Translations under genes and position numbers: made by a program
Shown: positions 1-64,000 of the stretch, one piece after another
How positions within the stretch are numbered: the first letter of the stretch is position 1
Layout of the letters: each line of letters opens with the position of its first letter
Origin: Candidatus Latescibacterota bacterium
Lineage (GTDB): Bacteria; Krumholzibacteriota; Krumholzibacteriia; WVZY01; JAKEHA01
Direction of reading: 5' to 3'
Assembly: GCA_963707635.1 (NCBI GenBank)
Contig: OY970173.1
Location: 768,001-832,000 of the forward strand
DNA: 64,000 nucleotides
Notes under the pieces: generated by a model
What the model was told of the DNA's origin: nothing
The model's database searches: none
What the model saw: the letters and a program-made list of their open reading frames with translations, nothing else

Positions 1-500
1 ACCGGGAGCAACTCACCAGCTTCGAGCTGGCGCTCCGCGACGCGGGCATCGCCCATGTCAACCTGGTGTCGGTATCGAGCATTTTCCCGCCCGAGTGCAA
101 ACTCGTGTCCAGGCAGCGCGGTGGTGCCATGCTCTACCCGGGGCAGGTCGTGTTCAGCGTCATGGCCCGGGTGGCCACCGACGAGGCGTTCCGGATGACG
201 GCGTGCTCCATCGGCGTGGCCATTCCCGGCGACCCGAACAAGTATGGGTACCTCTCCGAACACCACGCCTACGGACAGAACGAAAAGACCGCCGGCGACT
301 ACGCGGAGGACCTCGCCGCCAGCATGCTGGCCACCACGCTGGGAATCGAGCTCGACACCGACAAGGCGTGGGACGAGCGCAAAGAACAGTGGAAGATCGG
401 ACGGCAGATCGTCCGCACCAGCAACATCACTCAGACGGCGATCGGCAAGGACGGCGTGTGGACCACCGTGATCGCGGCCGGCGTCTTCTGCGCGTACTAG
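1..500 (+). CDS. pdaD: Pyruvoyl-dependent arginine decarboxylase (5' truncated by window)
   Basis: Frame reads ...SFELALRDAGIAHVNLVSVSSIFPP...YGYLSEHH...; Ser-Ser autocleavage motif; directly upstream of agmatinase. Confidence 0.9.
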   Translation, partial: REQLTSFELALRDAGIAHVNLVSVSSIFPPECKLVSRQRGGAMLYPGQVVFSVMARVATDEAFRMTACSIGVAIPGDPNKYGYLSEHHAYGQNEKTAGDYAEDLAASMLATTLGIELDTDKAWDERKEQWKIGRQIVRTSNITQTAIGKDGVWTTVIAAGVFCAY

Positions 501-521
501 TGGCACCAACCTCTATCTGAT

Positions 522-1526
522 ATGAGTCTCGGGTTCCTCGAGGACAAGGCCGACCCGGGCGAGATCGTCCGGGAGAAGAACCGTTACGTTCTGGCGCTCT
601 TGCCGTACGAAGAGACGACGACCTACGGCAAGGGCGTGGGCCGCGCGCCGGAAGCGATCGTCGAGGCGTCGAGCCACGTCGAGCTCTTCGACGAAGTGCT
701 CAAGGTCGACGCTTCGCGCCACGGCATCCTCACCGTCCGCCCCCCCGTCACCGACCTCGCTTCCATCACGCGCGCCGCGCGGCGGCTGCGCGACGAGCAC
801 CCGGACGCGCTGCTGGGGTTTCTCGGCGGCGAGCACTCGGTGACCCCGGCCCTGGTCGAAGCCTTCGCGCGGCCGAACCTGGGGGTCGTCTGGATCGACG
901 CCCACGCCGACCTGCGCGAGCAATTCCACGGGCGCGGTGACAACCATGCCTGCGCCGGCCGCAACACGATGCGCTTCGGTCCGATCGTGCAGGTGGGAGT
1001 CCGCACCCTGGCCGAGGAGGAATGGGCGGTGCTCAACTCCACCGACCGGGTGCGCGCGCACCGCACCTGGACGAAGAAGACCCGCGCGGACGTGCTTGCG
1101 CTGCCGGACGACGTGTACCTCACCGTCGACTTCGACGGCTTCTCGCCCGAGGTGATTCGAGCCGTCGGCACGCCGGAGCCCGGCGGGCTGTACTGGGAAG
1201 AAGTGATGGATATCCTCGACACCGTGTTCCGCCACAAGCACGTGGTGGCGTTCGACGCGGTGGAGCTGTGCCCGAACGACGCCGACATCGCATCGTCGTT
1301 CACCGCCGCCCGCCTGGTCTACAAGGTGATGAACTACGACGCCTACTACGAGGTGGAGGAGCGCGGCGGCCGGAGGGGGTCGAAGAAGCGGAAACGAAAA
1401 CGAAAGACGCGAACCGGGCCCAGCCGGCCCGCGCGGCCGGTCCGGGCCAGCCGGGAGGCACGCCGGCGGCGGGAGCGGAAGGCGCGTTCGACCGGAGTGC
1501 GCCGGGCTACTTCGCGCGAACGATGA
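522..1526 (+). CDS. speB: Agmatinase (ureohydrolase family) with basic C-terminal extension
   Basis: GGEHS, DAHADLR, DFDGF, GTPEPGG motifs. Confidence 0.92.
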   Translation: MSLGFLEDKADPGEIVREKNRYVLALLPYEETTTYGKGVGRAPEAIVEASSHVELFDEVLKVDASRHGILTVRPPVTDLASITRAARRLRDEHPDALLGFLGGEHSVTPALVEAFARPNLGVVWIDAHADLREQFHGRGDNHACAGRNTMRFGPIVQVGVRTLAEEEWAVLNSTDRVRAHRTWTKKTRADVLALPDDVYLTVDFDGFSPEVIRAVGTPEPGGLYWEEVMDILDTVFRHKHVVAFDAVELCPNDADIASSFTAARLVYKVMNYDAYYEVEERGGRRGSKKRKRKRKTRTGPSRPARPVRASREARRRRERKARSTGVRRATSRER

Positions 1527-1821
1527 AGTAGACGCCGAGGACGATGAGGAGGATCGGGAACACCGGCTGCTGGAGGATCCCCAGCGAATGCAGCAGCCAG
1601 ACGATCCCCAGACCGACCAGCGCGAGCCCGAGCCGCGGGGAGCCTTTCGAGGCCGGCGCGGCGCCCGTACCCGGGACCGACGGCGCCGGACCCAGTTCGT
1701 CCTTCAGCGTGCCCTTGCCCTTGTCAAACGCGTCTTCCAGGACGTGAACCCCCTGGCTAACGGCCCCCGAGACGCGTTCCGCGGCGCGATCCAGACGCTG
1801 TTCCCACTGTTTCTGATCCAT
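1507..1821 (-). CDS. Small membrane protein (two C-terminal TM helices)
   Basis: 104-aa ORF with hydrophobic C-terminus. Confidence 0.65.
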   Translation of the reverse strand: MDQKQWEQRLDRAAERVSGAVSQGVHVLEDAFDKGKGTLKDELGPAPSVPGTGAAPASKGSPRLGLALVGLGIVWLLHSLGILQQPVFPILLIVLGVYFIVRAK

Positions 1822-1859
1822 GCAGAAATCCTAGCACAGCCCTCGCGGAGCGACTCCAG

Positions 1860-3098
1860 CTAATTCCGGATGGCGGGGATGCGTCGCGACGCAATCATCA
1901 GGACCACCACGCTGGCCACGAGCAGGAACACCAGGCCGGCCAGGAACACGTAGACCATTTCGAGCGAGTACGCGGTCTTGATCGGCCCCACCAGCTGCAC
2001 CGCGCTCGCCCCCACGCCGAAATTGAGCACGAACTTCACCGCGAAGCTCGTGCTGCGCCAGCGCACCGGCGTGATGGCCGCGATCAGGCTGTTCTCGATG
2101 GGCTGCATGCCGAAGCTGAAGAAGCCGTAGGCGGCGGCGCACGCCACCAGCGCGACCTCGCTGGTGAACGCCATCGCGAGCAGAAAGGGGAGGCTCGCCG
2201 CGTGGAACGCGAGGTAGGCCCGGCGCAGCTCCATCCGGTCCGCGAGCCGCCCGCCCGCCAGCTGCCCGAAGAGACCCGCGAACATCACCACCGACGCGAG
2301 GATCGACGCCGCCAGCGTCGCGGTGCGGTGGCGCTCGGGGAGCGGGAGGCGCGCGATGAAATCGGTAAGAAACGTGGTGTGGAGCTCCATGTAGGCGGGC
2401 AGCAGCAGCATGTTGCCGCGATACACGATCCCACCCAGCACCAGCGCCACGCATAGGATCATGAAATACGGCGCCATCGCGCGGCCGTCCGGCTCCGCGC
2501 GGGTCGTGGTCGGGCGAATCGTTTCGTCCACATGGACGCGCGTCAACGCGCCCGCCGTGACCAGCCCGGCGCCGCCGAGCACCACCAGCGCGACCTGCCA
2601 CCCGAATGCCCACGCGAGCAACCCCGTGACCAGCGGCGCCAACGCGATGCCCAGGCTGCCGAACACGCCGTTGACGCCCAGCGCGAGACCACGCAGCCGG
2701 ACCGTGTGGGAAATGAGAGCGATCCCCGCGGGGTGATAGACGCTCGCGCCGACGCCCACCACCGCCAGCGCCACGGCCATGACGAGCGGACCCGGAAATG
2801 CCCCCGCCACGATGAGCCCCGCCCCCATCAGAAAGACGCCGCCCACCAGCAGCGGCTTGGCGCGGTAGCGGTCGGCGAGGAGACCCACCGGGAGCGCCAG
2901 CACTCCGTAGAGGAGGTACATGAAGAAGCTCAACTTCACCACGTCTTCGAGCGGCATGCCGAACGCGGCCGTGAGCGGCATCGTGATCGCCGGAAACGCG
3001 AGGGTGAGGAAGTGGGTGAAGAAGTGCCCGGGCGAGGTGACGAGGAGGATGCGGTGTTCCTCGTCGCTGAACTCGTGCATGCGACGGAATAGATTCAT
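1860..3098 (-). CDS. MFS transporter
   Basis: About 12 TM segments, GLLADRY and GRLADRM motif-A-like loops; start reassigned to MNLFRR at 3098. Confidence 0.9.
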   Translation of the reverse strand: MNLFRRMHEFSDEEHRILLVTSPGHFFTHFLTLAFPAITMPLTAAFGMPLEDVVKLSFFMYLLYGVLALPVGLLADRYRAKPLLVGGVFLMGAGLIVAGAFPGPLVMAVALAVVGVGASVYHPAGIALISHTVRLRGLALGVNGVFGSLGIALAPLVTGLLAWAFGWQVALVVLGGAGLVTAGALTRVHVDETIRPTTTRAEPDGRAMAPYFMILCVALVLGGIVYRGNMLLLPAYMELHTTFLTDFIARLPLPERHRTATLAASILASVVMFAGLFGQLAGGRLADRMELRRAYLAFHAASLPFLLAMAFTSEVALVACAAAYGFFSFGMQPIENSLIAAITPVRWRSTSFAVKFVLNFGVGASAVQLVGPIKTAYSLEMVYVFLAGLVFLLVASVVVLMIASRRIPAIRN

Positions 3099-3206
3099 GG
3101 GGTGTGGTAACGAGGGCGCGCGGGTGTCCGCGCGGCGGATTCTATGGTAGCATCGCGACGCCTGCCAACGCCTTTCCTCCCGTCTTTCCACCGCGCGGGC
3201 CCAACC

Positions 3207-4256
3207 ATGAGGCGTTTCCTTTCCATCGTCTTCCTCGCATTGTGTTGCCTCGGCCTGCAACCGTTGTATGCCGCCGAGGCCCGTGTGGTCGAGAACTCCG
3301 ACCATGGGCTCTGGGACGACGAGCCCCGCAAGAACGTGCACCTGCTCGAAGCGCTCATCCTGGGATCCGAAGCCGGGGATGACGCCTTCGGGCGGATCGC
3401 CGACGTGGCGGTGGACTCGCGCGGGCGGTGGCTCGTCCTGGACGCGGAGTCCTCGTGCGTGAAGGTCTATCACCCGGACAGCCTTACCATTAAGACCATC
3501 GGGCGAAAGGGTGAACTGCCCGGCGAATTCGACCGGCCGACCGCGCTCGCCATCGACGCCGGCGACCGCATCTACGTGGCCAGCGGGGACGGGCGCATCG
3601 CCGTGTTTGGCCCGCACGGGAAGCTGCTCGACGAGTTTCGGCACATGTTCCACAGCGCCGTCATTCGCGGATTGAAGGTCACGCCGGAGGGAACCTACAT
3701 CGCGAGCTTCGACACCGTGGATGACAAGCTCGTGCACCGCTACGACGCCACGCACCGATTCCTGTCCTCGTTTGCGGACTCGTGGAGCGCGGGCGAGTCC
3801 ATGCCCCTCGACGAAGCGCTGGCCTGGAACGGCGGGACGATCGACGTGGACGCCGATGGGTTCGTCTACTGCACGCAGCTGACGCCGTATGAGATCCGCA
3901 AGTTCACGCCTGAGGGCGAGCTGCTGCTCACGATCCACCGCCAAAACGCCTTCAAACCGCCGCGGATCGAGCGGAGGACCGACGGTGCCACGTTCTACCC
4001 CTACAGCGCGTCGATCGGCATCCTCGCATTGCCCGACGGCAAGATCATGAACGTTGCGACCTACCTGCCGTCGGACCAGAACATCGCAAGCGCCGTGACC
4101 ATCATCGACGTGTTCGATGCCGACGGGCGGCTCCTGAAGTCGCGAAGGCTTTCGCGCTCGACTTCAATACGATACCGCGACGCACGCGGCTTTCTGTACG
4201 CGATCGAGCAGCGCGAGGTGCCGCAGGTGGTCAAGTACCGACTGGTGTTCCAATGA
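3207..4256 (+). CDS. Secreted 6-bladed beta-propeller (NHL-like) protein
   Basis: Signal peptide; GRKGELPGEFDRPTALAID NHL-type repeat. Confidence 0.8.
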   Translation: MRRFLSIVFLALCCLGLQPLYAAEARVVENSDHGLWDDEPRKNVHLLEALILGSEAGDDAFGRIADVAVDSRGRWLVLDAESSCVKVYHPDSLTIKTIGRKGELPGEFDRPTALAIDAGDRIYVASGDGRIAVFGPHGKLLDEFRHMFHSAVIRGLKVTPEGTYIASFDTVDDKLVHRYDATHRFLSSFADSWSAGESMPLDEALAWNGGTIDVDADGFVYCTQLTPYEIRKFTPEGELLLTIHRQNAFKPPRIERRTDGATFYPYSASIGILALPDGKIMNVATYLPSDQNIASAVTIIDVFDADGRLLKSRRLSRSTSIRYRDARGFLYAIEQREVPQVVKYRLVFQ

Positions 4257-4372
4257 ATCCCGGTGTCATTTTTGTTGACACGCCCCTGCCGGTGGGATCA
4301 ACCTTCAGCGTTGGTTGGTTTGACGAGGTGTTCGGGCATGTCTCGAACGCCCAAGAAAGGAAGGGAACCACA

Positions 4373-4573
4373 ATGGCAGCCAAGAGGAAAGCCAAGAGAA
4401 AAGTCAGAAGGACGAAGCGCAAAGTCAGGCGCGTTGTCCGCAAGGTGAGACGCAAGGTTCGCCGGGCCAAGCGCAAGGTGCGCCGGGTCAAGCGCAAAGT
4501 GACTCGCGCCAAGCGCAAAGTGCGCCGGCGCCGGGTCAAGCGCGCTGTTGCCGCCGCTGCGCCCGAGATGTAG
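4373..4573 (+). CDS. Small extremely Lys/Arg-rich histone H1/protamine-like protein
   Basis: MAAKRKAKRKVRRTKRKVRRVVRKVRR...; purine-rich RBS upstream; terminator downstream. Confidence 0.8.
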   Translation: MAAKRKAKRKVRRTKRKVRRVVRKVRRKVRRAKRKVRRVKRKVTRAKRKVRRRRVKRAVAAAAPEM

Positions 4574-4606
4574 TCTGACGTCGCGGCCCTGACGGGTCGT
4601 GGCGTG

Positions 4607-4645
4607 GGGAAGGGAAGCCTCGATGGCTTCCCTTCCCTTTTTTTT
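4607..4645 (+). terminator. Rho-independent terminator
   Basis: Stem GGGAAGGGAAGCC / GGCTTCCCTTCCC, 5-nt loop, T8 tail. Confidence 0.9.
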
Positions 4646-4776
4646 GGACCCTCGTCCGTGATAGAATTCGCCACAGGCAACGCCCTCTCCTCCGTCATTC
4701 TCCTCCCTCTATAGATGGTCGCGGTACCCGCAGCGTGTATGCGCCTGCGGGCGGGTTCGGGCTGGGAGGTCGGGTC

Positions 4777-6376
4777 ATGCATACCACCGTATTCTCCGGC
4801 GCTATCGTCGGAATCCAAGGCCTCGTCGTCGAAGTCGAAGTGGACATCTCGCGGGGCATTCCCGCGTTCTCGGTAGTGGGATTGCCCAACGCGGCCGTCC
4901 GCGAGAGCCGCGAACGGGTGACCGCCGCCATCAAGAACACGGGCCACCACTTTCCACTAGAACGCATCACCGTCAACCTCGCCCCTGCCGACGTCAAGAA
5001 AGAGGGATCCGCGTACGATCTGGCCATCGCGGTCGGGATCCTGCTGGCGTCGGGGCAGGCGGAAGCGACGACGGAGCGCACGCTGTTCATCGGCGAGCTC
5101 GCGCTGGATGGATCGCTCCGGCGGGTGCCGGGTGTGCTGCCGATCCTCCTCCACGGGCGTGCCGCCGGCTTTCGACGCGCCGTGGTGCCGCTCGCGAACC
5201 TCGATGAAGCCCGCGTCGTCGAAGGTGTCGAAGTGATTGCTTGCGAGAACCTGCGGGTAGCGGTGGCCATGGCGCTGGCCCCCGCACCCGCGTCGGCCGG
5301 ATCCCGCCGCAACCGCGCCGCCGGCGATCCGACGGAGGCGAACTTCGACGCTACCGTCGACGGGCGAGTGATCGTGAAGCGGGCCGACGACCCCGTACCC
5401 ACTCCGCCCGCCCCGAACTCGTTCGCGCTCGACATGGCCGACGTGGTCGGGCAGGAGGCGGCCAAGCGGGCGCTTCTCATTGCCGCGGCCGGCGGCCACC
5501 ACGTGCTCATGACCGGTCCTCCGGGGGCAGGCAAGACCATGCTCGCGCGGCGATTCGCGACCATTCTGCCGCCGCTATCGTCCGCGCGATCGATGGAAAC
5601 CACGATGATCTACTCCATCGTCGGGCTTCTTCCGGGCGGGGGGCTCATGACCCTGGCCCCGTTTCGATCGCCGCACCACAGTGCCAGCGACGCGGGCCTG
5701 ATCGGCGGCGGCGGCGTGCCGCGCCCCGGCGAAGTCACCCTCGCGCACAACGGCATCCTCTTTCTCGACGAGCTGCCCGAGTTTCGCCGGCACGTGCTGG
5801 AGACGTTACGCGAGCCGCTGGAGGAGGGGCAGATCACCATTTCCCGGGCTCGCAGCGCCGTCACATTTCCGGCCCGGTTTCAACTGGTGGCGGCGATGAA
5901 CCCCTGCAACTGTGGCAGCCATGGGAGCAAGGTGAACCAATGCAGCTGTTCTCCCTCGACAAATCGAAGCGTATCTCGCAAAAATATCAGGTCCACTGCT
6001 CGATCGAATCGCGATTCACGTGGCTGTGCAACCCGTTGAGCTCGACGCGTGGGGCTCATCGTCGGTCCGGATGACAAGCGCCGCCATGCGAGAGATTGTC
6101 ATTCACGCACGCGAGATCCAGGCGACGTCGATTCGCAGAAGTGGATGGCACGGACTGTAACGCGAGGCTCCCCGAAGGCATGTTCTCGACTTCTTGTTCG
6201 ATGGAGCCGGCGGCCGAGACGCTGTTTGTGCGCGCACAGAAAGTACTCTGGTGAGCGCACGGTCGCGGGGACACATCATTCGCGTGGCGCGGACGGTCGC
6301 GGATTTGGAAGGGAGCGAACGGATCGGAGAGCGGCACGTCGCGGAAGCAGTGGGGTATCGGAGAAGACGTGCGTGA
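4777..6376 (+). CDS. comM: ComM/YifB Mg-chelatase-like AAA+ ATPase; 3' third has several frameshifts (about 5955, 6125, 6245)
   Basis: VGLPNAAVRESRERV, NLAPADVKKEGSAYDL, Walker A GPPGAGKT, Walker B LFLDELPEF, AAMNPCNCG; tail continues in shifted frames to HVAEAVGYR. Confidence 0.92.
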
Positions 6377-6919
6377 CCAAGAGCTTGCGCCGCGACATCG
6401 CTTTCCGAGACACGCGTCCAAACGGCGGCGGGAAAAAAAGCAATTCGGATCAAGAAAACACTAGACAGTTTAGTCCGTTGTTGGCAAACTGGTAATTAAG
6501 AAGGGCCGCGCGCAGTCGTCGCTACAAGGGGGGATTCGGTTGCTGACCGGAGAGCCGATGGGGTTGTCGCTGGTTCACGGCGTCATTTGCGCCGCGTGAA
6601 CCGATCCTATCTTTCTCTAGACGTTTCTCTATCTCCGATTCGCGCGTCGCCTGCCCGCGATCTCGACTCCTGAACCTACACAAGTCCCTGGTTACCCGTG
6701 GCACATCAGGTCGTCGGGGAGATCACGAAGGGGGATGGGTCAACTAGCCGCGTCTCCGGAAAACCCAGCGCGGACCACACGGGAGGTCAAGGAGTCGATA
6801 ACAAGAGATGTCGTGGATACTTTCCTTGCCTTTTTCGGTCCCGATCTTGCCGATGCAGATGAAGCTGTCACTGCGGATGGATCAAGGTTGAGGAGCAAGT
6901 CAATAGGAGGGGACTGCTG

Positions 6920-7522
6920 ATGGCTACGACCCGACGCCTTCTACCTGCCGCCATGGGGTTTGTGCTGTGTCTGCTGTGGGTAGGAAAGCAACCCTTCGCC
7001 ACAACAATTGAACTGTCCGCTACGAAAGTTTACTACTTCTGTCAGGGGTCAGATGACCCTGGGAAGGTCATTGTCTACGCGCGCATGTCGTTCAATTTGG
7101 GAAGCACGGCCGTGCGGTTCAAGGTCCAGGCGAATCCCGAACTGACGTGGACCTACCTCACCGAAACACCTTTGTTCCCCACATTCGTGGGGAACACACA
7201 GACCGGGATCGAGATCTGTTTTGAACAGTGCAACATGGACGCTCAGGCTCCGCTGGTTAGGATCGAATACATGGCGTACGGCACGAGCGCGATCTGCAGC
7301 GGACGACTGTTCGTCGTTCCGCATCCAAGCGCTGAAACAGTAGACGTGATTAACTGCAACGGCGTGCCGAGCGCAGCGATTACTCTACCGCTTGTGGTGG
7401 GCGGCATATGTGCTTGTCCCTCGGCGCGTAGCTACCCGGGGACGCCTCATGTGTTCGATTGCATGGCTGTGTTGACAAGGACGAGCACGTGGGGTGCAAT
7501 TAAGGCGCTCTACAGCAACTGA
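6920..7522 (+). CDS. Secreted Cys-rich protein with C-terminal STWGAIKALY motif
   Basis: GGAGG RBS, signal peptide, TWGxxKALY tail. Confidence 0.8.
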   Translation: MATTRRLLPAAMGFVLCLLWVGKQPFATTIELSATKVYYFCQGSDDPGKVIVYARMSFNLGSTAVRFKVQANPELTWTYLTETPLFPTFVGNTQTGIEICFEQCNMDAQAPLVRIEYMAYGTSAICSGRLFVVPHPSAETVDVINCNGVPSAAITLPLVVGGICACPSARSYPGTPHVFDCMAVLTRTSTWGAIKALYSN

Positions 7523-7616
7523 CAATTGGAGGGGCTTATTGCTGATCGTCTGATCTGAATGTGTTTTTCAGTGGTCCATTAATGGGGCGGCCGCAACCTT
7601 TGGGGAGGAGAGAAAA

Positions 7617-10600
7617 ATGGAGTTGCGAGTCCGTCTTATTTGGTCACTTGTTTTCGTTTACCTTCTTACCTCGGCGCCGGGTCAGGCAGAGGAGATCGAC
7701 CCGGTCTACTGCGCGCTACTCCCGGATTCCGTCACACTGTCACTTGGTGGCATCGCTGAGTTGGTTCATCCATTCGGGTCGGATACTACAACCTACCCGA
7801 ACGAGTTTGACCCCGACTCAACGAGCCTGTCCAAAGCATTCTCGCAGGTCTTCAGACTTTACTTGACGGACAGCGTGTCGAATCGATGGTCGCGAAGCGA
7901 ATGGGAGGGAATAGTCACCACGATCATGAACAATGACACCACCACGACTGATGATGATGTCTTTGGTCGGGTGTGGGGCTACTTTGTCCGTGATGGGAGG
8001 GACTTGAATCCTTACTACGCGGGCGTGCGGTACACCGCCGTGGAGGAGGGCGACACGTTCACTACCATCGACTTGTACCTGTACGATGCATCGGATATTC
8101 CCTGCCCGTGCACGAGTGAATATGGCCAGACCTGCAACGGGTATTCGCAGTATTTGGGCGACAATAAACTTGTGATCAATGCCAACGATTCCCAGTGTCC
8201 TCCGGACTCAGGATGTGCAAATTGCGCGCCTATTACCCTCGAGGATATGCTGGGCATGGGCATCGCACACGAGCTTCAGCACCTCTGCTTCGCGATCAAC
8301 GATCAAAACGGCTACGCAGGCATTAACGAGACGTTGTCGACGCTCGCTGAGTACTTTATGGACGTTTGGCGTCCGCTTGCTTTTGATATTCCCTATGATG
8401 CGTCTTTCATGGACATCGAGCACTGTGATGTCCCGTCTTGCGAGTTTTGCGGACAGCCGCCGAAATACCAGGTGTACAAGCCGTGGATGATCCACCTCTA
8501 TGAAGTGTTCAAGGGAAACACGGCGGATCCTACGGACGACCTACTATACCGCTGGATTCGCAATGATGATCCTAGCGTTTTTCGACTTTACCTAAGTCAG
8601 CTGGCCGATGTGCTTTGGGACGATGACTTCGATTGGATGGGGGGCGCGGATGCCGTGGACCGTTTTACGAAAGCATACGGGGATTACCTCGTAGCGAAAT
8701 TCTGCAATGCGCCGAGTTTCAGCGCGCACGGTGAGTTTGGACATGGACCCGTTAATACCGTTGAGAAGTTCGGTTACTTCCTGGATAACTGTGACACGGA
8801 GGGGATAGGGGTTCCTGAAGAGCCAGTGGACTGCCCCCCGTACGAAAACTCCAACAACTGGGGTTGCTGGAACGTGCGCGTGCTTGCACCGTCGTACGAA
8901 TTGACTGACGACAACGAGAACGTGCTGGCGAGCGCGTTGGGTGTTTATCAGAACGGCGACGACACGCCTGCCGTCACTGAATGGGATACGTCGAGGGACT
9001 ATATTGATGTGTACGTGTGGGGAACCGATTACATCGTATTTCGCGCTGGCGCGTACTTTGAGGATGGAGGCGAGCATGAACTGCGGATCCGTGTGGGCGG
9101 AACGGACATAGAGCATAACCTGGCGATTCGACCGATTGGTCGAATCATGGCGTACGGAGCTGATCAAGACACACTCCAGATGCACCCGGATGACCTATTG
9201 TTCGTCGAACCGATGACGTTCTCGCCCGCCACGACGTCCGGGGACACGGTGCTTGCCGAAACAGTGACCGTCACGGACTTCGGGCGGTCCGTGAAGGTTG
9301 TTGTGCTCGCCATCGGTGCCGCGGGCACGAGTATCGACAGAGATTACCCGTATAACGGCTTCGTTTATGAGTACGAATATGGCGTTTTCACGCCCGGTCC
9401 ATCAACGCGTACGTGGCAAGGCGATGTCTTCGCGCTGGGCGACGTCACAGTTCTTCCGGGTGGAACGCTAGACGTCGGAGCAGGCACCCGTGTCAAGGTC
9501 TGGCCATTTGATCTTGCGCAGGGAGGCGCAGATGAGGACCGCATCGAGTTGAACGTGGAGGGTCAGCTGGTTGTTGACGGCACCTCAGCAGACCCGATTG
9601 TCTTCGATTCCTGGGACGCCGCAACGACGTGGGATTGGGTTGGCTTCTATTTCGATAGCCAGAGTGCCGGCGGGACCTTTGACCACTGTGTCATTGGCCA
9701 TGCGCTGTACGGCATTGAGTCCTACGCGCCCGTCACGGTAGCGAACACGACCATCGAGTCCTGTATCATCGGCGTGCTCGCTCGCAACGGAGGCAGCGCG
9801 CTGGTGCAGAACTGTACCCTCTCCGACATCGACTATATGGGAATCATAGTCGAGAACAACTCCACGGTCGTTCGCAATAGCACGGTGCAGCGCGTAGGCG
9901 CAAATGCGCTGGATGTCCGGTACCCAGCGGGCGTCGTGGTCCGCAACTCGACGTTCAAGGACTCGGATCAGGGCGTCTACCTGAGGTCCACGGCCTGGGA
10001 GAGCGTGGACATCGATTCCTCGTGCATCTTCTCAAACAACGACATTGGCATTAACGGGTTCGGCACAGGGACGAGCTGCGTCATCAAGAACTCTACCTTC
10101 GATGGAAACACGAGCAACGCCATCCTGTGTGATGGGGGAAGCAGCCCCGTCATTGACGGGAACGGGTTTAACTACAACGCTGTGGCTGTGTACTGCAGGC
10201 AAAGTTCTTCCCCGACAATCACGAATAATTCAATGGTGCACTTCACCGAGGGAGTTGTCGTGACGACGAGCTCTAATCCGGACATCGGCCACTACAGCAG
10301 CACGGGCAACAACCAGATCGCGTATCCCGATGACGAGAATGGAAAGTACGTCCATAATTACACGGCGTCGACGATATACGCGCAGAACAACTGTTGGAAC
10401 GTTGGTCTCTCGCCGTGTGCGCCGGCAGCCAGTTGGTTTTCGGGCTCCGTGGATCGGACACATCCAATCTGTTGCATGGTCGAAGAGCCGCAACAGGGGT
10501 TTCAGATTCCAGCCGAGCCGGGAACCGCGACACCGGTGGTGACCGCCTTGAAGGGAATCGTGCCCAATCCCTTCAATCCCACGACGACAATCCACTATGA

Positions 10601-10814
10601 CCTTGCTACGCAGGCAAAGGTTGACTTGAAAGTGTATGACGTGGCGGGCCGGCTGGTGCGCGCCCTGGTGGGCGAGACGAGGCCGGCCGGCAGTCATCAG
10701 GTGGTGTGGGATGGTCGGGACGGGCGAGGGAACCCGACCGCCAGCGGCGTCTACTTCGTCCGCATGATCGCGGACAGCCAGGTGTTCACCAAGAAGATGG
10801 TTCTGTTGAAGTAG
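7617..10814 (+). CDS. Large secreted protein: putative HExxH zinc peptidase domain, right-handed beta-helix, C-terminal FlgD-Ig/secretion-tail domain
   Basis: Signal peptide; AHELQH...NETLS; beta-helix repeats; PNPFNPTTTIHYDL...KKMVLLK. Confidence 0.85.
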   Translation: MELRVRLIWSLVFVYLLTSAPGQAEEIDPVYCALLPDSVTLSLGGIAELVHPFGSDTTTYPNEFDPDSTSLSKAFSQVFRLYLTDSVSNRWSRSEWEGIVTTIMNNDTTTTDDDVFGRVWGYFVRDGRDLNPYYAGVRYTAVEEGDTFTTIDLYLYDASDIPCPCTSEYGQTCNGYSQYLGDNKLVINANDSQCPPDSGCANCAPITLEDMLGMGIAHELQHLCFAINDQNGYAGINETLSTLAEYFMDVWRPLAFDIPYDASFMDIEHCDVPSCEFCGQPPKYQVYKPWMIHLYEVFKGNTADPTDDLLYRWIRNDDPSVFRLYLSQLADVLWDDDFDWMGGADAVDRFTKAYGDYLVAKFCNAPSFSAHGEFGHGPVNTVEKFGYFLDNCDTEGIGVPEEPVDCPPYENSNNWGCWNVRVLAPSYELTDDNENVLASALGVYQNGDDTPAVTEWDTSRDYIDVYVWGTDYIVFRAGAYFEDGGEHELRIRVGGTDIEHNLAIRPIGRIMAYGADQDTLQMHPDDLLFVEPMTFSPATTSGDTVLAETVTVTDFGRSVKVVVLAIGAAGTSIDRDYPYNGFVYEYEYGVFTPGPSTRTWQGDVFALGDVTVLPGGTLDVGAGTRVKVWPFDLAQGGADEDRIELNVEGQLVVDGTSADPIVFDSWDAATTWDWVGFYFDSQSAGGTFDHCVIGHALYGIESYAPVTVANTTIESCIIGVLARNGGSALVQNCTLSDIDYMGIIVENNSTVVRNSTVQRVGANALDVRYPAGVVVRNSTFKDSDQGVYLRSTAWESVDIDSSCIFSNNDIGINGFGTGTSCVIKNSTFDGNTSNAILCDGGSSPVIDGNGFNYNAVAVYCRQSSSPTITNNSMVHFTEGVVVTTSSNPDIGHYSSTGNNQIAYPDDENGKYVHNYTASTIYAQNNCWNVGLSPCAPAASWFSGSVDRTHPICCMVEEPQQGFQIPAEPGTATPVVTALKGIVPNPFNPTTTIHYDLATQAKVDLKVYDVAGRLVRALVGETRPAGSHQVVWDGRDGRGNPTASGVYFVRMIADSQVFTKKMVLLK

Positions 10815-10828
10815 TGGGAGGGATTCAC

Positions 10829-11401
10829 ATGCGCAAACTCACTGAAGTTGGATCGCTTGTTGTCGTGGCGATTGGGGTTCTTGTTGCACAGGCGCTCGCC
10901 GAGAGCACGATCGTCACAATCCCGATAGGAAACGTCACAGCTCGAGATTCCGCGCGCGGCTCGTTCTATGCCGTCACTCTTGACCTTCCAAAGGAAGTGA
11001 CGACGAACAATCTGGACCGCGTTCAGGTTGAATTCGCCGCCGACGTTGACCGCTCAAGCGCGGGCGAGACGGTGGCAACCGCGATGGTTGGCCTGTTTCC
11101 GCTCACAGAGACCCTCGGCGACGCGCGACTGGGTCTCGCGGCTGCGCAATATGACAGTGCTGCTGCATCGGTTCGGCCTGTGAAGATGGGGCAGAATCGG
11201 CTGGTGAAACTGGACGTTACGGAGACCGTCAGGGGCTGGCTGGCCGAGCCATCCAGCAATCACGGCATTGTCATCGGCACTCTGACGGGTCCAGCGGTGG
11301 GCACCGTGTCGCTGCGTGATTCATCACTTGCTCCGAGCACCGCCTTGCGAGTGACGTATTACTACAAGACGCGTTTCGGCGGGCGCGTCTCAGGCAAGTA
11401 G
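10829..11401 (+). CDS. Secreted hypothetical protein (DNRLRE-like DVTxxVxxW motif)
   Basis: GGAGG RBS, signal peptide, LDVTETVRGWL...NHGIVI. Confidence 0.7.
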   Translation: MRKLTEVGSLVVVAIGVLVAQALAESTIVTIPIGNVTARDSARGSFYAVTLDLPKEVTTNNLDRVQVEFAADVDRSSAGETVATAMVGLFPLTETLGDARLGLAAAQYDSAAASVRPVKMGQNRLVKLDVTETVRGWLAEPSSNHGIVIGTLTGPAVGTVSLRDSSLAPSTALRVTYYYKTRFGGRVSGK

Positions 11402-11729
11402 GCAGCGGGTCGGCAATCGACACGCTCGATATGAGCGGGCGGGGCCCTCGACCATATCGAGAGGGAGCTGCCACGGCTCCAGGGCGAGGCCGACTTCATG
11501 CGCATCCAGTCCGGGACCCGGGAGGCCGTTCTTGGCGGGGCGAGGGATCGCTTCTCCCATTAGCCCGATCTTGTGCCCGTGGGCGAAGCGGGAATCGTTT
11601 AGGCCATCGTGGTTATCGGCAAGAATGATGTTGTGATAGATCTGTGCTATTCCCCGGCGCTTCCGGAAGTTCGGTCCCGCTGATCAGAGGCCGGTTCGTT
11701 GCCCTGGAGGTATAAGCTCCCAAAGGAGT

Positions 11730-11819
11730 AAGTGATTGAATTGAAAAGGCTAAAGGCCGTCCCCGCTGCCCCTTCCTCTCCCTCCTCTAAAGAAGCAGCA
11801 AAATGGCAACGAACCCCTG
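11730..11819 (+). repeat. comM-array att arm 1
   Basis: AAGTGATTGAATTGAAAAGGCTA ... CTCTAAAGAAGCAGCAAAATGGCAACGAACCCCTG. Confidence 0.8.
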
Positions 11820-12285
11820 CAACTGTGGAATGCACGGGAGCACGATCAAGCAGTGCACGTGTTCGCCGCAGCAGATTGAGAAGTATCTTGCGAAAATCTC
11901 GGGGCCGCTTCTCGATCGGATCGCGATCCATGTGAGCGTGCGGCCGGTTGACATCGACGCTTGGAAGTCGCCGTCGAAGGCGTCGCTGACGAGTGCCACG
12001 ATGCGCGAGATGGTCGTGCGAGCACGGGAGATTCAGGCGCGACGCTTCGCCGAAATCGACGGCATCGACTGCAATGCGCGGATTCCGGAAGGAATGTTTG
12101 CATCTGACTGCGCCATGGAACCGAAGGCGGAAGCGCTGTTCGTGCGCGCGCAGAAGTCACTGCTGGTGAGCGCACGGGCGCGCGGTCACATCGTCCGCAT
12201 CGCGCGCACGATTGCGGACTTGGAGAGAAGCGAGCGAATAGCGGAGCGACACGTCGCAGAAGCAGTGGGATATCGGGGGAGGTAA
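11803..12285 (+). pseudogene. comM: comM 3' fragment copy 2 (160-aa intact ORF)
   Basis: MATNPCNCG...ISGPLLDRI...HVAEAVGYRGR, homologous to the comM C-terminus. Confidence 0.9.
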
Positions 12286-12336
12286 CCCTTGTCCTTGGCG
12301 CTTGAGATTAGGCCGCAGCATCGATAGAATCCTCTC

Positions 12337-13653
12337 ATGTTACTTCGCGATGAGCACCAGGTGATTCGCGCCGGTGTTGGCAAGTCTTACGCGTGCTCTC
12401 CGGGGCAGTGTGACTTTGGCGTGCTCCTGCCACCATTCTCGCAGTTCCACTGCGTCCGTCGGCGACTAATAATTCTGGCTTCAGTCATTGTGCTCACCGT
12501 TACTTCGTCGCCAGCAACAAGCGGTCCCCCGGCTCCGATGGACATTCGCGTGCCCCTCGGGGGCATCGTCCTCCGTACAGAAACGCGTTGGGTGGCGCCG
12601 TTTGTCGAGTACACGGAGGTTCACGGCAAGAGGTGGGAGAGCCATAAGGTTCGGTGGTTTTCGGACAGTGGCAAGGTCCTGGCCGAGACCGATTCGCTTT
12701 TTTCCAACCGGGGGTTTCCATTTTGTGGCTATTTCGTCTCAGGTCCATGGAGTGGCCTGGCGTTCCACGGCATGTACAATGACTGGGAGCTGTCTGCCCC
12801 AGGTGCTGATAACGACGGTGAAGCCTCCCGGGACGGGCGGGTCTTTCTCATATGGGTACGCGGCGGCCCGACCGGTCAGGCCATCGGTGCAAACGTATAT
12901 GCGGCAGGCAAGCACGGTGCAAAACTCGGACCTTTTGCCGGCAAGACGCTTACGACGGCGCAGCTGGGGGACGACGGCAGTGTGGCGGCGCTCTTCTCGA
13001 CAGCCGCGAGCCCGGAGCGAGGGCGAGTGCTGGTCACGAACGCGAATGCGCGGATCACCATGACGTTGTCCACGACGGGAACGGAATCCGCATACGCAGC
13101 TCCCGACGGCCGCGGCGTTCTGCTAGGGCAGACGGACGGAACGATGTTCTACGTGGCGGCGGATGATAGTGCCAGACGGATTCAGATGGACCGCGAACTG
13201 CCGCCACATGCCCAGGCGATGCAGTGGGCTCCGGGGTCGGCACTTGTGTTCCTCGCCGGCTCAAAGACACGCCAACTCATACTCCTCGACTGTGATCGCG
13301 GTCGCGTGGTGTGGCGGGCGCCGAGCCTCGGGACCTACCACGTGGTGGCGTTCGATCGCTATGTGTTCGAGACCGGGCTCGCGCCTGCGTTGGGCGACTC
13401 AACATTGAGCGTCCGCGCGATCAATGTGCTCGACATCAAGACCGGCAATCTGGTCGCAACGTGGCGCTCGACCCCGCCTGCGCGCTACACGTTCAGGGAT
13501 ATCGGAAGGCTCATGGTGCGCGATCATCACCTCTACTATGTGACCGACGAGATCTTCGGCGAGATTCGACCCGAACAGGTGGTCGAAGGCGAGTCGTGCT
13601 GCACCGGGTGGGAGAGAGTGCCCGGCCTTCACCCTTCTCTCCGGAAGAAGTGA
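12337..13653 (+). CDS. Secreted hypothetical beta-rich (propeller-like) protein; start uncertain
   Basis: Long ORF; signal-peptide-like RRRLIILASVIVLTV inside the N-terminus. Confidence 0.65.
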   Translation: MLLRDEHQVIRAGVGKSYACSPGQCDFGVLLPPFSQFHCVRRRLIILASVIVLTVTSSPATSGPPAPMDIRVPLGGIVLRTETRWVAPFVEYTEVHGKRWESHKVRWFSDSGKVLAETDSLFSNRGFPFCGYFVSGPWSGLAFHGMYNDWELSAPGADNDGEASRDGRVFLIWVRGGPTGQAIGANVYAAGKHGAKLGPFAGKTLTTAQLGDDGSVAALFSTAASPERGRVLVTNANARITMTLSTTGTESAYAAPDGRGVLLGQTDGTMFYVAADDSARRIQMDRELPPHAQAMQWAPGSALVFLAGSKTRQLILLDCDRGRVVWRAPSLGTYHVVAFDRYVFETGLAPALGDSTLSVRAINVLDIKTGNLVATWRSTPPARYTFRDIGRLMVRDHHLYYVTDEIFGEIRPEQVVEGESCCTGWERVPGLHPSLRKK

Positions 13654-13698
13654 CCTAGACGCTAGGGTTTCGGGGGGTGGCTAGACGTCCGGGGGAGT

Positions 13699-13789
13699 AA
13701 GCCACTGATGATGAAGAAGATGAAGCTCGCCTTCACCCGCCACGCCTCCCTCTCCCCTAAAGAAGTGGCAAAAGGGCAACGAACCCCTG
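13699..13789 (+). repeat. comM-array att arm 2
   Basis: AAGCCACTGATGATGAAGAAGATGA ... CCCCTAAAGAAGTGGCAAAAGGGCAACGAACCCCTG. Confidence 0.8.
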
Positions 13790-14255
13790 TTTGTGCGGGT
13801 TCCATGGGTCGACAGTTCGGCAATGTCGTTGCTCACCGCTTCAGATCGAAAACTATCTCGGGAAGATCTCAGGGCCGTTGCTGGATCGGATCGCGATTCA
13901 CGTCGCTGTCCGGCCAGTCGACATCGACGCGTGGAAGTCGCCGTCGTCGTCGGCAATGACGAGTGCAGCGATGCGCGAGATGGTCGCGCGAGCGCGGGAG
14001 ATTCAGACACGGCGCTTCGCCGAAACAAACGGCGTCGACTGCAACGCGCGCATCCCGGAAGGCTTGTTCGCGTCACTCTGCGCGATGGAGCCGAAGGCGG
14101 AGGCGCTGTTCGCGCGGGCGCAGAAGTCGTTGCTGGTTTCCGTGCGGGCGCGCGGCCACATCGTCCGCGTCGCGCGAACAATTGCGGACTTGGAAGGCAG
14201 CGAGCGGATCGCCGAGCGTCACGTCGCGGAGGCCGTGGGGTATCGTGGGAGGTGA
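13773..14255 (+). pseudogene. comM: comM 3' fragment copy 3 (ATG mutated to AGG)
   Basis: ATNPCLCGFHGS...ISGPLLDRI...HVAEAVGYRGR. Confidence 0.9.
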
Positions 14256-14428
14256 AACTCACATCAGGGTGCGGGTTCAGCAAGAGACGTGGGGCGAGGT
14301 GAAGGCACCGTATAGAGATTAGAGATGAGCCGAGCGTTGGATCGGACCGACCCACGCCCCTTTGTTTTGGCGGCTACTTGACGAAGCGAATCTGGTACAT
14401 TACTGTCATATTCGCCCCCGAAACCCCC

Positions 14429-16171
14429 ATGCACCGGCCCGCTAGCATGTTCGCCGTTCTTGTTCCCCTCTCACTGGCCGTGGCGTGCGACCAGCAAACG
14501 TTCGATGTCGCACCCGTCACATCCCCGTGGACGACGATCGAGGAGTTCGCGGAAAGGATGGACCCTACGACGGTGTGGGGAAGCGGCGCCGACGATGTCT
14601 TCATCGGCTACTACTCGTACGATGCCCGTGAGCCGCTGCGTCATTACGACGGGAGGACGTGGAGAGGGATCCCGCTGGGTGGCGATGTGCGGTACGTGGG
14701 CGAAATCTGGGGTTCGGGACCGGAGGACGTCTACGCGACGACTAATCGAGACCTCTGGCACTTCGACGGGAAGGATTGGTCATCCACCGGGATCCAAGCG
14801 AACGGCGTATCGGGAGCCGCGGCAAACAATGTCGTGGTGTCGAGCGGCCAGACGCTACTTCATTTCAACGGCACCGGGTGGGATACGCTTCTCGCGCCAC
14901 AGAGCAGCGCGCAGCTAGGCGCGTTGTGGGTCGGTGACGGTCCAAGCGCCGTGGTCGGACTGCACTTTTCGTACAACACCCCCGATTCCATCATTCGCCT
15001 GAACGAAGGTACCTGGTCGGTGCGTGAGCCGGCCCCGGGTTGGATCGCGGCCATGGTGGGATGGTCGATCGGCGACCTCATTGCCGTTGGGCGAGATGCG
15101 AACGGGGGCATGGCCTGGCACGGCGACGGAGTGGGTTGGACTCCCACCATGCCGTCGGACGTGCGGCCGACAATCCAGGACGTCTGGGCTGCCGGGACGA
15201 ACGATGTGTATGCAGCCGCGTGTCAGGAGATTCTGCATTTCGACGGAAACACCTGGCAGTTGTCCGATTCCACCGCTAGCTCGTGTTTGAGCCACATATG
15301 GGGATCCGGCGCGACCGATATCTACGCAGTCGGTACCGACGTCGTGCATTACGACGGCGTGACGTGGCAACCAGCCTTCGAGGTCCGGCCGGTGCAGCCG
15401 CGTTGCCTGTGGGCGGAGACACGCGACCGCATCGTGGTTGGCGGTGACGGGGTGGTGTACCGCTTGTTGAACGGCGCTTGGAGCGAGGAGGGCTTCGGTA
15501 CGATTAACGGCGCGGTCAATACGATTGCGGGCAATGGATCGGATGACCTTTACGCGGCTACCGACTATGGTGTGTTCCGTTCCGACGGCATCTCTTGGAC
15601 GCCGATGCCCGACTCGCCCGGCTATCTCGATAAGTTGAGCGTTCTTTCCCCTGATGACATCTTCGCCACCGACGGATTCCGCGTGTACCACTTCGACGGG
15701 CTGGCGTGGTCCATCATTCAGCAAGTCGACGTGCTCGGAAGCAGCGCGCTGTGGGCGTTTGCGACCGATGACGTGCTTTTCGCCTACCCCGACGGCGTCC
15801 TTCGCTGGAACGGCCACACCTGGACACGCATCTCGCGCGCGAGGATCGACGACTTATGGGCGAGCACTCCTCATGATATCTACGGAATCAGCGGGTCGTG
15901 GATTTTTCACAGCGACGGCGCTGAGTTCAGTCATGTGGGTCCGGTCGCTCCGCAGTATCTCCAATTCATTACGGGTGCTTCCGGGCATCGCGTTATCGCG
16001 GTCGGTCCCGGCGGCCATGTGCTGTGGGAGAACGGGCAGTGGGTTGCGGGGATCGATGATGAGGCGATGTACGCGCTCGGTCTCACAAGCTGCCGCGATG
16101 GATCCATCATTCAACTGAGCACGACACAGGGTGGGCGCTATCGCCTGTCCCTCTTCCGGGACAAGCCGTGA
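14429..16171 (+). CDS. Lipoprotein with WGSGxxDVY / HxDGxxW beta-propeller repeats
   Basis: Lipobox LAVAC; repeated motifs. Confidence 0.8.
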   Translation: MHRPASMFAVLVPLSLAVACDQQTFDVAPVTSPWTTIEEFAERMDPTTVWGSGADDVFIGYYSYDAREPLRHYDGRTWRGIPLGGDVRYVGEIWGSGPEDVYATTNRDLWHFDGKDWSSTGIQANGVSGAAANNVVVSSGQTLLHFNGTGWDTLLAPQSSAQLGALWVGDGPSAVVGLHFSYNTPDSIIRLNEGTWSVREPAPGWIAAMVGWSIGDLIAVGRDANGGMAWHGDGVGWTPTMPSDVRPTIQDVWAAGTNDVYAAACQEILHFDGNTWQLSDSTASSCLSHIWGSGATDIYAVGTDVVHYDGVTWQPAFEVRPVQPRCLWAETRDRIVVGGDGVVYRLLNGAWSEEGFGTINGAVNTIAGNGSDDLYAATDYGVFRSDGISWTPMPDSPGYLDKLSVLSPDDIFATDGFRVYHFDGLAWSIIQQVDVLGSSALWAFATDDVLFAYPDGVLRWNGHTWTRISRARIDDLWASTPHDIYGISGSWIFHSDGAEFSHVGPVAPQYLQFITGASGHRVIAVGPGGHVLWENGQWVAGIDDEAMYALGLTSCRDGSIIQLSTTQGGRYRLSLFRDKP

Positions 16172-16848
16172 GCAAACGCATCGCATCGATGGCGCGTGTC
16201 CTTCTTCTCGCGACCATGTCACTCGCCCCCAGGCTTACCTGGGCGCAGATCATCGCGCCGCCGCTCGAACACCGGGCGCTCGAGGCCGGGTATACGTACA
16301 AGTGGTTCCACCGCGTCATCGAGTCGGGGAGCAACGAGATCAAGTGGCAGGCGGGATCGTTGTACGCCCGCTATGGTGGTTTTCAGCGCCTCACGGTGTA
16401 CGCCGAGGGCGGAATCTGGGACGTCGATTCCTACTCGCGGTGGGTGGTCGGCGGAGGTCTGACGGGTTTGCTCTACACGCGGGGCTGGTGGTCGCTGGAT
16501 GTGGACGCGAGCTACAACGAGATCTACGACCTGGACGAAACCACGGCACGCACGGACCATCGAACCTACGGCTGGAACGCCGCGCTTGTGGCGCGCGGGT
16601 CATTTGCCGTGAGCGGGCAGCGCGTGGACCTCTACGCTGGTCCCGCGTACGTTAACGATGTGGCGGAGACATACCCGTTCAGCAGCAACGATCCGGTCCG
16701 GACCGAACCCGATCAGCACTGGGGGGCATGCGCGGGTCTCTATGCTACTGCTCTAGACTATGTGAGCGGCTTTGCATATTTACTCTACCTGGACCAACCG
16801 CAGCTTCGCCTGGGAGTGTCACTACGTTCGCGCGGGGAGACTCCATGA
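16168..16848 (+). CDS. Putative outer-membrane beta-barrel protein
   Basis: Signal peptide; alternating beta strands; GTGA overlap with upstream gene. Confidence 0.7.
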   Translation: MSKRIASMARVLLLATMSLAPRLTWAQIIAPPLEHRALEAGYTYKWFHRVIESGSNEIKWQAGSLYARYGGFQRLTVYAEGGIWDVDSYSRWVVGGGLTGLLYTRGWWSLDVDASYNEIYDLDETTARTDHRTYGWNAALVARGSFAVSGQRVDLYAGPAYVNDVAETYPFSSNDPVRTEPDQHWGACAGLYATALDYVSGFAYLLYLDQPQLRLGVSLRSRGETP

Positions 16849-17516
16849 TGCACCGTGGTCTGGTGTCGACACTCGTGCTCGCAACCATCCTCGCCGACGG
16901 AAACGCCGTGCGGGCGCAGGTGACCGGCGGCATTCTGCCAGGGGGCACCTGCGAAGCCGGGCTGATGTACCACGACATCAACCGGGCCATCGAGTTCCAA
17001 AACGTGATGAAGGACGTCACGTACAGCACCTCGACGATCGTGTTTCGCTTCGGGATCACGGACGCGGCGACAGTGTCCATGGAACTCGGTGGTGGGATGG
17101 GCAGCGTCGACATAGACGACTTCAGTTACGTGGTGGGCGGGTCGGTGCAGACGCGGATGTGGTCCCGCGAACCAACCCGGGTGACCACCACGATCGCTTT
17201 CACTCGCATCCTTTCCCTGTACCGCGAGACCGGGTCGCCGGGTGGGCAGCTCACGCAGAGCGCGGATTGGAACGTACTGCTGGAGCGGGACGTTCGCCTC
17301 CGCGAACAGGCCGTGACGGTCTGGGGTGGTCCCGCGGTCTCCTTCCTGACGGCCACGCCGCAAGCACCGAATGTCGAGAACACCTGGGAGTCGAGTCAGG
17401 TCCTCGGAGGAATGGTGGGCATACGCGTGCTGGTTGCGAAGCACGTCTCGCTGTCCGGGCAGGCGTTGTGGATTAGTGCATTCGAGCCCGGCGTGGCTCT
17501 GGCCTACCGTTTTTGA
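16845..17516 (+). CDS. Putative outer-membrane beta-barrel protein
   Basis: Signal peptide; C-terminal AYRF (Bam-signal-like); ATGA overlap. Confidence 0.75.
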   Translation: MMHRGLVSTLVLATILADGNAVRAQVTGGILPGGTCEAGLMYHDINRAIEFQNVMKDVTYSTSTIVFRFGITDAATVSMELGGGMGSVDIDDFSYVVGGSVQTRMWSREPTRVTTTIAFTRILSLYRETGSPGGQLTQSADWNVLLERDVRLREQAVTVWGGPAVSFLTATPQAPNVENTWESSQVLGGMVGIRVLVAKHVSLSGQALWISAFEPGVALAYRF

Positions 17517-17572
17517 GAAGCGTGGCATGCTATTGACCTCGATGGCGAGTTGACGCCCAGGGATGCGGTTGG

Positions 17573-17995
17573 ATGAGACGATCACTCGCCCTCGCCACTA
17601 TGGCCGCACTGATGGCCTGCTCGCAACGCGGCGCTCGCGAGCAGAGCTCGGTGCCGGCGACGAGTACGGGTTTTGTCGACAAGGTTTGGACCGTCGTCGA
17701 CCCCGCGGGCGGTCCGGGTGATCTCTATGTCTTCCTCTCCGACGGCACCTTCGTCAAGACGGCGAAGGAAGCGGTGCCCACCGTCGGAAAGTGGAGTTGG
17801 GATGGGAAGCACCTCACAGTCATCGAAACTGCCCTTCCTTACCAGGCGGATATCGATTCTCTTACCAGTGCGTACCTTGGAATCACCATTCATTTCATGG
17901 AGCGGGAATACCATGTGGGACTGGTTCCGGCCACCGGGACCGAAAGAAGTGACCCAAAAGCAGTTCTTTTCATGTCGCTTCGCAACGGGGAATAG
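17573..17995 (+). CDS. Small lipoprotein
   Basis: Lipobox LMAC. Confidence 0.7.
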   Translation: MRRSLALATMAALMACSQRGAREQSSVPATSTGFVDKVWTVVDPAGGPGDLYVFLSDGTFVKTAKEAVPTVGKWSWDGKHLTVIETALPYQADIDSLTSAYLGITIHFMEREYHVGLVPATGTERSDPKAVLFMSLRNGE

Positions 17996-18022
17996 AACAA
18001 ACTAGCTGTATCACACGCGAGC

Positions 18023-18529
18023 ATGTCCATTCTGTTTACAGTATTTATTGCGGTCGGGTTGCTTCTCGGCTGGAGTCGCGATCTTTCGTTGCAGGTTTTT
18101 GCCCGACAGTTCCTGGTTTGGAGTTGCGTCCTGACCAGTCTGGTCTTTGGTCTTTTCGCCGAATTTTTGGTTGCGCATTGGAGGTTCGACGGACCCCGTA
18201 AGCGTCGATGGAGGAGCTTGCTCGGGCACATTGTGACCAACTGGCTGTTAGCTCTCGGCGTGAGTGCACTTGCACTGGCCACGCTAGCCATGCCGGTATT
18301 CGACTCGATGCGTGTTGTTGGACTCCTTGTATCGGTGATCGTGCTTGAGTTCGTGGTGGTCTGTTCAGTCGCGTCAGTCATCAATGCTCGAAGGCAGGGT
18401 CAGCCCAGGACTCGAGCCGCGTTTCTCCGGGGCTTTGGGAACTACGCTCTGCTGAACACTGTTTCCATGGTGGGCGGCGTAGCTGCTGGTCGGCTGTATT
18501 TGAACCTGTTCTATCCGGGGGTCGGCTAG
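18023..18529 (+). CDS. Membrane protein (about 5 TM)
   Basis: Hydrophobic 168-aa ORF, lower GC. Confidence 0.6.
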   Translation: MSILFTVFIAVGLLLGWSRDLSLQVFARQFLVWSCVLTSLVFGLFAEFLVAHWRFDGPRKRRWRSLLGHIVTNWLLALGVSALALATLAMPVFDSMRVVGLLVSVIVLEFVVVCSVASVINARRQGQPRTRAAFLRGFGNYALLNTVSMVGGVAAGRLYLNLFYPGVG

Positions 18530-18661
18530 GGGGCGAGGGTCCGGCTAACTAGCCGTTCTGCCGACGGACCGGCGAGAGCGTAGCTAGAGTGAGTTTGGCC
18601 AAAGCCCTCGGCATAGGGACTTTCGCCGCGCTCAAGCCGTGTCCGACAGCCTCCCGAAAGG

Positions 18662-18749
18662 AAGCGATTGATGGCAAAGAAGATGAACGCAGCCCCGACA
18701 CGCCCTCCCCTCTCCCCTAAATCAGTGGCAAAATGGCAACGAACCCCTG
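18662..18749 (+). repeat. comM-array att arm 3
   Basis: AAGCGATTGATGGCAAAGAAGATGA ... CCCCTAAATCAGTGGCAAAATGGCAACGAACCCCTG. Confidence 0.8.
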
Positions 18750-19215
18750 CAACTGTGGAATGCACGGGAGCACGATCAAGCAGTGCACGTGTTCGCCGCA
18801 GCAGATTGAGAAGTATCTTGCGAAAATCTCGGGGCCGCTTCTCGATCGGATCGCGATCCATGTGAGCGTGCGGCCGGTTGACATCGACGCTTGGAAGTCG
18901 CCGTCGAAGGCGTCGCTGACGAGTGCCACGATGCGCGAGATGGTCGTGCGAGCACGGGAGATTCAGGCGCGACGCTTCGCCGAAATCGACGGCATCGACT
19001 GCAATGCGCGGATTCCGGAAGGAATGTTTGCATCTGACTGCGCCATGGAACCGAAGGCGGAAGCGCTGTTCGTGCGCGCGCAGAAGTCACTGCTGGTGAG
19101 CGCACGGGCGCGCGGACACATCGTGCGCGTTGCGCGAACGATCGCGGACCTCGAGGGAAGCGAGCGAATAGCGGAGCGGCATGTGGCAGAGGCGGTGGGG
19201 TATCGGGGACGATAG
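18733..19215 (+). pseudogene. comM: comM 3' fragment copy 4 (160-aa intact ORF)
   Basis: Near-identical to copy 2. Confidence 0.9.
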
Positions 19216-19309
19216 AGAGCCCGCGTCCTGTCACAGGCGACGGTTCACGCGAAGTTCATATTGTGATGTTTGGGAACTCCGACATGCGGGCGGGAAAGGC
19301 TCACTCGCC

Positions 19310-20791
19310 CTATTCCGCGGGAAGGGTGAGGACCGGCAGGTTCACGATTCCTGCTTCTTCGATGCGATCGGCCATAAGCCGATACTCGCGTGCCTGCTCG
19401 TCGAGGTTCTCCGACGCAACGCCGGTGCTTCTGGCGATTCTGCTCCGATCGAATCCGCGGCCGGTCAGGTAAGACGCTTCAAGACCGAACTCGATGAGCT
19501 TGCAGAACGATCTCCCTTCTTGATCGTCGAGGAGGCCCGATGTGTTCGAATCCGCAAAGGGCCGAAGTTGTTTGGCAATTCGCGCTACCTCACCGGAGTC
19601 TGGGGCGGCCGGCAATGCCGAACGACGAGCAGCAAGCATCGCTGCACGATCGACTTTCCACTGCCCGTACTGATCGGCCTGCATCTTTTCTTTCCAGTAT
19701 TTCTCAAGATTAGTACGTTCATAGAGCACGTTCACGGAAGGGTTTCTCAAGAATTGCTCTTCCTTAGGAATGAGCACGTCAAGCTTCTTGCCGACAAGGA
19801 GTTCGTTGCAGAAGCGAGACAGGCCTTCGCTATCCGAGGTTACCATGCGTGCCTCCAGGCCACCGGCAAATACAAAAACGACCTCGTCGCCTGCCGCATA
19901 CGAGTTCTGGAGTGCCTGAGGACTTTGAAAGAACGGTTCGACTTCTTGATACTGCTTGCGACGCTCAGCGTTGCGAGCGTCTAACTGCCGCAATTCGACG
20001 GCCGACTTTGCCATATGAAAGCCTGCGAAGAGAATGGGAATGGCCGAGACGGCTACGGCAGCGACCCCGAGTGTTCGGTGAGGTCGACTCTTGAGAAGGC
20101 GTAGGCCTTGCGCAAGGCCCGCGATCGCTAGGAGCACGAGCAGTCCCATCCCGGCGACCATCACGAAAGCGGCCAGGATACCTTCAAGCCCCAAATTGGC
20201 GCTTCTGCACCACGCAAGAAAAGCAAGAAGGAGCGCCGCAACGACCACCTCGGCAACCACGATGCACCCCGTTATGACGGGGTTTGGGCTCGAGTTTGCT
20301 ACTCTACTCACACGTGGGCTGCTGGTCGCGGGTACGCGACGCGGGCTCCTTGTCAACAGAAGCCCCACGACACACACGCCCGCGCCGAACCACGCGATCA
20401 TGACATCCAAGCCGGCGGATACCGAGGCTGTCATACCCTGCCCCATGAGTTCTCGCTGGGTGAGCCCCGAGGACATGAGGGAAGATGGGACTCTATGCTT
20501 ATAGATCGAGCAGGAAACAATCGTCACTAACCATTCAATCGCCCCAAGTCTACAGCCGTTGAAAACCAATCGTCGCCAGGAAACTGCATCGCGAAGCACC
20601 CACCAGGCGCCAATGGGGCCACCGACAAACAAGAGGACAACATTGACGGGCATCTGAACCGACATCCGGCCGTCGACACTCCCGAACAACTTACCTACAA
20701 TGCCGATGACGATGTAGGCAGAGAATAGACCAATCGCAATGGCGGCGAGTTTCTTCACAGGGCAACTCCTGATTATCAGGGTGAGTACCAA
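19310..20791 (-). CDS. Multi-pass membrane protein with soluble C-terminal domain
   Basis: 493-aa ORF, about 7 TM in the N-terminal half. Confidence 0.65.
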   Translation of the reverse strand: MVLTLIIRSCPVKKLAAIAIGLFSAYIVIGIVGKLFGSVDGRMSVQMPVNVVLLFVGGPIGAWWVLRDAVSWRRLVFNGCRLGAIEWLVTIVSCSIYKHRVPSSLMSSGLTQRELMGQGMTASVSAGLDVMIAWFGAGVCVVGLLLTRSPRRVPATSSPRVSRVANSSPNPVITGCIVVAEVVVAALLLAFLAWCRSANLGLEGILAAFVMVAGMGLLVLLAIAGLAQGLRLLKSRPHRTLGVAAVAVSAIPILFAGFHMAKSAVELRQLDARNAERRKQYQEVEPFFQSPQALQNSYAAGDEVVFVFAGGLEARMVTSDSEGLSRFCNELLVGKKLDVLIPKEEQFLRNPSVNVLYERTNLEKYWKEKMQADQYGQWKVDRAAMLAARRSALPAAPDSGEVARIAKQLRPFADSNTSGLLDDQEGRSFCKLIEFGLEASYLTGRGFDRSRIARSTGVASENLDEQAREYRLMADRIEEAGIVNLPVLTLPAE

Positions 20792-20849
20792 GAACCGAGC
20801 AAGAAGTCTGCCGCTTCGACGCGGGCGGGACCGCGGCTTTCATGAAGGA

Positions 20850-20937
20850 AAGTGATGGCCTATCAACAGGTTAACATCGCGTACCCACGGGGCGACACCT
20901 TTCCCTAAAGAAACAGCAAAATGGCAACGAACCCATG
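20850..20937 (+). repeat. comM-array att arm 4
   Basis: AAGTGATGGCCTATCAACAGGTTA ... CCCTAAAGAAACAGCAAAATGGCAACGAACCCATG. Confidence 0.8.
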
Positions 20938-21409
20938 TTTGTGTGGGTTCCATGGGTCGATGTTGCGGCAATGTCGTTGCTCGCCGCTTCAGATAGAGAA
21001 CTATCTCGGGAAGATCTCGGGGCCGCTATTGGATCGGATCGCGATTCATGTGGCGGTGAGACCGGTGGATGTCGAGGCGTGGTCTGGCTCGAGCGACACG
21101 ACGCGTCTCACGAGCGCCGCGATGCGGGAGATGGTGGCGCGGGCGCGAGAGATTCAGGCGCGACGCTTCGCCGACACGAACGGTGTCGATTGCAATGCGC
21201 GCATCACGGAAGGAATGTTCGCCACCTTCTGCGCGATGGAGCCGTCGGCGGAAACGTTGTTTGTGCGTGCGCAGAAGTCGCTCCTCGTGAGCGCGCGGGC
21301 GAGAGGTCACATCGTCCGGGTCGCGCGCACGATTGCGGACTTGGAGAGAAGCGAGCGAATAGCCGAGCGACACATCGCGGAGGCGGTTGGGTATCGTGGA
21401 AGGGCGTAA
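20921..21409 (+). pseudogene. comM: comM 3' fragment copy 5 (162-aa intact ORF)
   Basis: MATNPCLCG...HIAEAVGYRGRA. Confidence 0.9.
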
Positions 21410-21485
21410 GTATATCGGGGGAAAGATCGACGAGGCGTCCTCCTCCGGCACGCACGACCCGTTCACTGTGGAAAGCCCTGCGCAG

Positions 21486-23882
21486 CTACTTAAGCAACAG
21501 CATTTTCCGCGACAACGTTGTCTTGCCTGTACTCAGTCGGTAGAAATAGATGCCAGATGCAACGGGCCTTCCCGAATCATTCTGGCCATCCCAGATCGCC
21601 TCATGCGTGCCGGCTTGAGTCATTCGATTCACGAGTGTCCGCACCAGCGATCCGTCAGTAGAATAAACACGAAGTTTGACCAACGATGCTGCGGGCACAA
21701 TGTACCGGATACTCGTGAGGGGATTGAATGGATTTGGACGGTTCTGCAGCAGTTCCGCTGCGAGCGGTGGCATCGATACTTCAACCGGGACCGACAAGGA
21801 GGAACCGGAGTCGATCAGTGCTTCCAGGGTGTAAGTGTACGTGAAGCCAGGTCTCGCAGTCTCGTCAATGTAACTTCTCGCTTGCGGATCAAGGAGGTTC
21901 GGTTCGAACTCCAGGCCTTCAGATTGCAGGCGATGCACCCTGAACCCATTCACACGCTCATCCGCCTGCACTGACCACGTCAGCCGGACGCCGGTTGACG
22001 TCGCGCGCGCATCGAAAGAGGTGATCAAAACGGCGACGGGGTACTCCGGTTCGCGGCGCAGAATCGCGCCACCACTTCCAACCATTGTTCCGGCATCAGC
22101 GCCGGTCATGCAGATGCCGAAAATGTCGCCAAGATAGCTCCCCGCCATGCCGCTGCGTTGCCATTTCCAGGTCAGGCCGCCGTCGGTCGTAAACCTCACG
22201 TCGCCCCATTCGCCCACTGCGGTGCCGTTCAATAAGTCGCCGAACCAGACGTCGTTGAGGTTCCGATGGGTTCCGGTTTGGACACGCGTCCACGTATTGC
22301 ACCCATCCGTCGTGCGAACAATGGTTCCGTTGTCGCCGACGACCACGCCCGTATTCGCATCGAGGAAGAAAACCGCGTTGTACGACTGACGCCATGGAAT
22401 GAGTGACTGGACCCAGGTCGCCCCTCCGTCGGTCGTTCGTATCAGGTTTTGAATCCATCCAACAACAATGGCAACTCCGTCCACGGCACAGACATCGGTG
22501 TAAAGGGAGAGCGGCGTATTTGTCTGCGGCGTCCAGGTTACGCCTCCATCGGATGTCTTGTAGACTTCGTTCCAACCAGCGATGTACCCGGTCTGTGCGT
22601 CATCGAACGACACGGAATAGAGGGGAGATGTCGTGTCGCGGGTCCGACGCGTCCAGGTGTTACCGCCGTCGTTCGTGCGAATAATGTAGCCGTCGTCTCC
22701 GACGGCGTGACCATGATCGGGATCCGTAAAGTGGACGCCACGCAGCCTCGAGGCAATGCCGCTCGTCTGCGGCGTCCATGACACGCCGCCATCCTCGGTG
22801 CGATAGATAGCGCCGTTGTCGCCAACAACAGTTCCCTGCAGACCGTCCAGAAAATGGACCCCATGGATGCCGCTATATGTGAAGCTCCTGGACATCTGCT
22901 CCCAGCTTGCACCGTCATCTACGGAACGAAGGATGATCCCGTTGTCACCCACGGCCAGCGACACCGAGCCGTTCGACGCGATGCCGTGCAGGGCGCGTTC
23001 GGTATTGCTGATGCTGGTGATCCAGCTGGTGCCGCCGTTCGAGGTACGAATGATCCGCCCGCCGTAGCCGACGGCGATGGCGCGGGTGGAATCGATTTGG
23101 ACTACGGATCCCAGGATCTGTTGGGTCGTTACGGGCTGGGAAGACCATGTCAGCCCGCCGTCGGTCGTGCGCACCACCATTCCTGGCCCCCCGGTTGCCG
23201 TGCCGTTCGCGGCATCGGAGAAGGAAACGGAACGCAGGTCGGTCTGATACGATCCAACGTACTGGTTTGACCACGTCAGCCCACCGTCGGCGGAGAGATA
23301 GACAGCGGCTGTCATGAAGCCCGTATCCCAATCGGTGATGCCGCCGGCGGCGATGATCTGATTGATCCCCAAGACCCAGAAGTCAACGACCGTGAATTCG
23401 GGAGGGAGAACGCGCGTCTGCCACGTTGCGCCTCCATCGTCGGTCCGGATCAGGTTGTTGTAGTAGTCCGACACGAAACCGGTCACGCCATCCAGAAGGA
23501 ACACAGCCTCCAACTGGGTCGGCGCCGGACTTGGCGCGAAGTCCCAATGTGCGCCGCCGTCGAAAGTCCGTAGCACGACATTGCCGCTTCCCACGGCAAG
23601 GCCGATGCTGGTTGTCCCGAAGGAAACGTCGCGAACATACATGGTGGTACGTGTGTCGATATCCGTCCACGTCAGTCCAGCATCGCTGGATCGAATCAGC
23701 GTACCGCCGTCACCGACAACGATTACAGTGTGGTTGTCCAGAAACGTGGCGGCTCGCAGGGTACTTCCGGTGGGTTGGGGATTCTGCCAGCCCCAGGGGG
23801 GCTCAGCGGCATGAAGCGGAAAAGAGACAAACGATGCGATACAGAGGGTGAGACTCAAAGCGGGCAATGAAAAGCATCGCAT
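21486..23882 (-). CDS. Secreted YCF48/BNR (Asp-box) repeat protein with FlgD-Ig/secretion tail
   Basis: Many RTxDGGxTW repeats; PNPFNPLTSI...RKMLLLK. Confidence 0.88.
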   Translation of the reverse strand: MRCFSLPALSLTLCIASFVSFPLHAAEPPWGWQNPQPTGSTLRAATFLDNHTVIVVGDGGTLIRSSDAGLTWTDIDTRTTMYVRDVSFGTTSIGLAVGSGNVVLRTFDGGAHWDFAPSPAPTQLEAVFLLDGVTGFVSDYYNNLIRTDDGGATWQTRVLPPEFTVVDFWVLGINQIIAAGGITDWDTGFMTAAVYLSADGGLTWSNQYVGSYQTDLRSVSFSDAANGTATGGPGMVVRTTDGGLTWSSQPVTTQQILGSVVQIDSTRAIAVGYGGRIIRTSNGGTSWITSISNTERALHGIASNGSVSLAVGDNGIILRSVDDGASWEQMSRSFTYSGIHGVHFLDGLQGTVVGDNGAIYRTEDGGVSWTPQTSGIASRLRGVHFTDPDHGHAVGDDGYIIRTNDGGNTWTRRTRDTTSPLYSVSFDDAQTGYIAGWNEVYKTSDGGVTWTPQTNTPLSLYTDVCAVDGVAIVVGWIQNLIRTTDGGATWVQSLIPWRQSYNAVFFLDANTGVVVGDNGTIVRTTDGCNTWTRVQTGTHRNLNDVWFGDLLNGTAVGEWGDVRFTTDGGLTWKWQRSGMAGSYLGDIFGICMTGADAGTMVGSGGAILRREPEYPVAVLITSFDARATSTGVRLTWSVQADERVNGFRVHRLQSEGLEFEPNLLDPQARSYIDETARPGFTYTYTLEALIDSGSSLSVPVEVSMPPLAAELLQNRPNPFNPLTSIRYIVPAASLVKLRVYSTDGSLVRTLVNRMTQAGTHEAIWDGQNDSGRPVASGIYFYRLSTGKTTLSRKMLLLK

Positions 23883-23980
23883 CGAAGCGGCCCCATCTGC
23901 GGCTTAATGCAGCGAAATTGTACCACTCCAAGAGGGAACCTGCAACCTTCCGATTCTATCCCGCGCCTGAACCGTTTGTG

Positions 23981-24068
23981 AAGGGATTGGAAATGAAGAA
24001 GCTAGGGGGCAACCTGCCCCGCCCGACAATCTCCCCTAAAGAAGCAGCAAAATGGCAACGAACCCCTG
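23981..24068 (+). repeat. comM-array att arm 5
   Basis: AAGGGATTGGAAATGAAGAAGCTA ... CCCCTAAAGAAGCAGCAAAATGGCAACGAACCCCTG. Confidence 0.8.
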
Positions 24069-24546
24069 TTTGTGCGGATTCCATGGGTCGACGATTCGGC
24101 AGTGCCGTTGCTCGCCGCTTCAGATTGAGAACTACTTGGGGAAGATCTCGGGGCCGTTGCTGGATCGGATTGCGATTCACGTGAGCGTGCGGCCGGTGGA
24201 CGTGGAAGCGTGGTCGGGTGTCGATGGTGTGACGCGCATGACGAGTGCCGCGATGCGGGAGATGGTGGCGCGTGCGCGCGAGATTCAAACGCAGCGCTTC
24301 GCCGACACGAACGGCGTCGACTGCAACGCGCGCATTCCCGAAGGAATGTTTGCAGCGCACTGCGCAATGGAAGCTACCGCTGAGGCGTTGTTCGTGCGGG
24401 CGCAGAAATCGCTCCTTGTGAGTGCGCGGGCGCGCGGTCACATCGTGCGAGTCGCACGGACGATTGCAGACCTCGAGGGAACGGAGAAGATTGCGGAGCG
24501 TCACATCGCGGAGGCGATCGGGTATCGGGGGAGGGATTCACGGTAG
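24052..24546 (+). pseudogene. comM: comM 3' fragment copy 6 (164-aa intact ORF)
   Basis: MATNPCLCG...HIAEAIGYRGRDSR. Confidence 0.9.
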
Positions 24547-24591
24547 TGATCGAGCTTTCTGTCGCCGCCGCGGTCGTTCCGGGCGGTTGAC

Positions 24592-25073
24592 GTGCATCTT
24601 CCTCAAGCCTTCAACTACGCGCGGGGCAACCTCAGCTTCACCATCAACGGAAGGGAGCACTCACCATGTGGGCTCAAGCAACCCAGAAAGCACATGGATT
24701 GCGTCGTATCGGGTGCCATCGTCCTGACCCTTGGGGAGGCCTATGGCTTCCGGAGGCCCATGCGAACCCCGGCACAACGCTCGATCCGCAGAACCCGAAC
24801 GCGACGTTCACGCAGGAAGGCAGTCAAACGTTCACACTGGGGCCGGTGTTGTTGCTCACAGACCAGTCGTTGTCCGACTTCGTCGCGTTCTTCGCGCCCG
24901 ATGCGGATGCGGCTCCGGGCACGTTCTCGTCGGTCGAGTTTGGTTGCCGCAGCGTCGAGGCGCAGTCCAGCGTGGAGTACGCAGCCTTCCGTTCGAGCCT
25001 CGTCGCACCGCTGGCGGTAGAGACGACAACATGGGGTCGAATGAAAGCATTGTATAGAACGGACCGACCGTGA
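24592..25073 (+). pseudogene. 5'-truncated, frameshifted secreted protein ending TTWGRMKALY
   Basis: Two frames join near 24750; TWGxxKALY tail; no signal peptide visible. Confidence 0.6.
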
Positions 25074-25139
25074 CGGAATCTGGAGGACATCATTTGTCGG
25101 TACGGGTTGCGACGGCGTAAGCATCGGCGGGCGTTACCG

Positions 25140-25283
25140 GATGCGGTTCACGTCGCGGTGCGACCTGTGGATGTGGAGGCGTGGGCGGGTACCGACGGTG
25201 CGGCGCGAATGACGAGTGCCGTGATGCGCGAGATGGTCGTGCGGGCACAGAAGACGTTGCTCGTGAGCGCACGGGCGCGTGGC
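25140..25283 (+). pseudogene. comM: comM 3' remnant with internal deletion
   Basis: HVAVRPVDVEAW...MTSAVMREMVVRA|QKTLLVSARARG; about 43 codons missing between the two VRA repeats. Confidence 0.8.
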
Positions 25284-25315
25284 GCTGGCCGCGGGGGCTG
25301 TCGGTCATGGTCTTA

Positions 25316-27802
25316 TCACCTCCCAACGAGAACGAAGGATGCCCAGTAGTAAGGATGTTCGTATGGCCGTTCACCGCTGCGGTCGCGCCACTGGCGGAGC
25401 CACATTCTGGCGTCGCGCAGCGCGTCGGCCTTGGTCAAGCGGGTGGCGCTGTTTGCGCCCAGCCAGTTGGAGTAGAAGCGGCCCATGAGAAGCGCGGTCG
25501 CCTCATCGTTCACCGGCCAGCGGCTCGCCAGCAGACAGTGCGATCCGGCGCGCAGGAGTGGATACGCGAAGCCAACAGTCCCCTCGCCGAACACGTTGCG
25601 CCCCAGGGCGGTCTCGCATGCGCTCAGCGTGACAAGCTCCGCATTGAGCCGCCAGTGACCGATCTCCTCGGCCGTCACGACTCCGATGTCCGGTGTCTTC
25701 GCAGCCTTCGCAGCGTGAACCTGCGCGAGCACGAGCGCAGAACGTTCCGGCTTGATGTCGTCGACCAGCGCATGGGTGGCGAAGTGAATGATGTCAAAGT
25801 GCCCGAGGTCGCCGCCGGCAGCGAGCTTCGTCAGCGCCTGGCGCGAGGCGTCGGCCCCGACGAGAGTGGTCGACTCCGGGAGCAACGCTGCAATCGTCTC
25901 GATCTCGCCACGGGACCACGGCAGGCGGGGAAGTGCCGCGAGTGCGGCCGGGTCGCGTTTGACTGCGCCGCGCAGCGTGGACGAGTCGACGCGCGAGCGT
26001 GAGGCGGTTTCCGTCGCCGGTGGCGTCCACACTGCCAGGTGTTCTGCCCGGAAGGGAGGATCGCCGACCAGCAGACCGGATCGCGGCGTTTTCTCGACGC
26101 CGCGCGATTGCTCGCAGAGCCATGCGTAGATGGACGCCGACGGTGCCTGCCGAATCGCGAAGCGCTCGCCAGCGAACTTTCCCGACTCGTCCACCAGCGC
26201 GTCGAGCGGGAGCGACGACATAGCATCGGAAGGGATCACGATCAATCCACGCACGCCTTCCAGTTGTCGCGCGAGAGGGGCAAGGCGGTCGTTCCAGATC
26301 TGTTGGGCGTCGCCGCGCGGGAAGTCGTCGCCGCCAAACGCCGAATAGCCGGCGTCCACAATCGCGTCGCGGAAGCGTGCATAGCGCTGCGCGCGTGTGA
26401 ACACACGCTCGGCGGGCGTCACGGGCAAGCGCACCCATTGCACGAGCCCGGTCGAGCGAATCACGTATGCATACGCGCGCGGTGTCCCTTCGGGCAGTTC
26501 GTGGTCGAGCCAACCCACAATCGCTTCGTCGGCGCGCAACGACTTGCGTACACGCGCGAGCGCGAAGGGCACCGTATCGCCAAGGAGCGAGTCGCTCAGA
26601 AGACGCCCGCGTGCGCTCTCGATGTCCTCCCATGCTTCTTCGGGGCGATTCAGTTGCACACGGCAGATGGTCCGTGACTCGTACGGAGTATTCACGAAGG
26701 TTGCCGGTCGCGTGCCCGGTCCGGTCCGGAGGCGCGCCGCTTCGAAACCCGCGACCGCGCTGTCGAAGTAGGCCTCCGCGCCCCGAAAGTCTCCGCGGCC
26801 AGCCGGTGAATCGCCAAGTTGCGTGTAGCAGCGGATGACCTGCTCGTGGCCGCGCGGGTAATTCATGGCCAGAAGACGCTCCAATGCACCCTGAAGATAT
26901 CTCTCCCCTTCGTCGTAGCGGCCGTTCCAGTTGGCGATGCGCCCGCGGTAGTGGCCGATGATGTGCTGCGTCTGCTTCACGTTCCCGCCCTTGCTCCGCA
27001 GCGCCTCGGCGCGCGCGGTGGCCTGGTCGAGCAGGCTGTCGGCGCTCTCCAGCCTGCGCAACAGGCCATACGTGAGCGCCAGATTGTCGGTTGCCTCCAG
27101 CGATTGCACCGAGTCGTCCGGATAGAGCACTCGACAGTCACGCACGTTGCTGCGAAACAGGCGTGCGGCTTCCTCGTGGCGCAGGAGCTCGTTGTAGACC
27201 AGCGCGAGCATGTTGCGATACCCGATCAGCTCCATGGAGACGCCGGGCTGGCGCTCGAGCGTCACGAGGCCCTCATTGAGCAGATCGATCGCATCCTGCT
27301 TCTCCCCCTGAAAGCGCAGGAGCTTGGCCAGGTTGAACAGACCGTAGAGAACGCGCGGGTCGGCGGAGTCGGGGAGTTTCCTGACGATGACGACGGCGTC
27401 GCGCGCGGCTCGTTCGGCGGCCTCGAAGTCGCCCATCCTCTGGTAAACGCTCGAAAGCGCAAACATGGGTTCCACCAGCAGCTCGTGATCGGGACCCAGA
27501 CGAGCCCGGCGGAGGGCGATCGACTCCTCCAGGCATGCGAGCGCACTCTCGTTCCGGGAATCGTCGGCCAGGTACGTGCCAAGATCGTGGAGCGCGGTGG
27601 CGAGTTCGAGCGAATCGGCTTCCGACCGCCGCCGCGCGACTTCCTTCCCGGCGTGGTCGATGGCGAGGACCAATTCACCGCGCTCGTATTGCGCGCGGTG
27701 CGTGGTGCGAAGTGTGTCCGCCTCGGTGCTCGCACGGGCCGGTGCGGCGATTGCGCCGATGGCGAGCAGCACCAGCGCCGGGATGATCCGAGTGGAACTC
27801 AT
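25316..27802 (-). CDS. Secreted TPR + CHAT (caspase-like) protease
   Basis: Signal peptide, TPRs, IIHFATHA (His) and LSACET (Cys), HPYYWASF C-terminus. Confidence 0.9.
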   Translation of the reverse strand: MSSTRIIPALVLLAIGAIAAPARASTEADTLRTTHRAQYERGELVLAIDHAGKEVARRRSEADSLELATALHDLGTYLADDSRNESALACLEESIALRRARLGPDHELLVEPMFALSSVYQRMGDFEAAERAARDAVVIVRKLPDSADPRVLYGLFNLAKLLRFQGEKQDAIDLLNEGLVTLERQPGVSMELIGYRNMLALVYNELLRHEEAARLFRSNVRDCRVLYPDDSVQSLEATDNLALTYGLLRRLESADSLLDQATARAEALRSKGGNVKQTQHIIGHYRGRIANWNGRYDEGERYLQGALERLLAMNYPRGHEQVIRCYTQLGDSPAGRGDFRGAEAYFDSAVAGFEAARLRTGPGTRPATFVNTPYESRTICRVQLNRPEEAWEDIESARGRLLSDSLLGDTVPFALARVRKSLRADEAIVGWLDHELPEGTPRAYAYVIRSTGLVQWVRLPVTPAERVFTRAQRYARFRDAIVDAGYSAFGGDDFPRGDAQQIWNDRLAPLARQLEGVRGLIVIPSDAMSSLPLDALVDESGKFAGERFAIRQAPSASIYAWLCEQSRGVEKTPRSGLLVGDPPFRAEHLAVWTPPATETASRSRVDSSTLRGAVKRDPAALAALPRLPWSRGEIETIAALLPESTTLVGADASRQALTKLAAGGDLGHFDIIHFATHALVDDIKPERSALVLAQVHAAKAAKTPDIGVVTAEEIGHWRLNAELVTLSACETALGRNVFGEGTVGFAYPLLRAGSHCLLASRWPVNDEATALLMGRFYSNWLGANSATRLTKADALRDARMWLRQWRDRSGERPYEHPYYWASFVLVGR

Positions 27803-28671
27803 TTCTCGATGTTCCCGAGCAGTTCACGTGCGTGGTCAGCGCGCCCGCGATCCAGCTCGACGACGTCGACCAGTGCGAGCTTCGCGGCCGGAATATCGTT
27901 CAGCGCGAGCCTGGCATTCGCGAGCTGCCAGAGAGCCTCCTCACGCAGTGCCGGCGCATCCGCGGTGGCCACGGCGGCTTCCAGGTGCGTGGCGGCATGC
28001 GCGAAGTTGCCAGCCAGCGATTCGGATGATCCCAGGTAGAGGAGCATCTCTGCGTCACCGGGCTTGAGGCCGAGCGCTTCCTCGAGCGCGGCACGCGCGC
28101 CGGCGTAATCGCCGTCGCGGTAGAGCTCGAGCCCGCGCAGTCGCGCTGCCTCGAACGTGCCCGGCTCGACAGCGCTGCGACTGATGCGAACGGGAAGCGG
28201 TTCGATGCTCGCAAGCGCCGTGTAGTCGACTGGGTCGCGCGAACCCCTCGGCAGGAAGATCACCGTTGCGATCACGGCCGCGGCTGCCACGGTGACCGCG
28301 GGCCACCATCTTCTCGCGAAGGACAGCACTGCCCGCCGTCTACTGTTTTCGTCCACGTCCTCGCCGCCTGGCATCTCGTCTTCCTCTCCCGCCGACGCCC
28401 ATTCCAGTTCGCGGCGACAACTCTCGCACGTGTCGAGGTGCTGCTGTTCCGCCGGTGTGGCCGTGTCGCGGTTCCCCGACAGTGCGATGATGCGGTCGGG
28501 GCGGATGTGGGCCAGTCCCTGTGCCAGCGCTTCCGCCTGCAACTTCATCGCGAACGCGAGAGCAGCCCCGCATTCACTGCACCGGTCACGATGCATCTCG
28601 ACCTCGCGGCGCTGCTCCGGCGTCAGCCGGTTCTCGAGATAGTCGGCCATCTGCTCGAGGATGTGGTTCAT
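27799..28671 (-). CDS. Membrane anti-sigma factor with two HxxxCxxC (ZAS/zf-HC2) motifs, TM and extracytoplasmic TPR
   Basis: HRDRCSEC and HLDTCESC; TM; TPR; ATGA overlaps on both sides. Confidence 0.8.
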   Translation of the reverse strand: MNHILEQMADYLENRLTPEQRREVEMHRDRCSECGAALAFAMKLQAEALAQGLAHIRPDRIIALSGNRDTATPAEQQHLDTCESCRRELEWASAGEEDEMPGGEDVDENSRRRAVLSFARRWWPAVTVAAAAVIATVIFLPRGSRDPVDYTALASIEPLPVRISRSAVEPGTFEAARLRGLELYRDGDYAGARAALEEALGLKPGDAEMLLYLGSSESLAGNFAHAATHLEAAVATADAPALREEALWQLANARLALNDIPAAKLALVDVVELDRGRADHARELLGNIEK

Positions 28672-29186
28672 TCCGGTTTCCCCCCGGCGATGTCCATCGC
28701 CTTGCGAAGGCAGCGGGTGACCTTGACTCGCACCGACGACTCGAGCATATCGAGCTCGGCGGCAATTTCGGAGTAGGGCACACCGTGCAGGTACACCTGC
28801 TCGAGCAAACGAGCGCACTCGGGGGGCAATTTTTCGAGCAGGTTACGGACGTCGATTGCGTGTCCGGGATTGTGCGGCACGAGGTCCTCGCGGGCGAGAG
28901 ATTGCTCGCGGTTGCGGCGCCTCGTCGCCCGGCGCACCGCCTGGAGGACGGTGCTTCGGACGATGGCGAAGAGGTATCCCTCTTCGGAACCCGTCCCGCT
29001 GAACTGGTGGAGACCGACCGAGAAGAAGCGCGCGCTGGCTTCCTGGGCGACGTCCTCCCAGTCCACCTCGGCGCCGCCCGGACCTCCGCGACGGCAGACC
29101 GCGCGGGCGATCCGGCGGATGGTCTGGTCGATCTCCGCCTGGGCGGCGCGGTCGCCGAGCCGTGCTTGCTGGAACAGGGGGCGCAT
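28668..29186 (-). CDS. ECF sigma factor
   Basis: WEDVAQEA region 2; YSEIAAELDMLESSVRVKVTRC region 4. Confidence 0.88.
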   Translation of the reverse strand: MRPLFQQARLGDRAAQAEIDQTIRRIARAVCRRGGPGGAEVDWEDVAQEASARFFSVGLHQFSGTGSEEGYLFAIVRSTVLQAVRRATRRRNREQSLAREDLVPHNPGHAIDVRNLLEKLPPECARLLEQVYLHGVPYSEIAAELDMLESSVRVKVTRCLRKAMDIAGGKPE

Positions 29187-29505
29187 TCATCGCTCCGCAG
29201 CAGGGGACGTGAACGGCTAATCGGAGGAGCAATGCAGTAAACCATACCCCAATCCATCCTCGCAAGAACAAACACGACAGAGAGTTAACGCGCCAGTACC
29301 GGACCCGCCGACCCGGCTTTCCGTCTTCGATCATTCAATGGGTAGACGCCGCCGCATGTGCGTTCGCTGCGGGAAATCGAAGCGGTCGGTGTGAAAGAGC
29401 GGCTCTTCGTGAAGCGAAATCCCGATGCGTGACATCTCCACTCATGTGCGCACCGATCCAGAAGGCTCGACCTACGCACACCCAACCCGAACCCTGGAGG
29501 TTGTC

Positions 29506-30117
29506 ATGCTTCGAATGAAAAGAGTGTTGCCCATGATGCGCCGTCCTCTCCAGATGGCGTGCATCCTCGTGGTCGCGATCGCGACGTCGAGTGCCGCTGC
29601 AACCAATTTTCTCGTGAACGGAACCTTTGACACGGCGGTGCCCGACAATGGCACGGGTGGCGGATGGACATCCGCTACCATATCGACTAGTTACGGCTGG
29701 AATGCTGGCTGGGGAAATCCGGCGCCCGCCTACGTACTCAATCACACCGGGCAGGTCGGAAGCGACCCGAAGATATTTCAGACCGTCGCCGGGCTCGCTC
29801 CGGGCTCGAAGTACGTCATCTACGGGGATTACGATCTTCTTGGCGACACGGGAACTCCGAACAATTCGTTCGAGGTTCGTGTCGATGGCACCGCCATTCT
29901 CTCGATTGGACCGCACCCCGCTGACGTGCCGGGCTATACCGGGCAATTCGCGCAATTCAGCATCGAGTTCACGGCCACGGCGACGTCGCACCAGATCATG
30001 TTCGCGGCGGAGTGCAACGGTAGCGACCATCACTACCTCGTGGACAACCTGGTCATGGAGACGACCGTCGCGGTCGAATCATCGACCTGGGGCAAAGTGA
30101 AGGCCTTGTACCGCTAG
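29506..30117 (+). CDS. Secreted carbohydrate-binding-like (DUF642-like) protein with STWGKVKALY tail
   Basis: GGAGG RBS, signal peptide, NFLVNGTFD N-terminus, TWGxxKALY. Confidence 0.75.
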   Translation: MLRMKRVLPMMRRPLQMACILVVAIATSSAAATNFLVNGTFDTAVPDNGTGGGWTSATISTSYGWNAGWGNPAPAYVLNHTGQVGSDPKIFQTVAGLAPGSKYVIYGDYDLLGDTGTPNNSFEVRVDGTAILSIGPHPADVPGYTGQFAQFSIEFTATATSHQIMFAAECNGSDHHYLVDNLVMETTVAVESSTWGKVKALYR

Positions 30118-30265
30118 TTTTCCGAACCACCGGGAGGACGGCGGCGCGTGCAGTGTTCGCCCCTGCGCGCCGCCGTCCAAATGGTGTCTGCAGAGCGCTT
30201 CGTCAGGCTCACTCGATAACATTCGGGCAGTCTCCCCGGGCACGTATCAGGAATCGAGTTGGCGT

Positions 30266-30490
30266 GATGATCTACACCCACGTCCTGAACAAGGGCGGGC
30301 TTGGGTGAAGAGCCCCCTGGATCGGTGACGTCGAATGCCACGCAGCGTTTCTCTTGTTAGGTTGCGGGTTACGCAGTACTATCTGCAGGCTGCGAGCCGA
30401 ATCGACGGCCCGGTCAGACATTATGATGCAGCCTATGTAGTTAGGCTGCGGGCAGACAGCCGTGCAAGATCGATAGAAGACTCGTTAGTC
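30266..30490 (+). repeat. intI 3' tail + attI-like module, copy R1
   Basis: Encodes [12 protein letters not shown]...KSPLDR*; conserved 160-bp spacer; ends GATAGAAGACTC-GTTAGTC. Confidence 0.75.
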
Positions 30491-30692
30491 ACATTGACAA
30501 TAAGGAAGACGAGAATAATTCGGTTTCTCGCGATCACGGTCTGTTCGCGAGTTCTTGCCGGCAAAGCGTTCAGTCGCTAGAGTTGGATGCGGTGTCCACC
30601 CTGACGAACAAGATCGTGATTGCGCGATAGGCGCTCGTTCAGCAAGCGGTGAGCTATCGCGGGGGCCACTCGACGATTGCGGGCGCCGATGT

Positions 30693-31545
30693 CTATCTCA
30701 CCGTCACCACACAACGAAATCCGAGGTTGAACTCGCGAATGCCGGGCGGTTTGGGGGCGCGGTAGGACGACACCAGTCGGCCGGGAGCACCTTGGTTGAA
30801 CGACGCACCCCGTATAACGCGCGTTTCTCGCTCGGCGTTATACCAATCGCTGCACCACTCCCAGACATTTCCTCCCAGGTCATGGATTCCGAGCCGATTG
30901 ACGGTGTAGCCGCCCACCCTGGCCGTGAACATGACGCCGTCGGTATAGCCGTTGATCGTCCCAGACCAACCATCCCCTTCGCCTGAATAGTTTCCGCTTC
31001 CTTTTGGTGGCGGATACCCGGATCCCCAGGGATAAACATCTTCTATCTTCCTGTCTTTGTCCTCGGGGGTTGCTCCTGATTCGGCTGACAAACCCACCGC
31101 CCGGCTCCATTCTGCATCCGTGGGCAAGCGGAACTCTTGTCTCGCCGACAGCTTTCCCGCCGCTCGCTCTTTCTCCGTCAGCCACCGGCAGAATGCCTCG
31201 GCATCGTTCCAGTTCACGTGGGTAACCGGATGCAACGGCGTCTGCGAAAATACAGCGTCTGGGTCGGGGTTGAAGCCGCGCGAGGCAACCCCGGGGGCGC
31301 TCCAACCATCGCCCGCGTTGTAGCCTGTCGCCTTCACGAAGGCTTCGAAATCCTGCACCCGCGTCTCCCAGATGCAGAAGAGGACGTTCGTCCCGGGCAC
31401 CAGCACGAACTTCATGCCGAGGGAATTTTCCCACGGCTCACCGGGGCGGAGTGGCAGGCGCCGCATTTTCTTTCCGCGAACCGCCGGCGCATGCGAGAAC
31501 GGCGGCGAAAACAAGCAACGCTGAGCAAACGCGGGGAGCTTTCAT
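30693..31545 (-). CDS. Formylglycine-generating-enzyme (FGE-sulfatase/SUMF1) domain lipoprotein, apparent frameshift near 31450
   Basis: HPVTHVNWNDA, RLPTDAEW, DLGGNVWEW, LGFRC; signal/lipobox (MKAPRV...VLAC) in adjacent frame. Confidence 0.8.
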
Positions 31546-31644
31546 GGGAGAATCAGGTTCCACAGACTTGCCCTTGTCGTAGCCATCAAGCGCGTCGGCC
31601 CCTTTATAGTCCAAGCCCGAATCCTCTTCAACCTTGTTTGCGAT

Positions 31645-31814
31645 GAGCCCGCTCGGGCATGCCACGCAGCGTTCATCTTGTTAGGCAGCAGGTTACGCAC
31701 TACTATCTGCAGACTGCGGGCCGAATCGACGACCCGGTCGAATTTTGTGAAGCAGCCTACGCGGTTGGATTGTGGGCGGGCAGCCGTACAAGCTCGATAG
31801 AAGACTAGTTAGCC
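31645..31814 (+). repeat. attI-like module, copy R2
   Basis: ATGCCACGCAGCG...TCTTGTTAGG...GATAGAAGACTA-GTTAGCC. Confidence 0.75.
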
Positions 31815-31831
31815 CGCTTCAGGAGCACGTA

Positions 31832-32392
31832 ATGCGACCCCTTCGGTATTCCATCAACGTCACATTGGACGGATGCTGCGATCATCGTGAAGGGGTCGTG
31901 GACGAAGACTTGCATCGTCACGCGGCCGAGAACATCGCGCAGGCCGATGCCCTCCTCTTTGGCCGCGTGACTTACGAAATGATGGAGGCGGCGTGGCGGC
32001 CGCTGGCGCGGACGGGAGTGAGGCCTGATTGGATGGAACCTTGGATGGAACCCTTCGCCCGTACGATCGACGCGGCAAAGAAGTACGTCGTGTCGAGCAC
32101 CCTGGGTCGGGTCGATTGGAACGCGGAGCTCGTGCGCGGGGAAGTGGGGAAGGCCGTTCAGCAGCTCAAGCGGGAGTCGGGCAAGGGACTGTTCGTGGGG
32201 GGCGTGAAGCTCCCGCAGGCGTTGGCGGAGCTGGGATTGATCGATGAGTACGAGTTCGTCGTGCATCCTAGGGTAGCGGGCCATGGGCCGACGTTGTTCG
32301 CGGGGTTATCGAAGCGTGTCGACTTGAAGCTCGTGAGCCGACTGGAGTTCCGCTCGGGGGTGGTGGCGATGAAGTATAAGCCGCGAAGGTAG
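31832..32392 (+). CDS. Dihydrofolate reductase / RibD C-terminal domain protein
   Basis: SINVTLDG, LLFGRVTYE, GLIDEY; AGGAG RBS. Confidence 0.88.
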   Translation: MRPLRYSINVTLDGCCDHREGVVDEDLHRHAAENIAQADALLFGRVTYEMMEAAWRPLARTGVRPDWMEPWMEPFARTIDAAKKYVVSSTLGRVDWNAELVRGEVGKAVQQLKRESGKGLFVGGVKLPQALAELGLIDEYEFVVHPRVAGHGPTLFAGLSKRVDLKLVSRLEFRSGVVAMKYKPRR

Positions 32393-32411
32393 CCTTCCAG
32401 GAGTCCCAGGC

Positions 32412-32834
32412 ATGACGCTCACCAAAGTTGTTTGCCTCGTTTATGGCCTCTTCGGCATCCTCTATGTCCTCATCGGCGTCGGGTCTATGTTGCTGCCCAC
32501 CGGTTGGCTCCCGCAAATCCTGCAAGGCGACTTGGCTCGGGAAGCGTCGAGCCCCTTCGTCGAGCACCTACTCCAAGAATTCGGCACGGTAGTTCTTGCA
32601 CTCGGCTTGGTATTTCTCTGGTACGCGCGCGGCAAGGAGCAGAATCCCGGCTTTCACTGGGCAGTGACCTGCTACTTCGCATTGGATGCCTTGATCCATT
32701 GGGTCGGCCCCGAAGGGCTGATCGGCTCTTGGTCACGGGGCATCATCAATTCCATTCCGTTTGCGCTAATGCTGTTACTCGGATTGCTTCAGTTGCGGGC
32801 GTCAAGGCGAAGAGAGGTGCCGAGTGCCGCCTAA
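32412..32834 (+). CDS. Membrane protein (about 4 TM), cassette-type; stop codon within GCCTAAC
   Basis: AGGAG RBS; hydrophobic; attC left-arm-like sequence at 32829. Confidence 0.7.
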   Translation: MTLTKVVCLVYGLFGILYVLIGVGSMLLPTGWLPQILQGDLAREASSPFVEHLLQEFGTVVLALGLVFLWYARGKEQNPGFHWAVTCYFALDALIHWVGPEGLIGSWSRGIINSIPFALMLLLGLLQLRASRRREVPSAA

Positions 32835-32892
32835 CAAACAGTTGGACGGACCGTGGAACGGTGTCGCGGGCCCACCCATCCAACCTTCATTC

Positions 32893-32941
32893 CTCCCCTA
32901 GGGAAGTAGCAAGATGGCAACGAATCCCTGTTTGTGCGGAT
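32893..32941 (+). repeat. comM-array att arm + first 9 codons of comM fragment (truncated)
   Basis: CTCCCCTAGGGAAGTAGCAAGATGGCAACGAATCCCTGTTTGTGCGGAT. Confidence 0.75.
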
Positions 32942-33029
32942 ACGTTCTGGTGACGTCGCTGGTCATGCCGTACTATTGACGAACTGCCTGTTCGAACTGA
33001 GAACTCGTTTACGCGCGCTCCGTGAGACT

Positions 33030-35667
33030 ATGGCCCTTTCAATCGGAACTCGCCTCGGTCCGTACGAGATCACCGCTGCCCTGGGTGCGGGCGGAATGGG
33101 AGAGGTTTATCGCGGGCGCGATACGAAGCTGAATCGCGACGTCGCGCTGAAGATCCTGCCCGAGCCGTTCGCGTCGGATCCGGAGCGCCTGGCGCGCTTC
33201 CGTCGCGAGGCACAGCTGCTCGCCTCCTTGAATCACCCGCACATCGGCGCGATCTACGGCTTCGAGGAGTCGCAAGGAGTCGGCGCGCTGGTGCTGGAAT
33301 TGGTCGAAGGCACCCACGCTCGCGGATCGGATTGCACGCGGCCCGATTCCTCTCGAAGAAGTCATTCCGATGGCGCGACAGATCACCGACGCATGCGAAG
33401 CGGCGCACGCGCAGGGCATCATTCACCGCGACCTCAAGCCGTCCAACATCAAGCTGCGCCCGGATGGCGAGATCAAAGTTCTCGACTTCGGTTTGGCCAA
33501 AGCCACGGATGCGACACCCGTCACTGGTAACGACGCGTCCCAGTCACCCACCATCACCAGTCCGTCGATGACACGAGCGGGAGTGATCCTGGGGACGGCA
33601 GCATACATGAGTCCCGAGCAAGCGAAGGGTCGCGTCGCCGACCAGCGCAGTGACATCTGGGCGTTCGGGTGCGTGTTGTTCGAGATGCTCACCGGGAATC
33701 GCGTATTCCACGGTGAGGACGTGGCGGAGACACTGGCTGCGGTATTAACGAAGGAGCCCGACTGGACCCTGCTCCCGTCGGATACGCCACTGTCAATCCG
33801 GCGCGTTCTTCGTCGCTGCCTGGCGAGAGACCGGAAACGACGGCTCGCCGACATGGCGGACGTTGGAATCGAGCTCGATGATAGCGTGACCGGAGGCGCG
33901 GAACCCGGAGCGCTTTCTACGTCGCCACATCGATGGATTCCGTGGTCGATCGCGGGCGTGTCTGCCGCCATCGCGCTTTGGCTCGCGGTAAGCACGGTCT
34001 TCGATCGACCGGCCCGCGATACGCGCGTGGTTCGCAGTTCGATTCTGCTTCCGAGTGGGCTGGGAGTGCGCTCGGGCGGCACATCGGGTGCTACCCTCGC
34101 GCTTTCGGCCGACGGCCGGCGCCTGGCGTTCGTCGGCATGGACACGACTGGACACCGCCAGTTGTGGATGCGCACGCTCGACGGTTCCTCGCCCCGGCCA
34201 CTCGCCGACACCGAGGGCGCAAACTCGCCATTCTGGTCGCCCGACGGTCGATGGCTTGCGTTCGTCGCGGACGGGAAACTCAAGAAACTCGATCCATCAG
34301 GGGGTCAGGCCATCACATTGTGCGAGTCGGCCCAGAGTGGTGGTGCCTGGAATCGTGACGACATCATCCTCTTCACGCAGATCAATGGGCCGTTGGCCCA
34401 GGTCCGAGCATCGGGCGGCGCCCCATCGACCGTTACCACGCTTGCAGCCGAAGACTTTCGGCACGCGCATCCGATCTTCTTACCTGACGGCGACCATTTC
34501 GGGTACGTCGCGTTCGGACTCGGGTTTGAGGTGGCCGTCTGCGTCGCCTCGCTGACGTCAAGCGAGCGAACGCAGTTACCCCTGGACGCCGTCTTCGTAC
34601 AGTATGCGCAAGGCTTCCTGCTGTTCGCACAAGGAAGCACGCTCATGGCCCAACGGTTCGACGAGCGGCGCAATGCGCTTGTCGGCGCGGCCGTGCCCGT
34701 TGCGGAGCAACTTCGGGTCGACTATGGCTCGAGAAGCAGACACTTCAGCGTATCAGCCACGGGCGTGCTCGTGTTCCAGGAAGATCCGTCCCCGGGATTC
34801 GATCTCGTTTGGTACGACCGTCAGGGGAGACCAGTTGGGACACTCGGAACCGCGGCCGACTACTCGGATGTGTCGCTCTCGCCCGACGGACGAAGGTTGT
34901 TGGTCTCAATCGCGGAGCCGGGTACGACGAACCGCGATCTGTGGATGTTCGACGTGGCGCGGGATCTCCGTACTCGCTTCACGGTCAGTCCCGAGCAGGA
35001 GACGCACAATATCTGGTCGCCCGACGGCAAACGGATCGCGTACGACTCCTTGCGAAAAGGGCATCGTGACATGTTTCTAAAGGCCTCCGACGGTTCCGGA
35101 GACGAGGAGGTCTTGCTCGAGACCGAGTTCGATGAGAACCCCATGGACTGGTCTCCCGACGGCCGGCTCATCTCATACATCAGGCGAAGTGCCCAAACCG
35201 TGAATATCTGGATGTTGCCACTCGATGGTGATCGGAAACCCTTCCCATTCCGGGAATCATCTTTCTTCGAAATCGGAGGAAGGTTTTCGCGTGACGGGCG
35301 CTGGGTGCTCTACGTCTCGACCGAATCAGGCAGGAGTGAGGTCTACGTCTCGCGGTTTTCTAGGCCGGGTGAGAAGCTGCAAGTCTCGGCGACCGGCGGC
35401 ACCGACGCAAGGTGGGGTCCTGCTGGGAAGGAGATCTTCTACTTGTCGCTCGACGGCAAACTGATGGTTGCCACCGTGTCGACGGACGGCGATCAGTTTC
35501 GTGTCGGCGAGGTGAAGCCAATGTTCGAGCTGCAGAAGATCGGGCCGCGATTCACCTATGATATCTCGCCTGACGGTCAGCGCTTTATTGCCGTGACGCG
35601 GAAATGGGAGTCTGTCTCCGCTCCGCTCGTGCTCGTGGACAACTGGCCGGAACTCCTGGAGCAATGA
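33030..35667 (+). CDS. Ser/Thr protein kinase with TM and TolB/PD40 beta-propeller; +1 frameshift near 33312
   Basis: LGAGGMGEVY, VALK, HRDLKPSN, DFG, YMSPEQ; WSPDG repeats. Confidence 0.9.
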
Positions 35668-35744
35668 TCCAGGCACAAAGCGCATGGCACTGGCTTTGAA
35701 GCAGAGGACTCGTGACGAAGGCTGTGAAGGCCGCGCCCTCTCGC

Positions 35745-35834
35745 TTCCCTAAAGAACCAGCAGAAAGGCAACGAACTGTTGTAGTTGGGCTGCGGGCGGG
35801 CAGCAGATCAGAATCGATAGAAGACTAGTTAGGC
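35745..35834 (+). repeat. comM att arm fused to attI-like module R3
   Basis: CCCTAAAGAACCAGCAGAAAGGCAACGAAC-TGTT-GTAGTTGGGCTGCGGGC...GATAGAAGACTA-GTTAGGC. Confidence 0.75.
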
Positions 35835-35864
35835 GTCGGGAACCGGCAATCACGGACTATCTAT

Positions 35865-36281
35865 ATGGCCGAAAACAAGACCAAGCCCACCGACGCTAGC
35901 GTCGAGGACTACATCGCCTCAAGAGCCAACGCGCAGCAATGCACCGACTGCCGGGAGTTGATGGTTCTGCTCAAGAAAGTCACCCGGCACTCACCAAAAA
36001 TGTGGGGACCCAGCATCGTCGGTTATGGCTCCTACCGGTACACCTACGAGAGTGGACGAACTGGGGAATCCCCTTTGGCGGGCTTTGCCATCCGTGGCCG
36101 AGAACTGGTGGTCTACCTGTTGGCTGAAGGAGAGGAGCAAAAATCCTTGCTGTCCAAGCTTGGCAAGCACAAGATGAGCAAGGTTTGCCTGTACTTCAAG
36201 CAGCTTGCTGATCTTGATAGGTCGACGCTCGAAAAGCTTGTCGTCGGTTCGGTCGCGCAGGTAAGGCGGCGCTACGGGTAG
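35865..36281 (+). CDS. DUF1801 (YdhG-like) protein, integron gene cassette
   Basis: MAENKTKPT...MWGPSIVGYGSY...CLYFKQLADLD; bounded by GTTAGGC and attC. Confidence 0.88.
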   Translation: MAENKTKPTDASVEDYIASRANAQQCTDCRELMVLLKKVTRHSPKMWGPSIVGYGSYRYTYESGRTGESPLAGFAIRGRELVVYLLAEGEEQKSLLSKLGKHKMSKVCLYFKQLADLDRSTLEKLVVGSVAQVRRRYG

Positions 36282-36290
36282 AACGATGGC

Positions 36291-36350
36291 TCCTAACAAG
36301 TCATTCAAGCCGACGCCGCGTCGCGGCGCGGCTTAATTCAGGCGTTGGGC
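36291..36350 (+). other. Integron attC site (60 bp)
   Basis: TCCTAAC AAGTCATTCAAGCCGACGCCGCGTCGCGGCGCGGCTTAATTCAGGC GTTGGGC: inverse core, imperfect palindrome, core. Confidence 0.92.
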
Positions 36351-36381
36351 GGACCGGAGGGCGCATGGATCAGGAATCCTG

Positions 36382-36460
36382 ATGGCGGTCCCGGACTACC
36401 AGACGGTAATGCTGCCACTTCTTCGCTTCCTGTGACTCCGACTACTTCAGTGAGGAGTGA
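36382..36460 (+). pseudogene. mrr: Collapsed mrr restriction endonuclease cassette (N- and C-terminal ends only)
   Basis: MAVPDYQTVMLPLLRFL followed directly by DSDYFSEE*; followed by GTCCAAC attC left arm at 36470. Confidence 0.65.
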
Positions 36461-37220
36461 ACACACGCCGTCCAACTACAGCATGCAGCGGTACTGGAGG
36501 AGACCATGACCTATCCCCGGTGGGGTTGTAACCGCCATCGCGAGAGCCGCGCGACGCGGCGCCTCTTCATCCGATCTTAGTCGGCGGCGCGCTCGTCCCG
36601 TGGGTTACTGGCGCCTGCGTGAAGCTTTACCGCGACGCGCACGCAGCACGTGGACGTGGCCCTGGTCGGCGTTCCTCGGTCCGGGAAGGCTCGGACTTGG
36701 GCTCTTCTTAGCAGCCATTTCGGCGCTCCCCATGCAGCGTTCGCGAGCATCGCGCGGGACCATTCCCACGGGAAGCCTCCATTCCTCGGCAGTGTAGACA
36801 TGCGGAGGCGGCGGGCGGTGGTAAGTTGCAGTCTGGTTGGCGGGTGGATAGTATCGGCACGGTTCTTCTGGTCCCTGTTTTGGGATTTCCAAGAGATGTC
36901 GCTGGTCGCCGGCGCGCCGTTTCTAATTTTCTACGTTGGGATGGCATGATTGCGGGGTGAGACGCGCCGGGATGGCGGTGTGCACCCACGTTGTTTTCGC
37001 CCGGCGGCGCCACGATTGATGCCGCGGCGGGGTCACCGGGAGTTGCTGCCTAACGGGGCGAAGCCAGGGACAAAGCTTGGTTGGCGGGCACTGCATGTCC
37101 CCCTGCCCGGCAAGCGGCAGGCCGTACAATCTAATGGAGCCGATCGAAACTGGCCGCCTCATGGGGCCGAGGCTCCCGACGGCTACCGAGCGATCAACGA
37201 GCACGACCAGTCGCCCAGAA

Positions 37221-37707
37221 TTACTTCATCGCGTTTACGTGCTCCACGAACTGATCGACGGCGATCTCGGCGCCCAGGTAGAAGCCCAATGCCTTGTTCG
37301 TTTCGAGGTCCTCGTCATTGCGGTGCAGCGCCGTGAAGACGTAGTGAGTGCAGTCTCGCGGTTACCATAGTCACGATGGCAGTGATCGAGATGTCGTTAA
37401 AGACAGCCGGGCGATAGCCGGGGAACAACATCGAGATCCAGACCAGTTACTTTCATGGGAATAACGTCCAGGAAACAGCCGAGGTTGGGAATCCTGCACG
37501 TCTCCCTGTGGCCATGTCGATGCTGAAGATGCCGCCCGGTCGCACGTCCATTTCGGCTCGCGACACACGCCCCCCGGGCTTAGGCATATACCACTCCTTG
37601 AGATGCTCCGGTTTCGTCAACGCTTCCCAGACGAGCCGCTTGGGAGCGTCGATCAACCGTTGAATGGCGGAATCAAGTTTCGGATCGATCGTGAATTGCT
37701 TGTTCAT
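37221..37707 (-). pseudogene. SRPBCC/AHSA1 domain protein, frameshifted
   Basis: RLIDAPKRLVWEALTKPEHLKEW...MDVRPGG; reading frame broken. Confidence 0.7.
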
Positions 37708-38064
37708 GATTTTGATTCCTTCTCCTTGAGTTGTTTGACGTATTGGTCGAACCGGTCCAGTCGCGCTTCCCACAACTGACGACGCGCGGTCAGCCAGTCT
37801 TCAACGACCTTGCAACCGTCCGGGTGCGATCTCATACGTCCGCACCCGCCCGCGCTTTTTCGACCGCACCAGTCGGCTCTGTTCGAGCACCGAGAGGTGC
37901 TGCACGAACGATGGAAGTTGCATGTCGAACGGCGCCGCCAGTTCGGTGACGGTGGCTGGTCCGACAGACAGTCGCTCCAAAACTTTCCGCCGAGTCGGGT
38001 TGGCCAAGGCGTAAAACACGTCGTCAGCGGCTGAAGGATTGAACCATTTCCGATACCATCCCAT
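37704..38064 (-). pseudogene. ArsR-family regulator, frameshifted
   Basis: VFYALANPTRRKVL...QHLSVLEQSRLVRSKKRGR, then WEARLDRF in another frame. Confidence 0.75.
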
Positions 38065-38283
38065 GCCTGTGTTTCTGATCTGACCGGGGAAGTATAGAGC
38101 CATAGAATACTTCTGTCAATACCTAAGTATTGTCTTGAAGCGCCAACCTTCGCACGGAGACAAGAAGTCCGGCGAAGGCGGTTGCCCTTACATCGACTCG
38201 ACTGCGCGCGTGTGGCGAGCGTTCGATCTGCGCCAACGAACGCTGAAGCTGACGAACGATTTTCGGAATTGCGCGCGGCTGGT

Positions 38284-38427
38284 TTTGCGACGCACTTGCT
38301 GGAGTCCGGCACGGACATCCGGACGATCCAGGCACTGCTGGGGCACCGGGACGTGACGACGACGATGATCTACACGCACGTTCTGAACAAGGGCGGGCTC
38401 GGCGTGAAGAGCCCGTTGGACCGGTGA
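38284..38427 (+). pseudogene. intI: Integron integrase C-terminal remnant
   Basis: [47 protein letters not shown]: box II His, catalytic Tyr and IntI-type C-terminus. Confidence 0.88.
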
Positions 38428-38588
38428 TGTTGAATGCCACGCAGCGCTTATCTTGTTAGGCAGCAGGTTACGCAGTACAATCTACAGACTGCGCGCCGAA
38501 TCGACAACCCGGTCGAATGTAATGACGCAGCCTACGTAGTTGGGCTGCGGGCGGGCGGTAAACAAGATCGATAGAAGACTAGTTGGAC
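38428..38588 (+). repeat. attI-like module, copy R4, directly downstream of intI stop
   Basis: TCTTGTTAGGCAGCAGG...GTAGTTGGGCTGCGGG...GATAGAAGACTA-GTTGGAC. Confidence 0.75.
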
Positions 38589-38660
38589 GGCCAATGGGGG
38601 ATCGATGACTTCATCTAGGAGCGGCTCAGACTCTATTTCCAAGTACGATGGAGGACCATC

Positions 38661-39146
38661 ATGACGAAGATCACAAAGAACACGATTTGCCTCTGGTACG
38701 AATGCGATGGCGAGGAGGCGGCGCGATTCTATGCCAAGACCTTTCCCGATTCGTCCGTCGGCGCGGTGCATCGCGCGCCGGGCGACTTTCCGTCGGGCAA
38801 GCAAGGGGACGTATTGACAGTCGAGTTCTCCGTGATGGGTATTCCGTGCCTGGGGCTGAACGGTGGGCCCGCGTTCAAGCACAATGAATCGTTCTCGTTC
38901 CAGGTTGCCACGGAGGATCAGGCCGAAACCGATCGATATTGGAATGCGATCGTAGGCAACGGCGGCCAAGAGAGCGAGTGCGGTTGGTGCAAGGACAAGT
39001 GGGGTGTCTCCTGGCAAATTACGCCAATTGCGTTGATCAAGGCGTATACCAGCCCCGATCTCTCCGCCGCCAAGCGAGCATTCGATGCAATGATGACGAT
39101 GAAGAAAATAGACATCGCCGTGATCAAGGCGGCGGTTCGTGGCTAG
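38661..39146 (+). CDS. VOC family / PhnB-like (3-demethylubiquinone-9 methyltransferase domain) protein
   Basis: CLWY...LNGGPAFKHNESFSF...CGWCKDKWGVSWQI. Confidence 0.9.
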   Translation: MTKITKNTICLWYECDGEEAARFYAKTFPDSSVGAVHRAPGDFPSGKQGDVLTVEFSVMGIPCLGLNGGPAFKHNESFSFQVATEDQAETDRYWNAIVGNGGQESECGWCKDKWGVSWQITPIALIKAYTSPDLSAAKRAFDAMMTMKKIDIAVIKAAVRG

Positions 39147-39173
39147 AAGCCGACTGGAGTGGAGGTGTTGGGT

Positions 39174-39653
39174 ATGAATAGCGAACTACAGCGACTCGAG
39201 GAGCAACTGCGCCGCTCGTTGGAGGGTGGGGCCTGGCATGGCCCGGCGGTCCTGGAGGTGCTCGAGGACGTCTCGCCTGAGCAGGCCGATGCGCATCCGA
39301 TAGCCGGCGCACACAGCATTTGGGAATTGGTGCTTCATTTGGCGAGCGATTATCGTTTGGTCTTGCGGCGTCTGAATGGCGATGGCGCGCAACTAACGCC
39401 AGACGAGGATTGGCCGGCGGTGCCGCCCCCTACCCAGGAGAATTGGAGCGACACCATTCAACGCCTTCGTCAGTTGAGTCAGGACCTCAGGCGGGCTGTG
39501 CTTAACTTCTCCCCGGACCGTTTGGACGAACCCCTCGTTCCGGAGTCTCCCTACACCGCCTACGTTCAGTTCATCGGTGTCACGCAGCACGCGTTGTATC
39601 ACACCGGCCAGGTGGCCGTTCTCAAGCGCGCGCTACGCCCCGCACATGGATGA
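39174..39653 (+). CDS. DinB family protein
   Basis: WHGP, HSIWELVLH, HALYHTGQ. Confidence 0.85.
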   Translation: MNSELQRLEEQLRRSLEGGAWHGPAVLEVLEDVSPEQADAHPIAGAHSIWELVLHLASDYRLVLRRLNGDGAQLTPDEDWPAVPPPTQENWSDTIQRLRQLSQDLRRAVLNFSPDRLDEPLVPESPYTAYVQFIGVTQHALYHTGQVAVLKRALRPAHG

Positions 39654-39898
39654 CCGGTCTTCGCACACTTGACGAGCGGTTCTGCACGGGCTCCGGGCGG
39701 GCGGTACTCGCGGAAGCAGGAAACCAGGTGGAAGATGCGAGTGTTGAACGCCCTCTTTCTGCGGCGTCTCATGGCACGCAGGGCATTGCGTACCATTGAG
39801 GGCGTGAGGCGCCTGGCAGAAGCGACCTAGACCATGCGCCTCTGTAACCACAGGCCGCCCAACAACGGCATGCAGGAATGGCGCCTAATCGAGCCCGA

Positions 39899-40609
39899 TC
39901 AATGAGCCGAAGCGGACCCGACGACCAGGCCCTGGTTCGGCACCCACTTGTCGTATTCCATGTACTTCGCGGTGCCGAGTGCCGCTTCCTCTCCGTAGAG
40001 GCGTGAAACCAGGTGAAGAGCGCCGTCGATCCCGGCGGAGACCCCCGCCGTCGTAACGATCTGTCCGTTGTCCACGTAGCGCGTTCCGGTGTGGATCTTC
40101 GTTTTCGGTGCCGCTTTCTTCAGGTCGTCGACTTTGCCGTACCAGGTCGTGGCCTCCCGGCCGTCCAGCAGACCCGCCTTGGCAAGGATGAACGCACCCG
40201 TACATACCGACATCAGGATGGCGGACTCCTTGGCCGCGGACTGCGTCCAGGCGATCACCTTGGGGTTGCTGACGGACGATCCCGTGCTGCCCCCGGGTAA
40301 GACGATGATGTCGGGCTTGGGGCAATTCTCGATCGTGTACTGCGGCACGATCGTGATGAACCTCTGACTGATCACTGAGCCAGGGGCGGCCGCGACAGTG
40401 TAGACATTGAACGGCGAGATGTCTTCATCGCCCACACGCACCTCCGTCGATTCAAATACCTCCGCCGGACCTCCGAAATCGAGAATCTCGACACCCTCGA
40501 AGACGAATATCGCCACGTTCATCTTCTTCGTCTTTCCCTCCCCGGCCTGCGCCAGTACGCTCCCGACCGAAATCGCGAGAATCCCTAACGATACCAGGAT
40601 CGTTCGCAT
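39899..40609 (-). CDS. DJ-1/PfpI family protein (exported)
   Basis: GVEILDF, SVCTGA, TTAGVSAGID. Confidence 0.88.
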   Translation of the reverse strand: MRTILVSLGILAISVGSVLAQAGEGKTKKMNVAIFVFEGVEILDFGGPAEVFESTEVRVGDEDISPFNVYTVAAAPGSVISQRFITIVPQYTIENCPKPDIIVLPGGSTGSSVSNPKVIAWTQSAAKESAILMSVCTGAFILAKAGLLDGREATTWYGKVDDLKKAAPKTKIHTGTRYVDNGQIVTTAGVSAGIDGALHLVSRLYGEEAALGTAKYMEYDKWVPNQGLVVGSASAH

Positions 40610-40768
40610 GCTTCCTCCTTATGGACCAGATTGAGCCTGCCTGGACTTGTATACGTGGGGGCGAGCGCTCAGTTTCGGTTGCTGGGGGAAATTCATTTTA
40701 CACACTCACCCATGCGGGTACCACGGGTCGTCGATCAAACAGTCCAGTGCTCGCCGCTATTGATTCCT

Positions 40769-41872
40769 TCATTCTGACTCTACGGACATTGCTCTTGACG
40801 TGGGAGCCCTGTTCTCAAATCGAAACCAGTGCCGGGTACGGTTGCACGCCGAACAAACGGAGAGCATCACCGGCACTTCGACCAGTACGCCGACCACAGT
40901 TGCAAGCGCGGCGCCTGAGTCGGGTCCGAAAAGCGTGATGGCCACGGCGACCGCGAGCTCAAAGAAGTTGCTGGCGCCGATCAGCGCGCCGGGTGCCGCG
41001 ATCGAATGGGCGATCCGGAACCGGCGCATCAGCAGATATGTGAGTCCGGCGTTGAAATACACCTGAATTGTGATCGGCACGGCGATCAGGAGCACGTGGA
41101 ACCAGCGACTTGTTATGTTGTCCGCCTGGAATGCGAAGATGAGCACCAGCGTGGCGAGCAGCGCGACCGTCGTCACCGGGTGGAACGCGGGCAGGTAGAC
41201 GCGTTCGAACCACTCGCGCCCCTTGGACCGGATGAGCAGCACGCGGCTCAGGCTCCCGAGCACGAGTGGAATCACGATGAACGCCACCACGCTGTAGAGG
41301 AGCACCGCGAAGGGGACCCGCAGGCTGCTCGCACCGGCCACGAGCAGGCCCACGATCGGGGCGAACAGCACCAGCATGATGAGGTCGTTGAGCGACACCT
41401 GCACCAGCGTATACGCCGGATCGCCGTCGGTGAGATACGACCATACGAATACCATCGCGGTGCACGGCGCCGCGGCCAGAATAATCGTCCCGGCGACGTA
41501 CTGGTCTGCCAGCTCCGGCCCGATCCACGGCGCGAAGAGGTGCTTGAAGAAGACCCAGCCGAGCAGGGCCATCGAGAACGGTTTGACCAGCCAGTTGACG
41601 AAGAGCGTGACGAGGATGCCGCCCGGACGGCGGCGCACACCCATGATGCTCGCGAGATCGATCTTGAGCATCATCGGGTAGATCATGAGCCAGATCAGCA
41701 CGGCGATCGGCAGGTTGATCTGGCTTCCCGTCCCGAACTCGAGGCTTCGCAACGCAGCCACCAGCCCGGGAGCGACCTTTCCGAGCGCCACTCCTGCCAG
41801 CATGCACAACCCAACCCACAGGGTCAGGTAGCGCTCGAACACGCTGAGCCGTTTCCCCGCAGCCTCAATCAT
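40769..41872 (-). CDS. acr3: ACR3-family arsenite efflux transporter
   Basis: FERYLTLWV, APCTAMV, ASNFFELAVAVA, GVLVEVPVM. Confidence 0.92.
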   Translation of the reverse strand: MIEAAGKRLSVFERYLTLWVGLCMLAGVALGKVAPGLVAALRSLEFGTGSQINLPIAVLIWLMIYPMMLKIDLASIMGVRRRPGGILVTLFVNWLVKPFSMALLGWVFFKHLFAPWIGPELADQYVAGTIILAAAPCTAMVFVWSYLTDGDPAYTLVQVSLNDLIMLVLFAPIVGLLVAGASSLRVPFAVLLYSVVAFIVIPLVLGSLSRVLLIRSKGREWFERVYLPAFHPVTTVALLATLVLIFAFQADNITSRWFHVLLIAVPITIQVYFNAGLTYLLMRRFRIAHSIAAPGALIGASNFFELAVAVAITLFGPDSGAALATVVGVLVEVPVMLSVCSACNRTRHWFRFENRAPTSRAMSVESE

Positions 41873-43055
41873 GATCGCTCGCTCGCGCCTGATCCGGCAC
41901 GCGCGGCTCCTCGTACCCCGGGGTGGGCAGCCGCAACGCGAAGCCGGGTATGACGGTGTTGGCGAGGGTGTAAACGACGAGCCCGCCGAAAATCGCCGGC
42001 GAAACGCCGAACCTCTCGCGGAGGATCTCGGCGATGATGAGGGTGAATACCAGCGTGGGCAGTATCGAAATCCCGATCCGCATCCCGACGCGAAATGATT
42101 CTCCGAGCATGACGCGCCGATGCAGGGCGACGAGGGCCATTCGGAAGGGAACCATCGTGGCGAGGAACGCGGCGCCAAGCATCAACGCCCCCACCCCGAA
42201 ATCGTCGCGCCGCAGGTGTAGCCCCGCACTGAAGAAGTAGAAAGGGACGAAGAAAGACGTGAACATCTCGACGGCGTGCACCATTTGCTCGGAGGTAATC
42301 GCGGGCAGGCGCTCACGGAATCGCTGCGCGGTAAGCCCGACGACGAACGCCCCGACGAGGTAGTAGACGCCGAGCCTTCTGGTCGCGAGGGCGCACAGGA
42401 CGGCGGTCATCAGCAGAAACGCGAACTCGGACTTGGGCGCGTAGGGCACCACCAGCCGCGCGAACGCGCGAAAGACGACGGGCAGGCCCGCGACGAGGGC
42501 GGCGAGCACGAGGGCTGAAATGGCGAGCTCCTTCACCGTCGATGATTGGAGCGTGACGAAGAGCACGGCCAGCGCAAGCAGCTCGGTCGCGATGGCCTTT
42601 GACTTGATCCAGAAGCGCTCCCGGTCCGTGACGCCGAGCGAATTGAGCGAATCGAGGATGAACCCGGTCGAGGGGGTCACGAGCGCCAGGGCGACGAGCG
42701 TCGCGGGGCGAACTGCCAGATCGAGCACCTTACACGCGAGGAAGGCGGTGCCAAGAATGGCGACCGCCTGGACCGCCAGGTGTTGAGTCAAGATCGACAC
42801 TTCCTGGCGAAGTTCGGCACGATTCACGTCGAGGCCCGCGAACAGGAACAGCGAAACGATTCCGAGCGTCGATAGCAACTGAATGGTGTGGTCTTGCTCG
42901 AAGAGGCCGAGTCCGATCCCGGCGAGGGCGCCGAGTCCCACGCTCGTCACGGCGGCTGGCAGGCGAAAGCGCTGCAGCACGCGCGGCACGACGAAAATCA
43001 AGAACAGGAGCGCGACGTACTGAAGCTCGGGCGGCAGCTTTTCGAAATACATCAT
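41865..43055 (-). CDS. Cation:proton antiporter (CPA2-like)
   Basis: LGIVSLFLFAGLD, LVGAFVVG, FFVPFYFFSAG; about 12 TM. Confidence 0.8.
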   Translation of the reverse strand: MMYFEKLPPELQYVALLFLIFVVPRVLQRFRLPAAVTSVGLGALAGIGLGLFEQDHTIQLLSTLGIVSLFLFAGLDVNRAELRQEVSILTQHLAVQAVAILGTAFLACKVLDLAVRPATLVALALVTPSTGFILDSLNSLGVTDRERFWIKSKAIATELLALAVLFVTLQSSTVKELAISALVLAALVAGLPVVFRAFARLVVPYAPKSEFAFLLMTAVLCALATRRLGVYYLVGAFVVGLTAQRFRERLPAITSEQMVHAVEMFTSFFVPFYFFSAGLHLRRDDFGVGALMLGAAFLATMVPFRMALVALHRRVMLGESFRVGMRIGISILPTLVFTLIIAEILRERFGVSPAIFGGLVVYTLANTVIPGFALRLPTPGYEEPRVPDQARASDHD

Positions 43056-43305
43056 GATATACCACGGAGCACGGCTTCACAGTACCCTGTCCCGAAGTCG
43101 GAGGCAAGCGACGGGCGGGAACGGGACCCTCACAGAATGTCGGACCACCGTGGCGATGCGGCAAACGCCGCGTGAATGAGGCCAACGTGGGAATACGCCT
43201 GCGGAAAGTTGCCCCACATGCGGGGGCTCAATTCGAGCGGGTGGTCGTGAATGTGGAATCCCGCCGGACTCCGCCATGCAGCCGTTGCGCCATGCGCCGC
43301 TAACG

Positions 43306-43339
43306 AATCGCCCCGCCCGATACGTCGGGCGGGGCGATT
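43306..43339. terminator. Strong hairpin downstream of the di-heme gene
   Basis: AATCGCCCCGCCCGA-TACG-TCGGGCGGGGCGATT perfect 15-bp stem. Confidence 0.7.
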
Positions 43340-43367
43340 TCGTTCAATGATCGCCCTGGAGGGCGAA

Positions 43368-44683
43368 CTACAGTGACTCGAGGAACGCCATCAGGGCCCT
43401 GCGGTCGCGAGAACCGAGCCTCGCGAAGTTCTTGCGGGCGTTACTCCCCTGACCATCATGCGCGAGGATCGCCGTTTCGGGCGTCGTCGCACGACCGTCG
43501 TGGAGGAACGTTGGCCGCGCCATCAGACCCCAGAGGGGCGCGGTCCGCATCTCACGAGCCCGGGCAGCGCCCTGGACAATGCCATCGCCCAGCTTGCCCA
43601 TGTCGTGCAGCAGGAAGTCCGAGTACGGGTGGAAGGTCTTGTTCGACAATGCCTGTACCGGACTGAGTCCCGTCTGGTGGGTAGGCGTATGACAGTGGGC
43701 GCAACCGGCGTTCTGGAACACCCTTTCGCCGGCCGCGGTCTGGCTGTTCGTGGGGCCCCGCGGAGGTGGGCCGAGGAAGGTCATGAAGTCCGTGAACAGA
43801 TCCACCCCTTCGCCGTCGTCGTTCAGGGCCGGTGCCGGGTTGAACTTCAACGCATCCGCGTCCCCCTGAGGCAGGTTCTCGTTCGGGAACTCCGGATTCG
43901 TGATTCCCATCTCGTTCAGGTAGGCGTCGCCGGAGAACTGGAACAACGTGGGGACCTGCGCTTTCCATCCGAAACGGCCGACGCGCATCGCGCCGGTGCG
44001 AATCTCCTTCACCATGTGGACCCTGCCCCGCGTGTCGCGGGGCTGGCGATTGGCCAGCGCCGTCAGCGCCTCGTCGGGGATGGCGTCCACCAATCCAAGA
44101 CCGAAGAGCGACGTGGTGTTTCGGAGAGCGGTCTGGTTCGCTCGTCGCGGCACGATCTCGGGTACGAACGTGAAGAACCCGGAGGATCGCCGGCCGGATC
44201 TCGATCGGTGCGGACCTTGCCGATCGCCTGATCCTGCATGAGCGAGCCGCCGAACCGGTCGAGGGGATCGAACTTCCCCTGCTCCCACTTGCCGAACCGG
44301 GTCTCGAGCCGCCCGTTGGTACCGCCGATGGGGGCATCGTGGCAATCGACGCACCCGGCCTCGTTGAATACCGGACCCAGCCCGTCCTCGACGGTCTCGA
44401 TCTCCTGGAAGTCCTCTCGGCCTGCCTCGAAACGCGCGAGCTCTTCCGGAGTCAGCCCCGCGATCGGCCCTCCCAGAGTCGTGGCCATCGCGGGACCGCC
44501 GGGGTCAGTGGAGTTGGACAACAGATCCGTCTCGCGCGTCGGCGGCGTCAGCGGCGCGGTGCTGTCCCGCTCACACCCGGCGAGTGCGATCATCGCCAGC
44601 AGGGCAAGCGCGCCGCGGGCGGTCAGGCGCGTGGACGGTGAACAGAGCACACCCTGTCTTCTGAACTGCGTTGGTGGATACAC
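43368..44683 (-). CDS. Di-heme oxidoreductase (DHOR)-family lipoprotein, frameshift near 44190-44215
   Basis: Lipobox LAGC; GLGPVFN, CVDCH and CAHCH; GRFGWKA; RTAPLWG; LHDGRA. Confidence 0.85.
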
Positions 44684-44704
44684 CGGGGCACCTCCTTGGT
44701 GCGG

Positions 44705-44829
44705 AAGAAATGCACAAAGTTCGCCCGGGCGGCTTGACTCAAAGACGCGAAGTTCGCCCGGTGGGGGCCAAAGAAATCAACGAAGAGCGCCCGGAGGGAG
44801 CTTGAAGAAATCCACGAAGTTCGCCCCGG
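44705..44829. repeat. Four ~33-bp-spaced direct repeats (consensus AAGAAATnCACGAAGTTCGCCCGG)
   Basis: AAGTTCGCCCGG-like core at 44717, 44750, 44783, 44817. Confidence 0.75.
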
Positions 44830-44936
44830 GAAGGGGTCTACCGGAAAGGGGCCTAGAGGTTGCCACAGTGGTTGTCACGCGTCAAGTAGAATGTCGTCAC
44901 CGTGCAAGCAGATCTGGCGCCAGGATGCGTTGTGAT

Positions 44937-44993
44937 GCAGCGAGCGTCTGACGGAGCGTCACATCGCGGAAGCAGTGGGTATCGGGGGCGTGA
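44937..44993 (+). pseudogene. comM: comM extreme 3' remnant
   Basis: AGCGAGCGTCTGACGGAGCGTCACATCGCGGAAGCAGTGGGTATCGGGG = SERLTERHIAEAVG(Y)RG. Confidence 0.75.
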
Positions 44994-45017
44994 AACAAGG
45001 TTGTCGTCACGACGGAT

Positions 45018-46688
45018 CTACCGCACGAGCAGGAGCTTCCTCGAGCGCTCGAGCGTCTGGCCCCCCAGTCCCACGGCGCGCAAGCGGCAGAAATAGAGCC
45101 CGGATGGCGCTGGAGTTCCGGCGTCGTCGAAGCCGTTCCAAACCGCGTTGTGCACTCCGGCCCCCTCATCCCGGCGCACCAGCGTGCGCACCCGATGCCC
45201 GGCGACATCGTAGACATCGATCTCCACGCTCGCCGCTTGAGGGAGACTGTACGAGAGCTGTGTGTTGGCCGCGAACGGATTCGGCGCGTTCTGTGCGAGC
45301 GCATGATCGACCACTGGGGTCGGCTCGGTGACGGCGGTCGGTGCGCTCCATGGAATGCAGAATCGCGCGACCGCGCCGTTCGGGGACGGGACCATCAGAC
45401 GATCGACGCTGGTCGCACCGGCGCTGCTCAGGTCAACGCTCGGATCCCACGCCGCGGCGGTCCCGACGGGTGCCGGCGACTCAGGCGTCCCACCGGCGAT
45501 GTCAATCTGCTGGACATACCCATCATCCCGTCCGACGTAGGCCTTGTTGAGTCCAGGCGCCACCGCGGGTGGGGTGACGAACGAGTTCCCACCCCCGGCG
45601 TTGACCGGCGGCCAGAGTGGAACGCCTGCAGTGCTGCCGTCCTGCACGCCGTGGAGTACTCCGGACGTGTCTACAAAGAACACCCGAGTGGGCAAGGGGG
45701 ATCGAAACTCGACCCACGGGCTGCGCAGGAGTGGCGCGCTGCTCGCGTAGGTCCATAGGAGCACTCCATTCCCAAAGCCGTCGCCATCTGGAGCCCACTT
45801 CTGGAGCGTACCGTCGATCGAGGCTGCGTACAACTCACCCGCACCGAACTGCGGCCGGCTCAGAATGGAGCCCGCATTGGCCGCCCACGCTGGCGCGCCG
45901 TTCAGGCTGCCAATCGCCCACAGGGTGGGCAGGCCAGGCGCGACCTGATCTTGATTCGTTCCGCAGTACAGACGATTGGAAGCGTAGTCGATGGCGCAGC
46001 TTTCGCTGCCGTAGTCCATCGAATAGCTGCCGGTATTATTGAATGTCCACTTGAGCGAGAGGTCGGACGCGTAGTAGGCCCGGATCCGATTCTTGGTGGA
46101 GCCCAAGTAGCAGCCGTCTGAGGGCACAGCCGAGTTGCCATTGTGCGTCATGACGAACACGAGATCATCCGGATGGCCGCGCAGCGTCATGATCGTGCTT
46201 TGGAACGTGGAGTTCGACGCCGCGTAGAGCTGCACCGCTGGCGTCGCGGTGATACGATCCGCCGTGCAGACGGCACGTCTGGTGTCCACACTCTTCGCCG
46301 TCAGGCCGGTTGCGACGTCTATTTTGTAGAGGAAGCCGTCGCTCCCTCCGACGAACAGGTACTCGAGGCCGTTGCTGAGCAAGACCGGCGAAGGAAAGTT
46401 CTCGATGGTGGTACCTGCCGACCACGTCCAGGCGACAGCTCCGCCGGTATGGACGGGCGGACCAGCGCCGGTCTCGTTCCACACCGCGTAGACCGTGGGG
46501 CCGTAGGCAAAGAAACTGAGCCCGGCGCCGAAGGGCGTGTCGGAGGCGACCTGCGTGATGGTGCTCGGAAGCTGCTCCGGAAGCTGCCATAGCGGAGCGG
46601 GCGGGCATGTTTGCGCGGCCGAGATTCCGGATGACGCTACGCCGGCAGCGATGGTGACCCAGACGAGGCGCGCACACGTTCGTCTCAT
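45018..46688 (-). CDS. Secreted PQQ-like beta-propeller protein with FlgD-Ig/secretion tail
   Basis: Signal peptide; propeller repeats; QNAPNPF...RKLLLVR. Confidence 0.82.
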   Translation of the reverse strand: MRRTCARLVWVTIAAGVASSGISAAQTCPPAPLWQLPEQLPSTITQVASDTPFGAGLSFFAYGPTVYAVWNETGAGPPVHTGGAVAWTWSAGTTIENFPSPVLLSNGLEYLFVGGSDGFLYKIDVATGLTAKSVDTRRAVCTADRITATPAVQLYAASNSTFQSTIMTLRGHPDDLVFVMTHNGNSAVPSDGCYLGSTKNRIRAYYASDLSLKWTFNNTGSYSMDYGSESCAIDYASNRLYCGTNQDQVAPGLPTLWAIGSLNGAPAWAANAGSILSRPQFGAGELYAASIDGTLQKWAPDGDGFGNGVLLWTYASSAPLLRSPWVEFRSPLPTRVFFVDTSGVLHGVQDGSTAGVPLWPPVNAGGGNSFVTPPAVAPGLNKAYVGRDDGYVQQIDIAGGTPESPAPVGTAAAWDPSVDLSSAGATSVDRLMVPSPNGAVARFCIPWSAPTAVTEPTPVVDHALAQNAPNPFAANTQLSYSLPQAASVEIDVYDVAGHRVRTLVRRDEGAGVHNAVWNGFDDAGTPAPSGLYFCRLRAVGLGGQTLERSRKLLLVR

Positions 46689-46761
46689 TGCCGTCCTCCA
46701 AGGGGATATTGTCACGCTGATGGTAACCATCCGTCGAGAACGACTCAACAACAATTCTGAC

Positions 46762-46992
46762 AACGACGATGATCTACACCCACGTTCTGAACAAGGGCCG
46801 GCTTGGAGTGAAGAGCCCGCTGGACCGGTGACAACGAATGCGTCGCAGCGCATATCTTGTTAGGCTACGAGTTGCGCTGTACTATTTGCAGGCCGCGAGC
46901 CGAAGGGAAGGCAAGGTCTGGCGTTATGATTGAGCCTATGTGGTTGGACTGCGGACGGGCAGCGTACAGGATCAATAGCAGACTAGTTGGGG
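46762..46992 (+). repeat. intI 3' tail + attI-like module, copy R5
   Basis: [22 protein letters not shown], same spacer, ends AATAGCAGACTA-GTTGGGG. Confidence 0.75.
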
Positions 46993-47001
46993 GAGGACAT
47001 T

Positions 47002-47451
47002 ATGATTGAAGCGCAGAGAACGACGACTCCGGGGAGACCGTGGCATTTGTGGTTGATCGGGATTGTCGGAGGCCTGTGGAGTTCGATCGGTGTGCTGTCC
47101 TTCATGCTCACTCAGATGAACGTCGAAGCTGTCATGAGCCGGTTTCCTCCGCAGCAGCGCGAGTACTTCGAATCGTTTCCGCTGTGGGCCGTCGCGTTCT
47201 GGGCGATCGGCGTGTTCGGTGGCGTGTTCGGGTGCCTTCTGTTGCTTCTGAAGAACCGCCTCGCGTATCATGTCTTGCTCGCCTCAGTGATCGGAGCGAT
47301 CGTTTACAATCTCGGCGGCTTGTTTCTTCTTGGCGGGATGAAGGTGATGCGCGAAACGGGTGGGTTGGGTCTCACCGTACTCCCCATTATCTTTGCCGCA
47401 TTCCTGGCGTATTACGCTCGTGCGATGAGCAAGAAGGGTGTGCCCAGCTAG
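47002..47451 (+). CDS. Membrane protein (sugar-transporter-like small family), cassette-type
   Basis: PWHLWLIG...PLWAVAFWAIGVFGG; GGAGG RBS. Confidence 0.75.
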   Translation: MIEAQRTTTPGRPWHLWLIGIVGGLWSSIGVLSFMLTQMNVEAVMSRFPPQQREYFESFPLWAVAFWAIGVFGGVFGCLLLLLKNRLAYHVLLASVIGAIVYNLGGLFLLGGMKVMRETGGLGLTVLPIIFAAFLAYYARAMSKKGVPS

Positions 47452-47500
47452 CCTCGCTACGACGACAGAACGCATCTTGGTTCACTACACGCCTACGAAA

Positions 47501-47986
47501 ATGAAGAGTATGAAAATGCACAAACCAGTCTTTACCGAAACGATGCAGATCGGGATCGTGGTGCGCGACCTCGATGCGACGATGCGAAGATACGTTGATA
47601 ACTACGGGATCGGTCCGTGGCAGGTCCATCAGTTCAAGCGTGAAGACGTCAAAGAGTGGTTTGAGCATGGCCAGCCGCTTGAGCCCTCGACGCGCATCGC
47701 TACCGCTATGGTTGGCCACATGCAATGGGAGCTGATCCAGCCGCTCGACGATAAGAGCATCTTTGCGCGGTTCCTTGCTGAGAAGGGAGAAGGCGTGCAT
47801 CATATCGCCGTCGCTACGATGAACTTCGACGAGACGCTCGAGGCGGAGGCGAAGCGAGGGAACGATTTGGTCCTTAGCTGCGAGTTGAGCGGCAAGTTCA
47901 GCGGCATAAAGGTCGCTTACCTCGGCACCCAGAGCGATCTTGGAGTGATCCTCGAGATCTTCAACGATCTGCCCAAAGGCAAATAG
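47501..47986 (+). CDS. VOC family (methylmalonyl-CoA epimerase-like) protein
   Basis: QIGIVVRDLD, ELIQP, GEGVHHIA. Confidence 0.85.
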   Translation: MKSMKMHKPVFTETMQIGIVVRDLDATMRRYVDNYGIGPWQVHQFKREDVKEWFEHGQPLEPSTRIATAMVGHMQWELIQPLDDKSIFARFLAEKGEGVHHIAVATMNFDETLEAEAKRGNDLVLSCELSGKFSGIKVAYLGTQSDLGVILEIFNDLPKGK

Positions 47987-48077
47987 AAGCTTGCCGCGAG
48001 CTGTTCAGCGGACGTCGTCTAATTCGCGTGCGTCAGCCTGGCGAGGAGTTGTGGCTGCCGGCGCGTTGCGGGTACGC

Positions 48078-48864
48078 ATGGATGCACGATCATCATTGAG
48101 AACCGAAAGATACGGACCCCTCGAGGACCAGGTGGGAGATCTGTATCTTCCGGCGAATCCGTGGCCACAAGTGGTCTGCCTTCTGCACGGAGGATTCTGG
48201 CGAATGCCACATGGCCGGGACCAGATGACATCCATCGCTCAGGACCTTGCATGTCGTGGTTTTGCAGTCTGGAATCTGGAGTACCGTCGCCTGGGAGCAT
48301 CCGCTGGCGGATGGCCGGGCACCTTCGACGATGCGATCGCGGGCATCGAGCATCTCGCCAGTCTTGTCTCTGCCGGAATTGACCTCGACCTCGATCGCAT
48401 CGCCATCGTTGGCCATTCCGCTGGAGGACAACTGGCATTGTGGTCGGCGGCGCGCAAACGAGGTGCCCGGAAGGGCGGGACAGCGGAACGAATTCGAGAT
48501 CAGGGCAGCAGTCGGTCTGGCTCCGGTGGCTGACCTCGTTCGTGCCTACGAGTTGAATCTCGGTGGAGGCGCCGTCGCGGAACTTCTGGGCGGAACACCG
48601 ACCGACCAGGCTGTGCGCTACCAGGCAGCCTCCCCTCGCGCGATGCTGCCGTTGGACGTATTGCAACTCGTCATCCATGGCACCGCCGACGATATCGTTC
48701 CTGTCGAGATCGCCCGCAGCTACACACAAGCAGCCCGAAGTGCTGGTGACAGGGTCGAGTTGGTGGAGTTGTCCGACACAGGTCACATGGATTATCTCGA
48801 CCCGTCCAGCGCAGCCCATGCAGCTCTTTGCGACTGGCTTGCCCGGAACTCGAGCGGGCGTTAG
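48078..48864 (+). CDS. Alpha/beta hydrolase, frameshift near 48495
   Basis: HGGFW, GHSAGG, HGTADDIVP, GHMD in two frames. Confidence 0.8.
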
Positions 48865-48882
48865 ACCGCAGACGAAATAACA

Positions 48883-49617
48883 ATGACCGACTGGTTCCAG
48901 ACCTTGGTCGCCACGACCGCTCTCCCGATGGGTGCCGCAACAGACCTGGAAAAGAGGGGCTTCGTCGTACTCCCCGAGGCGGTGCCGTCGATCCGGTTGG
49001 ACCGCCTTTCCAACGCATATGACGCCGCGGTGGAGTCCGCGCGGGGGGACGACATCAGGGTTGGCACCACGTCCACGCGGGTGACCGATTTCGTCAACCG
49101 CGGTCCGGAGTTTGACGAAGTCTACCTGTATCCGCCGCTGCTTCAGGCCTGCTGCAACGTCATAGGCGCTCCCTTCAAACTGAGTTCGTTGCAGGCGAGG
49201 ACACTCCACGCGGGCGCGCCCGGCCAAGGGTTGCACGTAGATGTGGATCGCCTGTCCGCCGACTGGCCGCTTCTGGGTTTCATCTTGATGGTCGACGAAT
49301 TCCGGCCGGACAACGGGGCGACCCGCTTCGTGCCGGGGTCGCACAGGCGGGCCGATATTCTGGCCGGGGGTATTCCGGAGACCGCGCTCGTCGATGCCGA
49401 GCAGGTTCCGGCGTGCGGCGCCGCGGGCTCACTGCTCGTCTTCAACGGGTCTACGTGGCATGGGCACGGTACGAATATCTCGAGCGCGCCACGGCGGTCG
49501 CTCCAAGGCGCCTACATTCCCCGGGGTGGCCGCGCGGGAACCGCTTTCGGGTCTCGCATGCAACCGGCAACACGCGCCCGCCTCATCCCGCTGGCGCAGT
49601 ACTTACTCGCGCTCTGA
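48883..49617 (+). CDS. Phytanoyl-CoA dioxygenase (PhyH) family protein
   Basis: LHVD, NGATRFVPGSH, WHG. Confidence 0.85.
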   Translation: MTDWFQTLVATTALPMGAATDLEKRGFVVLPEAVPSIRLDRLSNAYDAAVESARGDDIRVGTTSTRVTDFVNRGPEFDEVYLYPPLLQACCNVIGAPFKLSSLQARTLHAGAPGQGLHVDVDRLSADWPLLGFILMVDEFRPDNGATRFVPGSHRRADILAGGIPETALVDAEQVPACGAAGSLLVFNGSTWHGHGTNISSAPRRSLQGAYIPRGGRAGTAFGSRMQPATRARLIPLAQYLLAL

Positions 49618-49665
49618 CATCCGGGGCTGCAGGGCCACAGGAGGCTCATGCCAGGCGGACGATGG

Positions 49666-49731
49666 TCTTGTTGGGCTGCGGGTGGCGCAGTACAATCTGC
49701 AGTCTGCGGGCGGCCCGGTCCGTCGTTAGGC
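49666..49731 (+). repeat. Partial attI-like module, copy R6
   Basis: TCTTGTTGGGCTGCGGGTGGCGCAGTACAATCTGCAG...GTTAGGC. Confidence 0.6.
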
Positions 49732-49779
49732 TGCAGCGTTTGAGCGCAATCCGCCAGGTTGCAGACAACAAGGAGACGC

Positions 49780-50181
49780 ATGCCACTACTCGTCGGAGCA
49801 TTACTGGCACTTGCAGTCGGGTTGTTCGCCTCGGGCGTCGGCCTGGACCGGGAACGGGGCTTCTATCCGACAGTCACCATCGTCATCGCGTTGTACTATG
49901 CTTTGTTTGCGGTCATGGGCGCATCCACTCAGACGCTTGTACTCGAGTCCCTGGTCGCCACTGCATTCCTTTCAGCCGCGGCGCTGGGCTTCAGATCGTC
50001 ACTTTGGCTGGTTGTGGGAGCACTTGCGGCGCATGGCATTTTCGATCTCATCCATGGTCGAGTCATCAGCAATCCGGGAGTTCCAGTTTGGTGGCCCCAT
50101 TTCTGCCTCACGTACGACGTTGCGGCAGCTGGGTATCTCGCGTGGTTGCTCAAGCGCGGACGCCTTCGTTCGGCAACCTGA
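49780..50181 (+). CDS. Membrane protein
   Basis: AGGAG RBS; 4-5 TM; HGIFD...WWPHFCLTYD. Confidence 0.75.
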   Translation: MPLLVGALLALAVGLFASGVGLDRERGFYPTVTIVIALYYALFAVMGASTQTLVLESLVATAFLSAAALGFRSSLWLVVGALAAHGIFDLIHGRVISNPGVPVWWPHFCLTYDVAAAGYLAWLLKRGRLRSAT

Positions 50182-50217
50182 CTTGCGTTTGAACGTCAGA
50201 GAACGGAGCACATTGCC

Positions 50218-51195
<978 letters not shown>

Positions 51196-51223
51196 CCGCG
51201 CCACGGGGCGGGGAGGTAGAAAC

Positions 51224-51622
51224 ATGAAGAACGTTGCGAACTCCCGATTCACCATCAAGAGCTGGGATGAGAAGCCTTATAGTGAGGGCCAGGACCTGCC
51301 AAAGCTGACTCGGGCCGCCGTCATCAAGACGTTCACCGGCGATATCGCGGGTGAGGGGCATGTCGAATACTTGATGATGTACCGCAGCGACGGCTCGGCC
51401 GCCTTTGTCGGCCTCGAGCGGGTTGTCGGGCAGCTAGCAGGGAAAGCCGGCAGCTTCATACTCCAGCGCACTGGAGTATTCGAGAACGGCTTGGCGAAGG
51501 AGTCCTTTTCCGTCATCCCTGGCTCCGGCACGGAAGAGCTTCGAGACTTGCGCGGCGAGGGCACATCGGCTGTCGGGCACGGGGCCGAGCACCCGCTAAC
51601 GCTGAACTACGAGTTGGACTAG
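51224..51622 (+). CDS. DUF3224 protein
   Basis: KTFTGDI, GSFILQ, VIPGSGT. Confidence 0.85.
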   Translation: MKNVANSRFTIKSWDEKPYSEGQDLPKLTRAAVIKTFTGDIAGEGHVEYLMMYRSDGSAAFVGLERVVGQLAGKAGSFILQRTGVFENGLAKESFSVIPGSGTEELRDLRGEGTSAVGHGAEHPLTLNYELD

Positions 51623-51675
51623 CCCGCACATCGGATTCATGGCGCTCGTTGCAGTGAGCAGGCGTTTGATGGCCA

Positions 51676-52188
51676 ATGAATCAACTGCGTGAAAGTCTCC
51701 TTCAGGCCTGGGCCACCAACAACCGCACGACGGTCTTCCTGGTCGAGAACCTGCCTCCGGGCCTGTGGACGGCTGCTGTCCCCGGCGCACCCCGGCGCAC
51801 GGTCCGCATGATCGCGGGGCACATTCACAACGCGCGCTGCATGTGGATCCGGACATTGGGGCGGCAGCACGGCATCTCTGTGCCAGCGGTCGTCGATCGA
51901 CGCCGGGTGAACCGTACGCAACTGATCGCGGCCTTGAAGCGCAGTGACCGCGGGATCGCGGCTCTGCTCGACCTCGGGTGCGAACGGAACGGGCGGATCC
52001 CGCCCACAGCGGCGTACGCCTGGCGCAATCTCCCGCTCGACGTGGGGCACGTGCTGGCGTACTTCGTGGCTCACGAAGGCCATCACCGGGGCCAGATTGT
52101 GATGTTGGCAAGGCTGCTGGGCCATCGGCTCCCGACGCCCGTCACGAATGGCCTGTGGCAATGGACGAAGCGGAGCGCCGAGACGTGA
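51676..52188 (+). CDS. DinB family protein
   Basis: HIHNAR, HEGHHRGQ. Confidence 0.85.
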   Translation: MNQLRESLLQAWATNNRTTVFLVENLPPGLWTAAVPGAPRRTVRMIAGHIHNARCMWIRTLGRQHGISVPAVVDRRRVNRTQLIAALKRSDRGIAALLDLGCERNGRIPPTAAYAWRNLPLDVGHVLAYFVAHEGHHRGQIVMLARLLGHRLPTPVTNGLWQWTKRSAET

Positions 52189-52213
52189 GAAGTCGCGGAC
52201 GAATCCATCGGGC

Positions 52214-52492
52214 ATGTTGAAGTACCCGAGCGCGTTCCTTCCCGTGGCAATGTCCTTCGGTGCCCTTGCGACCGTGCTGATTTTCCTGGCCGCGCATGGG
52301 GCGGCGCCACAGGCGGATGAGGGTGCAGCTGCTCACATCTGGCAGATCCTGATGGCTGCGCAGGCGCCCATCGTGTTGTACTTCGCGATCAAGTGGGTGC
52401 CGAAGTCACCACGGCAGGCTGTGCTCATCCTGGCACTGCAGGTCGGCGCGGCGCTGGCAGCGATGGCGCCCGTTTTCCTGCTCCACTGGTAG
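52214..52492 (+). CDS. Small membrane protein
   Basis: DEGAAAHIWQILM; 3 TM. Confidence 0.7.
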   Translation: MLKYPSAFLPVAMSFGALATVLIFLAAHGAAPQADEGAAAHIWQILMAAQAPIVLYFAIKWVPKSPRQAVLILALQVGAALAAMAPVFLLHW

Positions 52493-52686
52493 GGATAGCG
52501 CGCGAATGTTCGCAATTGGATCACGCTACGTTTCCGGCCCAGATTCAGCGGTATTCCAGAGCTATCGGGGAACTTTGTGAGAGCGCGATGAGAACCGGGG
52601 CCCGGGTAGCGCTTGATGAATGCCCTGGTCGTTGTCATGATGTCTCGGTACTCTGAACGAGAAAGTGGTCTCTAAGGGAGTTCACC

Positions 52687-53559
52687 ATGAGCTTGCAAAC
52701 ACTAATTCCACTCGTGTTGAAAGCGACTGTATGGCTGAACGTCTTCGCGATTGGACTCCGAGCCAGCACACAGGACGCGACCTATTTGTTTCGCCGGCCC
52801 GGTGAACTGGTTCGCGCGCTCCTCGCCATGAGCGTGCTGATGCCCCTGTTCGCCGTCGCTCTTGTATTGATTTTTGATCTCCATCCGGCAGTGAAGATTG
52901 CGCTGGTCACGCTGTCTGTCTCCCCGATTCCTCCTCTCCTTCCGAAGAAACTGGTGAAGACGGGAGGAACCGCCTCGTACGCGATTGGATTGCTCGTCGC
53001 AATAGGCCTGCTGTCTATCATCTTCGTGCCACTCGCGATGGAGATAATCGAGCGAGTTCTCAAGGTGCCGCTGCAAATGACCGTAGCCTCGCTTGCCACG
53101 CTCATCTTCACTACGATCCTGCTTCCGATTGGGCTTGGGGTGGCGGTGCGCAGGTTTGCGCGTGCCCTGGCTGAACGCCTGGCAAGCCCGATCACACAAG
53201 TCGCGGTCATTGGGCTGCTGGCGTGCGTCGTCGCCATCCTGGTTGTGGCGGCGCCCATGATCTGGGGGCTCATGGGCAACGGCACCGGCATCGCGCTCGC
53301 TGCGTTCGTGCTCGTCGGCCTGGCGGTCGGCCATTTCCTTGGTGGACCGGAACCGGAGAATCGCACCGCCCTGGCCATATCGACTGCTTCGCGTCACCCG
53401 GGAATCGCGGTCGCGATCGCCCAGGCAAACTTTCCCGAGCAGAAACTCGCGATGGCGGCGGTGCTTCTATACCTGCTCGTCAACGCGGTTGTTTCGATCC
53501 CTTATCAAATCTGGGCCAAGCGCCGGCAGCCGGCCAGCGGCCAGCCGGAGAGAGCTTGA
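52687..53559 (+). CDS. Bile acid:sodium symporter family transporter
   Basis: Multi-TM; ALAISTASRHPGIA. Confidence 0.8.
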   Translation: MSLQTLIPLVLKATVWLNVFAIGLRASTQDATYLFRRPGELVRALLAMSVLMPLFAVALVLIFDLHPAVKIALVTLSVSPIPPLLPKKLVKTGGTASYAIGLLVAIGLLSIIFVPLAMEIIERVLKVPLQMTVASLATLIFTTILLPIGLGVAVRRFARALAERLASPITQVAVIGLLACVVAILVVAAPMIWGLMGNGTGIALAAFVLVGLAVGHFLGGPEPENRTALAISTASRHPGIAVAIAQANFPEQKLAMAAVLLYLLVNAVVSIPYQIWAKRRQPASGQPERA

Positions 53560-54314
53560 CGAATTCGAGCGACAAGAGCCTGAGCAAGGTTCCAGAAGTC
53601 ACACTCATCTTCTGGATCATCAAGATTGCGGCCACGACGCTTGGGGAAACCGGTGGTGATGCAGTCTCGATGTCGATGGGCCTTGGCTATCTGGTCGGGA
53701 CCGGAATTTTTGCTGCGCTCTTTGTCATTACTGTCGCCTTTCAGATTTCCGCGAAGCAGTTTCACCCATTGTTGTACTGGACAACCATTGTTGCCACGAC
53801 AACCGTGGGCACGACGCTGGCCGACTTTGCTGATCGTTCGTTGGGCATCGGTTATGCCGGCGGCACGGCGCTCCTGTTCACACTCCTCATATTATCGCTG
53901 TTCACCTGGTATCGTTCCCTCGGCTCCGTGTCGATCGATACTGTCAGCTCTCCAAGAGCAGAGATGTTCTATTGGGTGACGATCATGTTCTCCCAGACAC
54001 TCGGCACGGCTCTTGGCGATTGGACCGCCGATACGGCCGGCTTTGGCTACGCTCGCGCAGCCGTGTTGTTTGGGGCTCTGTTGGCCGTGGTTGCCGGCGC
54101 ATATTTTTGGACGCGAATATCTCGCACCCTGCTGTTCTGGGCAGCGTTCGTGCTCACTCGACCGCTGGGAGCGGTGATCGGCGATTTCCTCGACAAGCCT
54201 TTGGACGCAGGCGGACTTGCGTTAAGCCGCTACATGGCTTCCGCGGTGCTACTCGTGCTCATGGCGGCCTGTATTCTCCTCGTCCCGCAACGGGCGGCGA
54301 GAAAGTCCCACTGA
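53556..54314 (+). CDS. DUF347 (COG4705) membrane protein
   Basis: SKVPEVTLIFWIIKIAATTLGETGGD; TTG start overlapping upstream stop. Confidence 0.85.
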   Translation: MTNSSDKSLSKVPEVTLIFWIIKIAATTLGETGGDAVSMSMGLGYLVGTGIFAALFVITVAFQISAKQFHPLLYWTTIVATTTVGTTLADFADRSLGIGYAGGTALLFTLLILSLFTWYRSLGSVSIDTVSSPRAEMFYWVTIMFSQTLGTALGDWTADTAGFGYARAAVLFGALLAVVAGAYFWTRISRTLLFWAAFVLTRPLGAVIGDFLDKPLDAGGLALSRYMASAVLLVLMAACILLVPQRAARKSH

Positions 54315-54377
54315 CTCGGCACATTTCGTCGGTCGCGGGGATCATCGCATGGGCCTTCTGCATCCGGAGCGATTCAA

Positions 54378-55184
54378 ATGCGGATGATGCGCGAGAATCG
54401 CTGGATCAGTCGCGCTGGGGCCGTCATGACGGCGTTCGTCATCATGCCCTTCCCACTGACGTTTCAGAATGCCCGGGAAGCAGTGGTTGCCGCCGCTCTA
54501 CGCGACGGGGATGCAGCCTCCGAGGCGTTCGACAACGAAACGGCGCGCCTCTGCTATCAGCGCGCCTTCGCAATCGATTCCACGCATTGTGACGTTCTCT
54601 GCAGCCTCGCGCGGGCGAATATTCAACGCGGATTGATCGGCCCGGAAGACGAAAAAGCTGGCTGGTTCGCCTCCAGCGAGGAGCTCTCGCGTCGGAGCGT
54701 CTCGCTTTGCCCCGACTCCTCGGAAGCGCATTTCATTCTGGCGGTTGCCATCGGCCAGATGACCAGAGTGGTGGGTGGCAAGCGTCGCATCGAGCTTTCC
54801 AAAGACGTCAAGCGCGAGGCGGAGACGACGTTGTCCCTCGATCCGAGGCATTTTGGCGCCATGCATGTCCTCGGAAGGTGGAACTACGAGGTGGCCGGTC
54901 TGGGATGGTTCTCGAGGCTGGCGGCAAAGGTCGTTTACGGCGGTGTGCCCCCTGGAGCGAGCTACCAGCAAGCGAAGGAATGGTTCGAGCGCGCCATCGC
55001 CATCCGGCCCGACATGCCGCTCAACCATCTCTGGCTCGGTGAAACGCTGATCAAGCTCCGCGACTACCAAGGCGCGCGCGGGGAACTGCAGACGTGCCTC
55101 GATCTCGACGATGTGCTCTGGGACGATGCTCTCACCAGGGCCCTGGCGCAGAAGAAACTGCGGGACATCGAGGGCAAGAAATGA
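54378..55184 (+). CDS. TPR-repeat protein
   Basis: Helical repeats; HVLGRWNYEV. Confidence 0.75.
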   Translation: MRMMRENRWISRAGAVMTAFVIMPFPLTFQNAREAVVAAALRDGDAASEAFDNETARLCYQRAFAIDSTHCDVLCSLARANIQRGLIGPEDEKAGWFASSEELSRRSVSLCPDSSEAHFILAVAIGQMTRVVGGKRRIELSKDVKREAETTLSLDPRHFGAMHVLGRWNYEVAGLGWFSRLAAKVVYGGVPPGASYQQAKEWFERAIAIRPDMPLNHLWLGETLIKLRDYQGARGELQTCLDLDDVLWDDALTRALAQKKLRDIEGKK

Positions 55185-55216
55185 TGGCGTTCGCGCCGTA
55201 GTGCGCGAGGTGCAAG

Positions 55217-56077
55217 TTGATGCTCTCACTCTGGCGACGCCTGCCCACAATCGCGCGTGCCGTGATCACGGGGCTCGCGGTCACTGCTGCAGGGACGCTC
55301 CCGTGGGTGCTGCTCGTGACATGGAACCAGCGTGTGTTCCCAGGCTTGCCCTGGGCCACCTTGCCGATGGCGCTGTATCTCTGGCTGTATTGGAAGTATC
55401 TCAACGGCTCGGGTTGGCCACGTACGACCGCGGAGGCCCGTCGCACGAGCCTTCGCGCCAACCATCTTTCGAGCGATCTTTGGGGCATGTCGCTGGTTGC
55501 TGGAATCATGGGTCTTGCTGCGCTCCTGCCGCTGCTCGGAATCATGAGCCGTCTGGTGAGACTCCCGGCCGAATCACAAGCGATCAACGCGCCCCCACAA
55601 ATGCCGGTTGTCACGGTGTTTCTCCTGCTCGTCATGGCATCGATCGTCGCCGGCGTGGTCGAGGAAGCGGGGTTTCGCGGCTACATGCAGGGGCCGATAG
55701 AGCGGAGACACGGGCCCGTCGTGGCGATCCTGTTGAACGGTGCACTGTTCGGAATCGGCCACTACATGCATCATCCGGCGTCAATTGTGGCGATGCTGCC
55801 GTACTATCTCGCTGTCGCCGCCGTCTACGGCGGGCTCGCGTACGCCACGAATTCGATTCTTCCGGCAATCGGACTGCACGCTGGCGGCGACGTGTTCTCT
55901 CTCACACGCTTGTGGACTACCGGACAGCCGGAGTGGCAAGTGTCCGCTAACCCTCCGACGCTGATCTGGGAGACGGGCGCGGACGCTGCGTTCTGGGGCT
56001 ACGTCGCCGCCTTCCTTCTGCTCGGCGCCGGCGCGGTGTGGGCGTACTCCGCGCTTGCCCGCGCCGCGCGAGCGTGA
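55217..56077 (+). CDS. CPBP (CAAX/Abi) intramembrane metalloprotease
   Basis: EEAGFRG, FGIGH, LHAGGD. Confidence 0.88.
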   Translation: MMLSLWRRLPTIARAVITGLAVTAAGTLPWVLLVTWNQRVFPGLPWATLPMALYLWLYWKYLNGSGWPRTTAEARRTSLRANHLSSDLWGMSLVAGIMGLAALLPLLGIMSRLVRLPAESQAINAPPQMPVVTVFLLLVMASIVAGVVEEAGFRGYMQGPIERRHGPVVAILLNGALFGIGHYMHHPASIVAMLPYYLAVAAVYGGLAYATNSILPAIGLHAGGDVFSLTRLWTTGQPEWQVSANPPTLIWETGADAAFWGYVAAFLLLGAGAVWAYSALARAARA

Positions 56078-56207
56078 TGCCTCTGGGAGATTGGACACTG
56101 GTAACTGGGAACCTATCTGGCAGGGGGGTGTTCGCAGCGTTAGATTCCAGCGAACTTGCCGTTCGATACTATCGGGGCCCGAGCTTCGCCCCAGACGGGA
56201 GTCCCCT

Positions 56208-57788
56208 ATGGCTGCTCGATCGCTAGTACGCCTCGCCGTCTGTATCCTGGCGGTGTCTGCCGGCGTTCCTTCCGCATTCGGCTCCGGCGAACCCCAGGAG
56301 TCGTATCTCTACAAGAACTTCGTCCGGGCGTCGGAGGTGCTGAATCGTGCAGTGGCGGCGCACGGAGGCGCTGAACTGCTCGATCGAGCGCTCGACGTTC
56401 GAATCACGTTCACCGGTACGTATCGCGACGAGGGCCATTTCGCCCGCCCCTGGGCCCATATGGACTACCGGATGGATGGGACCACGCTCTATTCCGCCGA
56501 CTTGCGGGCAATGAAGCAAGAAGCGACGTCCCTCGAGGAAGAAGGGCCGGTGCCGTCCTTCATCATCGTAGGCCCGATAAACGGACTCAAGCTGAACCGG
56601 TGGGCGAGTCGGCCGGATTCCATTCCGGAGACGGACCTCGAGGGCTCGCGGAGGGAAGCGCTCGAGGTTCTGCCGCATGAGTATCTGCGCCAGGCACGCG
56701 CCGGAGCCGCCAGCCTCCGACTGCTCTCCGGTCCCAAGGGCTACGACGTGCTCACCTACACCCTGGACAACGGCGAGGCGCGGGCGCTCTTTTTCGACAC
56801 CAGGACCCATCTCCTGATGCGCGTGGAACGAATCGGTCACTGGAAGCACAAAGGGGATCGGCTGGAGTGGCGGACGTTTGCGGACTACGTCGACCGGAAC
56901 GGAATCCGGGTACCGCTGCACTCCGAAGTCCACTTCGAGGACAGCTCCACCCAGCGCAACGTCATCTCCGAAATAAACAGGATCGAGTTCGGCGCGGCGG
57001 TGAGCGCCGATGAGTTCGCGATTCCCGCCGCCTATCGATCCGGACTCGAGGGATGGACCCTCCAGCAGTCGAAGGCGGAGAATCGGGACGAGCTGTTGCC
57101 GTTGCACGATCTCGGGCAGGGAGTCTTCATCATCGATCTTCCCCCCAGCACCGCCCGGTCGTTGCTGGTGGCCTTCTCCGACTTTTCCGCAATCGTGGAA
57201 GCCGGCGACTACAGCGAGATATCCGAGAGAGTACTGGCGACCGCCGATCATGTGCTGCCCGACCAGCCCGTTCGCTATGTCGCCATGACTCATCACCACC
57301 CGCTCTACGCCAACGGACTCCGGCCCTACGCGCAGCGCGGGATCACCATCCTGACCACGAAAGACAACGTCGAGTACCTTCGCGACCTGACCACGCGACC
57401 GTATCGGATTCACCCCGATGCCCAGCAGCACCAACCGCGCGCGCCCAAGTTCGAAGTGATCGACGGAACCAAAGTCATCACGGATGGAAAGCAACGATTG
57501 GAGCTGTACGAGTTCGATTACTCCACCCACACGGACGAGTATGTGTTGCCGTATCTTTCCAGTCACAAACTGATCGTGACCGGTGATATGGTCTACATTC
57601 TCCGCGACGCGCCGCTCGGCCCCGCGCGCCGCCGCGAACTGGCCATTCACCGTGTCGTCGCCGAGCGGGGGCTGGACGTCGAGTCCATCATGCAGACCTG
57701 GTTTTTGGCCGAGACCGACTCGCTCGTTCCGTACTCGGTCCTTGAGGAGAAGGTTCGGCTGGCGGAAGCGAAGGACTCGAAGAAATGA
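56208..57788 (+). CDS. Secreted MBL-fold protein
   Basis: Signal peptide; THHHP, HTDE, TGD degenerate MBL motifs. Confidence 0.7.
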   Translation: MAARSLVRLAVCILAVSAGVPSAFGSGEPQESYLYKNFVRASEVLNRAVAAHGGAELLDRALDVRITFTGTYRDEGHFARPWAHMDYRMDGTTLYSADLRAMKQEATSLEEEGPVPSFIIVGPINGLKLNRWASRPDSIPETDLEGSRREALEVLPHEYLRQARAGAASLRLLSGPKGYDVLTYTLDNGEARALFFDTRTHLLMRVERIGHWKHKGDRLEWRTFADYVDRNGIRVPLHSEVHFEDSSTQRNVISEINRIEFGAAVSADEFAIPAAYRSGLEGWTLQQSKAENRDELLPLHDLGQGVFIIDLPPSTARSLLVAFSDFSAIVEAGDYSEISERVLATADHVLPDQPVRYVAMTHHHPLYANGLRPYAQRGITILTTKDNVEYLRDLTTRPYRIHPDAQQHQPRAPKFEVIDGTKVITDGKQRLELYEFDYSTHTDEYVLPYLSSHKLIVTGDMVYILRDAPLGPARRRELAIHRVVAERGLDVESIMQTWFLAETDSLVPYSVLEEKVRLAEAKDSKK

Positions 57789-57837
57789 CCGTCGTCAAGA
57801 AGCCGCACGGCAGGGAAGTGGAGTGCTCGAAGGACGC

Positions 57838-58305
57838 ATGAACCCAAGCCTTCTCGCCCTCATGCTGTGCGCTGCGGCCGCCGCGCTCGAGGGGTTGGCT
57901 GCTGGCGGCGGCGTCCGGGCGCGGTTTGCCGAACTGCGCTTGCCGCCATTCTCGCCGCCGCTTGCCGTGTGGATCGGCATCGGCGTCGGTTATTACTTCA
58001 TCTGTTTTGTCATCCTCAGCCGCTTGCTTGCGACTCCGCTGGCCGGCGCCGCCCCGGGCAGGCTCGCGCTTGGGCTCGTCTGCTCGCTCATGCTGGCCAA
58101 CGCCGCATGGGGCCTGCTGTTCTTTCGCCGCAAGGATCTGCGCTTGAGCTTCCTGGCGCTTCCACCGTATGCAGTCCTGACGCTTGCCCTCGGGATAACC
58201 TTGTCAACTGTGGATCGAGTCGCCGCGCTGGTCCTGCTGCCGTATCTGCTGTACCTCATCTATGCGACCTGGTGGGGCTGCCGTCTGTGGCGCCTGAATG
58301 CCTAG
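57838..58305 (+). CDS. TspO/MBR family protein
   Basis: LPPFSPP, NAAWGLLFF, LLPYLLY. Confidence 0.82.
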   Translation: MNPSLLALMLCAAAAALEGLAAGGGVRARFAELRLPPFSPPLAVWIGIGVGYYFICFVILSRLLATPLAGAAPGRLALGLVCSLMLANAAWGLLFFRRKDLRLSFLALPPYAVLTLALGITLSTVDRVAALVLLPYLLYLIYATWWGCRLWRLNA

Positions 58306-58332
58306 AACGGATCCGTCAGGTATACTCCGTTA

Positions 58333-59160
58333 ATGACACCGAAGCAGGCATCGGATACGTGGGAAAGCGGTAGAGTCTACGAGCAATACATAGGCCGGTG
58401 GAGCCGACGGGTCGCGCCACTGTTTCTCTCCTGGTTGAACTTTCCGGCCGAACGTCGCTGGCTGGATGTGGGATGCGGCACCGGAGCACTGTGCGCTGTG
58501 ATTCTGGACCAGTGCGCGCCCGCGTCGGTCGTGGGCGTGGAACCGTCGGAACGATTCCTCGAGAGCGCCCGGGAACGGTTCGCTGGCCGGGCTCTGTTTC
58601 ATCATGGAAGTGCCACGGAGATCCCGCTAGAGGCCGCATGTGTCGATGCGACCGTGTCGGGACTGGTCCTGAACTTCGTCCAGGATCAACCGGCAGCGCT
58701 GGCCGAGATGGCCCGCGTGACCGTACCAGGCGGGACGATCGCGGCGTACGTCTGGGACTATGCGGGAAAGATGGAGATGCTGCGCGCCTTCTGGGACGCG
58801 GCGATCGAACTTGACCCGGATGCGGCGAACTTTGATGAGGGAGCTCGCTTCCCGCTGTGTCGGCCGGAGGCGCTCACTGACCTGTTTACACGCGCCGGGT
58901 TGGGTGACGTCACGGTGACGACCATCGACATTCCCACGCACTTCACGACTTTTGACGACTACTGGCATCCGTTCCTCGGCGGCCAGGGCCCCGCGCCGTC
59001 ATACGCCGTGGCTCTCGATGAGTCGGCAAGAATGAGACTACGGGACCGGATAAGGGAGAGCATCCCTGTCCAATCGAACGGTTCGATCTCCCTGACGGCT
59101 CGGGCCTGGGCGGTGCGAGCGATCGTCGCGGACCGCGAAGGCCAGTCGCGCGGGAGGTGA
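58333..59160 (+). CDS. Class I SAM-dependent methyltransferase
   Basis: WLDVGCGTG. Confidence 0.9.
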   Translation: MTPKQASDTWESGRVYEQYIGRWSRRVAPLFLSWLNFPAERRWLDVGCGTGALCAVILDQCAPASVVGVEPSERFLESARERFAGRALFHHGSATEIPLEAACVDATVSGLVLNFVQDQPAALAEMARVTVPGGTIAAYVWDYAGKMEMLRAFWDAAIELDPDAANFDEGARFPLCRPEALTDLFTRAGLGDVTVTTIDIPTHFTTFDDYWHPFLGGQGPAPSYAVALDESARMRLRDRIRESIPVQSNGSISLTARAWAVRAIVADREGQSRGR

Positions 59161-60098
59161 CGTTGGAATCCATTGCGCCAAACGTGCTGGGGGGAATCGG
59201 CAATACGCCGCTGGTCCAGTTGCGACACGTGGTTCCGGACGGCTGTGCCCGCGTGGTCGCAAAGTTGGAATCGACGAATCCGACGGGCAGCATGAAGGAC
59301 CGCATGGCCGACGCGGCGGTCGCGCGCGCGGAAGCCGACGGGCGCCTTCGCCCCGGCGGAACGGTGGTCGAGTACACGTCGGGAACCACGGGCATCTCGC
59401 TGGCTTTGGTATGCGCGGCAAAAGGGTACGGGCTGGAGATCGTTTTTTCGGACGCGTTCAGCGACGACAAGCGACGCACGCTGCGGGCGTTCGGAGCGCA
59501 CGTGACCGACGTGCCGAGCGACCACCAGAAGATCACCGAGGCACTGATCAAGAACATGATCAAGACGGCGGCGGATCTAAGCCGACGGCCCGGCCACTGG
59601 TACTGCGATCAGCTCAACAACCATGATGGCATCGAGGGATATGTCCCGCTCGGCGAGGAGATCTGGCGGCAGACCGAAGGGCGGGTGGACGCATTCGTCC
59701 ACGCCGTGGGCACGGCCCATTCGATCCACGGCGTGACCCGGGCGTTGAGGAGCCACCGCCAGGTCCGAATCGTCGCCGTCGAACCCGCGGAGTCCGCCGT
59801 TCTCTCCGCAAAGCCGTCGGGTGCCCACCAGATCGAAGGCATCGGCATTGGATTTCTGCCTCCGCTCTGGCGCCCGGAACTCGTCGACGAAATCCAAACC
59901 GTCACCACCCACGATGCCTACCAGATGGCCCGACGATTGGCTCGCGAGGAAGGTATCTTCGCGGGCGGTTCTTCGGGCGCGAATGTGGTGGCAGCGATTC
60001 GCGTTGCCCAGCGACTCGGACCCGACGCCACCGTCGCCACGATCATCGTCGACTCCGGGCTGCGCTACTTGAGCACCGACATCTATCGCGGCGATTAG
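59157..60098 (+). CDS. Cysteine synthase family PLP enzyme
   Basis: IGNTPLV, NPTGSMKDR, HQIEGIG, GGSSGAN, DSGLRYLS. Confidence 0.9.
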   Translation: MTLESIAPNVLGGIGNTPLVQLRHVVPDGCARVVAKLESTNPTGSMKDRMADAAVARAEADGRLRPGGTVVEYTSGTTGISLALVCAAKGYGLEIVFSDAFSDDKRRTLRAFGAHVTDVPSDHQKITEALIKNMIKTAADLSRRPGHWYCDQLNNHDGIEGYVPLGEEIWRQTEGRVDAFVHAVGTAHSIHGVTRALRSHRQVRIVAVEPAESAVLSAKPSGAHQIEGIGIGFLPPLWRPELVDEIQTVTTHDAYQMARRLAREEGIFAGGSSGANVVAAIRVAQRLGPDATVATIIVDSGLRYLSTDIYRGD

Positions 60099-60240
60099 GC
60101 ACTGAACCCCGTTGTTACTTTGCGGTGGTACGATGCGCGGGTGGACGACTACGATGCGCTGGTATAGATTGAGGGTGAAGCCCACTCGCATTGAACAAAC
60201 AGAGACCACAGCAACCGTGAAAAACATCACGACCTGGAAG

Positions 60241-61695
60241 ATGGAATTTCTCTGCGGCTTGACGCAGCTGGTCGTAGCGAGGCGATCCGCAGCCGGACTG
60301 GCAGCGGCGGTTACGCTTGCGGTCGCTCTCGCGTACGTGGCGAAGCCGGAACTCTCCGGTGCTGCTCAGGAAAAACCCAACATCGTCATAATCCTCGCGG
60401 ACAACCTCGGCTATGGCGAGCTTGCCTGCTACGGCAGCGTCCGCATGGTCGGGACGCCGCGCATCGACAGCCTGGCCGCCGAGGGCTTGCGGCTTGCCAA
60501 TTTCAACGTCGAGTCCTGGTGTTCGCCATCGCGTTCGGCCCTGCTAACGGGTCGCTTCGGGGTCCGTTCCGGTACGGACTCCCTCGCGGCGTCCGGTCCG
60601 AAGGGCATGGTGCAGTGGGAGGTAACGCTGGCGGAGCTGTTGTCCGCCCGCGGCTACGCCACCGCCCACTACGGTAAATGGCATCTCGGCGACCAGGAGG
60701 GACGCTTTCCGACCGATCAAGGTTTCGACGAGTGGTACGGCATCGCGAATAGTTGGGATGAGGGCATGATCACGTCGAAGCCGGACTACATCCCCAAAGA
60801 GGCCGATATGCCTTACATCCTCGAAGGCATCAAGGGTCAGAAGACTCAGGAGGTCGGAATCTTTGACGTGGAGGCCGGGCGGATGATTGACCGCGAGCTG
60901 ACCGACAAATCGGTCGCATACATCCAGCGCAACGCACAGGCAAAACGGCCGTTCTTTCTCTACGTGCCGATAGCCGCCGTGCATCGGCCGGTGTATTCCC
61001 ATCCCGATTTCACCGATAAATCCGGGGCCGGCCTGATCGGCGATGCCGTGATGGGGATGGACTTCAACGTCGGCCTCATCCTCGACGCCATCAAGCAGGC
61101 TGGCATCGAAGACAACACCATTTTCATCTTCGCCAGCGACAACGGTCCCGACTTCGGCGATCCATGGAGGGGTACCGCCGGTCCCTGGAACGGGAGCTTC
61201 AAGACGGCGATGGAAGGCTCGCTGCGCACCCCGTGTATCATCCGTTGGCCCGGTCGCATCCCGGCCGGGCGGGTGAGCAACGAGATCGTGCACATCACCG
61301 ACTTGTTTACGACGCTGGCCAGGGCTGCGGGTGCGAAAGTTCCGAACGACCGCGCGATCGATGGTGTGGACCAGATGGATTTCTTCACCGGCAAGCAGGA
61401 AAAATCGAACCGCGAAGGCTTCCCGGTCTATGCGTACGGCCATCTCTATGCCGTGAAATGGCACGACTGGAAGATGCATTTTGTGTGGCGGCCGCTGGCC
61501 ACGCTGGAACCGGAGACGATCAGGAAACTTTTCAACCTGCGTAGCGACCCGAAGGAAGAAGTGGACGTATTTTGGCAGAACACCTGGACCCAAGCGCCGA
61601 TAGAAAAGATCGCTACCGATTTCGAAGCCACGCTGGCGAAGTATCCGCTCATCGCGCCCGGCACCCCCGATCCATATCGACTACCGAAGAAGTAG
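60241..61695 (+). CDS. Arylsulfatase (start uncertain)
   Basis: PNIVIILAD, CSPSR sulfatase signature, GKWHLG, SDNG. Confidence 0.9.
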   Translation: MEFLCGLTQLVVARRSAAGLAAAVTLAVALAYVAKPELSGAAQEKPNIVIILADNLGYGELACYGSVRMVGTPRIDSLAAEGLRLANFNVESWCSPSRSALLTGRFGVRSGTDSLAASGPKGMVQWEVTLAELLSARGYATAHYGKWHLGDQEGRFPTDQGFDEWYGIANSWDEGMITSKPDYIPKEADMPYILEGIKGQKTQEVGIFDVEAGRMIDRELTDKSVAYIQRNAQAKRPFFLYVPIAAVHRPVYSHPDFTDKSGAGLIGDAVMGMDFNVGLILDAIKQAGIEDNTIFIFASDNGPDFGDPWRGTAGPWNGSFKTAMEGSLRTPCIIRWPGRIPAGRVSNEIVHITDLFTTLARAAGAKVPNDRAIDGVDQMDFFTGKQEKSNREGFPVYAYGHLYAVKWHDWKMHFVWRPLATLEPETIRKLFNLRSDPKEEVDVFWQNTWTQAPIEKIATDFEATLAKYPLIAPGTPDPYRLPKK

Positions 61696-61769
61696 CTGGC
61701 GACGTCGCGCAGTGAGTCAAGGTGCTGAACGGCCATGAATGGTCAGGTGAAGACGAGGTAGGAGCTGAT

Positions 61770-62249
61770 ATGAAACCCGTAATGATCCTTTTCGCTTTGA
61801 TGTTCGCGAGCGCGATCGCAGTCGGTCAGGGGACTGCGGAATCCAGCGAGAAAGCAACCATGACTGCACGGGGAACGTTCGATGTAAAGCTGGCCCCGCA
61901 GCCTGCTGACAGCACGGGCGGGCCGTTCGGCCGCCTGACTTTCGACAAACAGTTCCACGGCGACATCGAGGCGGCCAGCAAGGGACAGATGCTGGGCGCT
62001 TATACTGCGGTCGAAGGCTCGGGCGCGTATGTCGCGCTGGAACTGGTGACCGGCGTTCTCAATGGGAAGACGGGAAGCTTCATGCTTCAGCACAAGGGGA
62101 CCATGCAAAAAGGCGCGTACGCGCTGGACGTGACGGTGGTCCCGGATTCGGGGACCGATCAATTGACCGGGATCGCGGGCACGATGACTATCATCATCGA
62201 CGCCAACAAGCACTCGTACCAGTTCGAGTACACACTCGAGAAAGAATGA
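61770..62249 (+). CDS. DUF3224 protein with signal peptide
   Basis: KQFHGDI, GAYVALE, VVPDSGT. Confidence 0.85.
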   Translation: MKPVMILFALMFASAIAVGQGTAESSEKATMTARGTFDVKLAPQPADSTGGPFGRLTFDKQFHGDIEAASKGQMLGAYTAVEGSGAYVALELVTGVLNGKTGSFMLQHKGTMQKGAYALDVTVVPDSGTDQLTGIAGTMTIIIDANKHSYQFEYTLEKE

Positions 62250-62270
62250 GCGAAGGAACCCTGGAAGGCC

Positions 62271-62657
62271 ATGAAACCCAATCACGCCGCACCCAAGAAT
62301 ATCGATCAGTACATTGCGGGGTTCCCGAGTGATGTTCGGGAGACTCTGGAAAAGATAAGGATGACGATCCGGAAAGCGGCGCCAGATGCGGAAGAGGCCA
62401 TCAAGTACCAGCTGCCGACTTTCGTTTTGAAAGGCAATCTGGTTCATTTTGGTGCCTTCAGGCAGCACATCGGGTTCTATCCCACATCGACCGCAACCGC
62501 GAAGTTCGCGAAAGAGCTGTCTGCCTACGAAGGAGCCAAGGGCTCGGTGAAGTTCGCGTTCGACAAGCCCATTCCATTCGCCCTGATCAGCAGGATTGTG
62601 AAGTTCAGGGCGAAGGAGAACCTGGACCGGGCAGCCGCGAGAGCGAAGAAGAAATAG
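62271..62657 (+). CDS. DUF1801 (YdhG-like) protein
   Basis: IDQYIAGFP, HIGFYP, KGSVKF. Confidence 0.88.
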   Translation: MKPNHAAPKNIDQYIAGFPSDVRETLEKIRMTIRKAAPDAEEAIKYQLPTFVLKGNLVHFGAFRQHIGFYPTSTATAKFAKELSAYEGAKGSVKFAFDKPIPFALISRIVKFRAKENLDRAAARAKKK

Positions 62658-62663
62658 GCCGCC

Positions 62664-63284
62664 ATGGATAACGCGATCCCTCCCCAGAACGGTCCCGGGA
62701 CTCCCGATCCCTCCACGACCGCCGTCCTGCTGGCGCGCGCGCGCTCCGGAGACGTGGGGGCGCGCGAGGAGCTCTTTCAGCGGTTCCTGCCGACGCTGCG
62801 CCGCTGGGCGCACCGGCGGCTCCCGCTTCGCGCCCGCGACCTCACCGAGACGGCCGACCTGGTGCAGATCACGCTACTGCGCGCGCTCAACCGCATGGAC
62901 CAGTTCGAGGCCCGCGGCGAGGGCGCATTTCTCGGCTACCTCCGGCAGATTCTTTTGAACGTCGTGCGCGAGGAGATTCGACGCTCCGGACGGCGCGGCA
63001 CCCAGGAGTCGCTGCACGAAACGCTGGCCTCACCCGACGCGTCGGTGATCGAACAGATCGTCGGACACGACCAGATGGAGCATTACCAGCGCGGCCTCGA
63101 GTTGCTGGACGAAGAGCAGCGACTGGCCGTTCTCCTGCGTCTCGAGTTCGGTTACACCTATGCGCAGATCGCGGACGCCCTGGGAAAGCCCAGCCCGGAC
63201 GCCGCGCGCATGATGGTCGGGCGGGCATTCGTGGAGCTCGCGCGGATTATCGACGACGGCCATGCCGGACGATCCAGTTCTTGA
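62664..63284 (+). CDS. ECF sigma factor
   Basis: ARSGD, DLVQ, YTYAQIADALGK. Confidence 0.88.
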   Translation: MDNAIPPQNGPGTPDPSTTAVLLARARSGDVGAREELFQRFLPTLRRWAHRRLPLRARDLTETADLVQITLLRALNRMDQFEARGEGAFLGYLRQILLNVVREEIRRSGRRGTQESLHETLASPDASVIEQIVGHDQMEHYQRGLELLDEEQRLAVLLRLEFGYTYAQIADALGKPSPDAARMMVGRAFVELARIIDDGHAGRSSS

Positions 63285-64000
63285 CGACGCGCTAGCAGTG
63301 GCGGATCGCCGCGCCGCCTCGACCCCGGCATCGTCGGAAGGTCTCCGGCTGCTCGACCGACTGATGCGCGTTTTTGGCGCTCCCTCGACCTCTGTACCCG
63401 AACCCCGAACCGCGTCGCTGTTTCCGTGGGGGCCGCTCGACGTCAAGCGATCGCTGGGCGCGGGGTCGTTTGGCGAAGTGTACGCCGCCTGGGATCCAAC
63501 CCTGCACCGCGAGGTGGCACTCAAGCTGCGCAGTCCGGAAGTCGGCACGCTGCGATGGCTCGACGAAGCACGCAACCTGGCGCGCGTCCGGCACCCGCAC
63601 GTGCTCACGGTCTACGGAGCCGACGTCCTCGACGGGCGCGCGGGCATATGGACCGAGTTGATCAGCGGTCGCACGCTGGAACAGGAGCTCGAAAGCACCG
63701 GGCCGTTCTCCGAAGCCGAAACCGTGCGCATCGGTCGCGACATCGCATCCGCCCTGGTCGCGGTGCACGCGGCCGGCCTCGTGCACGGCGACATCAAGAC
63801 CGCCAACATCATGTTGGAAGATGGGGACACTCCGCGGCGAGCCGTGCTGGTGGATTTCGGGACCGCCGACAAGATGCTCGCCGACGACGAGATTCCGGCG
63901 TACCTCATGGGGACGCCGCTCACGATGGCGCCCGAAGTGCTCGACGGCCAGCCCGCGACGGGCGCGTCTGACGTGTACGGGCTGGGTGCGACGCTCTTCC
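63262..64000 (+). CDS. Ser/Thr protein kinase (3' truncated by window)
   Basis: Read manually: LGAGSFGEVY, VALK, VHGDIKTAN, DFG, MAPE; not in ORF track because it has no stop in the window. Confidence 0.88.
   Translation, partial: MPDDPVLDDALAVADRRAASTPASSEGLRLLDRLMRVFGAPSTSVPEPRTASLFPWGPLDVKRSLGAGSFGEVYAAWDPTLHREVALKLRSPEVGTLRWLDEARNLARVRHPHVLTVYGADVLDGRAGIWTELISGRTLEQELESTGPFSEAETVRIGRDIASALVAVHAAGLVHGDIKTANIMLEDGDTPRRAVLVDFGTADKMLADDEIPAYLMGTPLTMAPEVLDGQPATGASDVYGLGATLF

Follow-up and report, generated by a model that had tools for sequence, protein, structure and literature searches.

A stack of displaced comM 3' ends at serine recombinase element junctions in a Candidatus Latescibacterota genome

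Elements that encode an LSR, a large serine recombinase, target Mg-chelatase-like comM/yifB genes, and 12.4% of the predicted site-specific LSRs are assigned to this target in PMC10083194. Phage WO with sr1WO (PMC9203015) and alphaproteobacterial pipolins are likewise reported as LSR elements at such genes. Disruption of comM by mobile elements is taken in PMC11472951 and PMC12378983 as a means to suppress natural transformation. The elements of PMC10083194 share the target gene and the enzyme class with the locus analyzed here, but they are described there as single disrupting elements and not as stacks of displaced ends with recombinase-free cargo. Tandem units that have no recombinase, occupy one att site and move with an autonomous neighbour are described as CIMEs and as accretion of ICESt1/ICESt3 (PMC5704250). 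The units analyzed here are similarly free of integration and transfer genes and are flanked by att sites in tandem. However, CIMEs as presented in that source are decayed elements that keep attL and attR, whereas each unit here keeps one arm, its left part is a host comM end (160 comM codons and the DNA behind them), and the enzyme is a gene-splitting serine integrase. The Dehalococcoides ssrA islands (DsiB; PMC3146451) share a serine recombinase gene end that overlaps the att site and a tandem arrangement, and 15 of 31 of them are without an integration module. The repeat reported there is an RNA gene end of ~20 bp that is restored by insertion, whereas a protein-coding end of 470 bp is disrupted by the integrating element here. 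SCC/SCCmec at rlmH (PMC11470126) share a serine recombinase (CcrAB/CcrC), a conserved gene as the platform and tandem cassettes without a recombinase. They are described with short att repeats at the gene end and with excision of single cassettes shown, whereas the target here is comM and the LSR scores far below the Ccr cut-offs (136 vs 900 bits). Integrons share an ordered array of small variable gene units that grows at one site, but the array here has no resident integrase and no attI/attC borders, and its units have a double-strand att arm and one ragged end each.

The window analyzed here is a stretch of 64,000 nt (position 1 is its first letter) from Candidatus Latescibacterota bacterium (GCA_963707635.1, contig OY970173.1, 768,001-832,000 of the forward strand). 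The genome is 96% complete and consists of a single contig. On balance, we consider it probable that right-hand junctions (attR) of an LSR family directed at comM are stacked in this region, and that the units without a recombinase were likely carried in and left by LSR elements acting as helpers. In this reading, cis-mobilisable units would accrete in tandem, much as in the Dehalococcoides ssrA islands and the SCC cassettes, and be reshuffled by homologous recombination. The array is real, but it is less exotic than proposed in a preliminary description of this DNA. LSR targeting of Mg-chelatase-like genes is already in print; no description of a stack of displaced ends at comM was found in the literature searched, a search with subscription journals mostly outside its scope. 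The features are listed in Table 1.

Table 1. Features of the comM locus (window positions)
Feature	Position	Strand	Evidence
First two thirds of comM/yifB, closed by the left half-site of attB (AMNP codons)	4777..5904	+	TIGR00368 445 bits, above cut-off; Pfam ChlI and Mg_chelatase
Crossover dinucleotide TG of the comM att site	5905..5906	+	LSR junctions L098, L114, L152, G008, G747; unit identity switch
Current comM 3' third (F0), three single-base indels as assembled	5905..6376	+	64-73% identical to displaced copies
Unit 0 cargo: three ORFs, one a 1065-aa beta-helix/FlgD-Ig protein	6920..11401	+	ORFs, Pfam
LSR pseudogene, last ~80 codons, two premature stops, natural stop 11681	11447..11683	+	C-terminal LSR profile
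att arm 1, element end between LSR stop and crossover	11684..11817	+	alignment
Displaced comM 3' copy 1 (attR 1; ATG at 11803), mosaic	11818..12285	+	alignment
Unit 1 cargo: 438-aa ORF, no Pfam family	12337..13653	+	ORF, Pfam
Displaced copy 2, preceded by att arm 2 (crossover TG 13788; arm without ATG)	13694..14255	+	alignment
Unit 2 cargo: five ORFs, no Pfam family	14378..18529	+	ORFs, Pfam
Displaced copy 3, preceded by att arm 3 (crossover TG 18748)	18651..19215	+	alignment
Unit 3 cargo: 493-aa membrane-like ORF	19310..20791	-	ORF, Pfam
Displaced copy 4, preceded by att arm 4 (crossover TG 20936)	20840..21409	+	alignment
Unit 4 cargo: YCF48/BNR-repeat, FlgD-Ig protein	21486..23882	-	Pfam
Displaced copy 5, preceded by att arm 5 (crossover TG 24067)	23981..24546	+	alignment
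Unit 5 cargo	24666..25073	+	homologue in L073
comM 3' remnant, internally deleted, no arm	25140..25283	+	repeat search, alignment
Decayed arm and few codons of comM 3' end	32873..32945	+	genome-wide scan, alignment
Decayed arm, degenerate core, no comM sequence	35732..35781	+	genome-wide scan, alignment
Last codons of comM 3' end, most distal trace	44939..44990	+	BLAST

A repeat search and alignment detect five full extra copies of the comM 3' third downstream of the native gene, at the places given in the preliminary description, and the deleted remnant that it placed at 25140 is also present. The full copies start 1970, 4960, 2188 and 3131 nt apart, and Pfam detects Mg_chelatase and Mg_chelatase_C in all three of the displaced copies scanned. 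The proposal that each unit consists of a comM 3' end, cargo and an arm without a working recombinase is supported. The cargo genes differ between the units, and none of 14 cargo proteins is matched by PADLOC. In contrast, the array does not end at 25283 as had been supposed. Further decayed arms are detected at 32899 and 35750 by a genome-wide scan and a comM tail is detected near 44939 by BLAST, so that decayed traces of comM ends reach 45 kb. Decay rises toward the distal end of the array, and the GC content of the array region is 56-63%, as compared with 66% for the genome.

As assembled, the native comM contains single-base indels near 5957, 6125 and 6247, and its ORF ends at 6039 (420 aa). 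The gene was said to be full and to be followed by the copies; the copies stand, but the native ORF stops early. The backbone, used as an estimate of background error, shows two splits in 37 genes (11,372 codons), and the frameshifts in the native comM are therefore not explained by background error. They may represent either local mis-polishing or true decay. The frameshifted state of the assembled comM counts against the helper reading, in which the gene would be restored. Crossover takes place at the TG in the N-P-C codons, a site shared with an LSR family: the LSR junctions of L098, L114, L152, G008 and G747 all switch there. These junctions place the crossover at the end of the AAMNPC core, not at its start where the copies had been thought to begin, and they bear out site-specific insertion into one comM codon. 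IS91-type rolling-circle insertion at GAAC was dropped as a candidate, since the switch sits at the TG.

All five copies are preceded by a common arm that ends in GGCAACGAACCC(C/A)TG. This pattern has five matches in the genome, all within the array, and the reversed control has none. Four of the five arms contain an ATG. When arms are aligned to arm 1, 17 of 27 align over 86-102 nt and the other 10 over 20-65 nt. The piece of the recombinase end kept per unit is ~370 nt in unit 0 and 20-100 nt, as far as it is alignable, elsewhere, so that each unit has one precise end and one ragged end. LSR coding sequence is retained in only one of 34 arm-upstream regions. The narrow arm length of 86-102 nt and this rare retention are not easily given by random decay, and this also counts against the helper reading. 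No common motif is evident by eye at the left arm breakpoints, and the repeat search finds no inverted repeat at the unit ends. The arm is an imperfect inverted repeat of the HTH-side end of the element in G008.

The array was described as recombinase-free. The cargo proteins scanned are indeed without a Pfam match to a recombinase or transposase, but a decayed LSR 3' end lies at 11447-11683. A C-terminal LSR profile gives its best genome-wide match at 11453-11683, directly before arm 1, with 37 bits, the next match having 11 bits. When stops are read as X, this remnant is identical to the intact LSR P0123 at 54 of 78 residues (69%), and it has the same natural stop. The pseudogene is in frame and on the same strand with arm 1, immediately upstream of it. 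Because an LSR 3' pseudogene adjoins arm 1, the arms are element ends and the junctions are attR: the crossover is at the N-P-C TG and the arm comes from the element end that bears the LSR gene. The enzyme is thus most probably an LSR, whose broken end is inside the window, rather than a Tn7-like or a tyrosine enzyme. The genome is without a Pfam match to PF07508 or PF00239 (intact LSR or resolvase), and the window is without an HTH end, so that an autonomous LSR element is absent. An intact LSR of the comM-targeting family is found neither in this genome nor in the 16 other genus genomes searched, four of which also have no assembled comM 5' part; this absence counts against the helper reading.

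Tyrosine recombinases in the genome are limited to XerC, XerD and the tail of an IntI, which is 48 residues long, lies at a distance of 32 kb and scores 86 bits vs a cut-off of 265. A tyrosine recombinase was rejected as the driver, since LSR junctions and an LSR remnant are found instead. AbaR/Tn6022-type Tn7-like elements have tns/tni genes, terminal inverted repeats and a 5-bp target duplication; the cargo scanned has no Pfam match to such genes. The region is not an integron, and the description of it as integron-like is not supported: its units have one precise and one ragged end, its arms are LSR ends, and no IntI lies beside the insertion site. Two attC pattern scans of the window, run without a positive control, give 0 attC sites, and Rfam gives 0 hits in the window.

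At eight of the 15 loci examined for the LSR family, the LSR faces a comM 5' part; a single LSR reads into a comM 3' end, and the remaining six lie elsewhere. When 120 LSR homologues are followed from the C-terminus, 48 read into the reverse of the comM 5' part, four into the comM 3' end and four into an HTH domain; 50 stop at the junction, eight are of other kinds and six could not be anchored. At L098, the LSR 3' end overlaps the comM crossover site. Elements of the family end in inverted repeats and have normal attL/attR pairs. Those integrated in G451 and G215 are ordinary ones, which split comM and bring no spare end. In G008, which belongs to the same genus, the comM 5' part is joined at the TG to the HTH end. 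G747 contains both junctions, with an intact LSR that reads into the comM 3' end. The polarity of G747 and G008 is flipped, with the HTH end after the comM 5' part and the LSR end before the 3' end, and is the same as that of the window. This flip is plausible, because attP x attB can align in either orientation according to PMC3783163. In G005, an LSR is present without comM beside it. Neither an excisionase nor a transfer system was identified, and this counts against the helper reading, as does the lack of a vehicle. In viral contigs, no match is obtained with the arm pattern, copy 5, P0032 or P0123, and the two viral loci given by alignment A2 are not at comM; plasmids and phages give no match.

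The arm pattern is present in five of the 16 other genus genomes and in 20 metagenome loci, and is absent from 191 other genomes of the class; the controls give 0 in the genomes with a match. A shorter pattern is found at 18 loci of the genome collection, four of which (Latescibacteria, Krumholzibacteriia or uncultured bacterium) have the arm type of the window and 14 of which are from other phyla. At the loci of these other phyla, the arm forms the beginning of an opposite-strand XRE-type HTH gene, and HTH_3 is detected by Pfam in all nine tested. The comM junction is assembled in nine relatives within the genus; it continues as a comM 3' end in eight of them and as the HTH end in G008.

The five intact copies are 64-96% identical among themselves and to the native end, and are therefore neither a collapsed nor an expanded repeat. 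Downstream of the TG, pairwise identity between the displaced copies is 75-80%, except for copies 1 and 3 (96%), and the native end is 64-73% identical to them. All five are open frames with dN/dS of 0.06-0.21, a substitution pattern that shows a past as working comM ends rather than present selection. Silent sites are near saturation (dS 0.8-1.1), yet the last 30 nt of the arm are identical. Misassembly or ordinary tandem duplication is hardly credible for copies that differ by 4-36% with such dN/dS values, and for an arm-comM junction that recurs in the genus genomes and metagenome loci above, G013, L066, L072 and L073 each having a contig that carries several copies, although the native 3' end contains unexplained indels and no read bridges two units. 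Contigs of the read runs X1 and X2 match short pieces of units 0-2 exactly, one from X1 being identical to 11843-12229.

Copies 1 and 3 share 372 identical nt, followed by 19 differences. Copy 1 is thus a mosaic, of which the first 372 nt are those of copy 3 and a later stretch resembles copy 4. Likewise, the identity between the native end of G012 and copy 4 climbs from 68% to 93% along the length. These patterns show reshuffling of the copies by homologous recombination between them. The units had been thought to stand in chronological order. Distal units are more decayed, as this predicts, but a strict chronology is contradicted by the identical stretch that copies 1 and 3 have in common across copy 2. 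In a tree, the spare ends sit inside the genus clade, intermixed with native ends, and the 5' and 3' trees (FastTree with 31 rows and 10 rows, excluding partial copies and run without a clade test) no more than suggest incongruence. Of seven displaced copies in five genomes from other phyla, six match the resident comM end at 88-98% identity. The spare ends are therefore captured host ends, which follow the host lineage rather than the element lineage. This differs from the earlier proposal that the elements bear replacement comM ends, and the helper elements in relatives (G008, G747, G451 and G215) disrupt comM. Decayed gene-restoring islands, which would have carried their own spare comM end and LSR, stacked in tandem and then lost the LSR, are accordingly very unlikely; unit 0 resembles such an island with a broken LSR, but the spare ends track the host lineage, and an intact comM lies ahead of the LSR at none of the nine comM-adjacent LSR loci among the 15 examined.

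The strongest result of this analysis is the identity switch in L065, L069 and L072. These loci share a cargo gene and the arm at 96-100% identity over 500-600 nt, and their comM ends are 68-92% alike per 50 nt, with the first differences 2-11 nt past the TG. No LSR is found in these contigs. Because the switch is exact at the TG, recombinase-free arms were joined site-specifically to different comM ends. L068 and L073 show the same switch pattern at the TG. This switch is also predicted by the model of the preliminary description, in which single-unit circles of comM end, cargo and arm integrate one after another. An LSR acting in trans would have to insert them at an intact comM, with its directionality relaxed. 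Free circles would also account for the narrow arm length and for the last 30 nt of the arm, and staphylococcal Ccr excises tandem recombinase-free cassettes singly (PMC11470126). They need attR x attB or parallel attR x attR, however, which canonical serine integrases disfavour according to PMC3783163, although Ccr enzymes come close to such reactions. The inverted-repeat ends of the LSR family, its normal attL/attR pairs and its scores far below the Ccr cut-offs also speak against free circles. Neither a circle nor an empty site is seen in the reads of X1 and X2, which contain 6-7% of the words, bridge no junction and cover none of the indels. We regard free circles as possible but unlikely. 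It is equally unlikely, though possible, that the array is the serine-recombinase counterpart of an integron, in which single recombinase-free cassettes led by a spare comM end and closed by a conserved arm of ~100 bp would excise and insert by themselves through non-canonical attR x attB. The anti-competence integrase of a parasite would then have turned into a gene-capture platform that keeps comM whole across many phyla.

The block of copy 4 and cargo 4 lies directly behind the native comM in G012, with 87.6% identity over 3023 nt, and distal cargo is shared at 81-94%, as compared with 76% for the comM 5' part and 68-77% for the backbone. Similarity above that of the backbone points to probable horizontal transfer of this block. 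These data bear on whether the junctions are scars of repeated insertion followed by repair through natural transformation, with units spread only by homologous recombination. The ragged left ends, the LSR fragment at the first junction, the mosaic copies, the presence of comEC and dprA in the genome and the high identity of six of seven displaced copies to the resident end in other phyla are what such scars would give. However, independent repair would hardly yield near-identical recombinase-free cargo and arm with three different ends attached precisely at the TG, and a block has moved between lineages that are only about 76% identical. Scars as the full explanation are thus distinctly improbable.

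The helper reading builds on the target site, enzyme family, polarity, attR junctions, site-specific arm joining and mosaicism established above, and is preferred with respect to the reactions, because it needs only attP x attB and attL x attR. A helper LSR element would integrate at an intact comM by attP x attB and split it at the TG. It would then excise through a more distal attR and take with it at least one unit of host comM end, the DNA behind and arm. In a new host, it would integrate again and leave through the nearest attR. comM would then be whole with the incoming end, the old end would be pushed downstream, and units would be added proximally. A new unit would form where repair of a split comM brings in a fresh 3' end together with neighbouring DNA and the element body is lost. 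This is the weakest step, and unit 0 fits it. In G215, an LSR element in comM is followed by two junctions of arm and comM end and by a third arm, and this layout would be the intermediate expected from the helper reading. Recombinase-free cargo is likely still moved into the comM codon by visiting elements.

While comM disruption is known from the literature cited above, these stacks would record the other side, in which the gene has been split and made whole many times and the host DNA behind it has become mobile cargo. They offer a defined system (LSRs of the P0122-P0126 type, attB and natural attR variants) with which it can be asked whether accretion or a reaction of a non-canonical kind lets a strictly directional integrase build gene arrays. 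In uncultured lineages, the short arm marks hotspots of gene flux where recombinase-based island finders see nothing. The expected turnover of units between genomes is borne out by the G012 block, by the metagenome loci and by neighbours in L073 and L077. The last-but-one gene of unit 2 also adjoins an arm in L077, and in L073 a homologue of the unit 5 cargo has an intact comM on one side and an arm on the other.

A stop-free frame of approximately 25 codons is present in most arms, in which it starts with ATG, TTG or GTG and runs across the TG crossover (the window arms are listed in the table). This frame is the one that continues into the HTH domain in the excised state of the LSR-HTH fusions P0056, P0073, P0079 and P0089. 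It may thus provide the HTH gene with its start.

In locus L077 (1065-1096), an arm is joined at the TG to a comM-like left half-site in reverse orientation, with no comM past this junction, which is likely a product of antiparallel recombination. In L098 (9563-16690), inverted att junctions enclose an LSR, cargo and a comM 3' end, so that this segment could invert and thereby switch comM on or off. The L098 genome contains three comM 5' parts, two of which are joined to LSRs.

In genome G013 (contig C12, 127345-135323), comM ends 1 and 3 are 96% identical and a dissimilar end 2 lies between them, an order that matches that of window copies 1-3. The differences between ends 1 and 3 are evenly spread in G013, unlike those between window copies 1 and 3.

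The attC-like sequences near 36292, judged by eye, are not confirmed as attC sites by pattern scans of the window, which were run without a positive control. The integron integrase fragment is accompanied by a 45-nt repeat with copies at positions 35781 and 38536. The dispersed repeat of the window recurs near comM arrays in L068, L081, L072, G014, G009 and G012. Genes located approximately 150 kb from comM in the source genome (G000, contig C1, 594000-624400) have counterparts elsewhere: in G012 and G013 these lie on the downstream side of the comM array, and in L079 they follow an arm.

Features of the window
Feature	Position	Strand	Remark
Arms with open frame	11684-11817, 13694-13787, 18651-18747, 23981-24066		~25 codons
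ECF sigma factor, zinc-finger anti-sigma/TPR protein and CHAT-TPR protease module	25316-29186	-	distal island
Dispersed repeat	30266-30487, 31659-31812, 38364-38584, 46768-46988		150-220 nt, 73-87% identical
Integron integrase, C-terminal fragment	38182-38427	+	TIGR02249, 86 bits, below cut-off

Follow-up and report, generated by a model that had tools for sequence, protein, structure and literature searches.

In the window, a stretch of 64,000 nt from the genome of a Candidatus Latescibacterota bacterium, five foreign cassettes are stacked behind the competence gene comM. Each consists of cargo together with an additional copy of the comM tail and one half of a docking site for a serine recombinase. 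We propose, with a probability of about 0.6, that the conserved arms preceding the spare tails are attP halves of a comM-targeting large serine recombinase (LSR), and that the stack was built by hit-and-run mobilisation in cis via a helper element which is now absent. The anatomy of the sites, the link to the LSR family, the recombinase-free genome, the intact spare halves and the exchange of partners at the core or beside it are established by the data presented below.

The array has the order attB-cargo-attR-cargo-attR behind comM, and its features are located on the plus strand unless stated otherwise. The comM 5' part (4777-5904), which encodes a YifB-family AAA+ ATPase with Pfam and NCBIfam TIGR00368 matches above cut-off, occurs only once in the genome, and its last bases form the left attB half. 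The crossover dinucleotide TG of attB (5905-5906) represents bases 1 and 2 of a Cys codon directly after MNP, in the register found at the LSR junctions of relatives. The 3' half now joined to the 5' part (5905-6376) is out of frame due to three single-base indels near 5952, 6125 and 6247, which are either real decay or assembly errors. Reads from two DNA runs with a low share of this genome leave 6028-7355 uncovered, and no RNA run with this genome was listed. One low-depth contig joins 13655 to 18641 and is too weak for use.

The five units are compact (2.0-5.9 kb). The cargo of unit 1 (6377-11729; 57% GC) comprises an unknown protein of 200 aa, a 1065-aa beta-helix/FlgD-Ig protein and another unknown protein of approximately 190 aa. 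It is followed by arm 1 (11730-11817), composed of a distal box (11730-11755), a pyrimidine-rich spacer and the proximal attP half-site (11787-11817), and then by spare 3' half 1, which starts with the core TG (11818-12285; intact, 155 codons). Unit 2 encodes a protein of 438 aa that matched nothing in Pfam, NCBIfam or PADLOC (12337-13653), followed by arm 2 (13699-13787) and spare half 2 with its core TG (13788-14255; intact, 155 codons). The five genes of unit 3 (14378-18529) have no Pfam match; a relative of one of them, encoding 140 aa, precedes an arm at a metagenome locus (L038). Arm 3 (18662-18747) and spare half 3 (with core TG, 18748-19215; intact, 155 codons) come next. In units 4 and 5 the cargo is on the minus strand: a 493-aa protein without family match (19310-20791) stands before arm 4 (20850-20935) and spare half 4 (with core TG, 20936-21409; intact, 157 codons), and a 798-aa YCF48/BNR-repeat FlgD-Ig protein (21486-23882), the gene of which also follows the active comM in the relative G012, stands before arm 5 (23981-24066) and spare half 5 (with core TG, 24067-24546; intact, 159 codons). 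All five arms were recognised by both the proximal and the distal profile described below. Further downstream there are a comM 3' fragment with an internal deletion and no arm (25143-25282) and two decayed arms without distal box. One of these (32898-32945) retains the proximal half-site, the core TG at 32929 and approximately 16 bp of comM, while in the other (35749-35776) the half-site ends just before the core and is fused to an integron-like repeat. None of the 14 cargo proteins checked had a PADLOC match, and no Rfam match was found.

The original prediction described a bipartite arm and interpreted it as a recombinase attachment site. The predicted positions of the distal AAG (11730, 13699, 18662, 20850 and 23981) are correct; their distances to the ATG position downstream, which in copy 2 is occupied by AGG, are 73, 74, 71, 71 and 71 bp. 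The shared proximal motif is present in all five complete arms with zero to three changes each, and the two degenerate proximal arms suggested at 32893 and 35745 are located at 32898 and 35749. The distal box itself also exists in all five arms, but the second half of its pattern, as originally written, fits exactly in only two of them. Similarly, an arm precedes every complete displaced comM copy, but two fragments that are only partial, at 25143-25282 and near 44930, lack one. The arm is not comM sequence: a TAA stop lies in the comM frame five codons before the ATG (the open frames comprise 164-168 aa), and this rules out that the arm is the upstream part of a divergent comM allele.

With proximal and distal profiles built from 12 arms outside the window, the motif scan called for by the prediction was performed on the 3.2-Mb genome. 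The seven window sites scored 31-47 bits with the proximal profile, and a single further site exceeded 14 bits (18 bits). With the distal profile, the box was located 86-89 bp upstream of the core in all five complete arms, with p-values for this slot of 6e-4, 2e-6, 5e-6, 3e-4 and 7e-6 for arms 1 to 5, which are generous, since the background was the whole GC-rich genome and the source relatives share descent; it was found in neither degenerate arm (p 0.61 and 0.16). Among 17 arms, identity was 0.89 in the proximal 25 bp vs 0.56 in the spacer. This set is without the near-duplicate arms of L032, L035, L036, L043 and L044, and arm counts in general leave out L031 and L034 (same arm as in G002), L040 (same junction as in L033) and L029, the arm of which is cut by a contig end.

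The identity of the proximal motif became apparent when, in a genome-wide scan, it matched the LSR gene P0001 at its 3' end, which adjoins a comM 5' part; a Legionella match of the scan lies inside an ORF and was taken as chance. The motif is a serine-integrase half-site with the 2-bp TG core 15 bp downstream of the ATG, and the arm is 0.85 identical to the end of P0001 over 25 bp. P0001 belongs to a large family (of 7998 scored, 5605 are relatives at E<=1e-100), in which attP is symmetric and the attB halves are distinct. Among 120 listed relatives, the pattern of the protein tail corresponds to the reverse complement of comM 5' in 91 cases, to comM 3' in one and to neither in 28. In Planctomycetota, five of 11 LSR loci adjoin comM 5'; the DNA register GGCAAC-7 nt-core is kept in four of these five and in G047. 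A whole element of approximately 43 kb splits comM in G603. The far ends of the LSR elements encode the HTH tail of LSR-HTH fusions of 644-702 aa. TG follows MNP in the window arms and in G047, G536, G603, G461 and G008, while G061 has AC at that place.

When the arm was compared to eight LSR ends, identity was 0.63 in the proximal part (0.28 in shuffled sequences), 0.45 in the spacer (0.43) and 0.43 in the distal part (0.38), with only background identity upstream of the distal box; in five of the eight ends the maximum of the distal profile lies at a distance of 85-88 bp to the core. Judging from these alignments, the arm of approximately 90 bp is a remnant of the 3' end of an LSR gene, and each arm is predicted to be the left attP half-site of the comM-targeting family, joined through TG to a spare comM 3' half. 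The shift of the zinc-ribbon motif between attP and attB, expected to be 5 bp, was best at 8, closely followed by 5 and -2, and is blurred by repeated Ala codons. The view of the original prediction that this is an attachment site of a site-specific recombinase rather than a simple tandem duplication is supported. The tyrosine-type picture of an arm site plus a core site is wrong or unsupported. The pyrimidine-rich spacer and the distal box line up with the last approximately 28 codons of the recombinase gene.

A system in which XerC/D, an integron or a phage integrase acts on the core with help of a distal IHF- or arm-type site nevertheless deserves mention. In its favour are the resemblance of the distal box to the IHF consensus (7.2 of 9 positions vs 6.1 in shuffles, reached in 0 of 200), one arm spacing that is shorter by a helical turn (63 vs 73), and the presence of three HU/IHF-family genes and of C-terminal remnants of integron integrases (IntI) 6-23 kb downstream of the array. 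However, no dedicated integrase was found near the array, only XerC/XerD-like genes and the IntI remnants; the whole tyrosine recombinases of the genome are exclusively XerC/XerD-like and 1.1 Mb away; and the junctions map to a 2-bp core and not to an overlap of 6-8 bp, with motif and register of an LSR site. We therefore consider such a system very improbable.

The distal box may have a function different from the proposed binding of the recombinase, since it fits a ribosome-binding site with an in-frame start codon at least equally well. In 16 of 18 arms there is an open in-frame ATG, GTG or TTG, in 12 of them with a strong Shine-Dalgarno sequence, vs 0 and 4 in the other frames, a contrast inflated by the motif's own TAA, which closes one reading frame. 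The mean Shine-Dalgarno pairing is -8.8 kcal/mol vs -6.1 in shuffles (0 of 300). Arms with spacings of 63 and 74 fall out of frame, and arm 4, the only one with a 9/9 match to the IHF consensus, is also the only complete arm of the window without an in-frame start codon. Of the HU/IHF-family genes, two are nearest to IHF-beta, below cut-off. The most probable reading, with a nearly even chance in our estimate, is that the box provides a ribosome-binding site with a start codon that is in frame with LSR/HTH; a neutral relic is conceivable but doubtful; and a putative IHF-type site is rather unlikely. The IHF match may also be explained by the start site or by LSR codons. An IHF role for the distal box alone would be compatible with the LSR model.

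The partner junction of the window arms exists in the same genus: in G008, comM 5'-TG-7 nt-GTTGCC is followed by the HTH half, within which the contig (C254) ends, and a second such HTH half lies at a non-comM site in G002. The structure of arm plus comM is also present in G002, G006, G013, G014 and 13 of 16 metagenome loci. The loci L032 and L035 are 99% alike over 518 bp up to the TG and match at 85 of 100 positions beyond it, while window copies 1 and 3 behave in the reverse manner. Such swaps beside the core could also result from homologous recombination in the shared 33 bp or from mis-joined short-read contigs. In L038 and G011, however, an arm is joined through TG to an inverted attB-like half in non-comM DNA (per-position p 2e-5 and 7e-5), and homology cannot explain these off-target junctions. 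Scans for the arm-comM junction pattern were not productive: the first gave no locus, the second 12 loci without comM 3' match, and the third 30 loci from 32 matches in 401 genomes, again none with a comM 3' match. One pattern hit, L118, matches the comM 5' part and looks like native comM, not like an arm junction.

The recombinase itself is missing. The single-contig genome, which is 96% complete, has no match to PF00239, PF07508 or P0001, and it contains neither a right attP half nor an HTH half. The P0001 family was detected in none of 17 genus genomes, most of them fragmented, and in one of 208 phylum genomes, where it is oppositely oriented; an LSR gene carrying a window-type arm in the same orientation was found in neither set. 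Searches for an LSR ending in the window's arm gave nothing new. P0001 had no match in plasmids and two in viral sequences, neither at comM, and an attP scan with TG core of viral contigs gave 0 hits. No composite circle, helper-cassette junction or leader-HTH protein was seen; apart from two chance hits, the leader profile matched just two additional reads with an arm-comM junction. A directionality factor was not identified either, and an attC scan listed no site.

The absence of the recombinase is in line with the possibility that the arms are non-functional remnants of a single old element, and that the cassettes now move by RecA-dependent crossover in the comM 3' repeats (75-96% identical), during transformation or by looping out. 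Several comM fragments indeed lack arms. Further, copies 1 and 3 (96% identical overall) are mosaic, with 373 identical alignment columns followed by divergence, and in the unit shared with G012 identity climbs from 69% at the core to approximately 90% in the cargo. On the other hand, the proximal part of the arms is far better conserved than the spacer, and arms at non-comM attB-like sites require a recombinase. In addition, the copies inside one genome are mostly only 67-80% alike and therefore not homogenised. This makes the relic explanation quite unlikely. It is hardly credible that the comM end was duplicated locally in tandem or that the array is an artefact of the assembly: the near-identity of copies 1 and 3 and frameshifts that may be assembly errors would fit, but the remaining copies differ by 20-25% and each has different cargo, and the same structure recurs in the relatives and metagenome loci listed above.

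The spare halves are mostly intact. They are open in all five window copies and in 15 of 17 distinct arm-linked copies, with dN/dS of 0.06-0.21. Their stand-alone translation is unlikely, because the comM-frame ATG is not conserved and no Shine-Dalgarno sequence precedes it (mean -1.0 kcal/mol). A comM rejoined with an open 3' half was seen in seven genus relatives, while in the window assembly the 3' half in use is frameshifted. To see whether the active 3' half is foreign to its 5' part, their congruence was compared in eight genus genomes: r was -0.09 between comM 5' and the active 3' half and 0.72 inside the 5' part. However, a control family without detected arrays gave 0.08 vs 0.55, so that this contrast does not discriminate.

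According to the hit-and-run model, a helper element (HTH half ... LSR) would enter attB and split comM, as in G008. Sometimes it would leave via the attR of a cassette located deeper in the array, and the resulting composite circle, which has a normal attP, would then enter the attB of a new host. Precise excision of the helper would leave comM 5' joined to the spare 3' half of the cassette, followed by cargo and by an arm that precedes the displaced half of the resident comM. This scheme would require no reactions other than attP x attB and attL x attR, the array would grow at its comM end, and the host would gain cargo genes while comM is rejoined. A distal start site would permit translation of the attP-spanning HTH half on the composite circle, in which the LSR end no longer precedes this half.

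Alternatively, the units may circularise by themselves (site arm-TG-comM 3') and be inserted at attB, or swapped between arms, by an LSR supplied in trans, comparable to CcrAB. The compact units, none of which contains the HTH half, and both off-target junctions fit such a scheme too, and Ccr recombinases are described to excise tandem cassettes in every combination (PMC11470126). We regard it as unlikely, since phage-type serine integrases are described to perform only attP x attB, or attL x attR with a factor (PMC3783163), the LSR family has a symmetric attP and distinct attB halves, and P0001 scores far below the Ccr cut-offs (132 of 900 for CcrB and 123 of 900 for CcrC). The hit-and-run model, for its part, does not account for the origin of the first cassette or for cargo swapping.

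Integrons also have small cargo units arrayed behind a single entry site. The window arms differ from them by the lack of IntI and attC, by serine chemistry and by the host-gene part in each unit. A literature search on GInt/SE elements gave nothing relevant, and a search that covered subscription journals thinly yielded no report of arrays in which the cassettes carry comM 3' halves. The gene for the Mg-chelatase/ATP-dependent protease (comM) is the target of 12.4% of the predicted site-specific LSRs according to Durrant et al. (PMC10083194). The elements of that study resemble the window arms in target gene and 2-bp core, and in one row of its supplement attB spans the same AAMNPC codons. 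As far as described there, they carry their own LSR and disrupt the target, in contrast to the window, where LSR and right attP half are absent and each unit brings a comM 3' half of approximately 470 bp. The window units are not autonomous elements of this kind: they encode no LSR, and comM 5' is joined to a 3' half, not split.

SCC-like cassettes at rlmH (CcrAB/CcrC) are similar in having serial serine-recombinase att sites at one gene and in that a recombinase encoded at another position of the stack moves cassettes in its neighbourhood (PMC11470126). In the window, however, the target is comM, the site is intragenic (within the coding sequence), the units take one third of the gene with them and the recombinase is non-resident. 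The absence of integration and transfer genes (Pfam scan of selected cargo ORFs; genome searches) is a trait of CIMEs, which keep att sites, stack at one target by site-specific accretion and can be transferred in tandem with a helper (PMC5704250). According to this source, CIMEs target gene ends which stay undisrupted, and site-specific serine-recombinase IMEs disrupt their target. The window units differ from CIMEs, since they retain a single att half together with part of the target gene and start with a comM 3' half, not with the right attP half. The Dehalococcoides ssrA islands with DsiB are tandem LSR islands in which the 3' end of the recombinase gene overlaps the att site, but they are described with a 20-bp repeat at an RNA gene and with an integration module kept in many of them (PMC3146451).

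Insertions into comM, one of the commonest LSR targets, have been interpreted as mobile elements damaging natural transformation (PMC10083194, PMC12378983). The outcome in the window is different: cargo accumulates, comM is rejoined and its C-terminal third becomes exchangeable. The case also provides natural variants of the att sites of an LSR family that has thousands of members: the core occurs in two orientations, attB-like sites exist off target, and one site lies within an LSR-HTH fusion gene. If the hit-and-run model is true, strictly directional integrases can build integron-like arrays and leave no recombinase behind. It is tempting to speculate that in Krumholzibacteria a serine-integrase site at which comM is destroyed was converted into an integron-like gene bank, in which each insertion of a recombinase-less cassette with its own 3' half rebuilds the competence helicase with a new C-terminal third. 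If this tentative view is true, the arm has evolved a translation start that re-supplies the att-split HTH domain whenever the arm of a cassette acts as attP, and this would select for cassettes that can be mobilised again.

Behind the single comM 5' part of the host genome (window positions 4777-5904; genome of 3.2 Mb in one contig, 96% complete) comes a 3' half with a broken frame, then five spare 3' halves that are complete and one that is partial, all of them inside the window, in the order attB-cargo-attR-cargo-attR. The cargo has a GC content of 57-63%, compared to 66% genome-wide, and the proteins encoded between the comM halves are mostly unknown or secreted-looking. The spare halves are mostly open and under purifying selection, a pattern that would follow if their time is spent as part of a functional comM gene; ComM is reportedly a helicase. 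An isolated remnant of the extreme end of comM (44930-44990), 20 kb beyond the last complete copy, suggests that the array may formerly have been longer. The reading frame is broken in the comM 3' half now in use (5905-6376), in a Ser/Thr kinase-PD40 gene (32934-35667) and in another ORF (43368-44683), through either decay or assembly error. A small Lys/Arg-rich histone-like protein without Pfam match is encoded upstream of comM (4253-4573), likewise in two related genomes (G013 and G002), and unit 6 contains a trio of ECF sigma factor, zinc-finger anti-sigma and TPR-CHAT protease (25316-29186).

Each complete spare half is preceded by an arm, in which a distal box, a pyrimidine-rich spacer and a proximal half-site lead to a TG core. 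The arm coordinates and spacings given in the original prediction proved right on recheck. Profiles built from non-window arms only recovered all seven proximal sites of the window and detected the distal box in 5/5 complete and 0/2 decayed arms. Outside the window, the genome gave a single weak proximal site. The same arm is present before spare comM halves in G002, G006, G013 (two arms) and G014, and exact matches were limited to this genus among the 208 genomes of the phylum searched.

The window genome harbours XerC/XerD-like genes and IntI remnants, and no serine recombinase was found in it. Scanning GTDB with the proximal motif revealed a Phycisphaeraceae MAG in which the motif is the 3' end of a large serine recombinase (LSR) gene, P0001, running head-on into comM 5'. 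P0001 belongs to a large family: of 7998 candidates that were scored, 5605 reached E<=1e-100, and among the tails of 120 listed relatives 91 read as reverse-complement comM 5' and one as comM 3'. At the DNA level, the LSR junctions define a site with GGCAAC, 7 bases and a 2-bp core directly after the MNP codons. At the P0001 junction (locus L028) the core is AC instead of TG, which fits the Ser/Thr-type MNP context of a second comM copy in that MAG. A metagenome scan for the arm yielded 16 loci, of which 13 matched comM 3' and none matched P0001. An entire element of ~43 kb splits comM in G603 and carries coupling-protein-like ATPases and defence-type cargo. At their far end, the comM-LSR elements code for the HTH tail of LSR-HTH fusions, and thus attP lies inside the fusion gene. 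LSRs targeting comM are described in PMC10083194, among them one whose attB spans the same codons as the window site. The same genus as the window also has a disrupted LSR gene (G005, contig C106, near 51841-52214) that belongs to a different family, with 25% identity to P0001; a tyrosine recombinase lies 8 kb from it, and no arm was found nearby.

The window arms have the register of the LSR junctions, with core TG. All three of their blocks correspond to the LSR gene end, both in position and in base composition, and no similarity to the LSR gene was found further upstream. In 5/8 LSR ends, the distal profile has its peak at an equal distance from the core. Together, block match and peak position identify the arm as a uniform ~90-bp LSR 3' remnant, and we consider it about 90% probable that the arms represent attP half-sites of LSRs. 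The original prediction is partly right: the proposal of a recombinase attachment site holds, but the two parts, read as arm site plus core site, belong to one remnant of an LSR gene end which contains the attP half-site. Since the arms are joined to comM 3' and not to comM 5', a core in flipped orientation is needed. Such a version exists in the genus: in G008, comM 5'-TG is followed by the right half-site and an HTH half, and G002 has a second TG-core right half with HTH half at a non-comM site (2/16 genus genomes). The latter (C46, 1-2881 of the locus) continues into cargo including an ORF resembling nucleotidyltransferase by eye, and its opposite end lies beyond the contig. In a third pattern match, from G018, inspection by eye revealed no HTH-like frame.

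The distal box could be a translation start in the LSR/HTH frame, a reading we hold tentatively, at slightly below even odds. A start codon is open in this frame in 16/18 arms, 12 with a strong Shine-Dalgarno sequence, and the spacings are mostly 73 or 76. Within the array the frame runs 23-60 codons beyond the core into nonsense; on a composite circle it would carry on in frame into the HTH half. A protein joining the arm leader to the HTH half was searched for and not found. It is rather doubtful that the box is a neutral relic of LSR codons, and a putative IHF-type site seems slightly less likely still. In favour of the IHF reading, the match to the IHF consensus is above shuffles and perfect in one case, and one spacing is shorter by a helical turn.

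Exchange at the core is indicated by L032/L035 and L041/L043, pairs of loci with near-identical arms and the same cargo, yet with comM halves differing from the first bases past TG. Conversely, the comM halves of copies 1 and 3 in the window are identical and stand behind differing arms. Contig mis-joins could mimic such swaps, and so could homologous recombination within the 33 bp that are shared. Harder to mimic in either way are the off-target junctions in L038 and G011, where the arm is joined via TG to an inverted attB-like half within unrelated DNA. One such half stands at the end of what we take from its translation to be a thiD-like gene. Unit 5 occupies the first position in G012, with 87.6% identity over 3023 bp, compared to 73% for comM, and its comM half is less similar than its cargo. 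Other downstream segments are shared with G012 at similar levels. In the plastic region downstream, blocks at 37209-38135, 43298-44907 and 46853-47987 (compared with L004) show 85-94% identity to G012 and core genes 68-76%, which suggests that exchange reaches beyond the comM units.

A second repeat family (30249-30488, 31659-31812, 35780-35832, 38182-38587, 46757-46991 and 49648-49737) consists of integron-integrase C-terminal remnants and, behind them, a conserved stretch of ~190 bp that ends in GTT-purine and may be a downstream attI; small cassette-like genes follow. It stands directly behind comM 3' ends in G014, G009, G006 and the loci L035 and L042. Two attC-like hairpins were seen by eye (36290-36350, -15.5 kcal/mol; 18543-18602, -9.8 kcal/mol); a stricter attC scan listed none. 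In G013 (L006, 10338-13638), a comM cassette with an SdpA-like gene, two neighbours and a DUF1648 protein resembles an interbacterial peptide-toxin/immunity module.

Serine recombinases are known to move cassettes in tandem at rlmH (PMC11470126) and ssrA (PMC3146451), and mobile elements disrupting comM are reviewed in PMC12378983; no array built from units with their own comM 3' half turned up in our literature search. According to PMC3783163, attB with attR is not a pairing that phage-type serine integrases recombine, and it is therefore doubtful that a cassette of this LSR family could insert directly on its own. A route using normal serine-integrase chemistry, which we moderately favour, is hit-and-run by a helper element. 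The helper would insert at the comM attB, later excise along with downstream cassettes through a cassette's attR, integrate with them in a new host and finally excise alone. We infer all four steps, the only observed part being the helper's left end in G008. The route follows the same logic as the accretion and cis-mobilisation reported for CIMEs (PMC5704250). It predicts the observed state, namely left arms only, neither HTH half nor LSR, a rejoined comM, and growth of the array at the comM end.

Follow-up and report, generated by a model that had tools for sequence, protein, structure and literature searches.

Why one bacterial genome should carry six copies of what looks like an integron recombination site, each trailing at most the end of an integrase gene, is the question raised by the locus analysed here. 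The window is a stretch of 64,000 nucleotides (contig OY970173.1, positions 768,001 to 832,000) from an uncultured soil bacterium, whose genome is coded G000 in our comparisons. A repeat search, together with blastn using copy 4 as query, identified six co-oriented copies, all on the + strand, starting at 30266, 31637, 35781, 38284, 46757, and 49648. The same blastn query found no copies beyond these six, all inside 20 kb, in the whole 3.2-Mb genome, and its sole other genomic match was a Xer-type gene at genome position 1959355. The number six given in the initial annotation was thus confirmed genome-wide, but the length of 160–230 bp was not, because the copies are less uniform, at about 221, 152–174, 50, 306, 233, and 64–90 nt for copies 1–6 (repeat extents 30266–30486, 31659–31810, 35781–35830, 38270/38284–38590, 46758–46990, and 49648–49711; the left end of copy 2, at about 31637, was placed by eye).

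The copies appear to be relics of an integron platform, consisting of the last 0–47 codons of intI followed by a predicted attI of about 160 bp that would end at a GTT crossover. Relic 4 (38284..38584; blastn, TIGR02249, tblastn) is the longest: the final 47 intI codons and stop occupy 38284–38427, the predicted attI is 157 bp long, and the GTT lies at 38582–38584. Its left flank consists of ArsR/AHSA1 genes on the minus strand, which are common to the congener G012. Relic 1 (30264..30486; repeat search, blastn, core pattern, tblastn, alignment) has an intI tail of about 22–23 codons with an internal stop (..GLG*RAP) and the core GATAGAAGACTC|GTT, with the GTT at 30484–30486. Relic 5 (46757..46988; blastn, core pattern, tblastn) has the final 24 intI codons and stop and the core AATAGCAGACTA|GTT, with the GTT at 46986–46988. 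Relics 2, 3, and 6 retain at most a few intI codons. In relic 2 (31637..31810; repeat search, blastn, core pattern) the intI remnant carries a 12-nt deletion, and the GTT at 31808–31810 is followed in order by a RibD_C gene, a gene for 140 amino acids and a collapsed attC. Relic 3 (35781..35830; same three methods) consists solely of the final 50 nt of the predicted attI, and keeps the second GTTGGGCTGCGGG repeat and the core, with its GTT at 35828–35830. Relic 6 (49648..49737; repeat search, blastn) has the first conserved block and then a degenerate remainder, with a 20-nt deletion between two GTTA repeats (by eye) and no recognisable core. By our own ORF calls a co-oriented gene soon follows copies 2–6, in line with the five of six that had been annotated; the next gene after copy 1 is a minus-strand FGE-sulfatase gene.

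The coding part was assigned using TIGR02249, a curated integron-integrase model that includes the IntI-specific extra domain and has a cut-off of 265 bits. The window ORF at 38182–38427 matches positions 267–314 of the 315 in this model. This match to the 47-codon tail, at 84.7–86 bits, is the best in both window and genome; in a genome profile search nothing in G000 exceeds the cut-off, and so no intact intI was found. A tblastn search of the window with three IntI proteins likewise found tails alone. At homologous loci, by contrast with these tails, there are long IntI frames with scores of 398–453 bits (L044, 397.9; G009:C205, 418.7; G036, 447.8; G024, 452.6), which include the stretch ALPxALxRKxPxAxxEWxWQWVFP..RRHH. 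We conclude that the coding part of the repeat is, by homology, the C-terminus of an integron integrase, as had been annotated for the longer copies. The search of relatives for an intI with the same 3′ flank, suggested as a check, was also successful: the long frames of relatives and metagenomes are followed by the same stretch of about 160 bp, ending ..TAGAAGAMTA|GTT. On the metagenome contig L044, the 3′ end of comM is followed by intI (model positions 46–314) and then by a spacer that shares 85.5% identity with relic 4 across 300 nt. Among the 23 family genomes, intI exceeds the cut-off in two, and all remaining IntI-type matches are C-terminal tails; no N-terminal intI remnant was seen anywhere, either by tblastn of the window or in the family-genome survey. 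A XerC/D-like gene lacking the IntI insertion was also considered, and was rejected on the TIGR02249 scores of the long homologues.

The right-hand edge of the repeat is sharply defined. The pattern GATAGAAGACTAGTT, with up to three mismatches, has six matches in the window against 0.32 expected, and five of these are the + strand ends of copies 1–5, which finish at ..AGACTMGTT in the core pattern search, matching the GTTRRRY-like core that had been described. In the five cored window copies, mean ungapped identity is 0.68 over the 40 nt to the left of the GTT against 0.27 over the 40 nt to the right of GTTRRRY. For 12 copies, seven of them from relatives, the values are 0.55 and 0.26, and background is reached at the GTT with no extension beyond the core. 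The left edges, by comparison, vary. Internal direct repeats are also present as annotated: GTTRGGCTGCGGG, with up to two mismatches, has 15 matches against 4.09 expected, 11 of them inside the six copies, and direct GTTRGGC-type boxes lie upstream of the core. The repeat therefore has the expected anatomy of a putative attI site, ending at a GTTRRRY crossover and adjoining intI. By analogy, the spacer would be the IntI-binding attI, with three direct GTTRGGC-type boxes like DR1, DR2, and R of attI1. The spacer-plus-core architecture is found also at order level, in G024. Matches to the attI pattern in a scan of GTDB species representatives were limited to MAGs of this genus.

In relatives and metagenome contigs, intI is followed by about 160 bp, the core, a gene and an attC, and at G009:C205, G002:C41, and L044 all of these are on one strand. 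The order core, gene, attC is found at G009:C205, G002:C41, G002:C89, L042, L045, and L048, and at relic 3 of the window. Because similarity stops at the GTT, and because in relatives the core is succeeded by a gene and a bona fide attC, the homology to IntI and this gene order support the earlier reading of an ‘inverted-integrase’ integron, that is, one co-oriented with its cassettes and with its predicted attI downstream of intI.

Sites of attC type were identified using a covariance model built here from 12 sites of the lineage, rather than IntegronFinder's model. The window contains one full and one collapsed attC. The full site (36288..36353, +; R″ CCTAAC .. R′ GTTGGGC) scores 65.6 bits, and is itself a training member. 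It follows a DUF1801 gene (35865..36281, +), which sits between the core of relic 3 and this attC; no other gene of the window is a bona fide cassette. The collapsed remnant (32826..32850, +; 16.8 bits, E 0.07) has R″ (CCTAAC) and R′ (GTTGGAC) 3 nt apart, and both of its flanks fit the attC model. One full attC was found in the genome, where 150 of 7814 first-look candidates were scored; the attC arrays in relatives and metagenome loci include sites outside the training set. The description of the genes after the copies as cassette-type thus holds strictly for relic 3 alone. With no intI over the cut-off and only one full and one collapsed attC, the integron system of this genome is nearly dead.

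The picture of a graveyard of several platforms stands, in that there are six relics with intI mostly gone; what it missed is that they are embedded in a hotspot of island accretion at comM. In this genus the integron is directly downstream of comM and co-oriented with it, and an attI or intI remnant lies directly 3′ of an intact comM at G014:C34, G009:C82, L042, L044, L045, and L048. In the window, the resident comM (4735..6361, +), a Mg-chelatase-like ATPase gene with a frameshift near 5960, is followed by repeats of its own 3′ end, five full and four partial. The full copies, fragments A–E (11760–12285, 13745–14255, 18704–19215, 20905–21409, and 24031–24575, all +, spanning 11760..24575), have a common left edge (arm CCTCCCCTAAAGAAG..GGCAACGAACCCCTG) and cargo genes between them, and are intact ORFs diverged at between-species level. 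Fragment D and a BNR gene are common to G012 (87.6% over 3 kb), where they have a different rank in the array, and fragment E carries a native-type 35-nt comM flank. Further comM remnants and arms, all on the + strand, are interleaved with the relics: a partial 3′ remnant at 25143..25253 (fragment protein residues 41–76; tblastn), an arm with the first nine comM-fragment codons at 32892..32940, between relics 2 and 3, a second arm at 35737..35776, which directly abuts relic 3, and a remnant of the last 17 comM codons at 44939..44989, 1.8 kb upstream of relic 5. The interval from fragment E to the arm at 32892 contains relics 1 and 2. With co-oriented comM 3′ ends, one shared crossover edge and cargo between, these copies look like the scars of tandem islands.

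We favour, with restrained confidence, the reading that the repeats are relics of platforms of a co-oriented integron, stacked by the serial splicing of foreign blocks at the comM hotspot. A foreign origin is supported by the divergence of the relics, which differ from each other as much as from copies in other species, and by comparison with the congener G012: five of the six G000 relics are in G000-specific blocks of 12.6, 8.4, and 1.8 kb. The route that we infer for the accumulation of copies is as follows. Blocks of foreign DNA, each with its donor's platform, would have been spliced in successively at comM. Islands integrating at comM would bring a replacement comM 3′ end, and an island excised from its donor may take along the DNA behind the donor comM, here intI, attI and cassettes, so that platforms would stack head-to-tail. 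Redundant intI copies would then be lost through deletions entering from the left, which would leave the left edges variable and the right edge fixed. The present platforms would be inert unless an IntI arrived in trans.

Several observations weigh against accretion at comM. We infer island integration from its scars, since the window and the arrays of G012 and G013 yielded no recombinase for the comM site, their cargo genes having no Pfam or NCBIfam recombinase match; several cargo ORFs belong to no family. The last recognisable island arm is situated to the left of relics 4–6, and comM remnants and relics do not match one-to-one. The absence of any N-terminal intI remnant is a little odd for random deletions. 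Lastly, an 8.4-kb block that is missing in G012 spans one attI to the next, which fits recombination between attI sites better than it fits insertion at comM.

This block bears on an alternative that we hold only tentatively, in which the integron integrase itself stacked the platforms by recombining circular DNA carrying intI and attI (attI–attI or attI–attC) at the resident attI core. A second platform would then land head-to-tail behind the first, and later attI-by-attI events could remove blocks; a fixed GTT right edge with variable left edges agrees with this. The congener G012 has one attI, bordered on the left by the ArsR flank also seen at relic 4 (87%) and on the right by genes X and Y, whose proteins share 91% and 95% identity with those of the two genes after relic 5; at that position, between the same outer flanks, G000 has relic 4, 8.4 kb and relic 5. 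The left part of the G012 attI is nearer to relic 4 (36/44 and 23/28) than to relic 5 (32/44 and 19/28), while downstream it carries the flank of relic 5. Relics 4 and 5 have no exact match longer than 18 nt, or 12 nt within the attI part (by eye), which is short for RecA-dependent homologous recombination. In addition, there is a likeness between the bases past the cores and the attC R′ end GTTRGRCGG, G000 and G012 carry the DHOR block and genes X–Y in circularly permuted order, and cointegrate pathways of the attI1-by-attI1 and attI-by-attC types are named in PMC12901181. Against this, the attC or attC half that such events require was not found by the covariance model, for example after gene Y or to the left of the intI tails; no recognisable site marks the left junctions; and in G002:C23 the junction of platform and array is illegitimate, inside a truncated cassette ORF. 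Moreover, the crossover cannot be placed in G012, whose attI has a highly degenerate core, and the interleaved comM arms and remnants are left unexplained.

Somewhat more speculatively, whole integron platforms of this lineage, with intI, attI and cassettes lying directly behind comM, could themselves be mobile cargo, collected and re-delivered between species via integrase-less comM islands and/or IntI-driven attI-by-attI fusion. Tandem arrays would be the result, and attI modules would outlive their integrases as carriers of promoters. The related idea that the relics have been kept since the loss of intI as modules of cassette promoter and leader, which is compatible with the other readings, is in our view unlikely. 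The spacer has a candidate promoter (TTGTTA, 17 nt, TACWAT) pointing toward the downstream genes, and conservation across copies is highest in the block CTTGTTAGGCTGCGGGTTACGCAGTACTAT, which is the sole part retained in G013 and relic 6. Relic 4 passes a sigma-70 scan, at 9 of 12, and the co-oriented genes headed by five of the six relics also agree with such a role. However, the region has four promoter-like sites against 4.2 expected, the other copies being below a threshold whose sigma-70 consensus may not be that of this phylum, and the only intact cassette is headed by relic 3, which is without the block.

We consider it very improbable that one platform was duplicated locally in this genome and then diverged. 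The co-orientation of six copies within 20 kb would suit this, as would the pairing of relics 2 and 4, the sole pair in the relic tree (98/93 support), in which most forks are weakly supported. However, the copies are not monophyletic: the relics are 73–84% identical to each other, as diverged as they are from copies in other species, against a backbone identity of 73–79% between these species, and the nearest copy to relic 1 is that of G016 (86%), and to relic 5 that of G008 (83%). Their flanks are unrelated, and five of the six are in the blocks absent from G012. That the repeat is instead the site of another tyrosine recombinase (Xer/dif-like or an island att), such as the 8-6-8 palindrome GCAGCCTA-TGTAGT-TAGGCTGC seen in the second repeat by alignment, just past which similarity to G012 ends, is hardly credible, as in 12 copies similarity continues 50 nt beyond the palindrome to the GTT, the curated model identifies the adjoining gene as IntI, and attC arrays follow in relatives.

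Genes for tRNA and tmRNA are hot spots for additive tandem islands that carry replacement 3′ ends. The comM locus is similar in its 3′ fragments with a constant left edge and intact ORFs, and in the fragment D island common to G012; it differs in that searches of the window, G012, and G013 revealed no island integrase. The attI relics mirror the island geometry, with a constant right edge, and hence are cargo or the product of a second process, rather than the islands' own att scars.

Among integrons, the closest likeness is to the inverted integron-integrase group (Treponema denticola type; PMC3607928, PMC4889954), described as paraphyletic by Cury et al. (PMC4889954), in which intI and the cassettes have the same orientation and attI is 3′ of intI. 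The homologous loci here have the same order and an IntI above the TIGR02249 cut-off. Compared with the group as these sources describe it, there are six platform relics per 20 kb rather than one attI per integron, the genome has no usable intI and one full attC, the attI is lineage-specific, and the locus is fixed behind comM. In the account of mobile integrons of classes 1 and 2 given in PMC12901181, IntI can recombine attI with attI, and Delta-attI-type cassettes and cointegrates have attI-derived sequence within the array, as here. Those remnants, of 11–238 bp, are described as standing in for the attC of one resistance cassette in a mobile integron with divergent intI, whereas the integron here is sedentary and co-oriented, and has multi-kilobase blocks headed by whole predicted attI sites with intI tails. 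The decayed integrons and CALINs of Cury et al. (2016; PMC4889954), as set out there, have similarly lost the integrase and retain C-terminal pseudogene pieces of IntI. A CALIN is defined in that paper by at least two attC sites, clustered and with no intI nearby; the window and the genome scan each gave one full attC, and it is the attI side, in six copies, that survives here and not an attC array. Judged on sequence, this stack of six predicted attI sides behind comM differs both from integrons with one attI and from CALINs.

Repeat searches, MAFFT alignment and a genome-wide blastn with the longest copy located six copies of the module, all on the plus strand, at 30266-30486 (copy 1), 31659-31810 (copy 2, beginning by eye at 31637), 35781-35830 (copy 3), 38284-38590 (copy 4), 46758-46990 (copy 5) and 49648-49711 (copy 6). 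The window (GC about 0.6) represents positions 768001-832000 of a single-contig 3.2-Mb genome, in which blastn of the longest copy found no seventh copy, the sole extra match being an Xer-type gene. Records of MAGs in public databases that carry the same repeat are labelled Krumholzibacteriia. The sixfold repeat described in the initial annotation is therefore confirmed at a genome-wide copy number of six, although the uniform size attributed to it is not: the copies range from 50 to 306 nt. Similarly, an IntI C-terminus had been assigned to the longer copies, and a clean tail is present in copies 4 and 5 only, that of copy 1 having an internal stop. The core GATAGAAGACTAGTT, proposed to end five of the copies, gives 6 matches in the window at up to three mismatches (0.32 expected), five of which are the ends of copies 1-5; the proposed internal repeat GTTRGGCTGCGGG gives 15 matches (4.09 expected), 11 of them within the copies. 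At the left junctions, a GTT triplet lies within a few bases in four of six copies, a count made post hoc on junctions that are fuzzy.

The coding part of the module derives from an integron integrase gene. An 81-residue ORF at 38182-38427 aligns with the last 48 positions of the "integron integrase" model TIGR02249 at 86 bits, the cut-off of the model being 265 bits. No IntI above this cut-off was found in the window's own genome (G000) by family search, and tblastn of the rest of that genome gave XerC/D-type genes only. Of the 41 related genomes searched, 22 contain the same DNA, some of these matches being Xer cross-matches, and longer reading frames lie upstream of it at several homologous loci. 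The frame in G009:C205, a contig from the same genus, scores 418.7 bits (model positions 32-314, with the first 35 positions in another frame; the gene is probably frameshifted), and those in the related genomes G036 and G024 score 447.8 and 452.6 bits, the latter at full length. In L044, a 1763-nt metagenome contig with the window's attI type, the comM 3' end is followed by an intI covering model positions 46-314 (397.9 bits) and then by a spacer with 85.5% identity to relic 4 across 300 nt. The alternative that the gene piece is XerC/D-like is excluded, because these long homologues, which score 397.9-452.6 bits, carry the IntI-specific segment ALP.AL.RK.P.A..EW.WQWVFP...RRHH. Two of 23 family genomes contain an IntI above the cut-off; every other IntI-type match in them is a C-terminal tail, and no N-terminal-only intI remnant was seen in the 23.

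Downstream of the intI stop, all homologous loci have approximately 160 bp ending in ..TAGAAGAMTA directly before GTTRRR, and this includes the locus of G024, a member of a different genus in the order. Similarity had been said to stop sharply at the GTT core, and this is what we find: across 12 aligned copies (five from the window and seven from relatives) the 40 nt preceding GTT have a mean ungapped identity of 0.55, and the 40 nt that come after GTTRRRY one of 0.26, the background level. For the window copies alone the values are 0.68 and 0.27. The conserved blocks are CTTGTTAGGCTGCGGGTTACGCAGTACTAT, GCAGCCTATGTRGTTAGGCTGCGGG and the core; they appear as three direct boxes of the GTTRGGC type, and the spacer is predicted to be an attI. 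A pattern match in L038, an AT-rich record, was discarded as a chance match. Two partial attI modules stand in tandem, 45 nt apart, in the metagenome contig L049 (1340-1560), the first reaching through the core and the second consisting of the first conserved block only.

In the window no Rfam family reached its gathering score, and there was no attC match from Rfam. Two simple scans combining regular expressions with folding were either empty or flooded with false positives in coding regions, and we used instead a stricter scan and a covariance model, R1, built from 12 attC sites (one from the window and 11 from relatives). R1 recovers sites outside its training set, including those right behind the first cassette that follows the core: this is the case in G009:C205, in G002:C41 (a contig of another related genome) and in the comM-type metagenome loci L042, L045 and L048. 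Arrays of attC sites were also found with R1 in G002:C89 and G002:C23. Together, the recovered attC sites behind the first cassette and the conserved spacer and core establish for the lineage, at the level of sequence prediction, the order intI, attI, cassette and attC on one strand.

Within the window, R1 with filters off identifies one full attC, at 36288-36353, which closes a DUF1801 cassette behind relic 3 and is itself a training member. A collapsed attC, with R'' and R' 3 nt apart (16.8 bits, E 0.07), lies at 32826-32850 after two genes behind relic 2. The whole genome yielded the same single site, with 150 of 7814 first-look candidates scored. Relics 4-6 are followed by small, co-oriented genes of cassette-like kinds (3-demethylubiquinone-9 3-methyltransferase fold, DinB, glyoxalase, PhyH, aldo-keto reductase and DUF3224), and the spacing between these genes is too tight for attC sites. 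The DinB protein has a 61%-identical relative encoded approximately 100 nt downstream of an attC in G002:C23 (L027 8051-8120). Given the lack of intI and the single attC, the integron of G000 is predicted to be inert unless IntI is supplied in trans.

The address of the integron in this genus is directly behind comM: an intI remnant or an attI begins 4-40 nt after the end of an intact comM in G014:C34, G009:C82, L042, L044, L045 and L048. The genus also has a second integron locus, in which a gene for an AddA-like UvrD/PD-(D/E)XK helicase-nuclease is followed by intI, attI and cassettes (L018 on G009:C205 and L023 on G002:C41); its attI lineage is distinct, being approximately 60-70% identical to the comM type. 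In the related contig G016:C201 (L025), at about 3890-4620, an intI remnant and attI directly adjoin a lexA-like gene of opposite orientation.

The resident comM of the window (4735-6361) is frameshifted near 5960. Its reading frame changes after 434 codons, with one extra base in the stretch 5950-5970 compared to its fragments, which points to a frameshifted pseudogene or to an assembly error. The last 160 codons of comM recur in five full copies (fragments A-E), which start at 11760, 13745, 18704, 20905 and 24031; all are intact ORFs, with 74-96% mutual identity, a common left edge, a conserved upstream arm (CCCTAAAGAAG.. / CCTCCCCTAAAGAAG) and cargo genes between them. Partial comM remnants occur at 25143-25253, 32892-32940, 35737-35776 and 44939-44989. 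This has the apparent anatomy of serial islands at the 3' end of the gene, each of which would supply a new end for comM. Among the island cargo genes of the window, G012 and G013 there was no match to a recombinase family. The idea that the arm (CCCTAAAGAAG..) is an attI- or attC-like IntI site was dropped, the resemblance being superficial only. One island, consisting of fragment D and a minus-strand gene for a BNR-repeat/FlgD_ig secreted protein, is common to G000 and its congener G012 (87.6% identity over 3 kb) and lies at comM in both (window 20968-23948; L013, the G012 locus, 1857-4872), ranking fourth in G000 and first in G012. Two further features border comM remnants: a Ser/Thr kinase gene with a PD40 beta-propeller at 33031-35667, which has an apparent frameshift near 33310-33370 and a comM-island arm on each side (32892-32940 and 35737-35776), and an intergenic 34-nt tandem repeat of 2.4 copies (44748-44826; unit CGAAGTTCGCCCGG..) just ahead of a comM-end remnant.

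The homologous region of G012 has a single attI, and three blocks that are extra in G000 contain five of the six relics. The first (12.6 kb) extends from fragment E, a native-type comM end, to a shared ArsR flank, and includes relics 1-3 and two comM-island arms; the second (8.4 kb) extends from relic 4 to relic 5; and the third (1.8 kb) ends in relic 6. Relics 1 and 2 lie in a segment with comM-type sites at both bounds, headed by fragment E, which carries the native 35-nt comM flank. This is as expected if an island cut from a donor had carried along the donor's comM end and the adjoining integron, and such hitch-hiking on islands is taken as the likeliest main route of stacking. The 12.6-kb block, which is specific to G000, also encodes on the minus strand (25316-28818) a CHAT-domain protease with TPR repeats, adjoining a zf-HC2 anti-sigma-like TPR protein.

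For the 8.4-kb block, recombination between two attI sites fits better: its ends fall in relics 4 and 5, the longest identical run between these relics is at most 18 bases, and the attI of G012 resembles relic 4 on its left and is followed by the downstream genes of relic 5. In addition, a di-haem oxidoreductase (DHOR) block (43298-44907; L013 9271-10858; 85.5% identity) is circularly permuted relative to genes X and Y behind relic 5, being upstream of relic 5 in G000 and downstream of X-Y-Z in G012. The permutation hints at a circular intermediate, and we found no full explanation for it. An embedded platform relic is also seen in G002:C23, where six attC sites are followed by a minus-strand gene and then by an intI tail and attI. 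Island hitch-hiking remains the preferred main route, and both routes may have acted. Recent local duplication of the relics is rejected, because their mutual identity of 73-84% is in the between-species range (backbone identity among species of the genus is 73-79%) and they are not monophyletic in the tree, in which relic 1 is nearest to G016 (86%), relic 5 is nearest to G008 (83%), only relics 2 and 4 pair (98/93) and most other forks lack resolution. Ahead of relic 4, at 37453-38103 (minus), ArsR-type HTH and AHSA1-like ORFs are separate (100 and 106 residues); they form one 279-residue ORF in G012 (L013 6387-7226), which makes a frameshift or split gene likely.

The left edges of the modules are different in each copy, and also between genomes with the same flank. 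Beside the same ArsR operator, the intI tail is kept in G000 and entirely lost in G012, and G002:C41 retains 52 intI codons at the place where G009:C205 has a long gene. The junctions behind comM fall at IntI model position 46 in L044, at approximately 238 in G014, and at or after the stop in L042 and G009:C82. The decay of intI thus reads as a series of deletions from the left. One could speculate that the attI side survives thanks to a conserved TTGTTA-17-TACWAT block, a putative promoter facing the cassettes. Relic 4 alone of the copies passes a sigma-70 scan, with the total at chance, and since the sigma-70 and terminator counts are at the level of shuffled sequence, we retain the promoter idea as a rival only. 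A search of sequencing runs listed no RNA run containing the sequence, and the DNA runs listed shared at most 0.06 of the sequence words. If attI relics were kept as promoters, capture sites of this kind would escape tools that require intI or two or more attC sites.

The scheme underlying integron biology is "one intI, one attI, one array", and very few classes have a defined attI site. For the co-oriented integrons of an uncultured lineage, the locus supplies a sequence-defined predicted attI, together with a fixed chromosomal address directly behind comM. It also provides a natural set of platforms decayed to different degrees, in which gain, stacking and loss become testable, as does the question of whether whole platforms move in nature through attI-by-attI recombination or by hitch-hiking on islands. 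A literature search, with subscription journals and supplements outside its scope, gave no account of tandem full attI sites with intI tails in one chromosomal locus, or of an integron with a fixed position behind comM. Already known are integrons with a co-oriented intI, CALINs and other decayed integrons, with intI pseudogenes near 15 of 279 CALINs (PMC4889954), and short delta-attI remnants inside mobile-integron arrays (PMC12901181). The three GTTRGGC-type boxes of the spacer are comparable to the DR1, DR2 and R layout of attI1, as described in PMC12901181, and the arrangement of the lineage is the same as that of the inverted integron-integrase group of Treponema (PMC3607928 and PMC4889954).

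What the first reader, a model, noticed from the sequence alone, without database searches (positions are those of the whole stretch)
35745..36350. comM att arm fused directly to an attI module and a complete gene cassette links the two systems
Seen in sequence: CCCTAAAGAACCAGCAGAAAGGCAACGAAC-TGTT runs straight into the distal part of the attI-like repeat, then GTTAGGC, the DUF1801 gene and a canonical attC. At 32829-32941 a truncated attC arm is followed about 60 bp later by another comM arm. At 44937-46992 a comM tail, one cargo gene and an intI tail lie in series. Inference: older comM units carried integrons as cargo and were then eroded by deletion. More speculatively, the integron integrase itself could be the trans-acting enzyme, since the comM core reads GTT on the bottom strand (GGGGTTC).
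Basis: partly seen in the sequence, partly recalled or inferred. Interest (0 to 1): 0.72.

Follow-up and report, generated by a model that had tools for sequence, protein, structure and literature searches.

The report
Serine-recombinase scar joined to integron relic
The "comM arm" matches the cut end of a serine-recombinase gene that targets the competence gene comM, and the integron piece fused to it is likely a passenger that entered behind a spare comM tail and was then shortened by deletion, so the two systems are neighbours and likely do not share an enzyme.

Summary
In detail: arm (35744-35779), distal attI, DUF1801 cassette and canonical attC are as described. The link is not a one-off. 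In relatives, one comM tail allele is followed within 330 bp by an intI promoter stub, intI remnant or attI in 9 of 12 cases. No intact comM-intI-attI unit was found.

The crossover centres on a TG inside a 16-bp inverted repeat. The AAC is missing in 5 of 23 arm junctions. The arm encodes the last codons of a large serine recombinase (LSR). An LSR remnant lies at 11447-11671, and a full LSR abuts comM at the same TG in a class relative.

The locus is a ~97-kb accretion island of attR scars behind a comM made whole again, with an inverted-type integron as eroded cargo. How units re-enter is inferred (homologous recombination, possibly LSR in trans). LSR targeting of comM is published, and this scan noted such scars before on other DNA. 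The repeated integron passenger was not found in the papers searched.

The parts
35744..35779 (+). att arm: element-side (P) half of an LSR attR; reads as the last LSR codons (..FPKEPAERQR)
   Evidence: 0.3% of random 12-codon stretches score as high; 13-14 of 16 identical to the inverted P' half in L148 and L179
35780..35830 (+). distal part of the attI module, up to the G|TT crossover; the Pc-like promoter part is missing
35829..36344 (+). complete gene cassette
   Evidence: R'' matches the cassette's own start
35865..36281 (+). DUF1801 gene
36291..36350 (+). canonical 60-bp attC
4735..6376 (+). full-length comM (frameshift near 5960); target TG at 5905-5906 in the M-N-P-C codons
11447..11671 (+). 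remnant of a large serine recombinase gene (residues ~407-484, one stop inside), 110 bp before the first arm
   Evidence: (E 2.6e-10 genome-wide)
11782..12285 (+). arm + comM 3' copy 1
13752..14255 (+). arm + comM 3' copy 2
18712..19215 (+). arm + comM 3' copy 3; 100% identical to copy 1 over the first ~360 alignment columns, then 82-85%
20900..21409 (+). arm + comM 3' copy 4; the unit behind it stands first behind comM in G012
24031..24546 (+). arm + comM 3' copy 5, the tail allele that is followed by integron parts in relatives
24585..24598 (+). stub of the likely intI promoter (-35 part only)
   Evidence: compared with L100 and L043
30266..30488 (+). intI 3' tail + attI module
31659..31812 (+). 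attI module without intI tail
32829..32941 (+). left half of an attC, then arm + about 12 nt of comM after the TG
38284..38586 (+). longest intI tail (46 codons, 83% to a full IntI) + attI module with Pc-like TTGTTA-17-TACAAT at 38453-38481
44952..45001 (+). comM tail remnant
46758..46990 (+). intI tail + attI module
49648..49737 (+). proximal (promoter) part of an attI module

Best explanation
The arm is the element-side half of an attachment site of a comM-targeting large serine recombinase (LSR), and the attI-cassette piece is likely the remains of an inverted-type integron that travelled behind one comM tail allele and was joined to the arm by a likely internal deletion.

Step 1 (shown in relatives). 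An LSR element cuts comM at the TG of the first Cys codon of N-P-C-x-C-G. Its site is a 16-bp inverted repeat around a 10-bp centre with the TG in the middle. The LSR gene ends in one half; an XRE-HTH module starts in the other.

Step 2 (shown). In this genus only arm + comM 3' junctions (attR type) pile up behind a whole comM. Each unit reads comM 3' copy, cargo, arm.

Step 3 (inferred). Units re-enter mostly by homologous recombination through the ~480-bp comM copies, sometimes by an LSR supplied from outside.

Step 4 (reconstructed from overlapping remnants). One unit type began comM tail, intI promoter, intI, Pc, attI, cassettes.

Step 5 (inferred). Deletions removed intI again and again while Pc and attI were often kept. 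At 35776-35780 the deletion likely took the comM copy, intI and Pc.

No full IntI or LSR was found in this genome, so the piece is likely inert unless an enzyme arrives from outside.
For: LSR link. A profile of the HTH that starts at the P' half hit 41 longer proteins; 27 of them carry both Resolvase and Recombinase domains. 13 of these LSRs show the Q-R/H-x-x-x-x-A-L-P-F/C att motif at the fusion point. One hit is a comM 5'-HTH fusion (P0073). G044:C59 has a full LSR (61% to P0039) ending in the arm motif and joined to comM 5' at the TG. G008:C254 shows comM 5'-TG-P'-HTH. G577 shows the same motif on a split comM. An LSR remnant lies in the window. All 7 arms translate like LSR C-termini (null fraction 0-0.4%).

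Centre. TG is present in 25 of 25 arm-side junctions. Three non-comM junctions are inverted repeats about that TG. A published LSR attB has the same M-N-P-C site (PMC10083194, supplement file 3 row 431).

Integron as cargo. 9 of 12 versus 1 of 21. L096 is a whole unit holding attI. G014 has the integron behind its full comM and none behind its distal copy. G020, another genus, has about 4 kb between comM and the distal flank, with no integron part in those regions.

Erosion. intI breakpoints fall at positions 826-1003 of the reference. Deletions soon after the core are seen at 32941 and in L107.

Homologous recombination. comM copies are mosaic, shared units stand in a different order in G012, and contig L096 is looped with a 123-bp terminal repeat inside comM.
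Against: No intact comM + full intI + attI unit was found. The one near-complete intI of the genus (G009:C205) sits at another locus. intI-tail + attI modules also occur away from comM (G008:C7, G016:C201, G002:C41), so some modules in the window may not have come with comM units.

No full LSR of this family was found in the 17 genomes of the genus. G044's LSR has CA at the centre and the opposite orientation, so the exact enzyme of these arms is not in hand.

The four bases before the TG at the finding (CTGT) match neither comM (CCCC) nor attI (CCTA), and an attI TG falls exactly in register.

The 9/12 count is among kin. It includes two near-identical loci (L096, L098) and missed some ends, among them L095, which has another tail allele followed by attI.
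Confidence: 0.78

Rival explanations
1. The join at 35776-35781 was made by the LSR itself, which used a TG inside attI as a secondary target, instead of by deletion.
For: The attI TG lies exactly 4 bases after the arm half-site, the register of all 25 junctions; TG makes up 5% of genome positions. Arms do land at non-comM sites in L030, L103 and L143.
Against: The attI right half scores below all 24 known right halves, and about 12% of random TG sites score as well. The 4-base left spacer CTGT differs from the other 24 (CCCC, TCCC, CCCA, ACCC). The join sits at the centre of an 8-bp palindrome of the attI module; that palindromes favour deletion ends is recalled knowledge.
Confidence: 0.12
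2. The integron is an old fixed neighbour of comM in this genus, and the arms only mark insertions in front of it; it never moved as unit cargo.
For: A full-length comM is directly followed by integron parts in G014, G009 and G015.
Against: The same allele stands both first and internally, up to three times in one contig (L100). In G014 the distal comM copy has no integron. G002, G003, G004, G013 and five genomes of other genera have none within 330 bp of the comM ends scored or in the loci read. G000 holds six diverged modules.
Confidence: 0.07
3. IntI acts in trans on the comM core through its GTT triplet and builds the array.
For: The bottom strand of the core reads GTT. The two systems are physically linked. 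AAC is present in 18 of 23 arm junctions.
Against: AAC is absent at that position in 5 of 23 junctions while TG is present in all 23. The site is an inverted repeat about TG with a 10-bp centre, unlike the 5-6-bp spacers of the attC here. The join at 35780 is about 48 bp from attI's G|TT and keeps attI bases on both sides of the nearer GTT. The arm is the end of an LSR gene. No full intI was found in this genome.
Confidence: 0.02
4. The join is an assembly error in a long-read genome.
For: comM (near 5960) and the kinase gene (near 33315) carry frameshifts that may be sequencing errors. No read-level check of the join was obtained.
Against: Both partners are ordinary parts of this island, and similar comM-to-attI shortenings occur in independent short-read assemblies.
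Confidence: 0.03

Closest known systems
LSR elements that target Mg-chelatase/comM genes (Durrant et al. 2022, PMC10083194: passages read and supplements searched; phage sr1WO, PMC9203015: passages read)
   Same: Same target gene family (12.4% of predicted site-specific LSRs in that survey). One listed attB has the same M-N-P-C stretch. Symmetric site with a two-base centre.
   Different: Those elements split comM and carry their LSR. Here comM is whole, only attR-type scars repeat (7 arms), and the LSR survives as one 225-bp remnant. The arm motifs were not found in that paper's 8 supplements.
Inverted-integrase integrons and CALINs (Cury et al. 2016, PMC4889954: passages read)
   Same: [quoted passage not shown]
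   Different: The repeated element here is the intI tail + Pc + attI module (six copies), not attC, and it rides behind a comM tail. That paper found intI pseudogenes near only 15 of 279 CALINs.
Tandem islands that restore their target gene with a replacement tail (ssrA islands of Dehalococcoides, PMC3146451: search listing and start of abstract only; e14/phage 21 in icd: recalled)
   Same: Whole gene first, displaced 3' copies behind each unit, integrase-less older units.
   Different: Those are recalled as tyrosine-integrase systems with shorter duplications. Here the duplication is about 480 bp and the site is of LSR type.

Membership tests
comM-targeting LSR element | LSR gene (Resolvase + Recombinase domains) next to the att site | tested here: not met
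   Only a 225-bp remnant in this genome; PF00239 and PF07508 give no match in G000. Met in the class relative G044. So a scar of such an element, not an intact member.
comM-targeting LSR element | Inverted-repeat att halves about a fixed central dinucleotide | tested here: met
   Arm versus P' 13-15 of 16 identical; TG in 25 of 25 junctions
comM-targeting LSR element | attL and attR flank the element and split comM | tested here: not met
   No P' half behind comM 5' in G000; attL seen in G008; a split comM seen in G577
comM-targeting LSR element | Recombination by the LSR | not testable with these tools
   needs an assay
Integron (inverted-integrase type) | Full-length intI | tested here: not met
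   Only 3' tails; best TIGR02249 score in G000 is 85 bits against a cut-off of 265
Integron (inverted-integrase type) | attI: conserved up to G|TT, variable after it, beside intI | tested here: met
   Alignment of 16 modules; the same module follows the near-complete intI of G009:C205
Integron (inverted-integrase type) | Cassette with attC (R''/L''/L'/R', bottom-strand hairpin) | tested here: met
Integron (inverted-integrase type) | Pc promoter upstream of attI | tested here: inconclusive
   Consensus match at 38453-38481, conserved across modules, absent from the finding's own module; activity untested
CALIN | At least two attC sites without intI | tested here: inconclusive
   One whole attC and several left halves seen by eye and by a simple pattern; no attC covariance model was run
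IntI secondary site | Crossover at a conserved G|TT (AAC) triplet | tested here: not met
   AAC absent in 5 of 23 junctions; symmetry centre is TG
Tyrosine-integrase island with replacement tail | Dedicated tyrosine integrase beside the att site | tested here: not met
   G000 has only two XerC/XerD-like genes far away plus the intI tail; no tyrosine recombinase other than intI tails beside the arms of the metagenome loci

The most novel reading that the evidence does not exclude
The comM locus of this genus is a self-feeding gene-capture platform with two tiers. LSR scars seed ~480-bp comM repeats. Recombinase-free units [comM tail, cargo, arm] excise as circles and re-enter, either by RecA/ComM-driven recombination or by an outside LSR that accepts attR x attB, a pairing serine integrases are held not to make. 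One circulating unit carries an inverted integron whose Pc-attI head is kept as a second repeat and expression module, so cassette arrays are stacked and reshuffled without IntI while comM stays whole.
Probability: 0.25. Interest if true: 0.65.

Novelty: new variant of a known kind. Interest (0 to 1): 0.38.

Why it matters
It settles which enzyme family made these comM arms and shows that a GTT triplet next to an integron is not evidence for IntI. The wider locus suggests how a gene that mobile elements often knock out (comM; PMC12378983 and PMC11472951, passages read) can be made whole again and turn into a ~97-kb landing zone. It also offers a route by which integron heads spread and multiply without their integrase. 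If units really re-enter by attR x attB, that would bear on the directionality rule of serine integrases and can be tested directly. The junction itself is a relic.

Tried and rejected
No Rfam match in the window.

My first genome-wide attC scanner missed the known attC and was dropped. The two truncated attC halves folded no better than shuffles.

The arm was not found in viral contigs. The HTH was not found in viral contigs or plasmids; phages gave only generic HTH hits. Three of 7 genome hits and 2 of 14 metagenome hits of the arm pattern were chance matches with no comM or dyad behind them.

XerCD/dif was considered and rejected because the site lacks the inner TTA/TAA of dif (recalled consensus). 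An IHF-like word about 75 bp before many arms first suggested a tyrosine integrase; this was dropped once the LSR link appeared. The CCCTAAA in the arm resembles the attI1 left box (recalled), but no right box follows and the word is explained as LSR codons. A single site-specific cut inside intI was rejected because the breakpoints scatter. The other LSRs in the genus and family (G005, G018, G021:C101, G022) are about 25% identical and not beside comM in the loci read.

The run search listed 14 DNA runs with shares of 0.05-0.06 and no RNA holder. No read-level check of the join was obtained, so an assembly slip in the four spacer bases stays open.

Paper searches for comM with integron terms, with tandem/island terms and with serine recombinase listed no paper describing this arrangement. 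The library lacks most subscription papers, and only one paper's supplements were searched.

Full report
Observation. The arm at 35744-35775 is followed by four bases and then by the distal attI, GTTAGGC at 35828, a DUF1801 gene and a 60-bp attC. The cassette is genuine: its R'' matches its own first bases better than the next R'. The arm has 7 copies in the genome, all in this window, and occurs in 6 of 208 genomes of the class, all in one genus, with no hit for the control pattern. Record titles place the genus in Candidatus Krumholzibacteriia/Latescibacteria. The two side claims (32829-32941 and 44937-46992) also hold.

Setting. A full comM (4735-6376) is followed by five arm + comM 3' copies, two arms with little or no comM, and two comM scraps. 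Synteny with G012, G014 and G020 puts the distal flank near window position 103,000, so about 97 kb has accreted; in G020 the gap is about 4 kb. Positions 64,000-106,000 hold no further arm, attI, comM or intI hit apart from one 18-nt match. The genome is 96% complete in one contig. It has two XerC/XerD-like genes, no serine recombinase domain and no full intI.

The integron part. Six copies of a ~160-bp module occur, three behind intI 3' tails. The module lies directly after the stop codon of a near-complete intI in G009. It is conserved up to a GTT and varies after it, and it holds a sigma-70-like promoter match. It is therefore read as Pc + attI of an inverted-type integron, an arrangement described in PMC4889954 (passages read). 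The finding's copy keeps attI and has lost the promoter part.

The link to comM recurs. G014 has comM, an intI remnant and attI; G009 and G006 have comM tail and attI. Among metagenome loci, L100 has arm, comM tail, promoter stub, intI tail and attI. L105 has arm, comM tail, intI tail and attI. L096 is a whole unit with attI. L107 joins 42 comM codons to a mid-intI fragment. Of 33 comM ends scored, 9 of 12 with one tail allele have an integron part within 330 bp, against 1 of 21 others; that one is a 23-nt match I judge spurious. The caveats are real. Kin are not independent, L096 and L098 are nearly the same element, one of the 21 is doubtful, and the script missed some ends, including L095, which has another allele followed by attI. 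The promoter stub resembles the promoter before intI in G007 and also stands at 24585 in the window. An ancestral unit comM tail - promoter - intI - Pc - attI is thus reconstructed, not observed. The left ends of the intI remnants scatter over about 180 bp, which fits deletion. Such modules also occur away from comM.

Where the crossover lies. In 23 arm junctions the TG three bases after AAC is constant, while AAC is replaced in five; a wider count gives TG in 25 of 25. Three arms are joined to non-comM DNA that reads as an inverted half-site about this TG. Two of them carry cargo related to units 1 and 3 of this window. A looser search found the other half of the site. In G002:C46 and G008:C254 an inverted copy of the arm (13-15 of 16 identical) leads into an XRE-HTH module, and in G008 it follows comM 5' at the TG. 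The element site is thus a 16-bp inverted repeat around a 10-bp centre with TG in the middle, a serine-integrase geometry (established knowledge).

The enzyme. A profile of that HTH hit 41 longer proteins, 27 of them with Resolvase and Recombinase domains. In 13 the LSR runs through the att motif into the HTH, and one protein is comM 5' fused to the HTH. All seven arms translate like these LSR ends. The window holds an LSR remnant 110 bp before the first arm. G044 has a full LSR whose end is joined to comM 5' at the same TG, in the opposite orientation and with CA on the LSR strand. LSR targeting of this gene family is published, and one listed attB has the same M-N-P-C stretch (PMC10083194). 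No full LSR of this family was found in the 17 genomes of the genus. IntI as the enzyme is rejected.

How the array grows (inferred). Canonical LSR integration splits comM, as in G008. Here comM is whole and only attR-type junctions repeat. Copies 1 and 3 are identical for ~360 columns and then diverge. G012's full comM resembles copy 4 more in its second half and shares its cargo. L096 assembles as a loop closed inside comM. These point to homologous recombination through the comM repeats, by circles or by transforming DNA. The non-comM junctions, one of them in a looped contig that also holds a comM scrap, suggest that an LSR sometimes acts on such units. Loops in short-read assemblies can also be tandem repeats, so circles are not shown.

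This junction. The simplest reading is a deletion from just after the arm to the middle of the attI module; deletions soon after the core also occur at 32941 and in L107. An attI TG lies in exact register, so an LSR mis-join was tested. The right half scores below all 24 known right halves, and about 12% of random TG sites do as well; the mis-join is kept as a minor rival. The join is not at attI's own crossover, so IntI did not make it.

Novelty. Each part is known: comM-targeting LSRs, inverted integrons without integrase, and tandem islands with replacement tails. The combination, a long attR-scar array with a repeatedly eroded integron head as cargo, was not found in the paper searches. 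Earlier notes of this scan describe comM-LSR scars and the LSR-HTH split on other DNA (read after searches had given the result); they are unchecked AI notes and not independent support. Verdict: real, explained, a new variant of known kinds, moderate interest.

Noticed in passing
P0039-P0075; L179; L190: The att site lies inside an LSR-HTH fusion reading frame, so integration would cut the XRE-HTH tail off the recombinase. This could act as a switch for directionality or expression; whether the fused forms are excised circles was not checked.
   Followed up: partly
L030 (G002:C54, whole contig): 8.9-kb contig with an exact 127-bp terminal repeat, holding heme-exporter-like host genes (ccmC/ccmD by recalled likeness), a comM scrap, cargo and an arm joined to a perfect 12-bp inverted repeat about TG: a possible circle or tandem amplification at a secondary site.
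   Followed up: partly
L148/L170 (G002:C46:1-2900): attP-like intact dyad followed by the HTH, an ATPase/STAS-like pair and a nucleotidyltransferase that looks CBASS-like by eye: a possible defence island of the same element family; no family scan was run on these genes.
   Followed up: no
window 11695-11704: A P'-like half-site directly after the LSR remnant and about 80 bp before the first arm; perhaps an older, decayed attP.
   Followed up: partly
window, about 60-85 bp upstream of most arms (e.g. 11731-11745): Conserved AAGTGATTGA-type word resembling an IHF site (recalled consensus); function unknown.
   Followed up: no
window 37209-38135, 43298-44907, 46853-47987, 49795-50163 versus G012:C2: The same gene blocks (81-94% identical, one 72%) occur in G012 in another order, with a switch point at an attI module; the modules may serve as recombination repeats.
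   Followed up: partly
window near 5960 and near 33315: Frameshifts in comM and in the kinase-PD40 gene; real or sequencing error could not be told.
   Followed up: no
L037, L038, L040, L043, L067, L130, L132: intI reduced to a 3' tail with Pc and attI kept in other genomes of the genus, at least three of them (L037, L038, L040) beside core genes far from comM; repeated loss of IntI with retention of the promoter head.
   Followed up: partly
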